NCBI GenBank assembly: GCA_913043225.1
Contig: CAJWLU010000008.1
Coordinates: forward strand, 64,001-128,000
Direction of reading: 5' to 3'
DNA length: 64,000 bases
Source of the DNA: an uncultured Acidobacteriota bacterium
GTDB lineage: Bacteria; Acidobacteriota; Vicinamibacteria; Vicinamibacterales; UBA8438
Below, piece after piece: positions 1 to 64,000 of the stretch. Each line of letters begins with the position of its first letter. Within the stretch, counting starts at the first letter, position 1. The position numbers and the translations under genes are program-made. The notes beneath the pieces were generated by a model. That model ran no database searches. It was given only the letters and a program-made list of their open reading frames with translations, and was not told the DNA's origin.

Positions 1-1
1 G

Positions 2-208
2 GAGTTGTGGCAGACTCGGCTGTCGACGATGGCCAACGGCTACCCGATTACCTACTCGGTCGACGGTACCCAGTACATCGCGTTTGGCGCCGGCAATTCT
101 GGAGCGTCGGGTAGCTGGACCGGTGTTATCCCGGCCGATCTGCTGTCCGATGTGAAGAACCCCAGCCTGGGGGGCAACGCAATCTTCGTGTTCGCACTGC
201 CTGACTAG
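2..208 (+). CDS. PQQ-dependent dehydrogenase, C-terminal fragment (5' end outside window)
   Basis: ELWQTRL..GYPITYSVDGTQYIA..GNAIFVFALPD is the typical quinoprotein C-terminus; compare the end of the 50379-52142 product. Confidence 0.85.
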   Translation, partial: ELWQTRLSTMANGYPITYSVDGTQYIAFGAGNSGASGSWTGVIPADLLSDVKNPSLGGNAIFVFALPD

Positions 209-2835
209 TGACGGAGCAGGTCGCCGTCCTCGGCTGGTCCGCGTGTGTCGACGCTGGCACCGCGGTGGTTGGGGGCAAAGGCTGGAACCTCGGTCGCCTG
301 TCCAGGTATGGCTTCCAGGTGCCGGCTGGCGGGGTGCTGCCGGCCGCCGCCTGTGAAGCGCTGCTGGGGACGCCTGCCCTGGCCGCCGAGGTTGCGGCGT
401 TGGCCGGCGTCACTGCTGGCGAGGCAGGTGACGAGTCAGTCGTCGCTCACCTCGGTCGACTGCGCGACCTTATTCTGGGCGCCGCCCTCTCCGAGGCGAC
501 TCACCAGGCGCTCGGAGACTTCCTCCACCAGACCGGTCTCCACGACACGCCGGTGGCGGTGCGTTCGAGCGCGGTGGCCGAGGACGGCGCCGGTACCGCC
601 TTCGCCGGTATCCACGACAGTGTGCTCGGCGTCGTCGGCGTCGACGCCGTCGTTAAGGCGGTACTGCGGTGCTATGCCTCCCTCTGGACGCCTCAGGCGC
701 TCGCCTACCGGCGCCGGTTCGGGGTGGCGGACCACGACACGCCGTGTGCCGTGGTCATCTGCGAGATGGTCGGCGATCCCGACCGCGGGCCGGTCTGCGC
801 CGGCGTCGCCTTCTCCTGCGATCCAGTGACCGGCGAGCGTTCGCTGGTGGCCATCAATTTGGCCGCCGGGTTGGGGGACGCCGTGGTCAGTGGCGAGGTC
901 AACCCGCAGCAGTATGTGGTCCGTCGGAAGGATATGGCGCTGCGGTTCGAGCGCACCGACACGCTCGGCGAGCCGGCGCTCCTCAATGATGGCCAGGTCG
1001 AGGCCCTGGCGCGGCTGGTGTTTCGCGTGCACTGGGCGCTGGGCGACGGCGACGTGCCGCAGGACGTCGAGTGGGCCTGGGACGGGGACCGGTTCTGGCT
1101 GCTGCAGGCCCGGCCGATCACGCGTCTGCCCCGGTGGACCTTTCCAGGCGTCCTGACCACGACCGTGACCTGGTCGAATGCCAACGTGCGTGACTCGTTT
1201 CCGCACGCGCTTACCACCATGACCTGGTCGTTCGCCGACGCCACGGCCCAGGCCATCGTGTATGCCTCGACCGAGGTTTCCGGCTATCCGCTCCCGGCTG
1301 GTATGGAGGTGATGCGCCGCTTCGGCGGCCGCCCCTACTTCGACCTTGACGCCCTGCAGTGGTGCCTGTGGGACGGCTTCGGCATCACGCCGGCCGAGAC
1401 TAACCGGTTCATGGGCGGGTTCCAGACCGAGATCCCGATCCCGTCCGGAAGCCCGTTTGCCGGACGCGATGGGCGCGCGCGCGGTTTGCGCCGGCTGCAT
1501 CTGCTCCGGTATCTCTGGAGCTTCGATCGCCGCACGCCGCCGCGCATCCAGGCCATGATCCATGCGGCGAGGGAGGCGCGCGCGACCGAGCTGTCTACCT
1601 TAAGCCCCGTCGCGCTCGCCGAGCACGTCCGACGCGTGGAGCAGCTCGGCATCGACTACCAGCCGGTGCTCCAGCTTGCCGCCGCCTACTACGGCGGCTG
1701 GATCGTGGGCATGCAGGAGCTGCTTCGACGGGTCAAGGGCGGCGGCAGCGAGACGCTCATCGGCCGTCTGTTGGCGGCTTCGGGCGACGTGGCTAGCGCC
1801 GAGCAGGGGCACCGGCTTCAGGAACTGGCCCGGGTGGCGGGCGTCGACCCCGCAGCGCCGGCCGCGCTAGCTTCGGACGACCCGTTCGCCTGGCGAGCGT
1901 TGCCCGCGTCCTCCGGGTTTCGGGGCGCGATGGAGCGCTATCTCCATGACTTCGGTCACCGGGCGGTGTTCGAGATGGAATTCAGCAGCCCCCGCTGGTT
2001 CGAGAACCCGACCTACCTCCTAGACCAGGTGCGCTTCCACCTTGACCACCCGGATCTACGGGATCAGCGTGACCATGCCGCCGAGGTACGCGCGCGCGCC
2101 GAGGAGAGCCTGGCCGAGGTGCCGTTCTACGCGCGGCCTCTGCTTCGGTGGCTGCTGCGGCGGGCTCGCACCGGCGCCGGGCTACGGGAGAACGCGAAGT
2201 CTGGCGCCGCCGCGGCCGTAGCCCTGATCCGCCAGGTGTGTCTGGAGGTCGGTCGCCGTCTCGCCGCGGCGGGTCAGCTCGAGTCGGCCGACGACGTGTT
2301 CCACCTCGCCACCGTCGATGTGGAGGCGTTCCTCGACGAGACCTGGGACGGCCGGGGCGCCGCCGCCCTGGTCGAGGACCGCAAACGGCGGCTCGCTCGT
2401 GAGCAGACGATAAGCCTGCCTGGCGTGATCACCGACGCCGAGGTTGCCGGCCGACCGGTTCAGCCCGAGGCGGGCTCGTCGGCGCACCCGGTCGAGGCGA
2501 GTTGGAACGGGCTTGCGGCTGCCCCTGGCACCGCGACAGGCGTGGCCCGGGTCATCGACACGCCCCACGACGGCCAGCGGCTCAAGCGCGGTGACGTCCT
2601 GGTGGCGCCCTCCACCGATCCCGGCTGGACCCCCCTGTTCTTGCGCGCGTCGGCCGTGGTGATGGAGACGGGAGGTTACCTCTCACACGGCGCCGTGGTG
2701 GCCCGCGAGTTCGGGCTCCCGGCCGTCGTCAACGTCGAGGACGCGATGCTGAACATTAAGGACGACGACGCCGTCCGCGTGGACGGAGATGCCGGGGTCG
2801 TCAGCAGAATCCAGAGCCCTCAATCTGACAGTTGA
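208..2835 (+). CDS. PEP-utilising enzyme, rifampicin phosphotransferase/PigC-like architecture (ATP-grasp + central domain + His-swivel domain)
   Basis: VGGKGWNLG, AVRSSAVAED..FAG, GLGDAVVSG, QDVEWA, LQARPIT; C-terminal TDPGWTPLF..GGYLSHGAVVAREFGLP with the phospho-His; no PEP/pyruvate-binding TIM barrel. Confidence 0.85.
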   Translation: MTEQVAVLGWSACVDAGTAVVGGKGWNLGRLSRYGFQVPAGGVLPAAACEALLGTPALAAEVAALAGVTAGEAGDESVVAHLGRLRDLILGAALSEATHQALGDFLHQTGLHDTPVAVRSSAVAEDGAGTAFAGIHDSVLGVVGVDAVVKAVLRCYASLWTPQALAYRRRFGVADHDTPCAVVICEMVGDPDRGPVCAGVAFSCDPVTGERSLVAINLAAGLGDAVVSGEVNPQQYVVRRKDMALRFERTDTLGEPALLNDGQVEALARLVFRVHWALGDGDVPQDVEWAWDGDRFWLLQARPITRLPRWTFPGVLTTTVTWSNANVRDSFPHALTTMTWSFADATAQAIVYASTEVSGYPLPAGMEVMRRFGGRPYFDLDALQWCLWDGFGITPAETNRFMGGFQTEIPIPSGSPFAGRDGRARGLRRLHLLRYLWSFDRRTPPRIQAMIHAAREARATELSTLSPVALAEHVRRVEQLGIDYQPVLQLAAAYYGGWIVGMQELLRRVKGGGSETLIGRLLAASGDVASAEQGHRLQELARVAGVDPAAPAALASDDPFAWRALPASSGFRGAMERYLHDFGHRAVFEMEFSSPRWFENPTYLLDQVRFHLDHPDLRDQRDHAAEVRARAEESLAEVPFYARPLLRWLLRRARTGAGLRENAKSGAAAAVALIRQVCLEVGRRLAAAGQLESADDVFHLATVDVEAFLDETWDGRGAAALVEDRKRRLAREQTISLPGVITDAEVAGRPVQPEAGSSAHPVEASWNGLAAAPGTATGVARVIDTPHDGQRLKRGDVLVAPSTDPGWTPLFLRASAVVMETGGYLSHGAVVAREFGLPAVVNVEDAMLNIKDDDAVRVDGDAGVVSRIQSPQSDS

Positions 2836-4073
2836 CGCTGGACCACGGCCTCGTCGAGCTCCACGCCCAGACCTGGGCCGCTCGGCGGGGTGATGTAGCC
2901 GTCCTCGATCACGATCGGCGTGGTGAAGACATCCCGGTGCAGGTCGTTGGTGTTGAACTCTTGCACGAGGAAGTTCGGCGAGCACGTGTCCAGCTGCACC
3001 GCCGCAGCCGCCGCGATCGGTCCGCAGTACATGTGGGGAGCGATGACTGCGTAGTAGGCCTCACACATGCTGGCGATCTTCTTCGACTCGGTGATGCCGC
3101 CGCACTGGCCGACGTCCAGCTGGATGATGTTGGCTGCTTGTCGGTTTAGCACCTCAGCGAACTCAAACTTTGTGACCAGGCGCTCCCCGGTCGCGATCGG
3201 GATACTGGTCATCTGCGCGACGCGTGCCATCTCATCGACGTTCTCCGGATACACCGGTTCTTCGAAGAAGTACGGGTTGAACTCCTCGAGGATGCTCGCG
3301 ATCCGGATGGCGCCCGATGTCGTGAACTGACCGTGGGCGCCGATCCCGATCTCAAGCTGGTCACCCACCGCGTCACGCATGGCGCGGAAGATGCGCCCCA
3401 CGTGGTTGATAGTTGAGAGCGGATAGTCCCTCGGTCCGCCGGTGATCGGCTGGAACGGGTCCAGCTTGCACACGCCCATGCCCCGGTCGATGAGCTCCTG
3501 GGCCCGTTCGCCCGCGATCTCCGGGTTTTCCCAGACCCCGGCCATTTCGAGGTAGGCGTAGGCGCTGAGCCGCTCGTGGAACTGCCCACCGAGCAGGTTG
3601 TAGATCGGCTGCCCTGTGGCCTTGCCCATGATGTCCCAGCAGGCCATGTCGATGGCCGACATCGCCGGCGTTTTCGAGAGACCCGGGTGGCGGTAGTCGT
3701 GCGGGTTGGCGTAGATGTCGTGCCAGATCCGCTCGACGTCGAACGGGCTCTTGCCGATGACGCGACTCTCGATCAGCTCACCGAGCAGTGCCACCTGGGA
3801 GCCGAGCTCGGTCACGCCGCCGGAGACGCGCTCGCCCAGGCCCACGATGCCCGCGTCGGTTTCGAGCTCAAGAAACAGCCACTTGCGATGGCCGATCGGC
3901 GGGTCGATGTTGTCCAGTACCCGGGTCCGATAGCCGGTGATCTTGATGTTCCGCTCAGGTGAGTCTTGCAGCTCCTCGGCGACCGCCGGTCGGATCCCGG
4001 TACCTATTCCGGCGCCCAATCCAGCCGCGGCCAGTCCGGTGCTCTGCAGAAACCGACGTCGGTCGATACTCAT
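2820..4073 (-). CDS. Mandelate racemase/muconate lactonising (enolase superfamily) enzyme with Tat signal
   Basis: MSIDRRRFLQ Tat motif; SAIDMACWDIMGK, PIYNLLGG, KLD, EEP, GER, APH motifs. Confidence 0.88.
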   Translation of the reverse strand: MSIDRRRFLQSTGLAAAGLGAGIGTGIRPAVAEELQDSPERNIKITGYRTRVLDNIDPPIGHRKWLFLELETDAGIVGLGERVSGGVTELGSQVALLGELIESRVIGKSPFDVERIWHDIYANPHDYRHPGLSKTPAMSAIDMACWDIMGKATGQPIYNLLGGQFHERLSAYAYLEMAGVWENPEIAGERAQELIDRGMGVCKLDPFQPITGGPRDYPLSTINHVGRIFRAMRDAVGDQLEIGIGAHGQFTTSGAIRIASILEEFNPYFFEEPVYPENVDEMARVAQMTSIPIATGERLVTKFEFAEVLNRQAANIIQLDVGQCGGITESKKIASMCEAYYAVIAPHMYCGPIAAAAAVQLDTCSPNFLVQEFNTNDLHRDVFTTPIVIEDGYITPPSGPGLGVELDEAVVQRQLSD

Positions 4074-4099
4074 GGTGTTCTCCTGCGCGTTCGAGGTTG

Positions 4100-5035
4100 C
4101 TAGATCCCTTGAAAGATATAGTTGACGATTGGGTCAACCGTGAAATTCCCGCAACACTTGTTCGCCGTGAACTCCGCGTAGCGCGCCGGCTTCTCGTAGG
4201 TGGCGATTGCCTCCTCGGCGGTCAGACCGGCATCGATGCTGGCGCGGGTCTGATTATAGAGGTCCACGTAAAACCCACGATAGCTGACCAAATCGCTCCA
4301 TTCCATCGGGGTATCCCAGTGGCCATTAATGATGATGTCCACATCGGGGACGTTGTCGATCACCTTGGTGAGCGTGCGTCCGAACTCGATGGCACTCCCC
4401 CCGTTGCCATTTTGGCCATCGATAAATGGCAGCGTCCTGCCGAGGAACATGTCACCGACATGCATTGCACGAGCCTCCTTGAATACCACGAAGGTGTCGC
4501 CGTCGGTGTGGCCTCGGCCGAAGTAGTAGAGGTCGATTTGGTCCGGGGTGCCGGCGAAGAGGCTCATCCGGTCGCTGAACGTGGTCTGCGGAAGATACTT
4601 CCGGTTCTCGCCCTGGAAGTCGTCGCAATTGGTCGGAATCGGCGCACAGTCGGTGCGGGCCCAGTGTCGGCGAATGTTCTCGTGTGCGACGTAGTGCACC
4701 GTGTCGGGGAACTCCGTGTTAGCGCCGCTGTGGTCGAAGTGGACGTGCGTGTTGATGATCATGACCACCGGCTTGTCGGTGATCTCTTGCACGAGCTCAA
4801 GAATGGTCGGCCCGTAGCCCTCGTTCTTGGTGTCCACTAGCACCACGCCGCTCTCGGCCACGAGCATGGCGATGTTGCCTCCGGTCGACATGCCGGAGCC
4901 CAGCATGTGTAGGGTGTCGCTGAGCTGGTGTACCTCGATCGGCGGAATTTCTGGTTGTTCGGCCTCGAGCGCCGCGCTCCAGGCCACGAGCCCGAGGGCG
5001 AGGGTGGTCAGCGGTAACAGGTAAATGCGTCGCAT
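4100..5035 (-). CDS. Secreted MBL-fold metallo-hydrolase
   Basis: Signal peptide; INTHVHFDHSGAN (HxHxDH), GRGHTDGD, GD, GH motifs; paralogue of 60684-61631. Confidence 0.88.
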   Translation of the reverse strand: MRRIYLLPLTTLALGLVAWSAALEAEQPEIPPIEVHQLSDTLHMLGSGMSTGGNIAMLVAESGVVLVDTKNEGYGPTILELVQEITDKPVVMIINTHVHFDHSGANTEFPDTVHYVAHENIRRHWARTDCAPIPTNCDDFQGENRKYLPQTTFSDRMSLFAGTPDQIDLYYFGRGHTDGDTFVVFKEARAMHVGDMFLGRTLPFIDGQNGNGGSAIEFGRTLTKVIDNVPDVDIIINGHWDTPMEWSDLVSYRGFYVDLYNQTRASIDAGLTAEEAIATYEKPARYAEFTANKCCGNFTVDPIVNYIFQGI

Positions 5036-5056
5036 CTGTTTTACTCCCGAGCTTCT

Positions 5057-5080
5057 GTGGGGCGCGGTTGCAGCCCCACC
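5057..5080. repeat. REP-like intergenic palindrome, copy A
   Basis: GTGGGGCGCGGTTGCAGCCCCACC; near-identical to 53403-53427. Confidence 0.6.
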
Positions 5081-7150
5081 CTACGGTAGCGCAAATGCCA
5101 CCAGCCTCGGTCCGCCGCCGATCGTCAGCGCGATGTGCTGGCGCTCCTCGACCATGTAGGTCATCGGTGTGCCGATCGCGCCGGTCGGCAGATCCACCGA
5201 GGCCACGATCTCCCCGGTGGCCTTGTTCCGGGCCACTAGTCGCGGTCCGTCGTTCGTGCCGCCGGCCGTCAGCACGCTGATGAGTAGCGTCTTGGTGACC
5301 AGCGGGCCGCCACGTCCATCCCCGCCCACGGGAGGCAGATTTAGGTCCCGCAGCATCGGGGAATTGCGGATCCTGTTCCCGTCTCCGTTTGGTTGCATCC
5401 AGGTATGTTCGCCGGCATTGAGGTCGATGGCCGTCATGCGTGAGTAGGGCGGCTTGAAGAGGGGGAGCCCCTGCGGCATGGCCGGCTGACGTCCACTGCC
5501 GAACGCCGCCTGCGTGATGGTCATTGTGGCGCCCGTCGTCTCCGGGTCAGGCGAATAGAAGTGCAAGACCGACGACCGGTTGTTTGACGGCACGTAGAGA
5601 ATGCCTGTCTCGGGATCCACCCCGGCTCCGCCCCAGTTGGCGCCGCCATCGATGGCCGGTCGCTGGATGACCCCCTGGGTCTCTTCCTCCACGGTCCGTA
5701 GCGGCGGCGTGAAGATGGGGCCGAGCGTGAAGTCGGCCACCGCTTCTTCCGCGAGGGCCCTAACCTCCGGGGTGAAGTCGATCAGGTCCTCGATGGAGAC
5801 GCCCTGATACTCGAATGGGGGTGGCTTGGTCGGGAACGGCTGCGTCGGTGAGGGCACCTCCCCTGGGAGGTTAGTATATTGCGGCACCGGCCGTTCTTCG
5901 ATGGGCCACACCGGATCGCCGGTCACCCGGTCGAACACGTAGGTGAATCCCTGCTTGCTTACCTGGGCCAGCGCCTGGATCTCACGGCCGTCGACTGTGA
6001 TATCGATCAGATTTGGATGAGTGGGGAAGTCCCAGTCCCACAATCCGTGGTGCACCGCTTGGAAGTGCCACATCCGCTGGCCGGTCTCGATGTCGACCGC
6101 GACGATCGATTCTGAGAATAGGTTGTCGCCCAGCCGGTCCGCCCCGTAGTAGTCGTTGGTGACCGTGCCGGTGGGCAGATACACGTACCCAAGCTCATTG
6201 TCACCGGCCAGCATCGACCAGACGTTGCCGTTGCCCGAGTACCGCCACGACTCGTTCAGCCACGTGTCGGCGCCGAACTCGTCGGCGCTGTTGGGCACCG
6301 TGTGGAAGTCCCACTCGTGCTCGCCGGTCCGGACGTTCCACGCGCGCACCCAGCCGGGTACTGCCTCCTTGGTGACCCGGACGTCGGCCACATGCGATCC
6401 ATGGATGACACGATCGCGTACGATGATGGGCGGTGAATTGATCGAATAGAGAAAGGCGTTCAGGTAGTCCCGGTTTTCGCGGATAGCCCGGGGGACACCC
6501 TCCATCGCATCGATACGGCCCTTCTGGTCGGGCCCGAAGTCGGGGCAGGGTTGGCCGGTGGCCGCCTTGACGCAGACGAGGTAGCCGGCGCCTGTGCCCC
6601 AGAAGATGCGCTCGTCGCCTTCGCCGTCGGTCCAGTAGGCCACCCCGCGCTGGGTCCAGGGGCCAGACATCGACGGGGTGCCTTCCTCGTAGGTCTTGGG
6701 GTTGTAGACCCAGATAGTCTCGCCGGTGGCGGCATCCACCGCCACCCCTTGCGATAGCGGCGTGTTGAAGTAGAGGACGCCACCCACCATCAGCGGTGTC
6801 GCTTGAAACCGTGACGGGTTCGGCGACTGGCCCTCCCGATATAGATTCTGGGTGTCGGCCACCAGCGACTCGACGATGACGTCGAGCGGTGCCTGCCATT
6901 CGCTCCCGTCGGGCATGGTCCGGCTCAGGACCTGGTCGACTGAGGTCCACTCCCAGGCCAGCTCGAGGGCACCGAAGTTTGTAGCGTCGATCTGGTCGAG
7001 GGGCGAGTATTTCTGTCCGGCGATGTTACCCGCGTAGCTCCGCCACTCGCCGTTCTCGGTGCCGTAGCTTTGCCACGGTTGCGCTTCCGTGGCTGAAGCA
7101 CCCAGCGTGACCAGGGTCACCGCCGCGGTCGCAATCACTCTGCGTGTCAT
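5081..7150 (-). CDS. PQQ-dependent dehydrogenase, glucose/quinate dehydrogenase-like (periplasmic)
   Basis: Signal peptide; KYSPLDQI, QATPLMVGGVLY, RGVAYW, HHGLWDWDFP, PTQPFP, GGANWGG, KPPY, TPMTY motifs. Confidence 0.9.
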   Translation of the reverse strand: MTRRVIATAAVTLVTLGASATEAQPWQSYGTENGEWRSYAGNIAGQKYSPLDQIDATNFGALELAWEWTSVDQVLSRTMPDGSEWQAPLDVIVESLVADTQNLYREGQSPNPSRFQATPLMVGGVLYFNTPLSQGVAVDAATGETIWVYNPKTYEEGTPSMSGPWTQRGVAYWTDGEGDERIFWGTGAGYLVCVKAATGQPCPDFGPDQKGRIDAMEGVPRAIRENRDYLNAFLYSINSPPIIVRDRVIHGSHVADVRVTKEAVPGWVRAWNVRTGEHEWDFHTVPNSADEFGADTWLNESWRYSGNGNVWSMLAGDNELGYVYLPTGTVTNDYYGADRLGDNLFSESIVAVDIETGQRMWHFQAVHHGLWDWDFPTHPNLIDITVDGREIQALAQVSKQGFTYVFDRVTGDPVWPIEERPVPQYTNLPGEVPSPTQPFPTKPPPFEYQGVSIEDLIDFTPEVRALAEEAVADFTLGPIFTPPLRTVEEETQGVIQRPAIDGGANWGGAGVDPETGILYVPSNNRSSVLHFYSPDPETTGATMTITQAAFGSGRQPAMPQGLPLFKPPYSRMTAIDLNAGEHTWMQPNGDGNRIRNSPMLRDLNLPPVGGDGRGGPLVTKTLLISVLTAGGTNDGPRLVARNKATGEIVASVDLPTGAIGTPMTYMVEERQHIALTIGGGPRLVAFALP

Positions 7151-7159
7151 TGGTGACTC

Positions 7160-7639
7160 CTACCGCGGTGGCGGCTGATAGATTTCGAACTCGAACCCGT
7201 CGAGGTCGCTCAGGAACAGCAGAATCGGGCCGCCAGGGGAGGTCAAGTCGCGCAGCATTGTTGCCCCGGCCTCGACCGCCCGGTCGGCCAACGCTCGGGC
7301 GTCGGTGCTGTTGATGACGATCCGGCCGTATCTGTTCTTCTCTTCCGGCAGTGGGTCGTTATTGAGATGCGCCAGCAGCAAACTCATGCCGCCTGGCTGG
7401 TCGGGGCGACCTAGCCCGATCTCGATGAGGTCCTTGTCCTCGCCGTCGGGCGGGAACTCGAAGGTTCGGACAAGTCCGAACACCTCCGTGTAGAACTGCT
7501 CGGCACGCGGAATGTCGGTGACATTGAGGGCCACGGCGCCGAGGGTGATACCGTCGGTCTGGGCCACGGCCCGCGCGGGCACTCCGATCAGAACGAGGGA
7601 AGCTAGGGCGGTGGTCAGTAACAGGGTGATACGGCGCAT
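7160..7639 (-). CDS. Secreted VOC (glyoxalase/bleomycin-resistance fold) protein
   Basis: Signal peptide; VALNVTDIPRAEQFYTEVFGL ... FLSDLDGFEFEIYQ; GGAGAG RBS upstream. Confidence 0.8.
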   Translation of the reverse strand: MRRITLLLTTALASLVLIGVPARAVAQTDGITLGAVALNVTDIPRAEQFYTEVFGLVRTFEFPPDGEDKDLIEIGLGRPDQPGGMSLLLAHLNNDPLPEEKNRYGRIVINSTDARALADRAVEAGATMLRDLTSPGGPILLFLSDLDGFEFEIYQPPPR

Positions 7640-7796
7640 ACATGCTCTCCTTGCGACGATGAGTAACCACTCACCTTAGTGGGTCGCGATCGGCCGTGCA
7701 AGGAGAATGTCGGCCGTTGTGCGCCGGATTCGCCTCCCGTATAGTGAGGCGTCCTGGTCGACACTTTGGTCTCGGGCTCCGGAGGAGAAACGTCCC

Positions 7797-8663
7797 ATGC
7801 GTACCGTCAGGCTTGCCGTGATCGCCCTCGTTCCCCTTCTCGCCATCGCTCCGGCTCAGGCCCAGACCGTCGATGGCGGGCGTGGCGCACTCCCCGTCAC
7901 CGTACCGGTCGGCTACAGCGCCGACGTCGCCGCGCCGCTCATCGTCCTGCTACACACCTATGGCAACACCGGGGCCCGTCAGGACGAGTACATGGGACTG
8001 TCGGATCTGGCCGACAGCTACGGGTTCGTGATGGTGGCCCCAGACGGCACGCCGTCGCGGGGCGAAGGTAATCCGCAGTTCTGGAACGCTTCCGCCGCCT
8101 GTTGCAATTGGGAGGGGGTCGACCTCGACGATGTTGGCTACATCAGCGGTTTGATTGACGCAGTCAAGCAGGACTACACCATCGACGAGAAGCGGGTGTT
8201 TATCCTCGGCCACTCGAATGGCGCGTTCATGGCGCATCGGCTGGCCTACGAACGTGGCGCCGACATCGCGGCTATCGCCAGCTTGGCCGGCGCCGACGAA
8301 GCGGGCGAGCGCCAGGGACCCCCCCATCCGGTCCATGTACTCCAGATTCACGGTACCGGTGACACTGCTATCGCCTACGACGGCGGCGAGATTCAGGGCA
8401 GTGCCTATCCAGGGGCGAAGCAGTCGGTGGCTAACTGGGCGGCACGTAACGGTTGCGCGGGTGCTGGGGTCGACGCTGGCCGTTTGGACCTCGACAGCAG
8501 CGTCGACGGGATGGAGACGACGGTGACCCGCCATGCCAGCGGTTGCACGGCGGGCGGGTCGGCCGAACTCTGGTCGATCGCCGACGGAGCACACTTGCCA
8601 GAGCTCTCCGAGCACTTTACGCAGCTCGTGGTCGAGTGGCTCCTAGGCCACCCTAAGCCTTGA
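7797..8663 (+). CDS. Secreted alpha/beta-hydrolase, PHB depolymerase/LpqC-like esterase
   Basis: GGAGGAG RBS at 7781; signal peptide; WNASAACC, GHSNGA nucleophile elbow, IHGTGD, GAH. Confidence 0.85.
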   Translation: MRTVRLAVIALVPLLAIAPAQAQTVDGGRGALPVTVPVGYSADVAAPLIVLLHTYGNTGARQDEYMGLSDLADSYGFVMVAPDGTPSRGEGNPQFWNASAACCNWEGVDLDDVGYISGLIDAVKQDYTIDEKRVFILGHSNGAFMAHRLAYERGADIAAIASLAGADEAGERQGPPHPVHVLQIHGTGDTAIAYDGGEIQGSAYPGAKQSVANWAARNGCAGAGVDAGRLDLDSSVDGMETTVTRHASGCTAGGSAELWSIADGAHLPELSEHFTQLVVEWLLGHPKP

Positions 8664-8664
8664 G

Positions 8665-9678
8665 CTACTGTTCGTCAGTAGGGTTCTTTTCCAGATACCT
8701 GGAGCCGCTTAGCGCGTTGGGCACCGCGTAGTTGCCCTCGTGGCAGGCGTATTCGAAGATCTGGTAGTCCGTCTCGGCCGTCAGCGGCATCGATATAGTC
8801 CAGGGCGCGTCATAGACGTTCGGGTCGGTGATGGTCACTTCCCATATCAGCGTGCTCTCGGACACGCGCTCGTAGCGCTCCACCACGTGGAGCGCCGTGC
8901 TCGTGGGGATGCCCTTCAGGCGGCCGCCGGCGAAGCTCGACGCGATCCAGCCTCGGTTGTGGAAGCCTTCGCTCTCAATTACGAGCACGTCGCCCTCCCA
9001 GTGAGCGCGCGAGTTCCCCATCCACTGATCGATCCGGTCGTCGATGAACGGCCCGTCCGAGAGTGGGATGACCCGAGCATCGTGAATCATTTCGTGGAAG
9101 ATGGCGATGTGGTCCGGTGTCTGGAAGATGCGATAGACATTGTTGTAGCCCGCCGGCAGCATCGAGCCGGGCACGCCCCGGGAGATGCAGCGGTCCCAGA
9201 CGCTCATGTTCTCGTAGGTGTCGCCCTCGTTGGCCAGCCGCCAGGCCTTGGTGTCGAGTGCCCACTGCTTGACCGGCGCGCGGCCGGTCGGTGGATCCAC
9301 CACCATCGAGGTTTGTCCGGTCGAGAGCACCGTGTCACCGGAATCAAGCCAGTAGCTGCCGTAGCCGCCGACGTTACGGCCGGCCTCGGTGCGCTGGGCA
9401 GGCCGGGCGTCGTTGGCCGCCTCGCTATCGGCGCGCCGCTGGTTCAGCGCAGCCATGTCCTCGTCGCTCAGATATGCCCGGGTCTCGCTCTCGGGACGCT
9501 CGATCGGCGTGATGGTCTTGTTGCCCCACTGGCCCTGTAGGTCAGGCTGGCCGTCGGGCAGCCGGGGGCTCGTCCAGTTTGGATCGCGGACCCGATCGAG
9601 CTGAGCGGTGGCCGGTAGCGCCGACATGATGACGGCGGCGGAAACGGCGACGATCAGCCAGTTGGCGCGAGTTCTCAT
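8665..9678 (-). CDS. Conserved secreted hypothetical protein ('PDLxGxW...DRC...ACHEGNY' family), copy 1
   Basis: AGGAG RBS, ATG at 9678, signal peptide; aligns with 45371-46378 and 52385-53341; the longer N-terminus in the ORF track looks spurious. Confidence 0.8.
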   Translation of the reverse strand: MRTRANWLIVAVSAAVIMSALPATAQLDRVRDPNWTSPRLPDGQPDLQGQWGNKTITPIERPESETRAYLSDEDMAALNQRRADSEAANDARPAQRTEAGRNVGGYGSYWLDSGDTVLSTGQTSMVVDPPTGRAPVKQWALDTKAWRLANEGDTYENMSVWDRCISRGVPGSMLPAGYNNVYRIFQTPDHIAIFHEMIHDARVIPLSDGPFIDDRIDQWMGNSRAHWEGDVLVIESEGFHNRGWIASSFAGGRLKGIPTSTALHVVERYERVSESTLIWEVTITDPNVYDAPWTISMPLTAETDYQIFEYACHEGNYAVPNALSGSRYLEKNPTDEQ

Positions 9679-10181
9679 CTGCCCACTCCTCAGTATCCAC
9701 CGGGCCGACATTCCGGCTCGGGTTTGCCACGATGTCGCCATGATAGCAGGCGCCAGCTGGGTGCGTTCTTTATCTAGGCTGAAGATGCGACGGTGGCTCT
9801 GTCGTCGTACCTGCTGAGACGTTGTCGGTGCGCGTTGCCGGTTCGATCCACGAGGCGATCGCCGAAGGTGCCCACTAACTACACGGGGCCCGGCGGGTTT
9901 GTCCCTGCGTCGGTCGACTGGTACGAAGCGAGCAGGTCGCACGATATGCATAGCAGCAGTCATTGAGGCGCCGCATACTGGTGTCGGAATGACGAGGGTT
10001 GACCCGATTAACCGAGCGCTGGTGTTCACTGACCGATGGCGACACAGTCAAGATTCAACTGAGCCTCAGCGATGCGTTCCGGATGCCGTAGCCTTCGATG
10101 TTTTGGTGGAAGTGCGATGCTGGTGGTAGAATGGTAAGTGGATACTTACCTGATGTCGAAGAGCGAAGTGCGAGCATAGTG

Positions 10182-12635
10182 ATGAGAGGACTCTTCTGGC
10201 GCGTTGTGCTTAGTCTGCCGGTGGCGGCCGCGCTGGTCCCACCGGCGTCTGCGCAGTCGTTTGAAGACCGCGTGAAGCCGCTGGTGAGTGAGTCCTGCGC
10301 TCGGTGCCACGGCGTTCGCACGACGACGCCGCTCAACCTCGTCGACCTGGGCTACGACCTTACCGACCACGAGACGTTTTCGGCCTGGGAGAAGGTTTAC
10401 GAGCGGCTCGAGCGGGGTGAGATGCCGCCGGCGACCGCCCCGCAGCCTGACCGCGAGGCGGTGACGACTGCGCTGGCGTCGCTCGACACCGCGCTGACCG
10501 ACGCCAATCTCCAGGTGCGCGGCGCGCAGCGGACGCCCCTCCGCCGGTTGACGAGTCTGGAGTACGGCTACAGCATCGAAGACTTGCTGCAGGTGGACGA
10601 GGCCGTTGCTGCGGACGTGGCCTCGTTACTGCCAGCCGAGGCCGACTCGGGCGGGTTCGACACAGTGGCCGCCAGTCAGAGCATGTCACCGCTGCACGTG
10701 CAGTCCTACCTGGCTGCGGCCGACCGTGCCTTGGATGCCGCACTGGTGGTGGGACCACCTCCGGCCACGCAGCATCGCGTGATCGACTACACCCACTCCC
10801 AAGTTCTCGCTGGCCTCGAGAACTGCGATTTCTTGGCCTGCGGGGCCACTCTCCGACAGGACGATGGGGTCGCCATGATCTCCGACGTCTCTTCGACGTT
10901 CACGTTCCACAGCTTGTCGGAGGGTTTTTCTGTGGCCTATCCCGGGCGATACCGGGTCAGTCTCGAGGGGTATCCCTACCAGGCCGACACGCCCGTGACG
11001 ATGGCGCTGTATCACGGCCGGATGGCCGGAACCTCCGCCTCGCTAGATGCGTTGATCGGGCAACTGGATCTGGTGGGCGACGACAGCGGCATACTGACCG
11101 TGACCCCGTTCATGCGGCCCGGTGATCTGATGGCGCCGACGCTGGCGGATCACGACTATCTTCCGCAGGACGATCCGTCGGGTTACTTCGTGCCAGAGCG
11201 CCACGCGCGTGACTACCGCGGCGAGGGCATCGTCATGCAGTCGATGACGATCGAGGGACCACTGTTCGACAGCTGGCCCCCTCCAAGCACACGAGCCTTG
11301 CTCATGGGCGTGGACTTCGACGAGGACGGCTATGTTGTGCTCTCGAAGGCACCCTACGAGCACATCGTCGCGATCGTCGAGCGATTCGCCGAGCGCGCGT
11401 TCCGTCGTCCGCTGGCTGAGGGTGAACTCGACGCCTACGCGAGTCTGGCCCAGCCGCTGCTCGACGCAGGGCGGCCGTTCGCGGAGGCCGTGCGGGTGCC
11501 GCTGCGCGCGGTGCTGAGCGCCCCTGCGTTCCTGTACCACACGACGCCATCGGGCGAGCTCGATGATTTTGCGCTCGCTACGCGGCTCTCCTATTTCCTC
11601 TGGCGGAGTATGCCGGATGAGCAGCTTTCGGCCTTGGCGTCCGACGGGACGCTCTCGTCGCCGGAGGTGCTGTCCGCCCAGGTCGAGCGGATGCTCGACG
11701 ACCCGAAGGCCGAACGGTTCGTACGAGACTTCGCGGGACAGGCTTTCCGGCTGTATGAGCTGCGCGCGACGTCGCCCGACCCGGGGCTCTATCCGGAGTA
11801 TGACGACCGACTGGCCCAGGCGATGGAGCGAGAGAGCCTGCTGTTTTTCGCCGAGCTGATCGCGTCCGACGCCGGTGTGGACAGTCTGGTCGCTGCTGAC
11901 TTCACCTTCCTGAACCGGCGACTGGCCGAACACTACGGTATCGACGGGATTGACGGGCAACAGATGCGGAAGGTGGCGCTGTCGACTGACAGCCCACGTG
12001 GTGGATTGCTCACACAGGCGAGCGTGCTGAAGATCACGGCCAACGGTACCACCACGTCGCCGGTGCCGCGTGGCAACTACGTGCTCGGTAACCTCCTTGG
12101 GCAGCACCCGCCTCCGCCACCGCCGGGTGTCGCGGGGCTCGAGCCGGACACGCGCGGCACGACTACCATCCGTGAACAGCTCGACGCGCACCGCTCGAAC
12201 GCCGTCTGTGCCAGCTGTCACCGGAAGATTGACCCGCCCGGCTTCGCCCTGGAGTCATTCGACCCGATTGGGGGGTTTCGCGATCAGTACCGAGTACCGG
12301 GCGGCATGCTGACCGTTCCGGACGGCAACGGCGGAGAGTTTGAGATTCCCGGGCCCTACACCTTGGGGGCGGTGGTCGACACGAGTGGCGTGACCCCGGC
12401 GGGGGATCGCTTCTCAGGCATCCGGGACTACAAGCGGTTGTTGCTGAACGATGCCCTCGACCAGATCGCTCATCACGTGGCATCCCAGCTGGTTGTCTTT
12501 TCGACCGGGGCCGAGGTGGAGTTCGCGGATCGTCACGGAGTGGAGGAGATCGTGACGGCGACGCGCAACGAGGGGTATCCTGTACGGGGTATGATCCACG
12601 AGGTCGTGAAGAGCGACCTCTTTAGGAGTAATTAG
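10182..12635 (+). CDS. DUF1592-family (PSD2-5/PSCyt3) c-type cytochrome protein, paralogue P1
   Basis: Signal peptide; CARCH...MPP; LRRLT..EY; GFDT; RAFRRP; LATRLSYFLWRSMPD; RGGLLTQ; TSPVPRG; TIREQLDAHR..CASCH..IDPPGFALE. Confidence 0.9.
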   Translation: MRGLFWRVVLSLPVAAALVPPASAQSFEDRVKPLVSESCARCHGVRTTTPLNLVDLGYDLTDHETFSAWEKVYERLERGEMPPATAPQPDREAVTTALASLDTALTDANLQVRGAQRTPLRRLTSLEYGYSIEDLLQVDEAVAADVASLLPAEADSGGFDTVAASQSMSPLHVQSYLAAADRALDAALVVGPPPATQHRVIDYTHSQVLAGLENCDFLACGATLRQDDGVAMISDVSSTFTFHSLSEGFSVAYPGRYRVSLEGYPYQADTPVTMALYHGRMAGTSASLDALIGQLDLVGDDSGILTVTPFMRPGDLMAPTLADHDYLPQDDPSGYFVPERHARDYRGEGIVMQSMTIEGPLFDSWPPPSTRALLMGVDFDEDGYVVLSKAPYEHIVAIVERFAERAFRRPLAEGELDAYASLAQPLLDAGRPFAEAVRVPLRAVLSAPAFLYHTTPSGELDDFALATRLSYFLWRSMPDEQLSALASDGTLSSPEVLSAQVERMLDDPKAERFVRDFAGQAFRLYELRATSPDPGLYPEYDDRLAQAMERESLLFFAELIASDAGVDSLVAADFTFLNRRLAEHYGIDGIDGQQMRKVALSTDSPRGGLLTQASVLKITANGTTTSPVPRGNYVLGNLLGQHPPPPPPGVAGLEPDTRGTTTIREQLDAHRSNAVCASCHRKIDPPGFALESFDPIGGFRDQYRVPGGMLTVPDGNGGEFEIPGPYTLGAVVDTSGVTPAGDRFSGIRDYKRLLLNDALDQIAHHVASQLVVFSTGAEVEFADRHGVEEIVTATRNEGYPVRGMIHEVVKSDLFRSN

Positions 12636-13898
12636 ATGACCATGTCAGTTGATCGACGTACGTTCCTGCGCGCTTCGGGCGTCGCGATGGCATTGCCGGT
12701 GCTCGAGTCAATGCACCCGGCGCTGGCGCGGGCCGCGGCCGCGTCACCTAAGCGGATGGTGAACATCTGCAGCACGCTGGGGCTCTACTCCGATTCCTGG
12801 TTCCCGAAGACGACAGGTGCCGGGTGGGAAGCCACGCAGTATCTGTCGCTCATCGAGCAGCACCGTGACAACTTCACGCTGTTCTCGGGGCTCTCGCACG
12901 AAGAGCAGAGCGGGCGTCAGCCGCACAACTCGGAGATCACGTGGCTAACTGCGGCACGTCGACCGGGTCTCGACGGCTTCCGTAACTCCATCTCGATCGA
13001 CCAGGTGGCGGCCAACCAGTTCGGTTACAGCACCCGGTTCCCGTCGATCGTGCTCGGCACCGCTACCGCACAAAGCCAGTCGTTCACGACTAGTGGCGCC
13101 ATGGTGCCGGCCGAAGCCAGTGCGGCCGAGCTGTTCCGGAAGCTGTTCCTGCAGGGCACCCCTGAGGAGCTCGAACGCGAGGCCCAGAGTCTCGAGGATG
13201 GCGGCAGTATCCTTGATCGGCTCAAGACGCAGACCGACGCGTTGCGGCGGCGGGTGAGCGCGGCCGACCAGCGCAAGCTCGATGCCTATTACCAGGCGGT
13301 GCGCACCGCCGAGCAGGATCTGGGCGAGGTCAAGGCCTGGCAGACGCGGGCGAAGCCGGTCGTCGGTGCCGAGCAGCCGACCGACCTGCCGAACCCGGCC
13401 GACCTAATCGGGCGGATCAAGCTAATGTTCAACCTTATCCCACTGATTCTAGAGACTGACTCGTCGCGTGTGGTCAGCATGATGATCCAGGACCACGGCG
13501 TTGTGCCCACTGTGCAAGGCGTCAGCTCGGACCAGCACAGCCTGTCGCACCACGGCCAGGACCCGGGCAAGATTGAGCAGCTCAAGAAGATCGAACTGCA
13601 GATCGTCGAGGCGTTCGGCACGCTGATGGACGATCTCCAGAGCCGGACCGATGAGAATGGGTCGCTGCTCGACCAGACGACGGTGCTCTTCGGCAGCAAC
13701 CTGGGCAACGCCAACGCGCACACGCCCGTCGACCTGCCGGTTCTGGTCGCCGGCGGCGGTTTCTCGCACGGGCAGCACATTGCCCACCAGGGCGAGCACA
13801 ACGCTCCGCTCTGCGACCTGTTCGTCACCTTGCTGCAGAACGTCGGAGTGGAAACCGATCAGTTTAGCCAGAGCAAGAGCACCCTCACCTGGGGGTGA
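12636..13898 (+). CDS. DUF1552 (HXXSHH) family protein, Tat-exported
   Basis: DRRTFLRASGVAMALPVLESM Tat signal; NSISIDQVAA, TRFPS, GGSILD, HSLSHH, LPVLVAGG; abuts P1 via TAGATG. Confidence 0.9.
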   Translation: MTMSVDRRTFLRASGVAMALPVLESMHPALARAAAASPKRMVNICSTLGLYSDSWFPKTTGAGWEATQYLSLIEQHRDNFTLFSGLSHEEQSGRQPHNSEITWLTAARRPGLDGFRNSISIDQVAANQFGYSTRFPSIVLGTATAQSQSFTTSGAMVPAEASAAELFRKLFLQGTPEELEREAQSLEDGGSILDRLKTQTDALRRRVSAADQRKLDAYYQAVRTAEQDLGEVKAWQTRAKPVVGAEQPTDLPNPADLIGRIKLMFNLIPLILETDSSRVVSMMIQDHGVVPTVQGVSSDQHSLSHHGQDPGKIEQLKKIELQIVEAFGTLMDDLQSRTDENGSLLDQTTVLFGSNLGNANAHTPVDLPVLVAGGGFSHGQHIAHQGEHNAPLCDLFVTLLQNVGVETDQFSQSKSTLTWG

Positions 13899-13906
13899 GC
13901 GATCTT

Positions 13907-13932
13907 GTCGGGCGGGGCTTTGGCCCCGCCCG
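13907..13932. repeat. REP-like palindrome copy B / stem-loop after DUF1552
   Basis: CGGGCGGGGC-TTTG-GCCCCGCCCG perfect 10-bp stem preceded by GT; no poly-T tail. Confidence 0.6.
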
Positions 13933-14013
13933 CACGTTCATACCCGTTCGCACTATCGAGGCATCGCCTTGCCGGCGTCCGTTCTCTCCTAAGACACTAG
14001 AGAGGCTCAGTCT

Positions 14014-16464
14014 ATGTACCGGGTCGTAGTTCTTGTTCTGATCGGTGTGCTTACGGGTACCGGGGCCGCGACGGCCCAGTCGCTGCAGGAAGACGTCCGT
14101 CCGCTTGTGCGCGAGTCGTGCGTGCGTTGCCACGGTGTGCGCACCGTCACCCCGCTCAACCTGGTCGATCTCGGGTACGACCTGTCGGACCGCGAGACGT
14201 TCGCGACCTGGGAGAAAGTCTACGAGCGGCTCGAACGAGGGGAGATGCCCCCGTCGACGGCGGCCCAGCCTGACGGAACGGTTGTTGACGCCGCGCTCGC
14301 CTCGCTGAAGCTGGCCTTGACCGACGCGAGCGTGACGGCGCGCGGTGATCAGCGCACGCCTCTGCGCCGGCTGACCCGTCTCGAGTACGGCTACACCATC
14401 TCGGATCTGATCGGGGTGGACGAGGAGATCGGCGAAGAGCTGGGCCAGAGTCTGCCGGCCGAGGCCGACTCGGGCGGGTTCGACACCGTCGCCGCCAACC
14501 AGGCGATGTCGCCGCTCCATATCCAGAGCTATCTCGCCGCCGCTGACGCCGCTCTGGACGCCGCGCTGGTCGTCGGGCCGCCGCCGCCGGTCGACCTGTA
14601 TCACGTCGACTACGGTGTCTCGCAGTATCTCTATGGCATCGCCAACGCGAGAGCGATCGGCCTCGGCAGCGTCTTGCAGCTCGATGACGCCTACGTCCAG
14701 TTCTTCGACTTCACCTCCACCTACACGTTCCACAGCATGTCGGAGGGGATCGCCATCCCGTATCCCGGCCGGTACGACGTGACCGTGGAGGCCTATCCCT
14801 ATCAGGCCCGGACACCGGTCGGGTTCATGGTGTACCACGGTAAGCTGGCGGGCGTGGCGGCGTCGCTCGACGAGCTGATCGGGGCCTACGATCTGGAGGC
14901 CGGCGAGACGACGGCGGTCAAGCTGAGGCCGTTCATGCGTCCTGGCGACCTGATCGGCGTGACGCCGATCGATACCGATGTTCCCCCGGACGCCGATCCC
15001 GCCACCCTCTCACCGGCGGACCCCGCCGACGGTTACATCGATCTCATCCAGGACTATCCCGGCGAAGGAGTGGCGTTCAAGTCGATGACGATCGAGGGGC
15101 CCATCCTCGACGCCTGGCCTCCCGAGAGCACGCGTCAGCTCCTGGTCGGGGTCGAGTTTGATGAGGAGCACCAGGTCCGTCTGACCAAGGAGCCGTATGC
15201 TCACGTGGTGGACGTCGTGGCGGCCTTCGCCCCGCGCGCGTTCCGCCGGCCGTTAAGCGATGAGCAGATCGAGGCCTATGCCTCGTTGGCGCGTCCCCTG
15301 ATAGAAGAGGGGCGGCCGTTCCTCGAGGCGGTGCGGGTACCCTTGCGCGCCATTCTCAGCGCGCCAGCCTTTCTCTTTCACGGCGCGTCGGCGTCGGCCG
15401 AGCTCGACGACTTCGACCTGGCCACCAGGCTGTCGTACTTTCTCTGGCGAAGCATGCCCGACGAGGCGCTGCTCGCGGCGGCCCGCGACGGCCGGCTGTC
15501 TGACTCGTCGGCGCTGATCGCGCAGGTCGACCGGATGCTGGACGACCCGAAGTCCTCGCGGTTCGTCAAAGACTTCGCCGGCCAGGCGTTCCGGATCTAC
15601 GAGTTGAGGTCCACCACGCCTGACCCGGGGCTCTATCCGGAATACGAAGACCGGCTTGGCCAGGCGATGGCCTGGGAGACGCAGCTCTTCTTCGGTGAGC
15701 TGATCGCCAGCAACCTCGGGGCGGGCGCCCTGATCGACGCCGACTTCACGTTCTTGAATCGGCGGCTGGCCGACCACTACGGCGTGCCGGATGTCGTCGG
15801 CATGCAGATGCGCAAGGTGGACCTCCCGGCCGGGAGTCCGCGCGGCGGGCTGCTGACCCAGGCCGCCGTCCACAAGATCACGGCCAACGGCACCGCGACC
15901 TCACCGATTCCCCGTGGCAACTTCGTCTTGACGAACCTACTGGGGCGTCCGGCGCCGCCACCGCCCGCCGAGGTGGGCGCGCTCGAACCGGATACCCGCG
16001 GTACGACGACCATCCGTGAGCAGCTCGACGCCCACCGGAGCAGCCCGGTGTGCGCGAACTGTCACCGGGTGATCGACCCGCCCGGGTTCGCCATGGAGTC
16101 GTTCGACCCGATCGGCGGGTTCAGGACGAACTATCGCGTGCCGGGTGAGGCGATGGACTTCGACGGTTTCATAGTGCCCGGGCCTTTCACGGACGGAGCG
16201 CGGGTCGACGCGAGCGGCGTGACCCCAGGGGGCGACAGCTTCGCGGACATCAACGAGTACAAGCGACTGCTGATCGATACCGAGCTCGACGCGGTGGCCG
16301 GTCACTTGGCGTCGCAATTGCTGATCTTTGCGACCGGTGCCGAGATCGCGTTCGCCGACCGTGCGGCGGTCGACGGCATCGTTAATGCCGGTCGCACCGA
16401 AGGCCATCCGGTGCGCACGATGATTCAGCGGATCGTTGGCAGTGACCTGTTCAAGACGCGCTGA
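14014..16464 (+). CDS. DUF1592-family c-type cytochrome protein, paralogue P2
   Basis: Signal peptide; CVRCH and CANCH; same scaffold motifs as P1. Confidence 0.9.
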   Translation: MYRVVVLVLIGVLTGTGAATAQSLQEDVRPLVRESCVRCHGVRTVTPLNLVDLGYDLSDRETFATWEKVYERLERGEMPPSTAAQPDGTVVDAALASLKLALTDASVTARGDQRTPLRRLTRLEYGYTISDLIGVDEEIGEELGQSLPAEADSGGFDTVAANQAMSPLHIQSYLAAADAALDAALVVGPPPPVDLYHVDYGVSQYLYGIANARAIGLGSVLQLDDAYVQFFDFTSTYTFHSMSEGIAIPYPGRYDVTVEAYPYQARTPVGFMVYHGKLAGVAASLDELIGAYDLEAGETTAVKLRPFMRPGDLIGVTPIDTDVPPDADPATLSPADPADGYIDLIQDYPGEGVAFKSMTIEGPILDAWPPESTRQLLVGVEFDEEHQVRLTKEPYAHVVDVVAAFAPRAFRRPLSDEQIEAYASLARPLIEEGRPFLEAVRVPLRAILSAPAFLFHGASASAELDDFDLATRLSYFLWRSMPDEALLAAARDGRLSDSSALIAQVDRMLDDPKSSRFVKDFAGQAFRIYELRSTTPDPGLYPEYEDRLGQAMAWETQLFFGELIASNLGAGALIDADFTFLNRRLADHYGVPDVVGMQMRKVDLPAGSPRGGLLTQAAVHKITANGTATSPIPRGNFVLTNLLGRPAPPPPAEVGALEPDTRGTTTIREQLDAHRSSPVCANCHRVIDPPGFAMESFDPIGGFRTNYRVPGEAMDFDGFIVPGPFTDGARVDASGVTPGGDSFADINEYKRLLIDTELDAVAGHLASQLLIFATGAEIAFADRAAVDGIVNAGRTEGHPVRTMIQRIVGSDLFKTR

Positions 16465-16535
16465 CCCAGGTGTGTCTGTCCGGGTCGACGTTATACTTCC
16501 CTCTACAGAGGTGTGAGCTCCATAACGAGGTTCCT

Positions 16536-17579
16536 ATGAGTGTGTACCGCCTAATTTGTTTCGTGCTGGTTGCAGTTGCGGCGCTTTCCCTTGGCGCAGT
16601 ACCGGCTCGGGCCCAGGATGATCAAGGCGTCATCCGAGGGTGGGTGTTCATCGAGGGTGGGGACCGAGACGGGGTCCCGGGTGCTGTGGTGACAGCTGAA
16701 CCCCCAGCGTATCAGGCTGACGGCATCACGGAAGAGACACTGGCCATCACGGTTGAAGCCGACGTTTCTGACAACGGGCGTTTCAACCTTAACTGGCTTC
16801 GCAGTGGCATTTGGAACGTGACTGCCTCTGCCGAGGGGTTCAGCGACGTGCGGCTCCGGATCGAGGTAACCCAGGGGACGGCCAGAGAGTCGTACGCCTG
16901 CACGGAGACCCAGGTGCAGAAGTGCCAGGATCCGGTCGAGTTCCATATGGCTCGCCTCAAGACCGAGGCCAATGTGACCGTCGATGCGGCGCTCGGTGAC
17001 GCTGAGGACACCGAACGGGAAGAGGCCAGGCTGCAGCTGACTGCGGCCGACGATGCCTATAACGCCGGTGATTATTGGACGGCCATTAGCAGCTACGACC
17101 AGTTGTTGGAGAGTTGGCCGCAGATGGCCATGCTTCATGAGGACCGCGGAGACGCCTATCGGTCACTTGGGCAGTTCGCGGAGGCCCTTACGGCATACGA
17201 ACTCTTCTTGGCGACCGAGCCGGAGGCCGACGTGGTCGAGGCGGTCGAGCGAAAAATGGTCCGGGCGCGGCTGCTGGCTGGTGATCTCGACGCCGCCGGA
17301 GATCTGGCGTCCGCCGGGGGCGACGCGTCGCGAGAGGACCTCTATAACTTGGGCGAGGTGGCGTTCCAGCAAGGCAACATCGACGACGCCGCCGGCTGGT
17401 ACGAGAAGTCGGCGGCTGCTGACCCGACCTGGGAGGCACCCGTTTTCAAGCTTGGGATGGTTGCATTGAATCGTGGGGACATGGAGGGCGCTAAGGTGTT
17501 CTTCCGGACGGTGGTCGAATTGGCGCCGGACTCTCCGGAAGGGGTGCAGGCGGCCGCCACGCTCTCGGCGCTTCCGTAG
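16536..17579 (+). CDS. Secreted carboxypeptidase-regulatory-like domain + TPR protein
   Basis: Signal peptide; GVIRGWV..GAVVTA..GRF..GIWNVTASAEGF beta-sandwich, then TPR helices (YNLGEVAFQQG, FKLGMVALNRGD). Confidence 0.8.
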   Translation: MSVYRLICFVLVAVAALSLGAVPARAQDDQGVIRGWVFIEGGDRDGVPGAVVTAEPPAYQADGITEETLAITVEADVSDNGRFNLNWLRSGIWNVTASAEGFSDVRLRIEVTQGTARESYACTETQVQKCQDPVEFHMARLKTEANVTVDAALGDAEDTEREEARLQLTAADDAYNAGDYWTAISSYDQLLESWPQMAMLHEDRGDAYRSLGQFAEALTAYELFLATEPEADVVEAVERKMVRARLLAGDLDAAGDLASAGGDASREDLYNLGEVAFQQGNIDDAAGWYEKSAAADPTWEAPVFKLGMVALNRGDMEGAKVFFRTVVELAPDSPEGVQAAATLSALP

Positions 17580-17612
17580 TACGTGACTGACTCCGTAATT
17601 GAGGCATCTGAT

Positions 17613-18536
17613 ATGAACGTCGACACATACCGTAACGTTTTTTCGAGTGCGCTGGCGTTGACGCTTGTGCTGTTTGGGGCACCTGTCACGTTTGCCCAGT
17701 CGCCGGCGTTGTTCGTGAGTTTTACCGACGCCAACGACGGTACCCCCGTCACCGACATTACCGCTGATGAGGTCGTCATCGAGGTGGACGGAGCCCATGG
17801 CGAGACACTCAACCTCGAACCGATCGACTGGCCGGTACGGGTCACTATCTTTGTCGATAACGGGGTGGCGAGTGTGCCCGCGTTGGCCGACATGCGCGAG
17901 GGGGTCACGCTTTTCCTGGAAGAAATGCCGCCTGACGTTGAGGTGGCCATCGGAACCATCGGCGGACGACCACAGTTTCAGGCTCGGCATACGACCGATC
18001 GAGCGGAGCTTGCTGATGCCATCGGTACGATTGCGCCGGACATGGAAGGTGCAGCCATGTTTGTTGACGCGCTCTATGAAGAAGCGGAGCGGATGCACGA
18101 GGACGAGGAAGGGCAGTACTTCCCGGTTGTCGTGATGGTTGCGACCAATGGTCCCGAGGGCAGCAGTCGGGTGCGAGAACGGCCGTTCAGGGAGATGATG
18201 GAACGTCTGTTCGCGAACAGCGCCACCGTTCACACCAAGATGTGGGCTATCATCAGCGCCGGGGGTATCGCGCAGGGGGGCGACCAGGGCCAGCTTGGGC
18301 AAAGCATCGGTGAAGCGACGGGTGGCACTTTCGAAGCATTGACCTCGTCTAATGGGTTCCGGACCCTGCTGCCGGCGCTGGCCCAAGATATTGCCCGGAA
18401 GCACCGCCTAGTAAGCAGCCAGTATCGCGTAACCTTTGCGCCTCCGGAGGAGGCATCCGACCAACCGGCCATCCGGGTCTTGACCACCCGCTCCGGAGTG
18501 AATATGACGCCGACTATGAACGGGAACATTCCGTAG
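17613..18536 (+). CDS. Secreted VWA-like domain protein (acidobacterial type), copy 1
   Basis: Signal peptide; FVSFTD..G.PVTD, V.IFVDN, ATGG, QYRVTF; paralogue of 25327-26256. Confidence 0.72.
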   Translation: MNVDTYRNVFSSALALTLVLFGAPVTFAQSPALFVSFTDANDGTPVTDITADEVVIEVDGAHGETLNLEPIDWPVRVTIFVDNGVASVPALADMREGVTLFLEEMPPDVEVAIGTIGGRPQFQARHTTDRAELADAIGTIAPDMEGAAMFVDALYEEAERMHEDEEGQYFPVVVMVATNGPEGSSRVRERPFREMMERLFANSATVHTKMWAIISAGGIAQGGDQGQLGQSIGEATGGTFEALTSSNGFRTLLPALAQDIARKHRLVSSQYRVTFAPPEEASDQPAIRVLTTRSGVNMTPTMNGNIP

Positions 18537-18595
18537 AGAGCTCGGTGTTGCGTCGCCGAGGGCCATTTTCAGGATTGTTCACTGCGTCTAACCCT

Positions 18596-18631
18596 ATCCA
18601 ATCGTTTGGATGGTAAATTCAAACACTTGAA
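18596..18631. promoter_or_regulatory. Candidate operator palindromes upstream of the TonB-dependent receptor
   Basis: ATCCAA-TCGT-TTGGAT (18596-18611) and TTCAA-ACAC-TTGAA (18618-18631) in an AT-richer 330-bp spacer. Confidence 0.35.
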
Positions 18632-18867
18632 CGACCGATAGTAGGTTGAACGGTTGAGATGGAGCTAAATCTGGGCTGATTGGTGTGAGTTCAGGATGGC
18701 TTGAATCTTGCTGAGTCTTCCGTGGAAGCGGCTGAGGCTTGCCTCGGCTTCGGTGTGTGTGTTAAAAATTGGTGAAACGAAAGAGCGTGACAGGTTCCTG
18801 TTTGCGTCCGTGTGACGGAGACTGGACACCCCTGAAGTTATGGGGCCTCTGGAGGGAATGCAGGGAT

Positions 18868-21777
18868 ATGCCTAGGAACATTGGCGCAATTGTCGTACTC
18901 GTTATCGCCGGCCTCGTGTTGGCACCGTCCGCAGGCTGGGCGCAGGAAGATGCCGGCATCGGCGGCCGAATTGTCGACGACACCGGGGGCGTGCTCCCTG
19001 GCGTGTCGGTCAACGTTACCAGTCCTGCACTCCTCGCCGATCGCGAGGCATTCAGTGACGCAGCCGGAAACTTTCTCGTCACCAACCTGCCCTCGGGCGA
19101 GTATACGGTGACATTCACGTTGCAGGGCTTCGGCACCGTCGTACGCGAGGGGGTCACGCTCCAGGGTGCCTTCGTGGCGGATCTCGACATCGAACTCGGC
19201 GTCGGCGCCGTTGCTGAAACCCTGACGGTACGGGGCGCCGCGCCCCTCGTCGACGTTAGGAGCACGCGGAACCAGCAGGTGCTGACTGCCGACCGGGTGA
19301 ACGTTCTCCCGGGCGCAGCGAACATCTATCAGGCATCCCAGTACGTGCCTGGTGTGGTTATCGGTGGACCCTACGGCGGGCGTCCGGAACTACACGGATC
19401 GGATGCTTTGGACGGCCTGCCTGCCATCGACGGCGTGCAGACTGGAGCGCAGCTCCAAGGCCGCGGTGAGTGGGGCGGCGGCATCGGTGGCGTCACCAAC
19501 GAGGCGCAGGTCACCGAAGTCGTCTTCGACGTCGCGTCGCAGTCCGCTGAGTACGCCACAAGCGGGATGCGGACCAACGTCGTCCCCAAGTCGGGCGGAA
19601 ACACGTTCGCCTACAACGTCTTCGTAGACGGCACGAACTCGAAGTTTCAGTCGAACAACCTGAGTCCGGCCCTTGAGGAACAGGGCTTCGCGTTCGCGCC
19701 GGTCGACTATCGGTGGAATCTCAATCCCGCGGTTGGGGGCCCGATCGTTCGAGACAAGCTTTGGTTCTTTGGCTCGGTCCTGACCGGGCAGAGCCGAAAC
19801 TTCATTCTCGACCAGTTCTTTGACCTGAATGAACCGTCGACGCCGTCTTCGGTCACCGAGGACGATCTGCGGGCCTTCAATCAGCGGACCCCGAATCAGC
19901 AGAGCCTCCGCCTGACGTGGCAGGCCACCCAACGGCACAAGTTCGCGGTCAACATCATGCACGAGAACACGCCTTATTCCCGTGCTATGCCGTCTGGCGT
20001 ATTTGGTAAGATTGCCCCGGCGTCAGCCTACCAAGGCGATAGCCCGGACCTACTCGTCAGCACGCGATGGACCGCACCAGTGACGAATGCGCTGCTCTTG
20101 GAGGCAGACTTCGCATACCAGAAGGCCCACATCAACACGCGGCCGATGGATCACGGCGAAGCGCGGATGCAGATTTCTGACGTCGCGAGCGGTGCTGTTA
20201 CCTCGAGCAGTTTCCAGAACCACCACAACATCGACTATCACCACCGTGTCAACGCGTCGATGTCGTACGTGACCGGCTCGCACAACTTCAAGGCGGGCCT
20301 CAAGTACGACCGGAATAACACCTCCCTCTCCTACACGCCGCCAGGGGAGATCTTCTCGGGCTACGCGTTCAACGGGTGGCCGATCGGGATCCTGGTGGGT
20401 GTTAACGGGACCAGCAAAAGCAACATCAACATGAACTGCGACTGTGGCATCTATGTGCAGGATGCTTGGACGCTAGACCGGCTGACGATCAACGGTGGGT
20501 TCCGGTTCGACTGGTTCAATAACTCAGTTCCGGGCGGTACCCGTCCCGAGGGCTACTGGGCGCCGGCGCTGACGCTTCCTGACCCCATCATCGAAAACGT
20601 GCCGAACTGGAAGAATTTCAACGGGCGGTTCGGTATCGCCTATGACCTGTTCGGTGACGGTTCGACTGCGGTGAAGATGTCCGCGGGGCGCTTCGTTGAG
20701 TACCACGGCACCGGGCTGACCCAGGGCTTCAACCCGGTCAACGCCTATTCACTCGACTGGCGGTCGTGGACTGACCTCAATTACGACGGCACTGCGCTTA
20801 ACCCTGATGGGACACCGCAGTTCGACGAGGTTGGGCCTTCGAACAACCCGAACTTTGGGACCGGCACCATCCAGACTCAGCTTGACCCGGATGCGCCGCG
20901 GAACACCAACTGGGAGTACTCGGCCGGCATCGAGCGCCAGCTTGGTCCCGGCTGGTCGGTTAGCGGAATGTGGCACCGACGGAGCTACGGCAACTTCCGG
21001 TGGACCGATAACCTGAACACCTCCGCGGCCGACTGGTCGTTGGCAGGGACGTGGACCGGTCCGAGCGACTCGCAGCTGCCAGCTCAGGCACAGAATGTTG
21101 TGGTGCCGATCTATACCACCAGCCCGGATCTCAACATCCTGTCGGGCAACGACCTCCTCACCGGGGCGGAGAATGACTGGAGGACGTGGAACGGGTTCGA
21201 GCTCATCGTCGACGGTGAGCTCTGGCGTGGCGGCTTCATGACCGCCAGCGTCACCGCTGGTTCGGCGACCAACAACTTCTGCCAGAGCGGTATTGCAGAG
21301 AATCCGAACTCTCTGCGGTTCTGTAACTACACCACGCCGTATCGGCCGATGGCCAAGCTGTCGGGTGGGCTGCCGTTGCCCTTCGACACCATGATTTCAG
21401 GTATCTTCCAGGTGTTCCCTGGCGAGGAGATCCAGGCCAACTACACCCTCGACCCGACCGATTTCCCTGGTCTGATCAACTTGGGGGACACGACCGCCAC
21501 GATTCCAACTCTGAGCGTCGGCTTGATCGAGCCGGGGACTGAGTTCGAGCCGTATCGGACGCAGACGAACTTCCGGTTCTCGAAGGTCATCACGATGGGT
21601 GGTGGCAATGTGCGGGCGCGTGTTTACATGGACGCCCAGAACATCTTCAATAAGGCTCGGGTCACGAGCCGGAACCGGTCCTGGGGTGGCGGTGGAGTCA
21701 AGAACCCCGAGTTCCTCAGGGTCATTAACATCGAGCCGGGGCGCGTGCTCTCGTTCGGGGTGCAGACCTACTTCTAG
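18868..21777 (+). CDS. TonB-dependent outer-membrane receptor (Oar-like, N-terminal carboxypeptidase-regulatory domain)
   Basis: Signal peptide; IGGRIVDDTGGVLPGVSV, SAEY, KSGGN, GGPIVRDKLWFF, YVQDAW, RFGIAYDLFGDGSTA; ends in Phe (QTYF). Confidence 0.9.
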   Translation: MPRNIGAIVVLVIAGLVLAPSAGWAQEDAGIGGRIVDDTGGVLPGVSVNVTSPALLADREAFSDAAGNFLVTNLPSGEYTVTFTLQGFGTVVREGVTLQGAFVADLDIELGVGAVAETLTVRGAAPLVDVRSTRNQQVLTADRVNVLPGAANIYQASQYVPGVVIGGPYGGRPELHGSDALDGLPAIDGVQTGAQLQGRGEWGGGIGGVTNEAQVTEVVFDVASQSAEYATSGMRTNVVPKSGGNTFAYNVFVDGTNSKFQSNNLSPALEEQGFAFAPVDYRWNLNPAVGGPIVRDKLWFFGSVLTGQSRNFILDQFFDLNEPSTPSSVTEDDLRAFNQRTPNQQSLRLTWQATQRHKFAVNIMHENTPYSRAMPSGVFGKIAPASAYQGDSPDLLVSTRWTAPVTNALLLEADFAYQKAHINTRPMDHGEARMQISDVASGAVTSSSFQNHHNIDYHHRVNASMSYVTGSHNFKAGLKYDRNNTSLSYTPPGEIFSGYAFNGWPIGILVGVNGTSKSNINMNCDCGIYVQDAWTLDRLTINGGFRFDWFNNSVPGGTRPEGYWAPALTLPDPIIENVPNWKNFNGRFGIAYDLFGDGSTAVKMSAGRFVEYHGTGLTQGFNPVNAYSLDWRSWTDLNYDGTALNPDGTPQFDEVGPSNNPNFGTGTIQTQLDPDAPRNTNWEYSAGIERQLGPGWSVSGMWHRRSYGNFRWTDNLNTSAADWSLAGTWTGPSDSQLPAQAQNVVVPIYTTSPDLNILSGNDLLTGAENDWRTWNGFELIVDGELWRGGFMTASVTAGSATNNFCQSGIAENPNSLRFCNYTTPYRPMAKLSGGLPLPFDTMISGIFQVFPGEEIQANYTLDPTDFPGLINLGDTTATIPTLSVGLIEPGTEFEPYRTQTNFRFSKVITMGGGNVRARVYMDAQNIFNKARVTSRNRSWGGGGVKNPEFLRVINIEPGRVLSFGVQTYF

Positions 21778-21800
21778 AGCCGTTTTTCCGGGGTAACATG

Positions 21801-21839
21801 AAACGCCGGGGAGCCGAAAGGCTCCCCGGCGTTTTTTTT
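21801..21839 (+). terminator. Rho-independent terminator
   Basis: AAACGCCGGGGAGCC-GAAA-GGCTCCCCGGCG followed by eight T, 23 nt after the receptor stop. Confidence 0.9.
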
Positions 21840-21850
21840 GGGCGCGCATC

Positions 21851-23632
21851 ATGCCAAGTCTCTTGTTTTTCGGCCGCGGTCTCGCCGCTGGGCTACTGCT
21901 CGCGGTTGCTGCCGACGCGTTACCACAGCCCGCAGCACCCCACGCTGGCGAGGTCTGGTTCACCGAACAAGCCGAGGCGGTTGGCATCGACTTTGTGCAC
22001 TTCAATGGGATGTCGGGCGAGCTCTACGTGAGTGAACTTTTGGCCCCGGGCGCCGCGGTGTTTGACATGGACAACGACGGTGACCTCGACATCTATCTCA
22101 TTCAGGGGCAAATGCTCGGTCCGGGCAAAACGCTCGACGATGCGCTTCTTCCGCCGCAGACCACTCCGTTGACGGACCGCCTCTATAGGAACGATTTGGC
22201 CATTGATAGTGACGGGCGACGCATACTGCAATTCAGAGATGTCACCGAAGCGAGTGGGCTCGACGTGCGCTCGTACGGCATGGGCGTCGCCGCGGGCGAC
22301 GTCGACAATGATGGCTGGGTCGACCTTTATCGCACCGGCCTTGGTCCGGATCAGCTGTTCCTCAATAACGGCGACGGAACCTTTGCCGATGTGTCGGACC
22401 GGATCGGCATGGGGAATCCGGGGTGGGGTGTGTCGGCGTCATTCGTGGACTTCGATGGTGACGGCTGGCTCGACCTGTTCGTGGGCAACTACCTCCAGCA
22501 CGATCTCGACGCCCGCCAGCCAGAATGTCTGACGCGTACGGGGGAACGGGACTACTGTGGCCCGCAGGCCTACGCGGCTGTCCCCGATCGGTTGTTTCGC
22601 AACCGCGGCGACGGCACGTTCGTCGACGTGACGACCCAGGCTCTGGTGGCCGGTGAGTTCGGTCCCGCGCTCGGCGTGGTCGCTTCGGATCTTGACGGTG
22701 ATGGCTGGCAGGACCTTTACGTGGCGAACGACGCCGCGCCAAACCAGCTGTGGATCAACCAGCAGGACGGGAGCTTTCGCAACGGCGCGCTGCTGGCTGG
22801 TACGGCGTTCAACGGCGATGGTCGGGTCGAGGGCAGTATGGGGGTCGATGCCGGCGATTTCGACGGTGATGGTGACGACGATCTCTTTATGACGCACCTG
22901 ACGACGGAGACCAATACTCTCTATGTCAACACTGGTGCCGGGTTGTTCGAGGACCGGACCGTGCAGACCGGTCTCGGCGGCCCGAGTCTGGCCTATACCG
23001 GATTCGGGACCGCCTGGGTGGACCTGGACAACGATGGGTGGCTCGACCTGCTGGTAGCGAATGGTGCCGTGCAGGCCAAGCATCAGCGGTTCTCGAGCCA
23101 GAGTTCGTCCGCGTCGTCACCGGCGACGGGGGCGCCGGCACTGGCCCAGCCCAATCAACTGTTCCGCAATCTGGGCAACGGCCGGTTTGAGGAGACCAGC
23201 GACCGGGCTGGCGTCGTATTCGAGCTGTCTGGAGTGAGTCGAGGCGCCGCGTTCGGTGACGTGGACAACGACGGTGACGTGGACGTACTGGTCACCAACA
23301 ACAACGGTCGGGCACGGCTGCTGATCAACGAGGTCGGTCACCAGCGGTCGTGGGTCGGGTTGCGGCTGGTCGGTGGCGCAGGGCCTCGCGACATGCTGGG
23401 TGCGCGGGTCGGTGTGTTCCGCGACGTGGGCGCTCCGCTTTGGCGTCGGGCAAGGGCCGACGGGAGCTACGCTTCGGCCAGCGATCCCAGGGTGCTTGTG
23501 GGGCTGGGCGAGGCGACGACGGTCGACCATGTTCGCGTGATCTGGCCTGGTGGTCGTGAAGAGGCCTGGACGGATATTCCGGTGAACCGGTGGCTGACCC
23601 TCACCGAGGGCACTGGTCGGAGCCAGCCATGA
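21851..23632 (+). CDS. CRTAC1-family protein (FG-GAP/VCBS repeats + ASPIC/UnbV), copy 1
   Basis: Signal peptide; repeated DxDxDGxxDL motifs; SRGAAFGDVDNDGDVD; GSYASASDPRVLVGLG; WPGG. Confidence 0.9.
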   Translation: MPSLLFFGRGLAAGLLLAVAADALPQPAAPHAGEVWFTEQAEAVGIDFVHFNGMSGELYVSELLAPGAAVFDMDNDGDLDIYLIQGQMLGPGKTLDDALLPPQTTPLTDRLYRNDLAIDSDGRRILQFRDVTEASGLDVRSYGMGVAAGDVDNDGWVDLYRTGLGPDQLFLNNGDGTFADVSDRIGMGNPGWGVSASFVDFDGDGWLDLFVGNYLQHDLDARQPECLTRTGERDYCGPQAYAAVPDRLFRNRGDGTFVDVTTQALVAGEFGPALGVVASDLDGDGWQDLYVANDAAPNQLWINQQDGSFRNGALLAGTAFNGDGRVEGSMGVDAGDFDGDGDDDLFMTHLTTETNTLYVNTGAGLFEDRTVQTGLGGPSLAYTGFGTAWVDLDNDGWLDLLVANGAVQAKHQRFSSQSSSASSPATGAPALAQPNQLFRNLGNGRFEETSDRAGVVFELSGVSRGAAFGDVDNDGDVDVLVTNNNGRARLLINEVGHQRSWVGLRLVGGAGPRDMLGARVGVFRDVGAPLWRRARADGSYASASDPRVLVGLGEATTVDHVRVIWPGGREEAWTDIPVNRWLTLTEGTGRSQP

Positions 23633-25296
23633 GCCGGCATCCCATGCGATTAGGGACGCTCTCGCTGGCGGGTCTGCTGCTGGCGACGCCGGGCGCGGCG
23701 ATTGTCGGCACGGTCGCGGTCTACGCCGTCTCTCAGGCTGCCGAACCGTCCGTCGTGGCGGTGGTGCTCCCCGATCTTGAAGGCATGCATCCGTCGGTGC
23801 GGGAGCAGATACGCGAGGCCCATCGAGCGTTGCTGGCGCTCGAGCCCGAGGATCGGAGCACGGCCTACGGACAGTTGGGCACTCTCCTGTTCGCCGGTGA
23901 GTATCTGGTCGAGGCGGAGACCTGCTTTCGCAATGCTCAGCGGCTCGCGCCAGACGTGTTTCGCTGGTCCTACTATCTGGGGCACGTGTACAAGAGCACC
24001 GGGCGGCTGACCCAGGCTGTGGAGCAGTTTGAGCAGGCGCTGCGATTGCGGCCAGGTGATCTCCCGACACTCGTGTGGCTCGGGCAGGTCCTCATCGACC
24101 TCGGTCAGCCAAAGGCCGCGGAGTTGCTGCTCGCCGACGCCGACGGGCGGCATCCGGACACCCAGTCCGTGCTGTTCCAGCTGGGTCGCGCCGCTGGCGC
24201 CATGGGGGACCATGAGGAGGCGGTGAGCCGCCTGGAGGCTGCACTTGAGTTGAATCCCGGTGCCACGATGGTGCACTACCCGCTGGCTATGGCGTATCGC
24301 GGGCTCGGCGACCTCGAGCGGGCAGAGGCACACCTCGGCCGAAGCGGCAGAGCGGTCGGCGCTGGAGTGGCCGTGACGGTGCCCGATCCGCTGATGGCCG
24401 ACGTCAACACGGCGCTGCGAAGCCCGCAGGCCTTCTGGGATCTCGGACTGTACGCCGGCTCGCTCGGCAACTGGCCCGAGGCGGTGAGGCAGTTCCAGAG
24501 CGCGGTCGAGCTGGCGCCAGACGTGTCGGCGCTGCGCCTAAACCTTTCCCTGGCGCTGAACCGGGTGGGCGAGGCGCGCTTCGCACTCGAGCAACTCGAG
24601 GAGGCGGTGCGTCTGGAGCCGGAGTTGGCCCTGGCGCATCTCGAAATGGGTGCGCTGTTCGAGCGGAGTGGAAGCGATCCCGAGGCGATCGACCATTTCA
24701 CTCTAGCGACGACGCACGCCCCGGGTCTGGTCGAAGCTCATCTCAGGCTGGCCGATGCGCTTCGTCGCACGGGCCAAGTCAACGCGTCCCTCGCCTCGTA
24801 CGGGCAGGTGCTTAAGCTCGACCCTGGTCGGGCTGAGGCGCGCTTCGGTGAGGTGATGGCTCTGGTGCGCCTGATGCGCCATCGCGACGCCGTGACGCGT
24901 TTGCGCGAGGCGTTGGAGCATCATCCGGGGGAGCAGGCGTTCCGGCAGGCGTTGTCGCGACTGTTGGCGGCGTCGCCAGACCCGATGGTGCGCGACGGTG
25001 CCGAGGCGCTGGCGTTGGTCCAGCCGTTGACCGCGGACGGCGCCACCACGGCCGTGGCCGAGACGATCGCGATGGCGTTTGCTGAGCAAGGTGACTTTCT
25101 CGAGGCGGTCGACTGGCAGCGGGCGGCGATGTCGGGCGCTGCCGGTGCCGGGCACCCGGAGGTCGCGCAGCAAATGGCGGTGAATCTGGCGCTGTACAGG
25201 ACCGGACAAGCTTGTCGAACCCCTTGGCGAGACGACGCGCCGGAACATCGACCTGGGCCGATCGTGGAAGCAGGATTGCTTGATCCAGGTCCTTGA
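23629..25296 (+). CDS. Exported TPR-repeat protein
   Basis: ATGA overlap with the upstream stop; hydrophobic N-terminus; many TPRs; C-terminal LAASPD..VRDG.EAL. Confidence 0.85.
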   Translation: MSRHPMRLGTLSLAGLLLATPGAAIVGTVAVYAVSQAAEPSVVAVVLPDLEGMHPSVREQIREAHRALLALEPEDRSTAYGQLGTLLFAGEYLVEAETCFRNAQRLAPDVFRWSYYLGHVYKSTGRLTQAVEQFEQALRLRPGDLPTLVWLGQVLIDLGQPKAAELLLADADGRHPDTQSVLFQLGRAAGAMGDHEEAVSRLEAALELNPGATMVHYPLAMAYRGLGDLERAEAHLGRSGRAVGAGVAVTVPDPLMADVNTALRSPQAFWDLGLYAGSLGNWPEAVRQFQSAVELAPDVSALRLNLSLALNRVGEARFALEQLEEAVRLEPELALAHLEMGALFERSGSDPEAIDHFTLATTHAPGLVEAHLRLADALRRTGQVNASLASYGQVLKLDPGRAEARFGEVMALVRLMRHRDAVTRLREALEHHPGEQAFRQALSRLLAASPDPMVRDGAEALALVQPLTADGATTAVAETIAMAFAEQGDFLEAVDWQRAAMSGAAGAGHPEVAQQMAVNLALYRTGQACRTPWRDDAPEHRPGPIVEAGLLDPGP

Positions 25297-25326
25297 AAAG
25301 TGACTCGATTGAAAACCAGAAATCCC

Positions 25327-26256
25327 ATGACGACCACAGCTCACTCGTGCCGCCGACGTCTTACCGCTGGGCTGCTCACTGTCGGCCTCTTCGCCTGGGG
25401 AGTGGCCGGAACCAGCGATGTCGTGCTGGCGCAGAGTCGGTCGTTCTTCATCAGCTTTGCCGATGCCGATGGCGTGCCGGTCACCGATCTGACTCGTGAG
25501 GACGTGGTCGTGGAATTGGACGGTGAGCTCGCCGAGACGCTCAGCCTTGAACCGATCGACTGGCCGGTACGGGTCACCGTGTTTGTTGACAACGGTATCA
25601 ACACCAGGCCGATGTTGGACGACATCCGTGAGGGACTCGAGGGCTTCGTGGCAGCGTTGGTACCAGATGTTGAAGTGGCGATCGCCACGACCGGGGGACG
25701 ACCGCAGTTCTGGGCCGAGCACACCATCAACCGGGTAGAGCTCGCCGACGCGATCGGAGTGTTGTCCCCGGCCATCGACGGCCACTCGACCTATCTTGAT
25801 GCGCTCTATGAAGAAGCGGAGCGGATGCACGAAGACGAGGTCGGAGAGTACTTCCCGGTCGTCGTTATGATCTCGACCAACGGCCCCGAGGGGAGCACTC
25901 GCGTCCGCGACCGGCCATTCAGGGAGATGATGGAGCGCTTACTCGCGAACTCCGCCACGGTGCACACGATGATGTTCGCCCACCCGTCGTTCTCCGGGGC
26001 CCCACAGATGCGGTGGGGTATCGACATCGCCGAGGCAACCGGGGGTGGTTATCGAGGGTTGAGCTCACCTAACGGGTTCCGTGTCCTCCTGCCCCAACTG
26101 GCCGAAGACATTGCCCGCAAACACCGGCTGATGAGCAATCAGTTCCGCCTGACATACATGCCGCCCGAGGGCAGCTCCGACCGACCGGCTGTACGGGTGC
26201 TCACGACGCGCACCAGCATCAACATGGTGCCGACCAGAGACGGAAAGGTTCCCTAG
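25327..26256 (+). CDS. Secreted VWA-like domain protein, copy 2
   Basis: Paralogue of 17613-18536 (LEPIDWPVRVT, DALYEEAERMHEDE, FREMMERL). Confidence 0.72.
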   Translation: MTTTAHSCRRRLTAGLLTVGLFAWGVAGTSDVVLAQSRSFFISFADADGVPVTDLTREDVVVELDGELAETLSLEPIDWPVRVTVFVDNGINTRPMLDDIREGLEGFVAALVPDVEVAIATTGGRPQFWAEHTINRVELADAIGVLSPAIDGHSTYLDALYEEAERMHEDEVGEYFPVVVMISTNGPEGSTRVRDRPFREMMERLLANSATVHTMMFAHPSFSGAPQMRWGIDIAEATGGGYRGLSSPNGFRVLLPQLAEDIARKHRLMSNQFRLTYMPPEGSSDRPAVRVLTTRTSINMVPTRDGKVP

Positions 26257-26265
26257 AGAACGGTC

Positions 26266-27705
26266 CTACCGGGCGAGCTGCTGCTCGATGGCGGCGGCGA
26301 GATCCTGGAGACCGTAGCGGCGCGCGAGCGGAAGCGCCTGGCGAAGCCAGCGCTCTGCCTCGGTCATGCGGCCCAGCCTCGCATTGTAGTCCGCCAGCTC
26401 ATACATGAAGACGGGGGTCTCTGGTGACTCCGGCGTCAGACCCCGCTCGATGCTCGCGAAGCCGCGGGTTACGTCTCCCTGTTGCACGAGCAGCCGTCCG
26501 AGGCGGACATGTGCGCCAACGCCGTTCGGCCGTTCGGAGAGGGCGAGCTCGTACTGTTTCATGGCGTCGGCGACCCGCCCCATACCCTCGTATAGTACTC
26601 CCAGGCTGAAGCGGGCGTCATAGTGTGCCGCGTTGAGCTCGAGCGCCCGCACGAGCGGCGCCTCTGATTCGGCCGACCGGCCGGTCTGGAATAGGAGCGT
26701 CGCGTAGTTGTAGTGGGCGTCTGCAAGGTTCGGATTCAGCTCCACCACGCGACGGTAGTGCTGCTCGGCTCGTTCCGCCTGTCCCGTCCGGGTGTAGAGG
26801 TTGATGAGGTTCAGGTGCGCCTGCACAAGATCGGGGTCGTTTGCCAGGGCCTGTTCGTACTGCTGGATCGACTCGACGACTTTGTCCTCGAGCTGTAGGC
26901 GGAACGCTTGCGTCTCGCGCGAACGTGGGTCGGTTCGAAGGGCGTGGATGTCGCTCATCAACGGGTCGTCGGCCGGCGGCCGGCGGCCAGAGGTGCGGGT
27001 CGCCACCGCCATGTGCCGACCTGCGGCCTCTATCTGGCCCAGGTCGCGATAGGTGAGCCCCAGCGCGTAGTGGGCCGCTCCGAACTCGGGTGCGAGCTCG
27101 ATGGCCTGCGTCAGCTGGTCTCTGGCAGCCGCCGAGTCACCGAGCTCAGACAGGGCCCGGCCAAGCCCGTAGACCGCGGGCACGAGTGCGGGGTGATCAC
27201 GTTTCAGCGCTTCGTAGCGCGTCCGACTGTCCTCTATCGCGCCGCTTGAGAGCAGCACGTCAGCCAGCTGCAGACCGGCCGGCGCATACGACGGATCGAG
27301 ACCGACTGCCTGGCGCAGTGCGTCGAGCGCGCCCTCGTGGTCACCGAGCCTGGTCTTGACGCGCCCGAGATAGTATAGCCACGCGAACTGATCCGGTTGG
27401 AGGAAGAGGGCCCGTTCGTAGCATCTCGCCGCCCCCTCGAACTTGTCATAGGCATGGAGCACCATGCCGAGTCGGGCCACCGCCGACGCGCTGTCCGGCG
27501 CGCTCTGCGCGGCGTCGAGCGCGTACCCAACGACGCTGCCGATATGTGGTCCGAACTCGGTGGGGCTGGCGACCATCGCCGCGAGGTCCAACCAGAGTTG
27601 CCGCGTCTCCACGTCCTCGGCGTTCCTGGGGGGGGGAGAACACGCCGCGAGCAGCAGGGCCGCCGCCACGCAGGTGGCGTTGAGTGCTGAGAGGTGAGGG
27701 TGCAT
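26266..27705 (-). CDS. TPR-repeat lipoprotein
   Basis: Lipobox LLAAC; TPR repeats; similar layout to 23629-25296 (W.YYLG, HY.L, DPLM). Confidence 0.83.
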   Translation of the reverse strand: MHPHLSALNATCVAAALLLAACSPPPRNAEDVETRQLWLDLAAMVASPTEFGPHIGSVVGYALDAAQSAPDSASAVARLGMVLHAYDKFEGAARCYERALFLQPDQFAWLYYLGRVKTRLGDHEGALDALRQAVGLDPSYAPAGLQLADVLLSSGAIEDSRTRYEALKRDHPALVPAVYGLGRALSELGDSAAARDQLTQAIELAPEFGAAHYALGLTYRDLGQIEAAGRHMAVATRTSGRRPPADDPLMSDIHALRTDPRSRETQAFRLQLEDKVVESIQQYEQALANDPDLVQAHLNLINLYTRTGQAERAEQHYRRVVELNPNLADAHYNYATLLFQTGRSAESEAPLVRALELNAAHYDARFSLGVLYEGMGRVADAMKQYELALSERPNGVGAHVRLGRLLVQQGDVTRGFASIERGLTPESPETPVFMYELADYNARLGRMTEAERWLRQALPLARRYGLQDLAAAIEQQLAR

Positions 27706-27844
27706 CGATGGCTGCCAGGCGCATTATATGAGCTTGAGGGCGACCGCTGGCCCGTGCGCGGAGCTCTCGGGCCCAGTTGACCGTCCCGTGTGGGGCCTTA
27801 CAATCTGGGATGGACCGTCCGTACTGGCGGGCGAGGAACACGGG

Positions 27845-30160
27845 ATGGCAGACGACATCGACCGATTCGATTGTGGCAGGGCTGACCAGACCGCGAGGCG
27901 CCGGCGCGTCGCGTTGGGCTGGGTGCGTGCCCTCTCGTTGCTCACCGTGGCTGTCTGTGTCGACACCGTGGCCGCCCAGCCGCCGTTGTCCGGGTCTCCA
28001 TACGATAGCCACGAGCGGATGCTGGCCGTGCTCCAGCTCGTTGCGACCAATACGTCTGACATCCCGTATATCGGAGACGGCGCGGCGATGCGGCTCCGAT
28101 CTCAGCTCAGCGCGCTTCCCGCGACGGCTCCTGCTGCCGAGCGCTGGCAGCTGATGATGGTGCTGGCCGAGGAGGAGTTACGTCTCGGCAACGAGGCCGA
28201 GTCTTTACGTCTGCTGACCGAGGCTCTCGCCCTGGTGCCGAACGCCGAGGAGAACCGCGTCGGGATCAACTTCAACCACTACCGCCTGGGCATCGCCTAT
28301 CTACGACTGGCCGAGACCCAGAACTGCGTGCTGCATCCGAATGCCGAAGCCTGCATTCTTCCTCTCCGCGAGGGGGGGATTCACAGCCAGCAGACGCCGG
28401 CCCGGCAGGCCATCGCCGCGTTCCTCGAAGTGCTCGAGCATGCTCCGGCCCCATCTGCGCCGGCGTCCGCTCTCGACGCGACGACCCAGCAGCACTTCGC
28501 GACGCGCTGGCTGCTGAACATCGCCTACATGACCGTGGGAGGGTATCCGGACGAAGTGCCCAAGGCCTATCTGATTCCGCCGGCCGCCTTCGAATCGGCC
28601 GAGGCAATTCCTCGCTTCGACAACATCGCGCCAAACCTTGGGCTGGCGACCTACGACATGTCCGGCGGGGCGATCGTCGACGATTTCGACAACGACGGCT
28701 TTCTGGATCTTGTGGTCTCGACCTGGGATACCCGGGGACAGCTTCGCTTCTTTAGGAACAACGGGGACGGCAGCTTCTCCGAACGTACGTCCGAGGCGGG
28801 GCTCGACGGGCTGTATGGCGGCCTGAACATCATTCAGGCCGACTACGACAACGATGGCAACATGGACTTCCTCGTCACCCGCGGGGCGTGGCAGGCCGAG
28901 CTCGGTCGTCGGCCCAACTCCCTGGTACGGAACAACGGCGATGGGACGTTCACCGACGTGACGTTCGACGCAGGGTTGGGGCGGGTGCACTACCCCAGCC
29001 AGACGGCGTCGTGGGGCGACTACGACAACGACGGTGACCTCGATCTGTACGTTGGCAACGAGATGACCCAGACCGTCTACGCTCCCAGTCAGCTCTTCCG
29101 CAACAACGGCGACGGTACCTTCATCGATGTGGCCGAGGCGGCGGGGGTGAGGAACCTGGCACGCGCCAAGGCGGTCGTCTGGGGCGACTACGACGCCGAT
29201 GGTCTGCCGGACCTCTACGTGTCTAACTTCGGGCAGGCCAATCGGTTGTATCGGAACACGGGGGACGGGACCTTTGTGGATGAGGCGGCACGTCTGGGGG
29301 TGGCCGAGCCAATCGGGAGTTTTCCGGCCTGGTTCTGGGACGTGGACAACGACGGCCGCCTGGATCTGTATGTCTCCGCCTACACCGCCGACATCGAGCA
29401 CCTGGCGGCCGACGCCTTGGGTGTGCCAGTCAATATCCCGATGTCGCGTTTGTACCGGGGGGCTGACGACGGGAGATTCGAGGAGGTGGCCGAGAACTAC
29501 GGTCTGAGGGAGCCGGCCGCGGCCATGGGAGCCAACTTCGGCGACCTCGACAACGATGGCTATCTCGACTTCTACCTCGGCACCGGCTATCCGGATTACC
29601 ACACCGTGATGCCGAACCTGATGTATCGCAATCAGGCTGGGCGTGGTTTCTCGAATGTCACCTACTCGGGCGGATTCGGCCATCTGCAGAAGGGACACGC
29701 CGTCGCGTTCGCGGATCTCGACAACGATGGCGACCAGGACGTGTTCGAGCAAATGGGGGGAGCCTTTCCTGGCGATCGGTTCGGTAATGCGCTGTACGAG
29801 AACCCGGGCTTCGGGAACCGTTGGGTCACCGTCAAGCTGCAGGGCGTACGTTCTAACCGTTCGGCGGTCGGCGCCCGTATTCGAGTGGTCGTCGTTGACG
29901 AGACCGGGGCGGGGCAGCGCTCCATCTATCGCCATGTGAACAGCGGCGGTAGTTTTGGCGCCAATCCGCTCCGTCAGACCATCGGCCTTGGTGACGTGTC
30001 TCGTATCGAGCGGCTCGAGGTGTTTTGGCCTACCACCGGTCTGACCCAGACGTTCGTCGATGTCCCGATCGATACCGGCATCCACATCGTCGAAGGCGAG
30101 GAGTCCTATTCCCAGCTTGGGATGATGACGCTCGCGCTCGGCTCGCGGGCCGCGGAGTGA
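27845..30160 (+). CDS. CRTAC1-family protein with N-terminal helical/TPR-like extension, copy 2
   Basis: LAETQNCVLHPNAEACILP; FG-GAP repeats; GFGHLQKGH; SGGSFGANP; start uncertain (27728 alternative). Confidence 0.85.
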   Translation: MADDIDRFDCGRADQTARRRRVALGWVRALSLLTVAVCVDTVAAQPPLSGSPYDSHERMLAVLQLVATNTSDIPYIGDGAAMRLRSQLSALPATAPAAERWQLMMVLAEEELRLGNEAESLRLLTEALALVPNAEENRVGINFNHYRLGIAYLRLAETQNCVLHPNAEACILPLREGGIHSQQTPARQAIAAFLEVLEHAPAPSAPASALDATTQQHFATRWLLNIAYMTVGGYPDEVPKAYLIPPAAFESAEAIPRFDNIAPNLGLATYDMSGGAIVDDFDNDGFLDLVVSTWDTRGQLRFFRNNGDGSFSERTSEAGLDGLYGGLNIIQADYDNDGNMDFLVTRGAWQAELGRRPNSLVRNNGDGTFTDVTFDAGLGRVHYPSQTASWGDYDNDGDLDLYVGNEMTQTVYAPSQLFRNNGDGTFIDVAEAAGVRNLARAKAVVWGDYDADGLPDLYVSNFGQANRLYRNTGDGTFVDEAARLGVAEPIGSFPAWFWDVDNDGRLDLYVSAYTADIEHLAADALGVPVNIPMSRLYRGADDGRFEEVAENYGLREPAAAMGANFGDLDNDGYLDFYLGTGYPDYHTVMPNLMYRNQAGRGFSNVTYSGGFGHLQKGHAVAFADLDNDGDQDVFEQMGGAFPGDRFGNALYENPGFGNRWVTVKLQGVRSNRSAVGARIRVVVVDETGAGQRSIYRHVNSGGSFGANPLRQTIGLGDVSRIERLEVFWPTTGLTQTFVDVPIDTGIHIVEGEESYSQLGMMTLALGSRAAE

Positions 30161-30171
30161 TACCGGGCGGC

Positions 30172-31938
30172 ATGCGCGGCTTTAGGTCCTTGGCAGCCGG
30201 GTGTGGCGTGCTGGCTCTCGTGGCGTGCGCGGGTGAGCCCCCGGCGCAGACGACTTCGACGGCGACCCCGATGCCCCAGCCCCCGGGGCCACCCGTGTTC
30301 CGGGATGTCGCCCTCGACACCGGTCTCGATTTCACCCATGTAATCGGCGCCTCTGGCGCCTATTTCCTCCCAGAGATTATGGGAGCCGGCGTCGCGCTCG
30401 TCGACTACGATGGCGACGAAGACTTGGACATCTACTTGCTGCAAGGGACGCGGTTGGGCTCAGTCGAGACAGATGAGCCAGCGGCCGGGGATGACGTCCA
30501 GGAAACGGGGCATCGCCTGTTCCGGAACGAACTCTCCGAGACCGGTCGTCTTGGTTTCATCGACGTGACCGACGACGCCGGCGTCGGGCTCAGGGAATAC
30601 GGGATGGGTGTGGCGGTCGGCGATATCGACAACGACGGCGACCCCGATCTCTATGTGACCGCTTTCGGCAGGAACGTGCTCTATAGGAACGATGGAGACG
30701 GCTCGTTCAGCGACGTGACCGCTGCCGCCGGTGTTGACGACCGACGCTGGAGTGCCAGTGCGTCGTTTCTGGATTATGACCGCGACGGGCGACTCGATCT
30801 CTTTGTGACGAACTACGTGGACTTCGCTGTCCTCGACAACACCGAGTGCTACGGCGTGGAGGGCAAGCGCGACTACTGCAATCCCTTGTCGTATTCACCT
30901 GTGCCAGATCGTCTGTTTCGCAATGCCGGGGACGGCACGTTCACGGATGTCTCTGGGAGTTCCGGCATCCAGCGGGCGTTCGGGAGCGGTCTCGGCGTGG
31001 TCGCCGCCGACTTCAATGGCGATGGCTGGCCAGACATCTATGTTGCCAACGACGGCAATGCGAACCAGTTGTGGCAGAACAACAAGGACGGGACATTCAC
31101 CGATGTCGCCCTGCTCTCGGGCACGGCCTACAACGCGAACGGCGATGCGGAAGGTGGGATGGGCGCGACGGCGGGTGACGTTGATGGCGACGGCGACGAA
31201 GATCTCTTCGTTTCACATCTGGGCGAGGAAACCAACACGCTCTACGTGAATGGTCGCGAGGGGGTGTTCCGAGATGACACGCTCCGTTCGGGGTTGGGTG
31301 CGGCGAGTATCGGGTACACGGGGTTTGGCGCACGGTGGTTCGACTATGACCAGGACGGGTCGCTGGATCTGTTCGTGGCCAACGGTGCGGTCAGCAACGT
31401 CGAATCGCGTCGAGGCACACCGTATCCATTCCAGCAACGTAACCAGCTGTTCCGTGGTCTCGGTGACGGCCGTCTCGCCGAGGTTCGAGGTGACGCCGGG
31501 TCGGCGATTGAATTCGTGGAGGTCTCTCGTGGGGCCGCGTTCGGGGACGTCGACAATGATGGGGACGTTGATATCGTCGTCTCCAACAACAACGGCCCGG
31601 TGCGGCTTCTGTTGAACGAGGCTGGCCCGCCGGCTGGGTCACTGAGCCTTCGTTTCGAAGGCGTCGACAGCAGCCGCGATGGTATCGGTGCCCGGGTTGC
31701 GCTGCTTAGGGTTGATGCCGATCCGATCTGGCGCCGGGTACACCGAGACGGAAGCTATCTCAGTGCGAGCGACCCTCGGGTGGTCTTTGGACTGGGCGAC
31801 GGAGGCGAAGAGGCTGTCGAAGGGATTGGAGTCGTCTGGCCAGACGGGACGCGCGAGCGCTGGGCGCGCGGCGACCTTGAATCGGGTACGACCCGCCTAC
31901 GTCAGGGATCCGGGCAGCCCTGGCTGGCTGGAACGTAA
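30172..31938 (+). CDS. CRTAC1-family lipoprotein, copy 3
   Basis: Lipobox LVAC; FG-GAP repeats; GSYLSASDPRVVFGLG; close paralogue of copy 1; GTG at 30157 is an alternative start. Confidence 0.88.
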   Translation: MRGFRSLAAGCGVLALVACAGEPPAQTTSTATPMPQPPGPPVFRDVALDTGLDFTHVIGASGAYFLPEIMGAGVALVDYDGDEDLDIYLLQGTRLGSVETDEPAAGDDVQETGHRLFRNELSETGRLGFIDVTDDAGVGLREYGMGVAVGDIDNDGDPDLYVTAFGRNVLYRNDGDGSFSDVTAAAGVDDRRWSASASFLDYDRDGRLDLFVTNYVDFAVLDNTECYGVEGKRDYCNPLSYSPVPDRLFRNAGDGTFTDVSGSSGIQRAFGSGLGVVAADFNGDGWPDIYVANDGNANQLWQNNKDGTFTDVALLSGTAYNANGDAEGGMGATAGDVDGDGDEDLFVSHLGEETNTLYVNGREGVFRDDTLRSGLGAASIGYTGFGARWFDYDQDGSLDLFVANGAVSNVESRRGTPYPFQQRNQLFRGLGDGRLAEVRGDAGSAIEFVEVSRGAAFGDVDNDGDVDIVVSNNNGPVRLLLNEAGPPAGSLSLRFEGVDSSRDGIGARVALLRVDADPIWRRVHRDGSYLSASDPRVVFGLGDGGEEAVEGIGVVWPDGTRERWARGDLESGTTRLRQGSGQPWLAGT

Positions 31939-31972
31939 CGGGAGGGCGCGTCCCACAAGTAAACTGGGTATC

Positions 31973-33505
31973 GTGACTGCGAAGAGACGACGGAAGAAGC
32001 CGGTCGGTCGCACACGGGGGCGTGGTCAAGGGCAGGAAGGGAGCGCTCGCTCTGTCTCTGATGTGGGACACCGTTCGGTGTTGACCACTAGGAGAGTGGT
32101 GTACGGGGCCATGGTGGCGGGCCTCGTCCTCTTCTTGTCGGTTGCTGCTGGGCAGTTCTCGTTCCTTAGCGACCGACAGCCGGCCAGTGTCGAGGCTGGT
32201 CTATCCGAGCCGGTGGACGCTCCGGCGGAGTCTGAGTCTGTCCAGACGCCGACCCTGCCGCTCCCTACAAGCTCGAGCTCCGAGCTAGCCATACCGGTTA
32301 ATGACCCCGTGCTGGTAATGGATCCATGGGCGCGCTATGCCTCCAACGAGCTGCTTGGCAAGGTTCTGTTGCCAGAAGGGAGCGACGCGTCGGTTGGTGA
32401 CGGCGGAGTTGGCTCGGCCGGGTTCGTGGGTCCGCAGGCCTGCGCTGAGTGCCATCGGGGCCGTTATGAGGGCTTTGTCGAGACGTCCCACTATCATTCC
32501 TCTCAGGTCGCCACGGCCGACACGGTCATGGGGGCCTTCGAGACGCCGAGTAACCAGGTGGCGACCCGGGTGCGTCAGCTGGGCTACCGAATGGACACTC
32601 GTCCCGACGGTCTCTACCAGACGGTCGTCGTTGATGGTCGAGATGCTCACGCCGAGCGGATGGACATCGTCGTGGGGTCAGGCAAGATTGGGCAGAGCTA
32701 CTTGTACTGGCGTGATGATGAGCTATTTCAGCTCCCGATCTCCTATCTCACGACGCCGGATTCGTGGATGAATAGTCCGGGCTACCCGGACGGGATGGCC
32801 GACTTCAAGAGGCCGGTGGTCGGCGGATGTCTCCAGTGCCACTCGACATGGTTCGAGGCCAGGAGCGCCGATTTGATGAATCACCGCTTCCTCCCCGAAG
32901 GGTTCGTACTGGGGGTCACCTGCGAGCGCTGCCACGGTCCTGGCGAGGACCACGTCGCCTACCACCGGGCTCAGCCGGATGATCGTGAAGCCCGACACAT
33001 CGTCCACCCGGGCCAGTTACCGAATGAGCGGTTGACTGATATCTGTCGCCAGTGCCACGGCGGGCTCGCGTCACCGACGCGTGCACCTTTTTCGTTCCGC
33101 CCTGGGGAGGATTTGAACGATTACATCGAGCCCCCAGCCGGTCGGCCGGGTATCCATACCAACAATCAGATGCAGCAACTGAGTCTGAGCCGCTGCTTCC
33201 AGGAGAGCGCGGACATGTCGTGCATTACTTGCCACAATCCGCACCAGAACGAACGTGGCAACGACGCGCTGTTCGCCATCCGTTGCCAGCAGTGCCACGA
33301 GGCGGCTGATCATCCACTCGAGTCAACCGTTGGCGCGACAGCGCTTGGCGAGAACTGTACGAGTTGCCATATGCCCAAGAGCCCGTTGTTAGAGACTCCT
33401 CTGCGATCGAGCGAGGGTGTGGTGTTTCCGGAGATGGTCGATCACTTCATCCGGACTGGAGTCAGCGATCAGGATCTTGTGGAGAGGCTAGCGTCAGAAC
33501 GCTAG
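31973..33505 (+). CDS. Membrane-anchored heptaheme c-type cytochrome
   Basis: Seven CXXCH: CAECH, CLQCH, CERCH, CRQCH, CITCH, CQQCH, CTSCH; basic N-terminus, TM helix, Ser/Pro linker; start uncertain. Confidence 0.88.
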   Translation: MTAKRRRKKPVGRTRGRGQGQEGSARSVSDVGHRSVLTTRRVVYGAMVAGLVLFLSVAAGQFSFLSDRQPASVEAGLSEPVDAPAESESVQTPTLPLPTSSSSELAIPVNDPVLVMDPWARYASNELLGKVLLPEGSDASVGDGGVGSAGFVGPQACAECHRGRYEGFVETSHYHSSQVATADTVMGAFETPSNQVATRVRQLGYRMDTRPDGLYQTVVVDGRDAHAERMDIVVGSGKIGQSYLYWRDDELFQLPISYLTTPDSWMNSPGYPDGMADFKRPVVGGCLQCHSTWFEARSADLMNHRFLPEGFVLGVTCERCHGPGEDHVAYHRAQPDDREARHIVHPGQLPNERLTDICRQCHGGLASPTRAPFSFRPGEDLNDYIEPPAGRPGIHTNNQMQQLSLSRCFQESADMSCITCHNPHQNERGNDALFAIRCQQCHEAADHPLESTVGATALGENCTSCHMPKSPLLETPLRSSEGVVFPEMVDHFIRTGVSDQDLVERLASER

Positions 33506-33931
33506 GTCGTCGACGAGGCCCGTGACGGCGCGTAGAGCGAACCGGAGTTCTTGCTGATTGTCCTTGTCGAGCCGCATTCTGAGTGCGCCCTGTGGGAGTG
33601 CGCCTGCTCGGATCGTTAGCCAGTGGGTGCGTGGGCGCGTGCCGACGATCCCACCCCAACGCGAGCCTTCTTCGACCGAGTAGGCCAGTGCGGTGACCTG
33701 ATCGATGGGGATAACCGCATAGACCGCCCGTTCCATTCCACGCTTTTCATCGACGAGACGGATCTCACCGGCATCTGCGTCGATCTCGAGCCGCGCATCC
33801 CGCTTCTTCTCGTCTCCACCCCCGTCGGTCACGAAGACGTCCACCTTCCGGAATTCCTGAACGTCGGAGGCGTTGAGTGCCGGCACGGCCAGCGTTGAGA
33901 GCGTCGCGATCACGATGAGTCGACAGGTCAT
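33494..33931 (-). CDS. Small secreted hypothetical protein (possibly PH-like fold)
   Basis: Signal peptide; GGAAAA upstream of the ATG; HWLTI..MRLDKDN. Confidence 0.6.
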   Translation of the reverse strand: MTCRLIVIATLSTLAVPALNASDVQEFRKVDVFVTDGGGDEKKRDARLEIDADAGEIRLVDEKRGMERAVYAVIPIDQVTALAYSVEEGSRWGGIVGTRPRTHWLTIRAGALPQGALRMRLDKDNQQELRFALRAVTGLVDDLAF

Positions 33932-34045
33932 CAGCTTTTCCTGTGCTCTATAGTATGTCCGCGCTGCGCTAAACGACGAACTGCGATTTTCGGAGTGAGT
34001 AAATGCTCACCTTGTTCAGAGAACAGATATAGACTGGTCAGAACG

Positions 34046-36490
34046 ATGTACTCTCATGTTCTCCGCACGCTGCCACTGGCCCTGTTCGCGAGCGTTGCCG
34101 CGGCGCAGCCGTTCGAACACGACCTCCGTCCGCTGGTACGCGATTCGTGCGTCCGGTGCCACGGCGTTCGCACCGTTACGCCGCTGAACCTAGTCGATCT
34201 GGATTATGACCTGACCGACCGCGAGACCTTTGCCACCTGGGAGAAGGTGTACGAGCGGCTTGAGCGGGGTGAGATGCCGCCCGACACGGCTCCCCAGCCG
34301 GCGCGGGCGATGGTTGACGCGGCGTTGACGTCGCTCGGGTCGGCGTTGACCGACGCGAACCTGTCAGCCCGCGGCGGCCAGCGCACGCCGCTCCGGCGGC
34401 TCACTCGCCTAGAGTACGGTTTCACGATAGCTGACCTGCTCGGCGTGGACGAGGCACTGGGGGCTGAGCTCGCGCAGCTGTTGCCGGCCGAAGCTGATTC
34501 TGGTGGGTTCGACACCGTGGCCGCCAATCAGGCAATGTCGCCCCTGCACGTGCAGAGCTATCTCGCGGCCGCCGATGCTGCGCTCGACGCGGCGCTTCAG
34601 GTGGGAGCCCCACCGCCGATCGAGGCCCGCGTCCGGAACTATCGTCAGTCTGACTATCTGGCTCTGCTCGAAGGTTGTGACTTCCGGGCGTGTGGTGCGA
34701 TCCGTCAGCTCGACGACGCCTACGTTGCCTTCTCTGAGGTCGCCTCTACCTTCTCATTCCATACCGGCTGGGCTTCCGAGTTGATCGAGATTCCCGCACC
34801 CGGTCGCTATAGGGTCTCGGTCGAGGCCTATCCGTTTCAGGCCGATACGGTGGTCACGCTGGCGCTCTATCAGGGGCGTCTGGTCGCGGTGAACGCTGCC
34901 ATGAACCGGCTGATCGCCACTATGGATCTGGTCGGCGACGAGAGCCGGACGTTGGAGGTGACACCGTTCCTCTATCCGGGTGATCTGATTGCCCCGGTGC
35001 CATTCGACAACGAGGCGCCTCCAGGAGACCGGCCCGAGAACTACTTCGCTCCGGAGAAGCACGTGCGGGACTATGAGGGTGAAGGCATCGCACTGAAGTC
35101 GATCACGATCGACGGTCCTCTCTATGACTCGTGGCCGCCCCCGAGCACGCATGCCCTGCTGTCTGGGATCATGTTCGATGCGAACCACAACGTCGTGCTC
35201 TCGAAGACACCCTACGAGCACGTGGTGGACGTCGTCGAGCGGTTCGCGCCCCTGGCCTTCCGTCGGCCGCTGGCTGAGGGCGAGCTCGAAACGTATGCAA
35301 GCTTGGCCGAGCCGCTGCTCGCCGAGGGCCGCTCCTTCGTCGACGCGGTGCGAGTGCCGTTGCGGGCGGTGCTGAGCGCACCCGCGTTCCTGTTCCACGG
35401 GGCGGCCGGGGCGTCCGGTGCGCTCGACGACTTCGAATTGGCCACGCGGCTGTCGTATTTTCTGTGGCGGAGCCAGCCTGACGAAGTGTTGTTCGAGCTG
35501 GCGCACTCGGGGCGGCTGTCGAATCCGGAGATCTTGTCCGGGGAGGTCGAACGGATGCTCGACGATCCGAAGGTCGAGCGGTTCGTACACGACTTTTTTG
35601 GGCAGGCACTGCGGCTGAACGAGTTGCGCGCCACGAGTCCGGATCCCGGTCTCTACCCGGAGTACGACGACCGTCTGGGGCAGGCGATGGAGCAGGAGAC
35701 GCAGCTGTTCCTCGCCGAGTTGATCGCGACCGATGAGGGCGTGGACAGTCTCATCGATGCGGAGTTCACCTTCCTGAACCGTCGACTGGCAGAGCACTAC
35801 GGCGTCGAAGGGGTCACCGGCACCGAGATGCGCCAAGTGACACTGCCGGCCGAGAGCCCGCGCGGAGGTCTGCTGACGCAGGCCAGCATCCACAAGATCA
35901 CGGCGAACGGCACGACGACGTCTCCAATCCCGCGCGGCAACTTCGTGCTGTCGAACCTGCTGGGTCGGCCTGCACCCCCACCGCCTGAGGCAGTCGGCGC
36001 GCTCGAACCGGACACCCGGGGTACTACGACTATCCGCGAACAGCTCGACGCACATCGGAACAGCCCGGTGTGCGCCAGCTGTCACCGCTCCATCGATCCG
36101 CCCGGCTTCGCGCTCGAGTCGTTCGACCCGATCGGTGGGTTCCGTACTCGCTATCGGGTCTCTGGGGGACCGGACGTCGACCGCGGGAACGGGGATCTTC
36201 AGCCTGCTCTCTACGCGGAAGGTCCGGCGGTGGACGCAAGCGGCATCACTCTTGGCGGGCAGCGGTTCACCGGGCTCGAGGAGTACAAGGCGCTGTTGCT
36301 TGAGACCGAGCTCGACGCCGTCGCACGGCACCTCACCACGGAGTTCTTCGTGTTCTCGACCGGCGCCGAGGTAGAATTCGCCGACCGGCCGGCGATCGCA
36401 GCGATCGTGGATGCCGGTCGCACGGACCGTTATCCAATCCGCAGCATGATTCACGGCGTCGTCGCGAGCGATTTATTTCGTCAGCGGTAG
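34046..36490 (+). CDS. DUF1592-family c-type cytochrome protein, paralogue P3
   Basis: Signal peptide; CVRCH and CASCH; same scaffold as P1. Confidence 0.9.
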   Translation: MYSHVLRTLPLALFASVAAAQPFEHDLRPLVRDSCVRCHGVRTVTPLNLVDLDYDLTDRETFATWEKVYERLERGEMPPDTAPQPARAMVDAALTSLGSALTDANLSARGGQRTPLRRLTRLEYGFTIADLLGVDEALGAELAQLLPAEADSGGFDTVAANQAMSPLHVQSYLAAADAALDAALQVGAPPPIEARVRNYRQSDYLALLEGCDFRACGAIRQLDDAYVAFSEVASTFSFHTGWASELIEIPAPGRYRVSVEAYPFQADTVVTLALYQGRLVAVNAAMNRLIATMDLVGDESRTLEVTPFLYPGDLIAPVPFDNEAPPGDRPENYFAPEKHVRDYEGEGIALKSITIDGPLYDSWPPPSTHALLSGIMFDANHNVVLSKTPYEHVVDVVERFAPLAFRRPLAEGELETYASLAEPLLAEGRSFVDAVRVPLRAVLSAPAFLFHGAAGASGALDDFELATRLSYFLWRSQPDEVLFELAHSGRLSNPEILSGEVERMLDDPKVERFVHDFFGQALRLNELRATSPDPGLYPEYDDRLGQAMEQETQLFLAELIATDEGVDSLIDAEFTFLNRRLAEHYGVEGVTGTEMRQVTLPAESPRGGLLTQASIHKITANGTTTSPIPRGNFVLSNLLGRPAPPPPEAVGALEPDTRGTTTIREQLDAHRNSPVCASCHRSIDPPGFALESFDPIGGFRTRYRVSGGPDVDRGNGDLQPALYAEGPAVDASGITLGGQRFTGLEEYKALLLETELDAVARHLTTEFFVFSTGAEVEFADRPAIAAIVDAGRTDRYPIRSMIHGVVASDLFRQR

Positions 36491-36523
36491 AGCAAGGCTG
36501 GAGCCGCGGCGGCAGGAGGCAGG

Positions 36524-38971
36524 ATGAGGAGTCTTTGGTTGTTGCTGGTGGCTCTGGCCCTGGTTCCCGACCTGGCTTATCCCCAGTCGTTCGGGGACGA
36601 CGTCCGCCCTCTGCTGCGCGAGTCCTGCGTGCGATGCCACGGTGTTCGTACGGTCACGCCACTCAACCTTGTAGACCTTGGCGACGACCTCACTGATCAC
36701 GAGACGTTTCAGGCCTGGGAGAAGGTCTACGACCGGCTCTCACGCGGCGAGATGCCGCCCGCCGCGGCGCCGCCGGCTGACGGCCAGCAGGTCGACGCCG
36801 CGCTTGCCGCGTTGAAGGACGCTCTGACGGAGAGGAGTCTGGCCGAGCGAGGCGAGCAGCGCACGCCGCTGCGCCGTCTCACTCGATTGGAGTACGCCTA
36901 CACGATCCAGGATTTGCTGGGCATCGACGATGCGATTGCCTCCGATCTCAGTCAGACGCTGCCGGCGGAGGCCGACTCCGGTGGGTTTGACACGGTCGCT
37001 GCCAATCAGAGCATGTCGCCGCTTCATATCCAGTCCTATCTGGAGGTGGCCGATCGCGCACTCGACACGGCGCTCGCCGTGGGACCACCTCCACCGGTCG
37101 ATACCTATGTGATCGACTATGCAAACTCCAGGTATCTCTATGGGATAAGCCGGGGGAAGGGGCTAGGTATCGGCGTGGTGAAGGAGCTCGACGACGGCTA
37201 CGCGATGTTCTTCGATGTGGGGAGCTACATCTTCCACAGCATGACCGAAGGCGTGGCCATTCCCTATCCGGGCCGTTACCGGGTGACGGCCGAGGCCTAC
37301 CCATATCAGGCCGACGCTCCGGTCAACTTGATGGTCTATCGGGGGAGGATGTCGGGCCAGGCGGCGTCCCTCGACGGGATGGTGGGCTCGTTCGACCTCA
37401 CGGGGCCCCGGACCATCGAGGTCACACCGTTTCTGCGGCCGGGAGAGCTGATCAGCTTCTCACCCGGCGATCTCTCCGGGCTCGACGGGCTGCCGGAGGA
37501 GGAGCGTGGGGGCTATCCACCTGAGGATCCGTTCGACGGCTGGGGTGGGATGCACGGCTATCCCGGGAGTGGCATCGTCCTCAAGACGATGACGATCGAG
37601 GGGCCTCTGCTCGACTCGTGGCCAGCCCCCTCTACGCGGGCCCTGTTACCCGGGGTCGAGTTCGACCGGGACGGCGCGCCGCGGTTCACCCGGTCACAGG
37701 ACGAGCACCTGGTCGATATCGTGGCGTCATTCGCGCCACGCGCCTTCCGCCGGCCGCTCGAAGATGGCGAACTTGATGCCTACGTCGACCTCGGGCGACC
37801 GTTGCTGGCCGAGGGGCGTGCCTTCCTTGAGGCGGTCCGGGTGGCGCTGCGCGCGGTGCTGAGTGCCCCGTCGTTCCTCTATCACGCTGGGTCGCCCGGA
37901 GAGCTGGACGACTTCAGCCTCGCTACCCGCCTGTCCTACTTCCTGTGGCGCAGCATGCCGGACGCGGAGCTGTTCGACACTGCCAGGGCCGGTCAGCTGG
38001 TCGACCCCAAGGTGCTGCGCCGCCAGGTCGACCGGATGCTCGATGATCCAAAGGCCGAGCGGTTTACCAGAGACTTCGCCGGGCAGGCGTTCCGGCTCTA
38101 CGAGTTGTCGGCTACGAGCCCCGATCCCGGCCTCTACCCGGAGTTCGACGACCGCTTGGCCCGGGCGATGGCTCAGGAGACACAGCTGTTCCTGGCCGAG
38201 CTGGTCAGTGAGAACCTCGGAGTCGGTCAGCTGATAGATGCTGACTTCACGTTCCTGAATCGCCGGCTCGCCGAGCACTACGACGTCGATGGTGTGGCTG
38301 GTGCGCGGATGCGACGGGTTACGCTCCCCCCCGACAGCCCACGCGGCGGGTTGTTGACGCAGGCGAGTATCCATAAGATCACGGCCAACGGCACCACCAC
38401 ATCGCCGATTCCACGCGGCAACTTCGTACTGTCGAACCTGCTCGGACGGCCCGCGCCGCCCCCGCCCGCTGAGGTTGGTGCGCTCGAGCCGGACACTCGC
38501 GGCACCACAACCATACGCGAGCAGCTCGACGCGCACCGCACCAGTCCGGTGTGCGCGAACTGTCACCGGGTCATCGATCCGCCGGGGTTCGCTCTGGAGG
38601 CGTTCGATCCGATCGGGCAGTTCCGGACGCGGTATCGCACGTCGGGAGGGGAGAACGTCGCCGGAGAATTCAAGCTGTCGGTGCCGGCCCCCTTTACCGA
38701 GGGAGGGGAGGTTGACCCCAGCGGCGTGACGCCAGACGGTGACGCCTTCGCCGGTATCAAGGACTACAAGCGTCTGCTTCTTGAGCGCGAAGTCGACCAG
38801 GTCGCCAGACATTTGGCATCGAGTCTGCTGGTGTTCGGCACCGGTGCCGAGCAGGCCTTCGCCGATAGAGATACCGTTGAGGCGATCGTCTCCAGCGGTC
38901 GCGACCAGGGGCACCAGGTGCGCACGATGATTCACGAGGTCGTCCAGAGCGATCTGTTCCGTCGTCGGTAA
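36524..38971 (+). CDS. DUF1592-family c-type cytochrome protein, paralogue P4
   Basis: AGGAGG RBS; signal peptide; CVRCH and CANCH. Confidence 0.9.
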   Translation: MRSLWLLLVALALVPDLAYPQSFGDDVRPLLRESCVRCHGVRTVTPLNLVDLGDDLTDHETFQAWEKVYDRLSRGEMPPAAAPPADGQQVDAALAALKDALTERSLAERGEQRTPLRRLTRLEYAYTIQDLLGIDDAIASDLSQTLPAEADSGGFDTVAANQSMSPLHIQSYLEVADRALDTALAVGPPPPVDTYVIDYANSRYLYGISRGKGLGIGVVKELDDGYAMFFDVGSYIFHSMTEGVAIPYPGRYRVTAEAYPYQADAPVNLMVYRGRMSGQAASLDGMVGSFDLTGPRTIEVTPFLRPGELISFSPGDLSGLDGLPEEERGGYPPEDPFDGWGGMHGYPGSGIVLKTMTIEGPLLDSWPAPSTRALLPGVEFDRDGAPRFTRSQDEHLVDIVASFAPRAFRRPLEDGELDAYVDLGRPLLAEGRAFLEAVRVALRAVLSAPSFLYHAGSPGELDDFSLATRLSYFLWRSMPDAELFDTARAGQLVDPKVLRRQVDRMLDDPKAERFTRDFAGQAFRLYELSATSPDPGLYPEFDDRLARAMAQETQLFLAELVSENLGVGQLIDADFTFLNRRLAEHYDVDGVAGARMRRVTLPPDSPRGGLLTQASIHKITANGTTTSPIPRGNFVLSNLLGRPAPPPPAEVGALEPDTRGTTTIREQLDAHRTSPVCANCHRVIDPPGFALEAFDPIGQFRTRYRTSGGENVAGEFKLSVPAPFTEGGEVDPSGVTPDGDAFAGIKDYKRLLLEREVDQVARHLASSLLVFGTGAEQAFADRDTVEAIVSSGRDQGHQVRTMIHEVVQSDLFRRR

Positions 38972-38973
38972 CC

Positions 38974-40116
38974 ATGACCGACCTGGCGGGCACGACCACC
39001 CGATCTCTCGCCCCGCTTTTCCGTTCGTTTCCCTTTGGTGCCCGTGAGTTGGCGAACCGGGTGGTCATGGCCCCCATGACCCGAACGCACGCACCACAGC
39101 AGACCCCAGGGCCAGACGTTACCGCCTATTACCGACGACGCGCCGAGGGCGGTACGGGGCTCATCATCACCGAAGGGACGAACCCTGACCATCCAGCCGC
39201 CAGTGTTTCCTCCCGGGTTCCCGCCTTCTTCGGCGAGTCTCCACTGGCTGGCTGGAGGCACGTGGTGGACGAGGTGCATGCGGCTGGCGCCGCCATCGCG
39301 CCGCAACTCTGGCACACCGGATCGATGCGACTCTCGCGCACCGGCCCCCCAAATCCGGAGCTTCCAGGATTCGCGCCCTCGGCGATTCCGCACCCGTCCC
39401 ACCCCGAGGCCGACGCCGAGATTCCCCACGCCATGACCCACGCGGACATCGACGAGATGATCGCGTCGTTCGCCCGGGCGGCTGGGGTTGCCCGCGAGAT
39501 CGGGTTCGATGGTGTGGAGCTGCACGGGGCGCACGGTTATCTTGTTGATGCGTTTTCCTGGACCGCGACCAATCAGCGCACCGATGAGTACGGGGGCTCG
39601 CTCGATGCGCGGACACGGTTCGCCACCGAGCTCGTTGCGGCAGTGCGGACGGCGGTGGGGCAGGATTTCCCGCTGATCTTCCGGTTCTCACAATGGAAGC
39701 GGGGCGCCTACGACCACAAGGTGGCGACGACCCCCGCCGAGCTCGACCGCTGGCTCATGCCGCTGGTCGAGGCGGGCGTCGACATGCTCCACGCCAGCAC
39801 CCGTCGGCTCGACGAGCCGGAGTTTGACGGTTCTGGGCTGAACCTGGCCGGTTGGGCGAAGAAGATCACGGGCCTTCCCACGATCACGGTGGGCAGTGTG
39901 GGCCTCGACATCGACTATGTGATGTCGCGCGAGGGAAGCGATGCGCGGAAGGTGGGTATGGATCGCCTGCTCGAACGGCTCGAACGCGACGAGTTCGATC
40001 TGGTTGCCGTGGGTCGTGCGCTGCTCGCCGACCCGGCCTGGGCGGCCAAGCTCCGCGATGGGCAGGAGGCCGACATCGTCGGCTTCGAGCGGGAGCATCT
40101 CACCCGCTACTATTAG
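38974..40116 (+). CDS. NADH:flavin oxidoreductase (old yellow enzyme family)
   Basis: NRVVMAPMTR, GLIITEG, QLWHTG, GFDGVELHGAHGYL, NQRTDEYGGS, VGRALLADP. Confidence 0.92.
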   Translation: MTDLAGTTTRSLAPLFRSFPFGARELANRVVMAPMTRTHAPQQTPGPDVTAYYRRRAEGGTGLIITEGTNPDHPAASVSSRVPAFFGESPLAGWRHVVDEVHAAGAAIAPQLWHTGSMRLSRTGPPNPELPGFAPSAIPHPSHPEADAEIPHAMTHADIDEMIASFARAAGVAREIGFDGVELHGAHGYLVDAFSWTATNQRTDEYGGSLDARTRFATELVAAVRTAVGQDFPLIFRFSQWKRGAYDHKVATTPAELDRWLMPLVEAGVDMLHASTRRLDEPEFDGSGLNLAGWAKKITGLPTITVGSVGLDIDYVMSREGSDARKVGMDRLLERLERDEFDLVAVGRALLADPAWAAKLRDGQEADIVGFEREHLTRYY

Positions 40117-40167
40117 CGCTGAGAGTCTGATCCCCGTGGTACGATCACGACTTCGCGAGGTCGACAG

Positions 40168-42630
40168 ATGAGCGATATGGCGAGATTCCACCGAGCGGGG
40201 TTGGCGGCCGTGTGCCTGCTGGGTATGACAACGGCGGCGACCTCAGGCCAGCCCCTGGAAGACGATGTCGGACCGCTCGTGCGCGAGTCCTGCGTCCGCT
40301 GTCACGGTGTGCGCACGGTAACTCCCCTCAATCTGGTCGACCTCGGCTATGACCTGTCCGATCGTGAGACCTTCAGGACCTGGGAGAAGGTTTATGAACG
40401 GCTCGAGCGGGGCGAGATGCCACCGTCAACGGCTCCCCGGCCCAAAGCCGCGTCTGTTGAATCGGCTCTTGGCGCCCTTCGGCAGGCTCTCTCCGAGGCG
40501 AGCTTGGTTGCCCGAGGCGAGCAGCGGGGGGCACTGCGCCGGCTGACCAGGCTTGAGTATGCCAACACCGTGTCCGATTTGCTTGGCGTTGACCCTGAGA
40601 TAGGTACCGAGCTGTCTCTGACCCTGCCGGCTGAGGCCGATTCGGGCGGTTTCGATACCGTCGCCGCTAACCAGAGCATGTCGCCGCTCCATGTCCGGAG
40701 CTATCTGGCCGCGGCCGACGAGGTGCTGGACGTCGCACTTGTCACCGGACCGCCCCCGCCGGTCGAGCGCTACGAGATCGACTACGCGACCTCCGAGCGT
40801 CTGTATCGCCATAGCCAGAGGATCGGCCTTGGCGCGGGCATGGCAAGACAACTCGACGACGCCTACGTGGCGTTCTTCGACTATGCGGCGACCTACACGT
40901 TCCACAGCGAGGCTGAGGGCGTCTCCATCCCCTATCCCGGCCGCTACCGCGTCAGCGTCGAGGCATATCGCTATCAGGCCGAGACCCCGGTGGCGCTGAA
41001 GATCTACCGGGGGCTGAAGGCCGGGGTTGCCTCCACGCTCAACGACTTGATCGGCTGGTTCGACCTCACCGACGACGAGACCGTTACGGTCGAAGTCATG
41101 CCCTTCCTCCGCCCCGGACATCTCATCGGGGTGGCCCCGGACGACGCGGACGGCGATGACGACCCAGCTCTGGCCTTCGAGGATCGGTCGCAGGGCTATC
41201 GGGAGGTTCTGAAGACCTACGAGGGTGAAGGCATTGCCTTCAAGACGATGACCATCGAGGGGCCGTTGCTTGAGAGCTGGCCTCCTCGGAGCACGCGCGA
41301 CCTGCTGCCCGGCGTCGGGTTCGATCACGACGGCTACGTTCAGTTTGCGAAGGCGCCGTTCGAGCACGTGGTCGACGCTGTGGCGGCGTTCGCACCGCGC
41401 GCGTTCCGCCGTCCGGTCGACGTCGACGAGGTGATGACGTATGCCTCGCTGGCGCGCCCGGTTCTCGAGGCCGGGCGGCCGTTCATCGAGGCGGTGCGGG
41501 TGCCGCTGCGCGCGATCCTAAGCGCGCCGTCGTTCCTTTATTTGAGTGGTGAGTCGGCCTCACCACACCTCGACGATGTCGAGCTGGCAACGCGGTTGTC
41601 GTACTTCCTGTGGCGGAGTCACCCTGACAGCGAGCTGTCCGAGCTCGCGGTCGACGGACGGCTGCAAGACCCGGCGGTGCTGGTCGGTCAGGTCGACCGC
41701 TTGCTGAACGACCCGCGTTCACGGCGTTTTGTTAATGATTTTCTCGGGCAGGCGTTCCGGCTCTACGAGATGACGGCCACGAATCCGGATCCGGGACTGT
41801 ATCCGGAGTTTGACGATCGGCTCGGGCAGGCGATGGTGGCCGAGACGCAGTTGTTTCTGGCCGAATTGATCGCCGAGGATCTCAGCGCGGCCAACCTGAT
41901 CGACGCCGACTTTACCTTTGTGAACCGTCCGTTGGCCGAGCACTACGGGCTGCCTGGGATCTTGGGCACGGAGATGCGGAAGGTGCCGCTGCCGGCGGAC
42001 AGTCCTCGCGGCGGCTTGCTCAGTCAGTCGAGCGTACTCAAGATCACGGCCAACGGTACGAACACGTCTCCGATCCCGCGCGGGAACTTCGTGCTGGAGA
42101 ACCTCCTCGGTCGACCAGCGCCGCCCCCGCCGGCCGAGGTGGGCGCGCTCGAGCCGGATACCCGGGGAACCATCACCATTCGCGAGCAACTTGACGCGCA
42201 CCGGAAGAGCCCAACCTGCGCTAACTGTCATCGGGTCATTGACCCGCCAGGGTTCGCCCTGGAATCGTTCGACCCGATCGGCGGGTTCCGCGCTAGTTAC
42301 CGGATCTCTGGTGGTCAGAAGGAGTTTGGGTCGTTCATTATCCGGAACCCGTATCTCGAGGGCCCATCGGTCGACTCGAGCGGGGTGACTCCAGATGGGA
42401 TGTCATTCAGTGGGTTCGTGGACTACAAGCAGCATCTGCTCGACCGTGAGCTCGACGCGGTGGCTCGTCACCTGGTGTCGCAGCTCATTGTCTTTTCGAC
42501 CGGGGCCGACACTGCGTTCGCCGACCGAGTTTGGATCGACGCCATCGTGGATGCGGAGCGAGAGGCCGGATACCCAGTCCGTTCATTGATCCACCGGATC
42601 GTGGCGAGCGATCTGTTCCGCCAGAGGTAG
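40168..42630 (+). CDS. DUF1592-family c-type cytochrome protein, paralogue P5
   Basis: Signal peptide; CVRCH and CANCH; same scaffold. Confidence 0.9.
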   Translation: MSDMARFHRAGLAAVCLLGMTTAATSGQPLEDDVGPLVRESCVRCHGVRTVTPLNLVDLGYDLSDRETFRTWEKVYERLERGEMPPSTAPRPKAASVESALGALRQALSEASLVARGEQRGALRRLTRLEYANTVSDLLGVDPEIGTELSLTLPAEADSGGFDTVAANQSMSPLHVRSYLAAADEVLDVALVTGPPPPVERYEIDYATSERLYRHSQRIGLGAGMARQLDDAYVAFFDYAATYTFHSEAEGVSIPYPGRYRVSVEAYRYQAETPVALKIYRGLKAGVASTLNDLIGWFDLTDDETVTVEVMPFLRPGHLIGVAPDDADGDDDPALAFEDRSQGYREVLKTYEGEGIAFKTMTIEGPLLESWPPRSTRDLLPGVGFDHDGYVQFAKAPFEHVVDAVAAFAPRAFRRPVDVDEVMTYASLARPVLEAGRPFIEAVRVPLRAILSAPSFLYLSGESASPHLDDVELATRLSYFLWRSHPDSELSELAVDGRLQDPAVLVGQVDRLLNDPRSRRFVNDFLGQAFRLYEMTATNPDPGLYPEFDDRLGQAMVAETQLFLAELIAEDLSAANLIDADFTFVNRPLAEHYGLPGILGTEMRKVPLPADSPRGGLLSQSSVLKITANGTNTSPIPRGNFVLENLLGRPAPPPPAEVGALEPDTRGTITIREQLDAHRKSPTCANCHRVIDPPGFALESFDPIGGFRASYRISGGQKEFGSFIIRNPYLEGPSVDSSGVTPDGMSFSGFVDYKQHLLDRELDAVARHLVSQLIVFSTGADTAFADRVWIDAIVDAEREAGYPVRSLIHRIVASDLFRQR

Positions 42631-43443
42631 ATGCACTCGATGTTCAGACAGTCCGTTATCGGCCTGGCTTTCCTGGCCCTGGCGACACCGGCCGCGGCTC
42701 AGGACGAGGGATCCCCCCACGAAGTCCGTACGACCAAGTTCACCATCACCAACGTCGACGCCAGCAAGAGCTTCTACGAGGACCTCATTGGGCTGAAAGA
42801 GGTGAACCGGTTCGAGACCACTGGCTTGGTCGAGCCGTTCATGGCGTTCGACGAGCAGGGTGGTCGGATTGGACTGCTGGCGTTCACCGAGCACGAGAAC
42901 ATCGAGAAGACCCCGCTGCCGGTGTCGGTGGTTAGCGTGTCGGATCTCGATCCGGTGCTGGCCCGCTTCGAGGCGGCGAACCATCCGTACCAGGAGTACT
43001 CGGCCGAGATGACCGGCAGCGTTCGGCTTGCGATCGCGCGGGACCCAAGCGGTAACGCCATCGAGATAGTCGAGCGGGACGGTCCTGGGCGCGTGTCTGG
43101 TGCGCGGCTCATCGTGGACGACCGGGCCGAAGTGGAGGAGTTCTTCGTCCGGGTCTTCGGTATCGATCCTGGCCGGCGGATCCAGACCGATGGCTTCGAC
43201 GAGGTGTTCTTTGACTTCGATGGGGGGATGTATCTGGCACTCTATCAGCCGATGGATGCGGTGAAGGCGGCGTTTCCCAGGAGCGACCAGCCGGTGGTCG
43301 CCATCTACACCCGTGACTTCGATGGCGTCCTCGAGCGGGTCAAGGCCGGAGGCCTGCGCGTCCGTGAGTTCGGCACCGGTATGTTCCTGGCCGACGACCC
43401 GTCCGGCAACGTGGTCGAGGTCGTGCGTCTGGCCATTCAGTAG
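42631..43443 (+). CDS. Secreted two-domain VOC-fold protein, tandem copy 1
   Basis: Signal peptide; two ...DPSGN..E.V modules. Confidence 0.8.
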   Translation: MHSMFRQSVIGLAFLALATPAAAQDEGSPHEVRTTKFTITNVDASKSFYEDLIGLKEVNRFETTGLVEPFMAFDEQGGRIGLLAFTEHENIEKTPLPVSVVSVSDLDPVLARFEAANHPYQEYSAEMTGSVRLAIARDPSGNAIEIVERDGPGRVSGARLIVDDRAEVEEFFVRVFGIDPGRRIQTDGFDEVFFDFDGGMYLALYQPMDAVKAAFPRSDQPVVAIYTRDFDGVLERVKAGGLRVREFGTGMFLADDPSGNVVEVVRLAIQ

Positions 43444-43455
43444 CAAGGAGACGTG

Positions 43456-44262
43456 ATGAAGTATCGAGACTTCCGGCCTGCCCGGTTGCTGTGCGCGGCG
43501 GCTGCATTTTTGTTGCCGCTGGCGGCCGCGGCACAGACCTCGCCGCACACCGTCACCACGACGAAGTTCACCGTCGAAGACGCGAGCATCGGCAAGAGCT
43601 TTTACGAGGATCTGGTGGGCATGCCCGAGCTGCGTCGCTACGTCGACGAAGGTCGGCTCGTGGAGCCGTTCATGGGCTGGAGCGAGGACGGTCGGATGGG
43701 GCTGCTTGCCTACGCGGTGAAGGAGACGGTCAAGAAGAGCCCGCACCCGGTCTCGGTGGTGCTGCTGCCGGACCTGGATGCCGTCGGAGCCAGGTTCGAG
43801 GCGGCGGAACAGCCGTTCAACCTGTACGAGCTTGACGGTGGGTTGCGGCTGGCGATCGTGACCGACCCGAGCGGCAACGCCATCGAGCTGGTGGAGGCCG
43901 ACGGCGATCCGTCCGTCGCCGGCGCCAGGCTCATCGTCGACGACCGGGAAGCGGTGGAGGAGTGGTTCATCCAGGTGTTCGACGCTAAGGTGGATAACCG
44001 TATCGTGACCGCCACTTTCGACGAAGTGTTCCTCAATCTCGGAGAGGGCATGTTCGTGGCGCTCTATGAGCCTCTGGGCGCTGACGCAGGTCCCCAGCCC
44101 AAGAGCGAGCATCCGGTGGTGGCCATCTACTCGACCGAGTACGACGAGGTGCTCGAGCGGATTAAGGCCATCGGCTTGCCCGTGCGGCAGCGCGGCGACC
44201 GTGTGCTCTTCGCCGACGACCCGTCCGGCAACGTGGTCGAGGTCGTTCGCCAGAGCAACTAG
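43456..44262 (+). CDS. Secreted two-domain VOC-fold protein, tandem copy 2
   Basis: AAGGAG RBS; signal peptide; paralogue of copy 1. Confidence 0.8.
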   Translation: MKYRDFRPARLLCAAAAFLLPLAAAAQTSPHTVTTTKFTVEDASIGKSFYEDLVGMPELRRYVDEGRLVEPFMGWSEDGRMGLLAYAVKETVKKSPHPVSVVLLPDLDAVGARFEAAEQPFNLYELDGGLRLAIVTDPSGNAIELVEADGDPSVAGARLIVDDREAVEEWFIQVFDAKVDNRIVTATFDEVFLNLGEGMFVALYEPLGADAGPQPKSEHPVVAIYSTEYDEVLERIKAIGLPVRQRGDRVLFADDPSGNVVEVVRQSN

Positions 44263-44275
44263 GGGATCAGGCGTT

Positions 44276-45022
44276 GTGGGCCGGCTGAAGAATCAAGTCG
44301 CGCTGGTGACCGGCGGGAGCCGTGGGATCGGTGCCGCCACGGCACAGATCTTTGCTGCCGAAGGGGCCCGTGTCGTCATCACCCACCGCGACAGCGCCGA
44401 TGAAGCCACCGCGGTGGTCGAAGCACTGCCCGGGGACGGACATCGAGTGATTCAGGCATCGGCGGTCGATTCGGATGCCTTAGCCCGGGCCGCTGCGTCG
44501 GTGGCCGAGACCGAGGGGCGCCTCGACGTGCTGGTGAACAATGCCGCGCGCAGTCGGCCCATCCCGCACGGAGATTTCGACGCGCTCGATGATGAGTTCT
44601 TCGATGCCATCATGCAGACGAACGTGCGGGGGGTGTTCGCGACCGTGCGCGCCTTCCGATCGCTGCTGGCGTACGACGGTGGCGGCGTGGTGGTGAACGT
44701 GTCGTCGCTGGCGGCGCGGATGGCCGAGGGTAGCAACATCGCCTACAGCGCCTCGAAGGCAGCGCTCGACAACATGACAGTGTCGCTGGCTCGGGCCCTG
44801 GCGCCTGAGATTCGAGTGGTGTCGGTCGCGCCCGGACTCGTGCTGACCAAGTTCACCAGTACTTGGGCGCCTGAAGTGCGACAGCGGCAAATCGATAGAA
44901 CGCCGCTCGGTCGGCTGGCCACCCCTGAAGACATCGGGCGGGCCATCCTTGCCGTCGCCACCGATCTCACCGCGACGACCGGCGCCGTGGTCCCGGTCGA
45001 CGGCGGCCGGCAGCTGGGCTAG
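44276..45022 (+). CDS. SDR family NAD(P)-dependent oxidoreductase
   Basis: VTGGSRGIG, LVNNA, YSASK, PLGR, VDGG; GTG start inferred. Confidence 0.9.
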   Translation: MGRLKNQVALVTGGSRGIGAATAQIFAAEGARVVITHRDSADEATAVVEALPGDGHRVIQASAVDSDALARAAASVAETEGRLDVLVNNAARSRPIPHGDFDALDDEFFDAIMQTNVRGVFATVRAFRSLLAYDGGGVVVNVSSLAARMAEGSNIAYSASKAALDNMTVSLARALAPEIRVVSVAPGLVLTKFTSTWAPEVRQRQIDRTPLGRLATPEDIGRAILAVATDLTATTGAVVPVDGGRQLG

Positions 45023-45366
45023 GCTGCGACTTTTTTGTCCGGCTCCACTCCGGAGGCCGCCGCCTCCGCCCGGAGGCGGCGGTCGATCACGAACGGTCCA
45101 AAGGGCAGCAAGGCGGCCACCATAATCCGGGTGGCCCATTCGACCGAGTGGCCCCGGCGGCGCATGCCGCTCACCACGAGCCACCCGAGCCACATGAACA
45201 GCGCACCGTGGGCCGAACCCACGATGCGAACGGCCAGCGCCATATCGGCGCCGTACTTAAGCGGCATCGCGACAAACACCAGCAGGACAAACGAGAAGCC
45301 TTCGATCAGGGCTACCGATCGCAGGTGCGCGCCTGGTGAGCCGAAATGACGCCGCAGCAACGACAT
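45019..45366 (-). CDS. DUF3817-like small membrane protein
   Basis: ALIEGFSFVLLVFVAMPLKY, GSAHGALF, LLPFGPF. Confidence 0.8.
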   Translation of the reverse strand: MSLLRRHFGSPGAHLRSVALIEGFSFVLLVFVAMPLKYGADMALAVRIVGSAHGALFMWLGWLVVSGMRRRGHSVEWATRIMVAALLPFGPFVIDRRLRAEAAASGVEPDKKVAA

Positions 45367-45370
45367 GGCG

Positions 45371-46378
45371 TCAGCGGGCTTCGCAGTCCCAGCAGAGGAT
45401 GCCTGGCTCGTCGGGAGCCTCATCGGGCGTGCCGTCCTGTGCCCGCGCGCCACGCAGGATGTTGGGGACCGCGTAGTTCCCCTCGTGACACGCCACCTCG
45501 AACAGTGGGCCCACGGTCGATCGCAGTGAGATAGCGGCGGTCCAGGGAGCCGTCCAGCGGGTGGGATCGTCTGTGGTGTACTCGTAGCGAATCAGGCCTT
45601 CCTCTTCGAGCGTGAAGCGCTCGGTTAGGGTGCGGATCCCCCTCCCGGCCAGTCCCAGCTGCTGCAGCTGGTGCGAGAAGAGCGTTGACTGCACGACCAG
45701 AGTGTCTCCGTCCCACCGGGCACGCAGGTCGCCGGTTCGTTGCCGGAGGGTGCCGTGTGGCCGGTCCGTAATCGGAGCAATTCGCCAGGTTCTGAACGCT
45801 TCCGCATAGATCGCGAAGTAGTCTTCGGTCAGGAATAGCTGCACCAGGTTGTTGTAGGGCAGGGGACTTAGCGGAAGACCGTGCAGCGCCAGGCAACGGT
45901 CGCCCTGGCCGAGGTCCAGGTAGTCGTCCCACGGGAGGATGGCCCCGAAGCCGCGACGGCGTTCCCCGTCTGCCATCGCCGAGGGGGTTCGGTCCGGATA
46001 GCGTCCGTTCGGCGGATCGATAAGGCGCGAGGTCCGACGGTCAGCCACCACCTTGGTGCCGAACTCGAGACCCCACTGCCACGCATGGCCATTGGCCCCG
46101 GCGAGATCGCCTGCTTCTGCGCGACGTACCGGCGCGTTCAGCGCGTTCGTATCACGGTCGATGGCGGCTTGCTCTAGCGCCGCGGCCTGCTCTTCGGTGA
46201 GGTACTCCTGGTCGGCGTACTGCTCGGGCCGTTGCATCGGCGTGACGCTGCTGTAGTCGTAGAGGCCGTTGAGGTCTGGGGTGCCCCACGGCGTCCGTGG
46301 CACCTGAGCGATGGCCGAGGTGGCGACCAGAGTCAGCAGCGTGACCAGCGCGGCGAACGAGAAATGTCTGACGTGCAT
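45371..46378 (-). CDS. Conserved secreted hypothetical protein (ACHEGNY family), copy 2
   Basis: AGGAG RBS; signal peptide; PRTPWGTPDLNG, TPMQRP, IDPPNGR, DRC, YNN, ACHEGNY. Confidence 0.82.
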   Translation of the reverse strand: MHVRHFSFAALVTLLTLVATSAIAQVPRTPWGTPDLNGLYDYSSVTPMQRPEQYADQEYLTEEQAAALEQAAIDRDTNALNAPVRRAEAGDLAGANGHAWQWGLEFGTKVVADRRTSRLIDPPNGRYPDRTPSAMADGERRRGFGAILPWDDYLDLGQGDRCLALHGLPLSPLPYNNLVQLFLTEDYFAIYAEAFRTWRIAPITDRPHGTLRQRTGDLRARWDGDTLVVQSTLFSHQLQQLGLAGRGIRTLTERFTLEEEGLIRYEYTTDDPTRWTAPWTAAISLRSTVGPLFEVACHEGNYAVPNILRGARAQDGTPDEAPDEPGILCWDCEAR

Positions 46379-46597
46379 CTGTGGCTCCTGAGATCGTGCC
46401 CGGAAGGGACGAATGCTGGATGAACTGTCCACATTATACTCCATGTGAGTGTTTGCTTACCTAAAGAGCGACATCGAATGCCGCCCTATTCACCCGGAAT
46501 GACGATTACGTCGCCCCGCTCAAGCCGAAGCCGTCGACGAAGAAGAAGACGGAGCCAAACGATAGCTGTCTGGAAGGCTCCTGACAGCGACACGACA

Positions 46598-46620
46598 GTC
46601 GGTGTGCGGCCCCGCCCGAC
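46598..46620. repeat. Degenerate REP-like palindrome, copy D
   Basis: Reverse complement GTCGGGCGGGGCCGCACACCGAC shares 12 nt with copy B; lies just after the ABC exporter stop. Confidence 0.35.
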
Positions 46621-46626
46621 GACGAC

Positions 46627-48582
46627 CTAGGCGACGGTGGCCTGGAACTGTGTTGCGTAGAGTTCCGCATAGGGGCCGCCGGCGGCAAGTAAGGCGTCGT
46701 GGGTGCCCTGTTCGACGATCTGGCCCTCCTGCATCATCAGGATCAGATCGGCGTCCCGGATCGTCGACAACCGGTGCGCGATCACGAAGCTCGTGCGGTC
46801 GGAACGGAGCGCGGCCATCGCCTGTTGCAGCAGCAACTCGGTCCGCGTGTCGACCGAGCTGGTGGCCTCATCCAAGATAAGTAGCGTCGGGTCTACTACG
46901 AAGGCCCTGGCAATCGTGATCAGCTGTCGTTCCCCTGCGCTCAGATTACTTCCGTCTTCGGTGACGACGGTGTCGTAGCGTTCCGGGAGGCGACCGACGA
47001 AGCGGTCCACAAACGCCGCCTCCGAGGCACGTCGGACTTCCTCGTCGGTCGCGTCGGGTCGACCGTAGGCGATGTTGTTCCGGATGCTGCCCTCGAAGAG
47101 CCAGGTGTCTTGTAACACCATGCCGACCTGCCCGCGAAGCTGGCCACGTGGCATGCTGGCCACGTCGACGCCGTCGAGCGTAATCCGGCCCGTCTGCAAC
47201 TCGTAGAACCGCATGACCAGGTTGACAAGGGTGGTCTTACCCGCGCCGGTCGGGCCGACAATGGCCACGGTTTGGCCCGGTTCGGCGACGAGCGACAGGT
47301 CCTCGATGAGGGGCTGGTCCGGCACATAGCTGAACGTGACCTCCTCGAAGGCGACCCTTCCTCGTCGGCTGTTAGCGGCCAGCGGTGCAGGATTGCTCGC
47401 TTCTTCCTCCGCGTCGAGGAGCTCGAAGACCCGTTCGGCCGAGGCTACCCCGGACTGCAGCAGGTTCATCATCGACGCCAGCTGACTGAGCGGGTGCGTC
47501 AGCTGACCGGCGTAGCTGATGAGTGCCTGCACCGTACCGAGGCTCATCGTGCCGCCCGCCACACGGAGGCCTCCAACCACCGCTAGCGCCAGATACGTCA
47601 CGCTGCCGATGAAGAACATCGTGGGCATAATTAGCCCGGAGATGAACTGGGCACCGAAGCCGGCCGCGAACAGGTCCTGGTTCTCTCGGTCGAAGGCGGC
47701 GTTTACCTCCTGACGGCGGCCGAACACTGTGATCAGGTCGTGGCCGGTGAAGGCCTCTTCGACGCGGGTGGTGAGCGCCCCGGTGCGGCGCCACTGTTCC
47801 ACGAAGTAGCGCTGCGAGCGTCTCATGATGAACGCCGTCACCGCCAGACTGATCGGGATACCGATGAGCGCGACGGCGGCCAGGCTAACCGACAGCCACA
47901 GCATCATGCCGATGATGCCCAGCACGGTCAGGAGCGACGTTAATGACTGGCTCATTGTCTGGCTCAGACTCTGGGCCACGTTGTCGATGTCGTTGGTCAC
48001 CCGGCTGAGGAGCTCGCCACGTGGCTGTCGATCGAAGTAGGCCAAGGGGAGTCGGTGGATCTTGGCTTCAACTTCGTTGCGGAGCCGGCGTACGCTGGCT
48101 TGCACCACCTCGTTCAGCAGGTAGCCCTGCAGCCAGCTGAGGAGACCGGACGTTACATAGATGCCGAGCGCCAGCAGTAAAACTACGGCGACCGCGGAGA
48201 GGTCGATTCCCTGGCCGGGCACGAGGTGTTCCATCGCGGCCACCATGTCGGCGGTTGCGCTGCCATCGGCCCGGAGTGACGCGATCGCGTCGTCACGAGT
48301 GAGACCGGTCGGGAACTGCCGGCCAAACACGCCTGCGAACACCAGGTCCGTGGCGCGAGCCAGGATGATGGGCGCCGCTGCCGTCAGCGCCATACTTGCC
48401 AGGGCGAGTCCGACGACTGCGGCCAGCTTCGGCCGCTCTGGACCCAACTGCTGCAGCATCCGCCGAGCCGACGGGACGAAGCGGATCGCCTGCTGCGCGA
48501 TCATGGCTGACGGCCCGGGACTGTCGGCCTTTACCCGCTCGGTCTGTTTCAGGCGGCCCGACGATCGCGCGGAGTCGTTCAC
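46627..48582 (-). CDS. ABC exporter half-transporter (TMD+NBD), consensus-site subunit
   Basis: GTGA overlap with partner; GELLSRVTND, GPTGAGKTT, LSAGERQ, LDEATSSVD, IAHRLST. Confidence 0.92.
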   Translation of the reverse strand: MNDSARSSGRLKQTERVKADSPGPSAMIAQQAIRFVPSARRMLQQLGPERPKLAAVVGLALASMALTAAAPIILARATDLVFAGVFGRQFPTGLTRDDAIASLRADGSATADMVAAMEHLVPGQGIDLSAVAVVLLLALGIYVTSGLLSWLQGYLLNEVVQASVRRLRNEVEAKIHRLPLAYFDRQPRGELLSRVTNDIDNVAQSLSQTMSQSLTSLLTVLGIIGMMLWLSVSLAAVALIGIPISLAVTAFIMRRSQRYFVEQWRRTGALTTRVEEAFTGHDLITVFGRRQEVNAAFDRENQDLFAAGFGAQFISGLIMPTMFFIGSVTYLALAVVGGLRVAGGTMSLGTVQALISYAGQLTHPLSQLASMMNLLQSGVASAERVFELLDAEEEASNPAPLAANSRRGRVAFEEVTFSYVPDQPLIEDLSLVAEPGQTVAIVGPTGAGKTTLVNLVMRFYELQTGRITLDGVDVASMPRGQLRGQVGMVLQDTWLFEGSIRNNIAYGRPDATDEEVRRASEAAFVDRFVGRLPERYDTVVTEDGSNLSAGERQLITIARAFVVDPTLLILDEATSSVDTRTELLLQQAMAALRSDRTSFVIAHRLSTIRDADLILMMQEGQIVEQGTHDALLAAGGPYAELYATQFQATVA

Positions 48583-50315
48583 GCCACCCCTCCCTCGGCG
48601 AACTGCGACCGCACGATCTCTTGATAGGTGCTGCAGCCGGTCTGCAATTGCTGGTGGGTGCCGTGTCCGACGATGCGACCGTCGTCCAGAACGACGATCT
48701 GGTCCGCGTCCATGATGGAAGAGACACGTTGCGCTACCACGAGGACAGCCGCGTCGTGCATCTGCGGTTCGAGCGCACGGCGGAGCTGGGCTTCGGTGGC
48801 TAAGTCGAGGGCCGAGAAGGCGTCGTCGAACAGATAGATCTCGGGCCGGCGGACTACTACTCTGGCGATCGCGAGACGCTGTCGTTGGCCCCCTGACACC
48901 GTCGTGCCGCCCTGTGCGATCGGGGTGTCCAGCCCCTGCGGCATCGCTTCTACGAAGTTCCGGGCCTGCGCGGTCTCGAGCGCAGCCCACAGCTCGTCGT
49001 CGGTGGCGTGAGGTTTGCCGTGGCGAAGATTCGAGGCCACGGTACCCGAGAAGAGATAGCTCTGCTGAGGTACGAGGCCGATCCGTTCCCACAGTATTTC
49101 TGGAGAGAGTTGTCGTACGTCGACGCCACTCACTTCCACGTGGCCGCCGGTCACATCGAAGAGGCGCGGGACCAGAGAAAGCAGCGTCGTTTTTCCAGCC
49201 CCCGTCGACCCGATCACGGCGACGGTCTGCCCCGACGCCACCTCAATGTTGATGTCGTCGAGCACCGCCCGGCTGGCGCCCGGATAGCTGAAGTCGACCT
49301 GTGACAACGTCACCGTTCCAGGGCGTGGCAGGTCGGTCACGGGTGTGGCCGGCGGGGCGACCGAGGAGTGGGTGTCAAGCACCTCGGTGATCCGGTCGGC
49401 GGCTACCAAGGCTCGAGGCACCATCATCAGCATGAAGGTCGCCAGCATCACCGCAACCAGGCTCTGAACCAGGTAGGCCATGAAGGCGGTCAGTGAGCCC
49501 AGTTGCATCAGGCCGCCGTCGACCCGTAGCGCGCCGAACCAGAATACCGCCACCACCGAGATGTTCAGCACGAGGATGATCACGGGAAACATGGCCGCCA
49601 TCCAGCGACCCACTTGGAGGGCGACCTCGGTCAGCATACGATTGGCCTGATCGAAGCGGGCGCACTCCTGTGCCTCCCGTACGAAGGCGCGCACCACCCG
49701 GATGCCAGTGATCTGTTCCCTCAGCGTTTTGTTGACCTGGTCGATGCGCGGCTGCATCACGCGGAACGCGGGGATCATCTTCACGAGGATGAATCGGAGC
49801 CCGCCCACCATGGCGGGCACTGTCACCAGCAGCAGCCAGGAGAGAGTCGCGTCTTCCCTTACTGCCATGATGACGCCACCCGTCAGCATAATCGGGGCGC
49901 TGGCCATCATGGTGCAGGCCGTGAGCACGACCATTTGCACCTGGCCGAGATCATTCGTACACCGGGTGATCAGCGTGGGCGCACCGAACTGACCCATCTC
50001 GCGGCGGGAGAAGGTGCCCACATGGGTGAACACGGCCGCGCGTAGGTCGCGCCCAAGGCCCATAGCGGTCCGGGCCCCGAAATAGACCGCAGCCGCCGTG
50101 CCCGTGATCTGGGCCAGCGCTGCGGCCAACATCATTATTCCCGTCTGCGTGATGTAGCCAGTGTCGCCGAGTGTGACGCCCTGGTCGATGATGTCGGCAT
50201 TGAGCGCTGGTAGAAACAGTGCCGCTCCGGTCGACCAGATCTGGAAGATGACCACACCTGTCAAGAGTGGGTAGTACGGCCGAAGATAGGTCCGAAGCAG
50301 TCGGAGAAGTGCCAT
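48579..50315 (-). CDS. ABC exporter half-transporter (TMD+NBD), degenerate-site subunit
   Basis: GSTGAGKTT, VSGGQRQR, YLFDD (Asp for catalytic Glu), VAQR (Gln for switch His). Confidence 0.92.
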   Translation of the reverse strand: MALLRLLRTYLRPYYPLLTGVVIFQIWSTGAALFLPALNADIIDQGVTLGDTGYITQTGIMMLAAALAQITGTAAAVYFGARTAMGLGRDLRAAVFTHVGTFSRREMGQFGAPTLITRCTNDLGQVQMVVLTACTMMASAPIMLTGGVIMAVREDATLSWLLLVTVPAMVGGLRFILVKMIPAFRVMQPRIDQVNKTLREQITGIRVVRAFVREAQECARFDQANRMLTEVALQVGRWMAAMFPVIILVLNISVVAVFWFGALRVDGGLMQLGSLTAFMAYLVQSLVAVMLATFMLMMVPRALVAADRITEVLDTHSSVAPPATPVTDLPRPGTVTLSQVDFSYPGASRAVLDDINIEVASGQTVAVIGSTGAGKTTLLSLVPRLFDVTGGHVEVSGVDVRQLSPEILWERIGLVPQQSYLFSGTVASNLRHGKPHATDDELWAALETAQARNFVEAMPQGLDTPIAQGGTTVSGGQRQRLAIARVVVRRPEIYLFDDAFSALDLATEAQLRRALEPQMHDAAVLVVAQRVSSIMDADQIVVLDDGRIVGHGTHQQLQTGCSTYQEIVRSQFAEGGVA

Positions 50316-50378
50316 GCGGCTAAGGCAGCGGCGCGGGCATCCAGCGCAAATGCCTGTAAGGTCGCCGGTCGGACGAGG

Positions 50379-52142
50379 TCAGCGACCGGCGACCGGCGGG
50401 AGTGCAAACACGAAGAGGTTATTGCCGACGCCTGGGGTTAGCTCCGGGGTCAAACGGAGGAAGCCGGAAGAGCTCGAGGCGCTGCCGGTGCTGACGGCGA
50501 CGTACTGGCGGCCGTCGACGGCGTAAGTTACTGGATAGCCGGTCACCGGGGCTCCGAGGTTGACCTCCCAGAGCACCTCACCGGTTTCGTCGCTGAGCGC
50601 CCGGAACCGCCCGTTGACGTCCCCACCAAAGACCAGTCCACCGCCTGTGGCCATCAGCGACATGGTACCGGCGCGCTGCTCGTAGAGCCACTCAGTTTCG
50701 CCAGTTTCTGCCGAGATGGCGCGGACGGTGCCCACCTGGTCGGTTCCGGGGGCCAGCTGGAACCGGGCCGCCAGACGGTAGATGGCGAGACCGCCCTCCA
50801 TGGTCGAGAGTACTCGGGCGCAGACGTTCCGCAGCGGGTAGTACATCGTGTTGGTCCTGGGGCTGTAGGCGCCCGCTTCCCAGTCCTTGCCGCCGAGCCA
50901 TCCGGGGCAAGAGAGTATCTCCTGGCCGAGGGCGCTAAAGACCACCTCCGGGTTGATGCTGACGGCGCCGGTTGCGCCATCGATATCACTGATCAGGTTC
51001 TGCCCCACAGTCGGCGTGGCCCAGAGAAATTCTCCCGTTTCCCGGTCGAGGGTGTAGACGAGCCCGGTCTTGCCCGGAATGCCGGTGATCACCTTCCGTT
51101 TTTCGCCCGGCTGTATGCGTGGGTTGATCCAGCTGACGGCCTCCGGATTCGGACTGACGGCGGTGTCGACCAGGAGCCGCTCGAACGGATGGTCCATGTC
51201 CCAGTGGTCGTTGACGTGCTGGTAGTACCACCGGATCTCGCCCGTGTTACCGTCGAGCGCGAGTGTGGAGTTGTGGTAGAGGTGCGTTAGTTCGGTGCCC
51301 CCGAGCATAAATTTTGGCGCCGGTGAGGTGACCGAGGTGCCGATGTAGACCAGATCCAGCTCGGGGTCGTAGCTGGGCACCATCCACGAGCCGACGTGCA
51401 CCCGCTCTTCGAACGGTACGTCGCCCCACGTTTCGTCACCCGGTTCTCCCGGTGCTGGTACCAGTCGCCTGCGCCACACTTCTTCGCCGGTCGCTGCATC
51501 GTGAGCGACGATCACGCACGAGTTGGGCCCACCGTTCGGACGGCAGCTCCGACCCGACACTGCCTTCCCGTTCGCGATGATTGGTCCGGAGGTATGCCGG
51601 GCCGGCGTTGTCTCGTAGTCCAGGATCTCCGTTTCCCAGACCACTTCACCGCTCACCGCGTCGAGGGCGTAGATGTAGTCGTCGTTACCGGTGTCGATGA
51701 TCACGTTCCCGTAGATCGCCACATTCCGGTTCACTTCGACGAGACCGCCCAACACCTGCACGACATCGTCCGGCAGCGGCCGGCGGTATTCCCACAACAG
51801 ATCGCCCGTGACGGCGTCAAAGGTTTGGAGGTGGTCGTTCGGATTGGGAAAGTAGAGCCGGCCGCCGTAGACCAGAGGCGTGCCCTCCTGGCTGCCACCG
51901 GCGAGCGTCCGGGTCCAGACGAGCTGAAGTTGGTTGACCGACTCGCGGTTGACCTGGTCGAGCGGACTGTAGCCCCATCCATTGAGGGTCCGACGCCACA
52001 TCAGCCAGTCCTCCGCCGCCGGATTCTGCAGCATTTCGTCGGTGACCGGGATGAAGTCGGCCGACGGCTGCGCCTCGGTTGTTGAGGCGAGCAGCAGGAG
52101 TACGGCGAAGGGAATGGCGAGCAGGGTTCTAGTCAGTGTCAC
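50379..52142 (-). CDS. PQQ-dependent dehydrogenase, alcohol-dehydrogenase-like
   Basis: Signal peptide; VTDEML.NP..DWLMWRR..GYSPLDQ, EGTPLV, YDPELDL, DHWDMDH, GKTG, TYAVDGRQY, FVFALP. Confidence 0.9.
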   Translation of the reverse strand: MTLTRTLLAIPFAVLLLLASTTEAQPSADFIPVTDEMLQNPAAEDWLMWRRTLNGWGYSPLDQVNRESVNQLQLVWTRTLAGGSQEGTPLVYGGRLYFPNPNDHLQTFDAVTGDLLWEYRRPLPDDVVQVLGGLVEVNRNVAIYGNVIIDTGNDDYIYALDAVSGEVVWETEILDYETTPARHTSGPIIANGKAVSGRSCRPNGGPNSCVIVAHDAATGEEVWRRRLVPAPGEPGDETWGDVPFEERVHVGSWMVPSYDPELDLVYIGTSVTSPAPKFMLGGTELTHLYHNSTLALDGNTGEIRWYYQHVNDHWDMDHPFERLLVDTAVSPNPEAVSWINPRIQPGEKRKVITGIPGKTGLVYTLDRETGEFLWATPTVGQNLISDIDGATGAVSINPEVVFSALGQEILSCPGWLGGKDWEAGAYSPRTNTMYYPLRNVCARVLSTMEGGLAIYRLAARFQLAPGTDQVGTVRAISAETGETEWLYEQRAGTMSLMATGGGLVFGGDVNGRFRALSDETGEVLWEVNLGAPVTGYPVTYAVDGRQYVAVSTGSASSSSGFLRLTPELTPGVGNNLFVFALPPVAGR

Positions 52143-52175
52143 GGGAGTTGCCTCTCTGGTCTTCGGGCAGTTCGC

Positions 52176-52355
52176 CTACGGTTCTAGGTGCCCGTTGAAG
52201 ACCATGTCTTCCAGGTCGAACTTCTTCTTTACTTCGTTGTTGGCGACGCGGGTGTCCAGCGCTACTTCCTCATCTTTGAACGTGACTGGCCAGCTCTTCT
52301 GGAGCAGGAAGGGCCACTGGCTCGTACCTTCGTTCAGATCACGGAGCAGCCGCAC
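52176..52355 (-). pseudogene. 3' remnant (59 codons) of a conserved acidobacterial protein
   Basis: VRLLRDLNEGTSQWPFLLQKSWPVTFKDEEVALDTRVANNEVKKKFDLEDMVFNGHLEP*; resembles from memory a C-terminus 'KKFxLxDMVxxGxLEL'; below the ORF-track cutoff. Confidence 0.5.
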
Positions 52356-52384
52356 GCCCTCTGGTGCGATCGGCGGCGACGCAC

Positions 52385-53341
52385 CTATTTCTTCTTCGCG
52401 GCCTCCATCTCATCGAGGCGGGCTCCGTGCAGCATGTGCTCTGCGGCGTAGTTCCCCTCGTGGCACGCGTTCTCGAAGATCGGCAGCGGGTTGGGCCGGA
52501 GCGTCTGCACCGCGGTCCATGGCGCGGTCCAGATGGTGTCGTCCCGCAGCGTGTACTCATACTTGATGTTGTTGCCCACGCGAGTGAATCGTTCCACTAG
52601 ATGCGACTCTGGGCTGCTGCCCACGAGTTGGAGCCACCAGCTGAAGTTCGTCGTTTCGACTACCAGTGTGTCACCTTCCCAGTGTCCTCGGGAGTCCCCG
52701 AATGCTTGCTTGAGGGTCCCGTGCGGACGGCGGGTGATTGGGATGATCCGAGTGGCGTTGATCATCTCAGCTACCATCACGACGTGGTCCTCGGTCTGGA
52801 AGATCTGCACGTTGTTGTTGTAGGGCAGTGGATAGATTGGGAGTCCGGCGTTGCCGAGGCACCGGTCGAAGTAACTCAGGTCTTCCGGGCCCTCAAGCGG
52901 AGCGGCGCCGAATGAGCCGCCGACGCCGTAGCGGGTCATGCCCTGTTCGGTCCGAGGCGGCCGTCGGCCATTGGGGGGATCGACGATCAGTGACGTGCGC
53001 CTGTTCTCCACCACCTGGGTCCCGTAGTCCATCCAGAACCGGTTGTAGGCGCCTATGGAGCCGCCTGCTTCGGTCCGCTGCGCCGGCGCGGTGTCGGCCG
53101 CCACATTTTGATCAATCGCGCCTTGTTCGATCGAACGGGCCTCTTCCTCGGTCAGAAATTCCCGATCGCCGTATTCTTCCGGGCGCTCGAGCGGTGTCAA
53201 CGATCTGAAGTCCCACACGCCGTTGAGGTCCGGTTTCCCCCAGCCGGTTCGGGTGATCTCGCTTGACTGGGCGATGGCGACGGTCGGCGCTAGCAACGCG
53301 GCGGCGAGCGCCGTAACTAGCGTGTTCTGATGGGTGCGCAT
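52385..53341 (-). CDS. Conserved secreted hypothetical protein (ACHEGNY family), copy 3
   Basis: Signal peptide; WGKPDLNGVW, TPLERP, VDPPNGR, DRC, YNNN, ACHEGNY. Confidence 0.85.
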   Translation of the reverse strand: MRTHQNTLVTALAAALLAPTVAIAQSSEITRTGWGKPDLNGVWDFRSLTPLERPEEYGDREFLTEEEARSIEQGAIDQNVAADTAPAQRTEAGGSIGAYNRFWMDYGTQVVENRRTSLIVDPPNGRRPPRTEQGMTRYGVGGSFGAAPLEGPEDLSYFDRCLGNAGLPIYPLPYNNNVQIFQTEDHVVMVAEMINATRIIPITRRPHGTLKQAFGDSRGHWEGDTLVVETTNFSWWLQLVGSSPESHLVERFTRVGNNIKYEYTLRDDTIWTAPWTAVQTLRPNPLPIFENACHEGNYAAEHMLHGARLDEMEAAKKK

Positions 53342-53402
53342 GGCTCTTCTGCCTCTGTAGAGTAGCTCTAGCCCAGCCGAGCGGCGTAAGGCTTCTGCCC
53401 TG

Positions 53403-53427
53403 GTGGGGCGCGGCTTGCAGCCCCGCC
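53403..53427. repeat. REP-like palindrome, copy C
   Basis: GTGGGGCGCGGCTTGCAGCCCCGCC; near-identical to copy A. Confidence 0.6.
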
Positions 53428-53437
53428 AAGGTATCCC

Positions 53438-53474
53438 GAAAGGAAACGACCGGAGACCCGAAGGCCACCGGTCG
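53438..53474 (-). terminator. Probable intrinsic terminator following the TonB-receptor remnant
   Basis: Minus strand CGACCGGTGGCC-TTCG-GGTCTCCGGTCG followed by TTTCCTTT. Confidence 0.6.
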
Positions 53475-53506
53475 CCGATATTACCTGATAGTTCCGTTCA
53501 AGCGAA

Positions 53507-53650
53507 CTAGAAGCAGGTCTGGATCCTGAGCGAGAGCACCTGGGCCGGGTTGGTCGTGATGCGACGGACGGATTCGTCCTTGATGGTCGTGTCGCCGCCG
53601 AAGACCTCGTTTCGATCCAGCATGTTCAGACTGTTGAACAGTCTATGCAA
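53507..53650 (-). pseudogene. 3' remnant of a TonB-dependent receptor gene
   Basis: LFNSLNMLDRNEVFGGDTTIKDESVRRITTNPAQVLSLRIQTCF* resembles the C-terminus of 18868-21777 (IFNKARVTSRNRSWGGGG...PGRVLSFGVQTYF*). Confidence 0.7.
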
Positions 53651-53766
53651 GGCCGGTTTTTGATCTTCCCTCGCCGCCTTCTATTAGCGGCTCCCAGACA
53701 CGCAGATTACGGCGGAGCCAAGGAGGTTCCTGCGCGGCTTGCTGATACACTTTCAAAAGCGAGCCA

Positions 53767-54486
53767 ATGACCGAGGGGCCTGACCACGGCGACGACATAA
53801 CCATCAACGAGCTTGTCGGGGCTAAAGATCCAGTTGCTTCGAGTGCGGACGCTGCCAGTATGGATCCTGTTCCCAGACGGCGGCTGAGCGCCCACGAGCG
53901 CCGCGATCAGATCATCGACGCCGCCATTGCGCTGTTCGGAACGCGCGGCTACAACGGCACCACCACCCGAGCGCTGGCCGATGCCGCCGGGGTTAGTGAG
54001 GCGACCGTCTTCAAGCATTTCCCAACCAAGGACGCGCTCCATTCCGAGGCCTTCAGCAGCCGGGTGATCGATACTCAGGACGAGCTGATCGCCGAGCTTC
54101 GGGCACTGGCCGCCGAGCGAAAGGATGAGGCGCTACTGAAGAGGGTCGTGTCGGCGATTATTCAGGGGCTCGAAATTCACCGAGATATGCAGCGGATGCT
54201 GCTGTTCGCCTGGCTTGAGCAGAGTGTTGAGGAGAACACCCGCTTGTCCGATCGGGTCTTAGAGTTTCCGCTCTTTCCTTTCCTTGAGCAGTGGATCTTA
54301 GCGCGGCAGACTGAGGGGGAGTTCGTGGACGACGCCCTCCCGTTGCTTACGGCGGCCGTTCTCGGGCTGCCGCTGTACTACGGCACGCAGCACAAGCTCT
54401 ACGGGTTGCCAACGAAACAGTCCGACGAAGAGGTTGCAGCCACCTTCGCCGCGTTCCTCTTGCGCGGCCTCCGCCGCTCGCGTTAG
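53767..54486 (+). CDS. TetR/AcrR family transcriptional regulator
   Basis: ERRDQIIDAAIALFGTRGYNGTTTRALADAAGVSEATVFKHFPTKDAL HTH; start uncertain. Confidence 0.9.
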   Translation: MTEGPDHGDDITINELVGAKDPVASSADAASMDPVPRRRLSAHERRDQIIDAAIALFGTRGYNGTTTRALADAAGVSEATVFKHFPTKDALHSEAFSSRVIDTQDELIAELRALAAERKDEALLKRVVSAIIQGLEIHRDMQRMLLFAWLEQSVEENTRLSDRVLEFPLFPFLEQWILARQTEGEFVDDALPLLTAAVLGLPLYYGTQHKLYGLPTKQSDEEVAATFAAFLLRGLRRSR

Positions 54487-55907
54487 GCGATGATGTCGTC
54501 TACGACGACGCCTGCCACGTCGGTTAGCCTGAAGTCTCGCCCCTGACTCTTATAGGTCAGCCGCTCGTGATCCAGTCCGAGCAGGTGGAGCAGTGTTGCA
54601 TGCAGATCGTGGATGTGCACTTTGTCTTCCACGGCGTAGTAGCCGTAGTCATCGGTACGGCCGTGGCTGTGCCCCGGCTTCACGCCTCCGCCCGCCATGA
54701 ACATCGTGTAGCCGTGCGGGTTGTGGTCCCGTCCGTTGCGCGCACCCGCTTCGGCTCCGGGAGTGCGTCCAAATTCTCCTCCCCAGAGCACGAGCGTCTC
54801 GTCCAGCAAGCCGCGCGACTTTAGGTCGGTGATCAGACCGGCCACCGGTTTGTCGATTTCTGCGCAGCTTTGCGGCAGACCCGTGATCAGGCCTGAGTGG
54901 TGGTCCCACTTCGTATCCGGACCGTGCGTGGCCTGGACGAATCGCACGCCAGATTCCGAGAACCGGCGGGCGAGGAGGCAACGGAGTCCAAAGTCGGACG
55001 TGAGAGGGTCGTCCAAGCCATAGAGCTTACGCGTCGCCTCCGACTCACCGTGGATGCTCATCAGCTCCGGTGCCTCGGTCTGCATCCTGAACGCCAGCTC
55101 GTAGGACTCGATGCGGCCCTCGAGCGCGAGGTCGGGTCCGGTTGCCGCCAGCTGCCGGCGCTGCCAGCGCTGGAGCAGGTCGAGCTCGGTGCGTTGGACG
55201 TTGGTGCCGACCGCCCGGTTCTCTAGGAAGTCGATGGTCGCGTCCGCGGTCGACATACGCGCGGTGCCGATCGCTGTGCCGTTGTAGGCGGCCGGAAGAA
55301 ACGCCGCCGAGTAGTTCTGGACCCCGCCGTGCTGATAGGACGGGCAGATGGTGATGAAGCCCGGGAGGTCTTCGTTGTCGGTGCCGAGCCCGTAGGCAAT
55401 CCAGGAGCCCATCGACGGCCGAACGAACCGGTCGCTGCCGGTGTTCATAGCGAGGATGGCGCCGCCGTGGGCGGCGTTGGTGCCATACATCGACCGAACG
55501 AAGCAGAGGTCGTCGGCGACGCCGGCTAGATTCGGCATCAGCTCGCTGATCCAGTGCCCAGATTGCCCATGCTGCTTGAAGTCCCACGGGCTCTTGAACA
55601 GGTTGCCCGTCTCGTTGAACTGCACGTCGGGCTTGGCGAATGGGAGCGGCTTGTTGTCGTCCCGGATTAGCAGCGGTTTGTACTCGAACAGGTCGTGTTG
55701 TGACGGGCCTCCGTGCATGTGCAGGAAGATGATTCGTTTCGCCTTGGGCGCGAAGTGCGGTGCCTTCACGGCCAGTGGATTGGCTTGGGCCGCAACGAGT
55801 TCTTCCTGCAGGAGCGAGGACAGCGCGAGCCCCCCGAATCCGCAGCCACAGGCCTTCAGCATGTCCCGCCGCGATACCGGCGGGGTCTGATAGTGGGGAT
55901 ACTTCAT
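54483..55907 (-). CDS. DUF1501 family protein, Tat-exported
   Basis: SRRDMLK..GFGGLAL, KAKRIIFL.M.GGPSQ, RPSMGSW, SYELAFRMQ, WDHH, GEFGRTP, GRDH. Confidence 0.9.
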   Translation of the reverse strand: MKYPHYQTPPVSRRDMLKACGCGFGGLALSSLLQEELVAAQANPLAVKAPHFAPKAKRIIFLHMHGGPSQHDLFEYKPLLIRDDNKPLPFAKPDVQFNETGNLFKSPWDFKQHGQSGHWISELMPNLAGVADDLCFVRSMYGTNAAHGGAILAMNTGSDRFVRPSMGSWIAYGLGTDNEDLPGFITICPSYQHGGVQNYSAAFLPAAYNGTAIGTARMSTADATIDFLENRAVGTNVQRTELDLLQRWQRRQLAATGPDLALEGRIESYELAFRMQTEAPELMSIHGESEATRKLYGLDDPLTSDFGLRCLLARRFSESGVRFVQATHGPDTKWDHHSGLITGLPQSCAEIDKPVAGLITDLKSRGLLDETLVLWGGEFGRTPGAEAGARNGRDHNPHGYTMFMAGGGVKPGHSHGRTDDYGYYAVEDKVHIHDLHATLLHLLGLDHERLTYKSQGRDFRLTDVAGVVVDDIIA

Positions 55908-55915
55908 AGCGGGTC

Positions 55916-58903
55916 TCAGTCGATGTAGATGAACTCGCTGGCGCCCAGGATCACGTGGCACAGCCGGGTCCACGCGAATGTCTCTTCCTCACCCGCGGGC
56001 GCAACGTTACGCATTTCGGCGAGGAATGACAGGCTGTCGTCAATCTCTGCCTGGGACGCTTGTCGGCCGTAGGCGTAGACGAATGCGGTCGCGATGCGCG
56101 CTTCTGGGCTCGCGGCGGTGTCGGCCAGGAGCCGCTCGGCGAATCGACGGGCCTGGGTCTCGACGAATTCGCTGTTCATCATCAGGAGCGCCTGCGATGG
56201 CACCACCGTCGCCGGCCGTGCCCCCACCGAGTCGCTCGCGTTCCCAAAGTCGAAGCCCGCGAAGATGTCATAGATCGCGTTTCGCACGACGGGCATGTAG
56301 ACCGATCGACGCGGCGCGGCGTAGAAGTTGAACTGTCCGAAGGTGTTGCCCTCGCTGAAGACGTACCCGCGCGGGTTGTACTCTTCCACCCGGCCGCCCA
56401 TGGTTAGGTCTAGGGTGCCCGCCAGTTGGAGGAGGCTGTCGCGAATCGGCTCCACTTCGAGCCGGCGCCGGTTCATCCGCCAATGCAGCTGGTTGCCCTC
56501 GTCGGTCGCCGCCTGCACCCTCCCGTAGTCCGTGCTGAGCCGATAGGTGCTCGAAAGCAGAATCTCGCGATGGAGCGCCTTGACGGACCATCCCTGCTCG
56601 ATAAACCGGCGGGCGAGCCAGTCCAGTAGCTCCGGGTGGGTGGGCGTCGAGCCGGTCGCCCCGAAATTGCTCGGGGTATCGACGAGACCGCGGCCAAAGT
56701 GCCAGTGCCAGAGGCGGTTAACCATGACCCGGGCCGTGAGAGGGTGCTCCGGATGGGTGATCCATTCCGCTAGCTGCAGCCGGCCGCTCTCGTTGGCTGG
56801 AATCGGTGGTGGTGGCACCAGGTGGTCGGTGACCCGAAGGAATCCGCGCGGCTGTGGGGTGTCGGTCAGGTTAAGGTGGCTGCCTCGGATGTGGACCGGT
56901 AGGTCTACGATCTCGTCCTCCTGAACCGACATCGCGTAGAGAGGCCTGGGCGGCGACGCCGCTTCGCGCTCTTCGACTACTGCCCGGAGCGCGGCCAGCT
57001 CGGTCATCACCTCTTCGGGGTAGAAGCGCTCTTCTTCGGTCTGCGGCAGACAGAGGATGCAGAGCCGACCGTCGTAGACCAGCCGCCGCAGCTCTTCCTG
57101 CTCTCGTGGTAGCCGGAAATCCCGGGGCGACAGCTCTTCTTCGTCTCTTAGCCCGAGTCGCTGGAGGTGTTCGCTCCAGGCGATGTCGATCACGCCGAAG
57201 AGGTTGGCGTAGCGCCAGGCGACCTCTTCGAGGCTACGGGGCGCCGGACCGCGCACCAGATTTCGTGTGAGCGGGGCGATGAGCACCTTCTCGGAAGCGA
57301 TCAGCGACCGGAGATCTTCGGTCACCTTTTCATAGGTTGACGGGTCGGCGGAGGCGTAGGTGTCCCAGATCTCGAAGACCACACTTGGGTTCGCACCGTC
57401 GCCCTGTACCGGCGGCCCCTCCCGATAGTCGAAGAACGCTCGCACCCACTTGGCGACGACCGCCACCTCGAGTCCATCACGTTCAGCGATCCGGTAGACC
57501 TCGTCCATGGCGACTCGGTTCGCCTCTTCGTCCTCGCTCCAGTAAGAGTACGCCTCCTCGGCGGCGAGCAGATACGCGGCGAGCGCTTCCCGCCGCGGTC
57601 GGCGGAGTTCCTCGTTCTGGGCATCGATGACGGCGGATACGGCTTCTTCCGCTTCTTCGACTAACTCCTGCGCCGCCTCGTAGGCGTCGACCGTGGCCTC
57701 GTCGGCCAACGGGCGTTCCACCCAGCGGCTGTCTTCACCGCCCATCGTCTTGGTGGATCGCATAATGCCGGCCATCGCGTAGTAATCGGCGGTGGGGATC
57801 GGATCGAACTTGTGGTCGTGACACCGCGCGCAGCCGATCGGTTCGGCCAAGAAGGCCCGTCCCACCACGTTTACTTGCTCATCGACGATGTCGATCAGCA
57901 TCTTGTCGACGTCCTGCTCGGCCAGCACCTTGGCGCCCACCGTCAGGAAACCGGTCGCCCTTAGGTTCGCGAACCGTTCCTCGTCCGAGGCCGCCGGCAG
58001 CAGGTCCCCCGCGATCTGGGCCTTGACGAACTGGTGGTAAGGCAGGTCGTCGTTGAAAGCGGCGATCACCCAGTCGCGATAGAGGAACGCGTTTCGATGG
58101 GCGACGTTCTCGTCTAGCCCGTTCGAGTCAGCGTAGCGGGCCACGTCCAGCCAGTGCCGGCCCCAGCGTTCCCCGTAGCGGGGCGACGCTAGCAGCCGGT
58201 CAACCACACGCTCGTAGGCATCCGATCTGGTGTCAGCCAGAAACGCGTCGATCGCGGCCGGGGTGGGGGGCAGGCCCGTCAGGTCAAAGGTAACGCGGCG
58301 CAGGAGTTGGCGCTTGCCGGCTGGGCCAACGGGGTCAAGGCCTTCCAGTTCGAGGCGGGACAGGATGAACCGATCGATCGGTTTTCGCACCCAGGATTCG
58401 TTTCGCACGGGCGGGGGCGTCGGGCGACGCATCGCCTGGAACGCCCAGTGCTCGCGCCCGGGACCGAAGTCGTACTCGGCGCCGGCGTCCGAACGAGCGG
58501 CCACCACGGGTGTGTCCGAGACTCTGGGGTCGGGGGCGCCGGCAGTAATCCACCGTTCGAAGTCGGCGACCACATCGTCGGGAAGCCGTCCGTCGGGCGG
58601 CATTTTGATAGGGCCCTCATACTGGATGGCCTTGATCAGGAGACTGTCGTCAGGGGCGCCGGCGACCATGACAGCCCCGCTGTCACCACCGGCCTGCATG
58701 CCCTCCGCGTCCATTAGCACAAGCCCGCCCCGGACCCGCTCTGGGTCGGCTCCGTGGCACTGATAGCAGCGCTCGGCGAGGACGGGGCGAATCTTCGATT
58801 CGAAGTGTTCCAGATCGTCGGTGGTACCCGGCTGGGCGGACGCGTTCGTGGACGTCGAGAGGAGTAGCAGCGATGCGGCCAGCGTCGATCTCAAGAGGCG
58901 CAT
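55916..58903 (-). CDS. DUF1549/DUF1553 (PSCyt1-PSCyt2-PSD1) c-type cytochrome protein
   Basis: FESKIRPVLAERCYQCH, RRVTFDLTGLPPT, YGERWGRHWLD, CARCHDHKFDPI, ARVMVNRLW.WHFGRG, PTHPELLDWLA. Confidence 0.92.
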   Translation of the reverse strand: MRLLRSTLAASLLLLSTSTNASAQPGTTDDLEHFESKIRPVLAERCYQCHGADPERVRGGLVLMDAEGMQAGGDSGAVMVAGAPDDSLLIKAIQYEGPIKMPPDGRLPDDVVADFERWITAGAPDPRVSDTPVVAARSDAGAEYDFGPGREHWAFQAMRRPTPPPVRNESWVRKPIDRFILSRLELEGLDPVGPAGKRQLLRRVTFDLTGLPPTPAAIDAFLADTRSDAYERVVDRLLASPRYGERWGRHWLDVARYADSNGLDENVAHRNAFLYRDWVIAAFNDDLPYHQFVKAQIAGDLLPAASDEERFANLRATGFLTVGAKVLAEQDVDKMLIDIVDEQVNVVGRAFLAEPIGCARCHDHKFDPIPTADYYAMAGIMRSTKTMGGEDSRWVERPLADEATVDAYEAAQELVEEAEEAVSAVIDAQNEELRRPRREALAAYLLAAEEAYSYWSEDEEANRVAMDEVYRIAERDGLEVAVVAKWVRAFFDYREGPPVQGDGANPSVVFEIWDTYASADPSTYEKVTEDLRSLIASEKVLIAPLTRNLVRGPAPRSLEEVAWRYANLFGVIDIAWSEHLQRLGLRDEEELSPRDFRLPREQEELRRLVYDGRLCILCLPQTEEERFYPEEVMTELAALRAVVEEREAASPPRPLYAMSVQEDEIVDLPVHIRGSHLNLTDTPQPRGFLRVTDHLVPPPPIPANESGRLQLAEWITHPEHPLTARVMVNRLWHWHFGRGLVDTPSNFGATGSTPTHPELLDWLARRFIEQGWSVKALHREILLSSTYRLSTDYGRVQAATDEGNQLHWRMNRRRLEVEPIRDSLLQLAGTLDLTMGGRVEEYNPRGYVFSEGNTFGQFNFYAAPRRSVYMPVVRNAIYDIFAGFDFGNASDSVGARPATVVPSQALLMMNSEFVETQARRFAERLLADTAASPEARIATAFVYAYGRQASQAEIDDSLSFLAEMRNVAPAGEEETFAWTRLCHVILGASEFIYID

Positions 58904-58983
58904 TCTGAGTGTCAACCCTACCTCAGTCGCGTCGTGTGACCAAGGAGTCAAGGGGTGGGCACACGCTGCCAGGGATGAGGGAT

Positions 58984-58996
58984 GAGTCTTAGACTC
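58984..58996. promoter_or_regulatory. Candidate operator palindrome in a divergent promoter region
   Basis: GAGTCT-T-AGACTC, preceded by the direct repeat GGGATGA-GGGATGA. Confidence 0.3.
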
Positions 58997-59239
58997 CTGT
59001 CGGCGGCCGGATCAAGTAGGACGCGTAGTTAGTACCGATGCGGGAACAGGGCGAAGACGTGGCTCTTCCTTGGCTGAATTCACGAGTAGCGACGTCGCAG
59101 TTTGTACGGCCGCGTCCTCAATTAGCGAGAGCGGCGCTGGCGCGGTGAACATCTCTTCCAGACTGGTAGCTGTGGACCCCTGCGTCCCTGGTGGTATGAA
59201 TCACCACGTGCGAAGATGGCCCACGCTAAGGAGGTTGTC

Positions 59240-60676
59240 ATGCAATTTGGGCGATGGGTTCTCGTCATCGGGTCGGTGATCGTGGCGGTACCGGCTTCGG
59301 TCTCGGCGCAGTCGCCTGACGACCTTGGCGGTGTCGTCTACGTGTCGGCAGTAGCCGCGCCCGGCGGCGACGGAAGCCGTCAGGCGCCGTTTCGGACCCT
59401 GGCTGCGGCGCAGGCAGCGTCGGCGGCGGGCGACACGATCCACCTGTTGCCCTCTGACCAGGTGCTCGATGGAGCGATCACGCTGAAGCCGGGCCAGAAG
59501 TTGCTTGGCCTTACCTCCGACGGCACTCCGGCCACTGACCCGGTCGAGCGGGTGCGTCTGACCAGCACAGCCGAGTTGCCCGAGGGCACGGTGGTGACCT
59601 TGGGCGGAAACAATGAGATCGCCGGTGTTCACTTTGAAGAGATGGTGGGACACGCCATTGCTGGCCACGGGGTCGACTATTCTGGGACTTTCATCCATCA
59701 CGCGACCTTCGAAGGCAACGCCGACGAGCACATCGCGGACGAGCGCGGGCAGGTCTACGCCGTGAGTTTCGATGCCAGCCTCGGTGTGCGCTACGACGTT
59801 CGTATCGAAGACAGCCTTTTTCGGGACGGAGAAGACCTGGGAGCGATCCGGGTGTTTCATTCGGGTGATAGTGAGGGCCGCTACCACTTTGCCCGCAATG
59901 AGTTCTTCAGCCTGGGCGGACGGCCCTACTTCGTCCGGACCCGGGAGACCAGCCGAGTCGAGACGGTGATTCTGGACTCGGTGGCCGATAGCATCGGGCG
60001 TGGTGACCGGAACTCGGACAGCATCATTCCGTATCTGATGGGGCGTTCCGAGCAGGTCATGCTGGTGCGCAACTACCGGTTTGACAACACCCAGCAGGTG
60101 GGCAACCGGTCGAGCACCGGCATCGAGGGCTATATCTTCGGTTCGCCTCGGGAAGACGAAGCCAACTGGTGTGATGGATGCCGGTTAACACTGGTCATCG
60201 AGGACAGCGTGCTGCGAAACGCCGTTACCGACCCGATCCAGTTCTCTAATTCTGGACGTGACTCGGTGCTGCGCTACGTCATTCGAGATACCAAGATTCT
60301 CGGGGGCACGCCTCGTCAGGGTGGCGGCGGAATCTCGGTGAACCTGCAGGATGAGCCTGACAGCGATGGTAGCACCACACTGCTCGTAGAGGGCACCGAC
60401 GTGGTCGGTACCGACGGGTTCGGGTTGAGCGTCAACAACGGCGGCGGAGGGGATGCGCTGACCGTGGACCTTGGTGGCGGGCCGCTCGGGAGCCAGGGCG
60501 GCAACCGGCTGCTGGACAACGATCGTGGGCCGCTGCGGCTGGCTCCGGGGTGGACCATCCACGCTGGCGGGAACTGGTGGGGTGGCGACGAGCCGGCCGT
60601 CCTGGGGCCGGACGACCAGCCGTCGTCACACTCCGAGGTCTTTCTCGATCCGGTCTTGAGCGAAGACCCCCTATAG
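59240..60676 (+). CDS. Secreted right-handed beta-helix (pectin-lyase-like/DUF1565-type) protein
   Basis: AAGGAGG RBS; signal peptide; VYV..GGDGSRQAPFRTLAAA..GDTIHL; C-terminal DLGGGPLGSQGGN..NWWG. Confidence 0.72.
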   Translation: MQFGRWVLVIGSVIVAVPASVSAQSPDDLGGVVYVSAVAAPGGDGSRQAPFRTLAAAQAASAAGDTIHLLPSDQVLDGAITLKPGQKLLGLTSDGTPATDPVERVRLTSTAELPEGTVVTLGGNNEIAGVHFEEMVGHAIAGHGVDYSGTFIHHATFEGNADEHIADERGQVYAVSFDASLGVRYDVRIEDSLFRDGEDLGAIRVFHSGDSEGRYHFARNEFFSLGGRPYFVRTRETSRVETVILDSVADSIGRGDRNSDSIIPYLMGRSEQVMLVRNYRFDNTQQVGNRSSTGIEGYIFGSPREDEANWCDGCRLTLVIEDSVLRNAVTDPIQFSNSGRDSVLRYVIRDTKILGGTPRQGGGGISVNLQDEPDSDGSTTLLVEGTDVVGTDGFGLSVNNGGGGDALTVDLGGGPLGSQGGNRLLDNDRGPLRLAPGWTIHAGGNWWGGDEPAVLGPDDQPSSHSEVFLDPVLSEDPL

Positions 60677-60683
60677 GCAGGCG

Positions 60684-61631
60684 CTACTGCCCATCGTAGA
60701 GATACTGCACCGTCGCCTGGAGCCGATCCTCGGTGGCGACGTAATCGCTGTACTGGCTGGGCACGCTGTAAGACGAGACCACTTCGTCCACCGAGCGGCC
60801 AGCGGCTTTTCCGGCTTCGGCCTTCGCCACGACGTCATTGTAGAACCCGCCGTAGTCCACGAAGTCCTGCCAGGGTAGGGGCACCGGGTTGTGGCCTGGG
60901 ATGACCCGGTCGACGCCGGAGATGCCGGCGGCTGCCTTGGTCAGGGTTTTGCCGAACTCGGTTGCGCTGCCGTTGCTGCTGGCGACGTCGAGATAAGGTA
61001 GCCCCTTGCGGGCCATCATGTCGCCGGTATGCATCACCCGCGCGTCGCGGAACACGACAAACGTGTCGCCGTCGGTGTGGCCGCGCCCGAAGTAGTACAA
61101 GTCGATGCTGTCGGCACCGCTGTGCACCGTCATCCGGTCGCTGAAGGTCTGGTCCGGTAGAAACCGCGCGTTCTCACCCTTGAAGGCGTCGCAGTTCTTG
61201 ATCGAGCCGCCCTGGAAGCCGGTGCCGTCGCCACAGTCGTCGCTGCGGAGGTTGGCCGCCGTGTTCTCGTGGACGACGATGTTGACGCTTTCTGGAAACT
61301 CAGCGTTGGCACCGGTGTGGTCCCAGTGGGTGTGCGTATTGATGATTGTGGTGACCGGCTTGTCGGTGAGTGCGCGCACAACACTTAGGATGTCCGGGCC
61401 GTAGCCCTTGATCTTCGTGTCGACGAGGGTGACCCCGTCGCTGGCCACGAAGATGGCGGTGTTGCCGCCGCCACCCATGCCCTGTACAGATGGGGCATTG
61501 GCCAACATGAACAGGTTGTCGTCGAGTTCCTGTACGGCCAAGGTCGCGCGATCCTGACGAGCCTCGTTGACGGCGACGGTCGTCAGGACGCCGACAAGAA
61601 TCAAAAGCGTCAGGCAGCTGCTGCGTGTCAT
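60684..61631 (-). CDS. Secreted MBL-fold metallo-hydrolase, paralogue of 4100-5035
   Basis: GAGGA RBS; INTHTHWDHTGAN, IDLYYFGRGHTDGDTFVVF, IPGH. Confidence 0.88.
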   Translation of the reverse strand: MTRSSCLTLLILVGVLTTVAVNEARQDRATLAVQELDDNLFMLANAPSVQGMGGGGNTAIFVASDGVTLVDTKIKGYGPDILSVVRALTDKPVTTIINTHTHWDHTGANAEFPESVNIVVHENTAANLRSDDCGDGTGFQGGSIKNCDAFKGENARFLPDQTFSDRMTVHSGADSIDLYYFGRGHTDGDTFVVFRDARVMHTGDMMARKGLPYLDVASSNGSATEFGKTLTKAAAGISGVDRVIPGHNPVPLPWQDFVDYGGFYNDVVAKAEAGKAAGRSVDEVVSSYSVPSQYSDYVATEDRLQATVQYLYDGQ

Positions 61632-61724
61632 CGTATCCTCTCCTGTTTTCATGAGGCGGTGCCCCAGACCCCACGCTGTGTCGTGCGGTCGCGGCCACAC
61701 TATACTGGCGTTTTAGCCGCGAGA

Positions 61725-61892
61725 CTACAGGTTAGGGACGCCCGACGGAATGAACGCCACCGAGTGAACCGGGCCGCCGCGCTCCCCTTCAATTTCCGCC
61801 AGGAGCGCCACGACGCATGTCCCGGAGGGCGGGAGCGCTGACAGGTCGACCAGAGTCTCCCACCCGATGACGTTTTTGCCATACAAGTTGTA
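61725..61892 (-). pseudogene. 3' remnant of a cyclase-family (kynurenine formamidase-like) gene
   Basis: NLYGKNVIGWETLVDLSALPPSGTCVVALLAEIEGERGGPVHSVAFIP is a degenerate match to 'EN..NL..LP..G..V.ALP.KI.GGSGGP.R.VA'. Confidence 0.6.
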
Positions 61893-61961
61893 GGGAGACC
61901 TCACATTATCGGGATCGGATCGGTCCCAAGGAGCCGCGTCTGGAGGTATCATGGTGTAGCT

Positions 61962-64000
61962 ATGCGTTGGCGTTTGCTGCCGATTTTGCTGGCGGGGCTG
62001 GTGCCCTTGGTTGTCCCGTCCTCCGTGTGGGGGCAGGCCATGTCGGCCGAGTTGACACGCGCGGTCCTCGACCAGTACTGCGTTCGCTGTCACAACGAGC
62101 GCCGCCCGACGGCCGACGTCGTGCTCGACCGCGATCTGAGCAACGTGGCGGCTGATGCCGAGGTCTGGGAGCGCGTGCTGGTCAAGCTTCGGGCCCAAAC
62201 GATGCCGCCGGGCGGCAATCCGCGCCCGAGTGAGGACGTCTATCGTGGCGTCTCGTCGTGGTTGGCCTCGGAAATCGACCGGGTGGCACTGGTGGATCCC
62301 GATCCTGGGCGGGGTGAGACATTGCACCGGTTGAACCGCGCGGAGTATCACGCCGCGGTTCGCGATCTTTTGTCCGTCGACGTTGATGTGGCGTTACTCC
62401 TGCCGGTCGACAACACCTACGAGCACGGTTTCGACAATAACGGCGACATGCTCTCGATCTCGCCGGACCTGGTGTCCCGCTATCTGTCTGCGGCCCGGAA
62501 GATCAGCCGGCTTGCCGTCGGCATTCCGCCGGTCGGTCCCACTGTCGACACCTACCGGGTGCATCCGGGACTGTTGCAGGACGACCGACAGCACGACGCT
62601 CTGTCATTCGGGTCTCGAGGCGGCCTGGCTATTCGACACTACTTTCCAGTGGACGGGGAGTACACGATCAGCATTGGGCTGCACCGGAATTTCTCCGACT
62701 ACATCATCGGATTCTCGGCGCCCCAGGTGATCGACGTGCGGGTCGACGGGGCGCTTGTAACGCGCTTTGATGTCGGCAACGCCGACGCCGTGGGACAGAT
62801 GGCTCCCCTGAGCTTCTCCGGAAACATCGCTGGAGATCCAGACTGGGAGTACTACATGAACACCGGCGACGCTGGTCTCGAGGTGACCTTCTCGGCCCTG
62901 GCTGGGTCGCGCGTGGTGGGTGTGTCGTTTCTGCGTCAGCAGTCAGAGCACGAGGGCATCCTGCAGCCACGCAACCGCGGCTACGGGCGATTCGTCGACG
63001 AGCGGTACGACGAGAACGCTCTGCTCGAGCACGTGTCGATCGGCGGGCCCTACACGGTGGAGGGAGTGGGCGACACGCCTAGTCGTGGACAGATCTTCGT
63101 GTGTCAGCCGGACGCCGAAACGGCAGAGGCGGCGTGCGCGATCGAGATTCTCGAGCGGCTTGCGGCGCGGGCGTTTCGGCGTCCGGTAGGCGAGTCCGAG
63201 GTCGCGACGTTCATGACGTTCTTCGCCGAAGGCCGCCGCGATGGCACGTTTGACGATGGCATCCAGTTCGCGCTTGAGCGGCTGCTGGTCGACCCAGAGT
63301 TCCTGTTCCGGATCGAGCGGGACCCGATCGATGTGGGGCCCGGCGATCGCTACGTGTTGAGCGATCTGGAACTGGCCTCTAGGCTCTCGTTTTTCCTGTG
63401 GAGCAGCATTCCGGACCAGGAGTTGCTCGAAGTGGCGACTAGCGGCCGGCTGCGTGAGCCAGGCGTCCTCGACGCTCAGACCAGCCGGTTGCTTGCCGAT
63501 CCGCGCTCGCACGCGCTGGTGGACAATTTCGTGAGCCAATGGCTCCGGCTGCGCAATCTCGACTCACAGGAGCGCGAGTCAGCGGAGTATCCCGAGTTCG
63601 ACGAGAACCTGCGCGAAGCGTTCCGCCGGGAAACGGAGCTGTTCGTCGGTACCAGCATCCGCGAAGATCGCAGTCTGCTGGAACTGCTCGATGCCGGTTA
63701 CACCTTTGTCAACGAGCGGCTGGCCCGGTTCTACGGTATCGAGGGTGTCTACGGCGATCGGTTCCGACGGGTGGCGCTTGGCCCGGATCATCCGCGCCGC
63801 GGATTGCTGGGGAAGGGTGGGTTGCTGATGGTCACCTCCTATCCCAACCGTACCTCGCCGGTGCTGCGTGGCAAGTGGTTGCTCGAGAGCATTCTCGGGG
63901 CGCCGCCGCCTGAGCCTCCACCTAACGTGCCAGGCTTGCCGGATCGTGGCGAAGAAGGCGAGCCGGCCTCGGTCCGCGAGCGCCTCGAACGGCATCGTGC
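61962..64000 (+). CDS. DUF1592-family c-type cytochrome protein, divergent canonical type P6 (3' end outside window)
   Basis: Not in the ORF track; MRWRLLPILLAG signal, YCVRCH, WERV..KLR...MPP, LHRLNRAEY, GFDN, RAFRRP, LASRLSFFLWSSIPD, RTSPVLRGKW, SVRERLERHR. Confidence 0.9.
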   Translation, partial: MRWRLLPILLAGLVPLVVPSSVWGQAMSAELTRAVLDQYCVRCHNERRPTADVVLDRDLSNVAADAEVWERVLVKLRAQTMPPGGNPRPSEDVYRGVSSWLASEIDRVALVDPDPGRGETLHRLNRAEYHAAVRDLLSVDVDVALLLPVDNTYEHGFDNNGDMLSISPDLVSRYLSAARKISRLAVGIPPVGPTVDTYRVHPGLLQDDRQHDALSFGSRGGLAIRHYFPVDGEYTISIGLHRNFSDYIIGFSAPQVIDVRVDGALVTRFDVGNADAVGQMAPLSFSGNIAGDPDWEYYMNTGDAGLEVTFSALAGSRVVGVSFLRQQSEHEGILQPRNRGYGRFVDERYDENALLEHVSIGGPYTVEGVGDTPSRGQIFVCQPDAETAEAACAIEILERLAARAFRRPVGESEVATFMTFFAEGRRDGTFDDGIQFALERLLVDPEFLFRIERDPIDVGPGDRYVLSDLELASRLSFFLWSSIPDQELLEVATSGRLREPGVLDAQTSRLLADPRSHALVDNFVSQWLRLRNLDSQERESAEYPEFDENLREAFRRETELFVGTSIREDRSLLELLDAGYTFVNERLARFYGIEGVYGDRFRRVALGPDHPRRGLLGKGGLLMVTSYPNRTSPVLRGKWLLESILGAPPPEPPPNVPGLPDRGEEGEPASVRERLERHR

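What the first reader, a model, noticed from the sequence alone, without database searches (positions are those of the whole stretch)
10182..42630. Five diheme DUF1592 paralogues with a conserved scaffold and three CDR-like hypervariable loops
Seen: P1-P5 (815-820 aa) share near-invariant blocks: SCxRCHGVRTxTPLNLVDL, LPAEADSGGFDTVAA, LATRLSYFLWRS, PDPGLYPE, KITANGT, LEPDTRGT, CAxCHRxIDPPGFA. They diverge sharply, including in length, at three sites. Loop 1: ENCDFLACGATL / ANARAIGLGSVL / EGCDFRACGAIR / SRGKGLGIGVVK / SQRIGLGAGMAR. Loop 2 (before YxGxG): DHDYLPQDDPSGYFVPERHARD / DTDVPPDADPATLSPADPADGYIDLIQD / DNEAPPGDRPENYFAPEKHVRD / DLSGLDGLPEEERGGYPPEDPFDGWGGMHG / DDADGDDDPALAFEDRSQGYREVLKT. 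Loop 3 (after heme 2): GGMLTVPDGNGGEFEIPGPY / GEAMDFDGFIVPGPF / GGPDVDRGNGDLQPALY / GGENVAGEFKLSVPAPF / GGQKEFGSFIIRNPY. Established: the family is uncharacterised and expanded in Planctomycetes and Acidobacteria. Inference: a diversified repertoire of periplasmic substrate-recognition/electron-transfer subunits. This is the best candidate for an undescribed system in the window.
Basis: partly seen in the sequence, partly recalled or inferred. Interest (0 to 1): 0.82.

Follow-up and report, generated by a model that had tools for sequence, protein, structure and literature searches.

The report
Seven cytochromes sharing one partner enzyme
A marine bacterium keeps seven versions of an uncharacterised two-haem protein, each with its own fixed sugar-binding-like domain, but only one matching partner protein, which suggests one exported redox enzyme with interchangeable substrate-recognising subunits rather than antibody-like variation.

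Summary
The five paralogues and three variable stretches are real, and the variation is clustered far beyond chance. They are not CDR-like: each paralogue's loops are fixed within the species and under purifying selection between orthologues (dN/dS 0.09-0.26), and no reverse transcriptase was found. Loops 1 and 2 lie in an inserted jelly-roll domain resembling CBM36/6/35; loop 3 is a hairpin after haem 2.

P1-P5 plus two genes elsewhere form one subfamily of seven with a single DUF1552 partner, whereas the genome's other 25 DUF1592 genes each have their own. A surplus of large subunits recurs in 7 of 52 family genomes holding both. A complex model supports binding of P2 to that partner (0.67, best control 0.00). 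The partner has an alkaline-phosphatase fold, with a His cluster at the interface.

Best reading: a periplasmic metal/dihaem oxidoreductase with swappable specificity subunits; chemistry and substrates untested. One relative shows a clean swap of exactly the jelly-roll domain; this genome shows none. The scan noted the canonical pairs and a similar mosaic before, on other DNA.

The parts
10182..12635 (+). P1, dihaem DUF1592-family large subunit; stop codon abuts the DUF1552 gene
12636..13898 (+). The only DUF1552 (HXXSHH) gene of this subfamily in the genome: twin-arginine signal (read by eye), alkaline-phosphatase/sulfatase fold, His cluster, lacks the 15-residue Cys loop of most canonical DUF1552 proteins
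14014..16464 (+). P2, large subunit 115 bp downstream of the DUF1552 gene, with no second partner gene; modelled in complex with it
34046..36490 (+). P3, large subunit without an adjacent DUF1552 gene
36524..38971 (+). P4, large subunit without an adjacent DUF1552 gene
40168..42630 (+). P5, large subunit without an adjacent DUF1552 gene
10767..11258 (+). P1 inserted jelly-roll domain (CBM36/6/35-like fold); loop 1 about 10818-10853, partner-facing hairpin 11016-11042, loop 2 about 11148-11213
   Evidence: coordinates from alignment columns, approximate
14590..15099 (+). P2 jelly-roll insert; loop 1 14641-14676, hairpin 14839-14865, loop 2 14971-15054
34619..35116 (+). P3 jelly-roll insert; loop 1 34670-34705, loop 2 about 35006-35071
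37097..37603 (+). P4 jelly-roll insert; loop 1 37148-37183, loop 2 about 37469-37558
40762..41262 (+). P5 jelly-roll insert; loop 1 40813-40848, loop 2 about 41143-41217
12300..12359 (+). P1 loop 3, a beta-hairpin after haem 2 (equivalents: P2 16144-16188, P3 36164-36214, P4 38645-38695, P5 42310-42354)
10296..10310 (+). P1 haem-1 CxxCH (P2 14119, P3 34148, P4 36626, P5 40291)
12207..12221 (+). P1 haem-2 CxxCH in PSCyt3 (P2 16051, P3 36071, P4 38552, P5 42217)
12924..13721 (+). Span holding the His/Asn cluster of the DUF1552 partner (H62, H266, H270, H271, N325, H327 in model numbering), all named in the predicted interface

Best explanation
P1-P5, and two further genes on other contigs, are interchangeable large subunits of one periplasmic two-subunit metallo-oxidoreductase. 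The single Tat-exported DUF1552 protein supplies a His-rich metal site on an alkaline-phosphatase fold. Each large subunit docks on it through a conserved, subfamily-specific surface and closes that site. It relays electrons through haem 2 and the N-terminal class-I-type haem 1 to or from the respiratory chain. It sets the substrate range with its CBM-like jelly-roll domain (loops 1 and 2, hairpin 276-284) and loop 3. The repertoire grew by gene duplication, each subtype is now held by purifying selection, and in the wider subfamily the jelly-roll domain is occasionally exchanged by recombination. Shown here: domains, 7:1 gene ratio, co-occurrence, purifying selection, one domain swap in a relative. 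Modelled: folds and the dimer. Inferred: haem and metal binding, redox chemistry, substrate recognition by the insert, small organic or sugar-like substrates.
For: Gene ratio: 7 large to 1 small in this subfamily, against 25:25 for the genome's other copies. The same 5:1 cluster lies on an independent conspecific contig (L124+L137). In 94 family genomes, 52 hold both subfamily genes, 39 neither, 1 only the large and 2 only the small; 7 of the 52 have surplus large genes and 0 of 52 surplus small. Copies outside the subfamily stay near 1:1 in 5 of 5 genomes checked. Complex model of P2 (mature 94-713) with the partner: score 0.67, best of 3 controls 0.00; this mark was reached by 116 of 157 solved complexes and 2 of 215 mismatched pairs; runs agree in at least 87% of contacts; partner pLDDT at least 84. 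Of 65 interface positions, 36 are invariant in all seven paralogues, against 205 of 555 elsewhere (p 0.005). Twenty of 65 are invariant and subfamily-specific, against 71 of 555 (p 0.0006). The partner's conserved His cluster faces the large subunit. Insert fold: CBM36 Z 11.3, rmsd 2.7, 117 aligned. Partner fold: PafA Z 17.5, rmsd 3.6, 267 aligned. Loops are under purifying selection. PF01578 cytochrome c assembly genes are present. Neighbours in relatives are often PQQ dehydrogenases, glyoxalase-fold proteins, esterases and TonB receptors.
Against: No activity, haem, metal or ligand has been measured, and my seven paper searches found no functional study of such a pair. The complex tool warns that close cousins of a true partner also pass, and P2 was not modelled with a canonical DUF1552, so exclusive sharing is not shown. 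The model lacked haem 1's domain and PSD2. Loops 1 and 2 were not named in the interface, so they may face away from the metal site. The insert has no sequence-level match to any CBM, and a shared fold shows no function. 45 of 52 genomes are 1:1, so sharing is not the subfamily's rule. Some surplus copies are doubtful: the second copy in G102 is on a 4.7-kb contig, the third in G105 aligns over 422 residues only, and G154 is 4:2 once a gene split over contig ends is counted. This genome is 96% complete in 55 contigs, so a second partner gene could be missing. Silent-site mosaicism is no commoner in the insert than in a control block at p<0.001 (15 of 4832 against 15 of 4851 pairs), and no pair involving this genome's genes is significant (best p 0.0035).
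Confidence: 0.45

Rival explanations
1. Shared partner and variable recognition domain as above, but the chemistry is hydrolysis or group transfer (phosphatase/sulfatase-like), and the haems sense redox state or reactivate the metal site rather than carry catalytic electrons.
For: Alkaline-phosphatase/sulfatase fold. Two of the closest non-subfamily large subunits are fused to sulfatase domains. He et al. 2017 (PMC5615132) report sulfatase genes near PSCyt genes.
Against: By comparison with recalled superfamily motifs, the Asp after strand 1 and the Ser/Thr/Cys nucleophile are not kept; His or Pro-His stands at that position (inference, no residue-level structural alignment). Both CxxCH motifs are near-invariant in 150 aligned relatives.
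Confidence: 0.2
2. P2-P5 do not need the DUF1552 protein. They act alone, or with any of the genome's 25 other DUF1552 proteins, as ligand-binding electron shuttles for neighbouring enzymes such as PQQ dehydrogenases, in the way proposed for Cellvibrio Cbp2D.
For: P3-P5 lie 20-29 kb from the partner gene. Cbp2D, which carries a DUF1587 domain and a CxxCH-bearing X132 domain, has a haem domain that reduces an LPMO (PMC8981238, PMC12542752). Lone copies in relatives often lie near PQQ enzymes.
Against: The large gene occurs without the small in only 1 of 53 family genomes, and that match is on a short open frame. The predicted interface is kept in all seven paralogues and is enriched in subfamily-specific residues.
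Confidence: 0.17
3. The loops are ordinary surface loops that drifted after old duplications; the paralogues are functionally near-redundant and differ in dosage or regulation.
For: Insert identity is lower than scaffold identity in canonical copies too (0.31 against 0.54). Loop 3 varies within subtypes and is shortened in some members. A first pass that included paralogous pairs gave loop dN/dS 0.31-0.46.
Against: Loops 1 and 2 are as constrained as the scaffold within orthologues. Loop types recur across distant genomes, for example P5 against P0023 with loop 2 identical and scaffold 78%. G100 keeps two genes that differ almost only in the insert.
Confidence: 0.13
4. Antibody-like or DGR-like diversification generates hypervariable loops in an arms race with phages or predators.
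For: Variation is sharply clustered in three stretches on a conserved scaffold; one relative shows a domain swap.
Against: Loops are nearly identical in a conspecific contig, and dN/dS is far below 1. No reverse transcriptase, no long repeats among the paralogues.
Confidence: 0.03

Closest known systems
PSCyt group III proteins (PSCyt3+PSD4+PSD2/3/5) next to DUF1552 genes, He et al. 2017 (PMC5615132; passages and supplement file 1 part 2 read)
   Same: Same domains, same DUF1552 neighbour for P1, predicted export, function unknown. CBM domains inside some members and a role on sugar mono- or oligomers were already suggested.
   Different: Described as gene pairs. Here seven large genes go with one small gene, the insert is a CBM-like fold unrecognised by Pfam, and a dimer model and interface are given.
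DUF1501 + PSCyt1/PSCyt2/PSD1 module, Kamneva et al. 2012 (PMC3542564; passages read)
   Same: Tat-exported putative enzyme beside a cytochrome with accessory binding domains; electron transfer and substrate recognition were proposed.
   Different: Different Pfam families; 5 PSD1 genes each match a DUF1501 position in this genome. Kinship by circular permutation was tested and is inconclusive.
Cellvibrio japonicus Cbp2D and Teredinibacter TERTU_2913/3803, X132 domain (PMC8981238 section 5 and one passage; PMC10916295 and PMC12542752 passages)
   Same: DUF1587-type domain followed by a CxxCH-bearing C-terminal domain, additional c-type haem, carbohydrate-binding modules; the only relatives with a phenotype that I found (cellulose growth).
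   Different: Large secreted multidomain proteins with true CBM2/CBM10; X132 could not be expressed; no DUF1552 partner is mentioned in the passages read. Homology of X132 to P1-P5 was not tested by alignment.
CBM36/CBM6/CBM35 jelly-roll modules (PDB 7ay3, 2dcj, 1ux7)
   Same: Fold of the insert, Z 10.8-11.3. Loops 1 and 2 map by topology to the loop end where these modules bind ligand (recalled), with an invariantly acidic residue (P2 D320) opening loop 2.
   Different: 12-14% identity, no sequence-level match, inserted in a cytochrome scaffold, longer loops and an extended hairpin that touches the partner.
Alkaline phosphatase/sulfatase superfamily (PafA 5too, SPAP 5xwi)
   Same: Core fold of the DUF1552 partner, Z 17.1-17.5.
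   Different: About 10% identity; a His-rich site in place of the usual Asp/nucleophile set (inference from recalled motifs); site capped by a cytochrome subunit in the model.
Exchangeable specificity subunits such as type I restriction HsdS domains (recalled analogy, no call)
   Same: Constant scaffold with a recognition domain exchanged by recombination (G100 case).
   Different: No homology; exported redox-type protein; no recombinase or invertible locus seen.

Membership tests
PSCyt group III / DUF1592 family | PSCyt3 together with PSD4, usually PSD2, PSD3 and PSD5 | tested here: met
   5 of 5 proteins over the Pfam cut-offs for all five domains
PSCyt group III / DUF1592 family | Gene next to a DUF1552 gene | tested here: inconclusive
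   Met for P1 (abutting) and P2 (115 bp downstream of the same gene); not met for P3-P5 or the two genes on C35 and C37. 'Usually next to' in He et al., so this marks a variant, not exclusion.
c-type cytochrome | CxxCH motifs, export, maturation genes | tested here: met
   Two motifs in each protein; PF01578 in 3 places; signal peptides judged by eye only
c-type cytochrome | Covalent haem and redox activity | not testable with these tools
   Needs haem stain and spectra
CBM36/6/35 | Jelly-roll fold | tested here: met
   Z 11.3, rmsd 2.7, 117 aligned
CBM36/6/35 | Sequence-level family match | tested here: not met
   Profile of 34 inserts: 0 PDB sequences at E up to 10; no CBM family among the Pfam matches at E up to 1
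CBM36/6/35 | Calcium-dependent or other carbohydrate binding | not testable with these tools
   Only an invariantly acidic residue at P2 320 is suggestive
Alkaline phosphatase/sulfatase superfamily (partner) | Core alpha/beta fold | tested here: met
   Z 17.5; Foldseek E 3e-6
Alkaline phosphatase/sulfatase superfamily (partner) | Canonical Asp/His metal ligands and Ser/Thr/formylglycine nucleophile | tested here: inconclusive
   Alignment shows a His cluster and no Asp after strand 1; mapping rests on recalled motifs, with no residue-level superposition
Diversity-generating retroelement / CDR-like system | Reverse transcriptase and template repeat | tested here: not met
   PF00078 0 matches in a 96% complete genome; longest identical run among paralogues 29 nt; no separate genome-wide repeat search for a template was run
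Diversity-generating retroelement / CDR-like system | Excess within-species or non-synonymous variation in the loops | tested here: not met
   3 non-synonymous against 10 synonymous changes in one conspecific contig; dN/dS 0.13-0.26 in 16 orthologue pairs
DUF1592-DUF1552-ankyrin module (earlier finding e1-7019766) | Ankyrin gene beside the pair | tested here: not met
   None of the 112 PF12796 matches lies at any of the seven subfamily genes

The most novel reading that the evidence does not exclude
A combinatorial periplasmic redox enzyme of a new kind: one His-metal catalytic subunit on a phosphatase fold is reprogrammed by a set of plug-in dihaem subunits. Their CBM-like recognition domain acts as a cassette that moves between scaffolds by recombination, so that oligotrophic marine Acidobacteria can oxidise many different dissolved organic compounds with one catalytic chain.
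Probability: 0.3. Interest if true: 0.82.

Novelty: new variant of a known kind. Interest (0 to 1): 0.58.

Why it matters
DUF1592/DUF1552 pairs occur in dozens of copies in these genomes (26 pairs here, 20-36 large genes in five relatives), and the search returned about 27,000 related clusters at 50% identity, yet the papers I found call their function unknown. This subfamily is a ready-made experiment: one constant partner, seven natural large subunits, a confident dimer model that points to a His metal site, and a natural domain swap that marks the likely specificity module. It makes the long-open question of what PSCyt proteins do directly testable. If the redox reading holds, it adds a new chemistry to the alkaline-phosphatase fold and a route by which abundant marine Acidobacteria could use varied dissolved organic matter.

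Tried and rejected
CDR/DGR-type diversification: rejected. Sequence searches of PDB with the partner, the five-protein profile and the insert profile found nothing useful. Foldseek on the large model gave no match at E 0.001 or better; the helical haem-2 core was not searched alone, so its fold is untested, not shown new. The ESM Atlas returned only unnamed clusters. Fusion of DUF1552 to a large subunit was looked for among 13 long relatives and found in 0 of 13; sulfatase, SGL, FGE and other domains are fused instead. Circular permutation against the DUF1549/1553 family: PSD4 and PSD2 aligned at the expected places only weakly (P about 0.02), PSD3 and PSD5 did not; inconclusive. General insert shuffling: the insert tree shares 4-6 of 29 splits with scaffold trees against 9 of 29 between scaffold halves, but the halves also reject each other's trees in AU tests, and the silent-site control shows no general excess; only G100 is clear. 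Same-contig paralogues had higher scaffold identity (0.79, n=15, against 0.73), but 'same contig' was a proxy from contig length and kinship confounds it. The first dN/dS pass mixed in paralogous pairs and was replaced by reciprocal best pairs. The careful tree did not finish and the small-subunit tree was never built. The first permutation test failed with NaN and was redone. My ankyrin pattern was too crude and was replaced by a Pfam search. Promoter and terminator scans were at chance level. Two metatranscriptome assemblies hold short contigs over P1, the partner and P2, but contigs without a silent-stretch control do not show transcription; the joints listed come from paralogue cross-mapping or are unresolved. 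Convergence of the three loops could not be measured because model coordinates are not delivered. Paper searches for CBM loop details and for Vicinamibacterales gave nothing relevant.
Full report
OBSERVATION. The five ORFs exist at the stated places and each carries PSD3, PSD5, PSD4, PSCyt3 and PSD2 over the Pfam cut-offs. Mean pairwise identity among the five is 0.63, against 0.24, 0.21 and 0.26 in the three loops. The clustering is far beyond chance: 39 twelve-residue windows at 30% identity or less against 0.3 in shuffles, all in those three stretches, with 0 of 5000 shuffles reaching the minimum. Loop 1 has constant length. The whole segment P2 196-362 is diverged (0.45), against 0.84 for the haem-2 domain.

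SETTING. The genome (3.85 Mb, 55 contigs, 96% complete) has 32 PF07631 and 26 PF07586 matches. The closest named relatives are titled Acidobacteria or Vicinamibacterales, and the DNA runs holding the stretch are marine or seawater metagenomes. In a quick tree (the careful search did not finish, and the tool warned of long branches meeting), P1-P5 and two genes on contigs C35 and C37 form one group of seven with SH-aLRT 99. The same seven, and no others, pass a search with P2 at E 1e-150. Each of the other 25 large genes has its own DUF1552 gene: 24 by my distance filter, and the 25th at C1:149996-150922. The seven have one, at 12636-13898. All other DUF1552 genes of the genome are 26-31% identical to it, and neither the 105 bp after the C37 gene nor the 1018 bp before the C35 gene holds a piece of one. 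No ankyrin gene lies at any of the seven, unlike the canonical pairs noted in earlier finding e1-7019766.

RELATIVES. In 94 family genomes of at least 85% completeness, searched with subfamily-specific parts (at most 37 and 34 candidates scored per genome), 52 hold both genes, 39 neither, 1 only the large and 2 only the small. Seven of the 52 have more large than small genes: this genome 7:1, G012 6:3, G151 4:2, G154 4:1, G105 3:1, G100 2:1, G102 2:1. None has more small genes, and 45 are even. On inspection G154 is 4:2 (a gene split over contig ends), the extra G102 copy is on a 4.7-kb contig, and one G105 copy aligns over 422 residues only. Lone copies with at least 5 kb of flank and no partner are clear in G100, G151 and G154. 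Outside the subfamily the ratio stays near one: 30:29 in G012, 24:24 in G013, and about even in G100, G105 and G154 once fragments are set aside. A conspecific metagenome contig (L124+L137) repeats the 5:1 cluster, and other contigs show large-small-large, small-large-large and three large genes in a row. These genomes are kin, so the counts are not independent trials.

ARE THE LOOPS HYPERVARIABLE? No. Against the conspecific contig, the fifteen loops carry 3 non-synonymous and 10 synonymous changes (dN/dS 0.09; scaffold 0.11). In 16 reciprocal-best orthologue pairs, dN/dS is 0.13, 0.17 and 0.26 for loops 1-3, 0.18 for the rest of the insert and 0.18 for the scaffold. A first pass of 24 pairs that included paralogues gave 0.31-0.46. 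Loop types recur across genomes: P5 against P0023 has loop 2 identical with a 78% scaffold; P3 against P0059 has a 96% insert with an 81% scaffold. Loop 3 is the loosest and is shortened in several members. No reverse transcriptase was found, and the longest identical DNA run among the seven is 29 nt.

STRUCTURE. The P1 model (150-sequence alignment) has pLDDT 95.5 and pTM 0.94, with ordered loops. Model residues 171-339 form a jelly-roll matching CBM36 (7ay3 Z 11.3, rmsd 2.7, 117 aligned; 1ux7 Z 10.8) and CBM6/35/22, without any sequence-level CBM match. Loop 1 follows its first strand and loop 2 precedes its last, so both should lie at the end opposite the domain's termini, where these modules bind ligand (topological inference, recalled knowledge). 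Loop 2 opens with an invariantly acidic residue (D or E in 125 of 125). Loop 3 is a hairpin after haem 2. Whether all three meet could not be measured. The partner model (pLDDT 84.3) has the alkaline-phosphatase/sulfatase fold (PafA Z 17.5, rmsd 3.6, 267 aligned; Foldseek E 3e-6). H266, H270, H271, N325 and H327 are conserved across 36 subfamily and 48 other DUF1552 sequences, and the subfamily lacks a 15-residue Cys loop. Against recalled superfamily motifs, the usual Asp and nucleophile appear replaced by His, which fits a mononuclear multi-His metal site better than a two-metal hydrolase (inference).

THE DIMER. P2 (mature residues 94-713, without the haem-1 domain and PSD2 to fit the cap) with the partner scored 0.67, best of 3 controls 0.00. 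This mark was reached by 116 of 157 solved complexes and 2 of 215 mismatched pairs (counts hold only roughly with my alignments); the runs agree in at least 87% of contacts, and partner pLDDT is at least 84. The model supports binding and does not show it, and cousins of a true partner can pass. The interface uses PSD3 (P2 148-178), PSD5, PSD4 (527-538), the haem-2 domain (625-628, 656-662), the insert's extended hairpin (277-284) and the base of loop 3; loops 1 and 2 are not named. The partner's His cluster faces the large subunit. Interface positions are more conserved among the seven (0.74 against 0.62, p 0.0025): 36 of 65 are invariant against 205 of 555, and 20 of 65 are invariant and differ from the 24 canonical copies compared (the short C7 copy left out), against 71 of 555 (p 0.0006). 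This is what a dedicated shared partner predicts.

DOMAIN EXCHANGE. In single-contig genome G100, two paralogues 2 Mb apart are identical in every codon from 24 to 185 and from 347 to 704 (P2 numbering) but 31-81% identical by 25-codon bin between, which is almost exactly the jelly-roll domain. One insert is 71-88% identical to a type in G105 and G106. Four-fold sites differ at 27 of 52 in the insert against 3 of 343 in the scaffold (p 3e-24). Similarity ends near the gene's stop and about 130 bp upstream. An assembly artefact was not excluded. The insert tree is more discordant with the scaffold than the scaffold halves are with each other (4-6 against 9 of 29 splits). However, across 99 sequences silent-site heterogeneity is no commoner for the insert than for a control block at p<0.001 (15 of 4832 against 15 of 4851; 4 against 1 at 1e-5), and no pair with this genome's genes is significant. 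P1, P4 and P5 have evenly diverged orthologues in the congeneric genome. So exchange happens in the subfamily but is not shown for this window. Earlier finding e1-4121921 reports the same mosaic in another bacterium; I did not check its DNA.

MECHANISM. Most likely (0.45): a periplasmic two-subunit metallo-oxidoreductase in which one His-metal subunit pairs with any of seven dihaem subunits, each gating a different substrate set with its jelly-roll domain and passing electrons through two haems. Gene content, ratio, selection and the G100 swap are shown; folds and dimer are modelled; haem, metal, redox chemistry and substrate recognition are inferred. Rivals: hydrolase or transferase with regulatory haems (0.2), partner-independent electron shuttles (0.17), neutral drift (0.13), CDR-like diversification (0.03).

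WHAT IS KNOWN. He et al. 2017 (PMC5615132; passages and supplement file 1 part 2 read; supplement file 8 is a picture and could not be read) define PSCyt group III beside DUF1552, note CBMs in some members and call the function unknown. Kamneva et al. 2012 (PMC3542564; passages) propose electron transfer and a Tat-exported enzyme for the sister DUF1501 module. Cbp2D and two Teredinibacter proteins (PMC8981238, section 5 and one passage; PMC10916295 and PMC12542752, passages) carry a DUF1587-type domain and a CxxCH X132 domain, with a cellulose-growth phenotype. Studholme et al. 2004 I saw only as a reference. Seven searches of an open-access library found no report of a shared partner, a dimer or domain exchange; subscription papers were not searched.

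VERDICT. Real and ordinary in family membership, unusual in design: a new variant of a known but uncharacterised gene-pair system. The antibody analogy fails; the repertoire idea survives in a sharper, testable form. Interest 0.58.

Noticed in passing
window 61962-64000 (+), running off the end (G000 C8:125962-128421): A sixth DUF1592 gene of the canonical type starts in the window; its DUF1552 and an ankyrin gene follow outside it.
   Followed up: partly
window 54483-58951 (-): DUF1549/DUF1553 cytochrome with DUF1501 partner. The domain order suggests a circular permutation of the DUF1592 scaffold; the profile test was inconclusive.
   Followed up: partly
window 8665-10029, 45371-46444, 52385-53341 (-): Three related, apparently exported proteins with no Pfam match; homologues recur beside subfamily genes in many relatives.
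   Followed up: partly
window 16470-33931: A block between P2 and P3 with a TonB-type barrel, three FG-GAP/ASPIC-UnbV proteins, TPR proteins, two related proteins without a Pfam match and a multihaem cytochrome; partly syntenic in L134 and L137.
   Followed up: no
P1, P3 and the C37 gene, loop 1; L077, L079, L087: Subtype-specific cysteine pairs in loop 1, and an adjacent Cys-Cys pair in another insert type; possible disulphides, structural or redox.
   Followed up: no
P0242, P0244, P0289, P0333, P0389, P0371: Relatives of the large subunit fused to sulfatase, gluconolactonase-like or FGE-sulfatase domains, and one with a Pfam CBM60 hit just before PSD5.
   Followed up: partly
L139, L158, L164, L168, L169, L172; L119, L120: Subfamily-like pairs on contigs of 49-56% GC, and partners at 46-47% identity in records titled Planctomycetes: the subfamily may reach other taxa.
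   Followed up: no
G008, G017, G023, G024 (L009-L011): Single-copy large genes appear in two pieces or truncated; real frameshifts or sequencing errors not resolved.
   Followed up: no
window 15384: A 12-nt in-frame insertion in P2, between PSD5 and PSD4, in contigs of two seawater runs.
   Followed up: no
L129:4018-11138: Two subfamily DUF1552 genes in tandem between two large genes.
   Followed up: no
window 38974-45022: An old-yellow-enzyme flavoprotein sits between P4 and P5, and two glyoxalase-fold proteins and a short-chain dehydrogenase follow P5 closely; possible downstream pathway.
   Followed up: no
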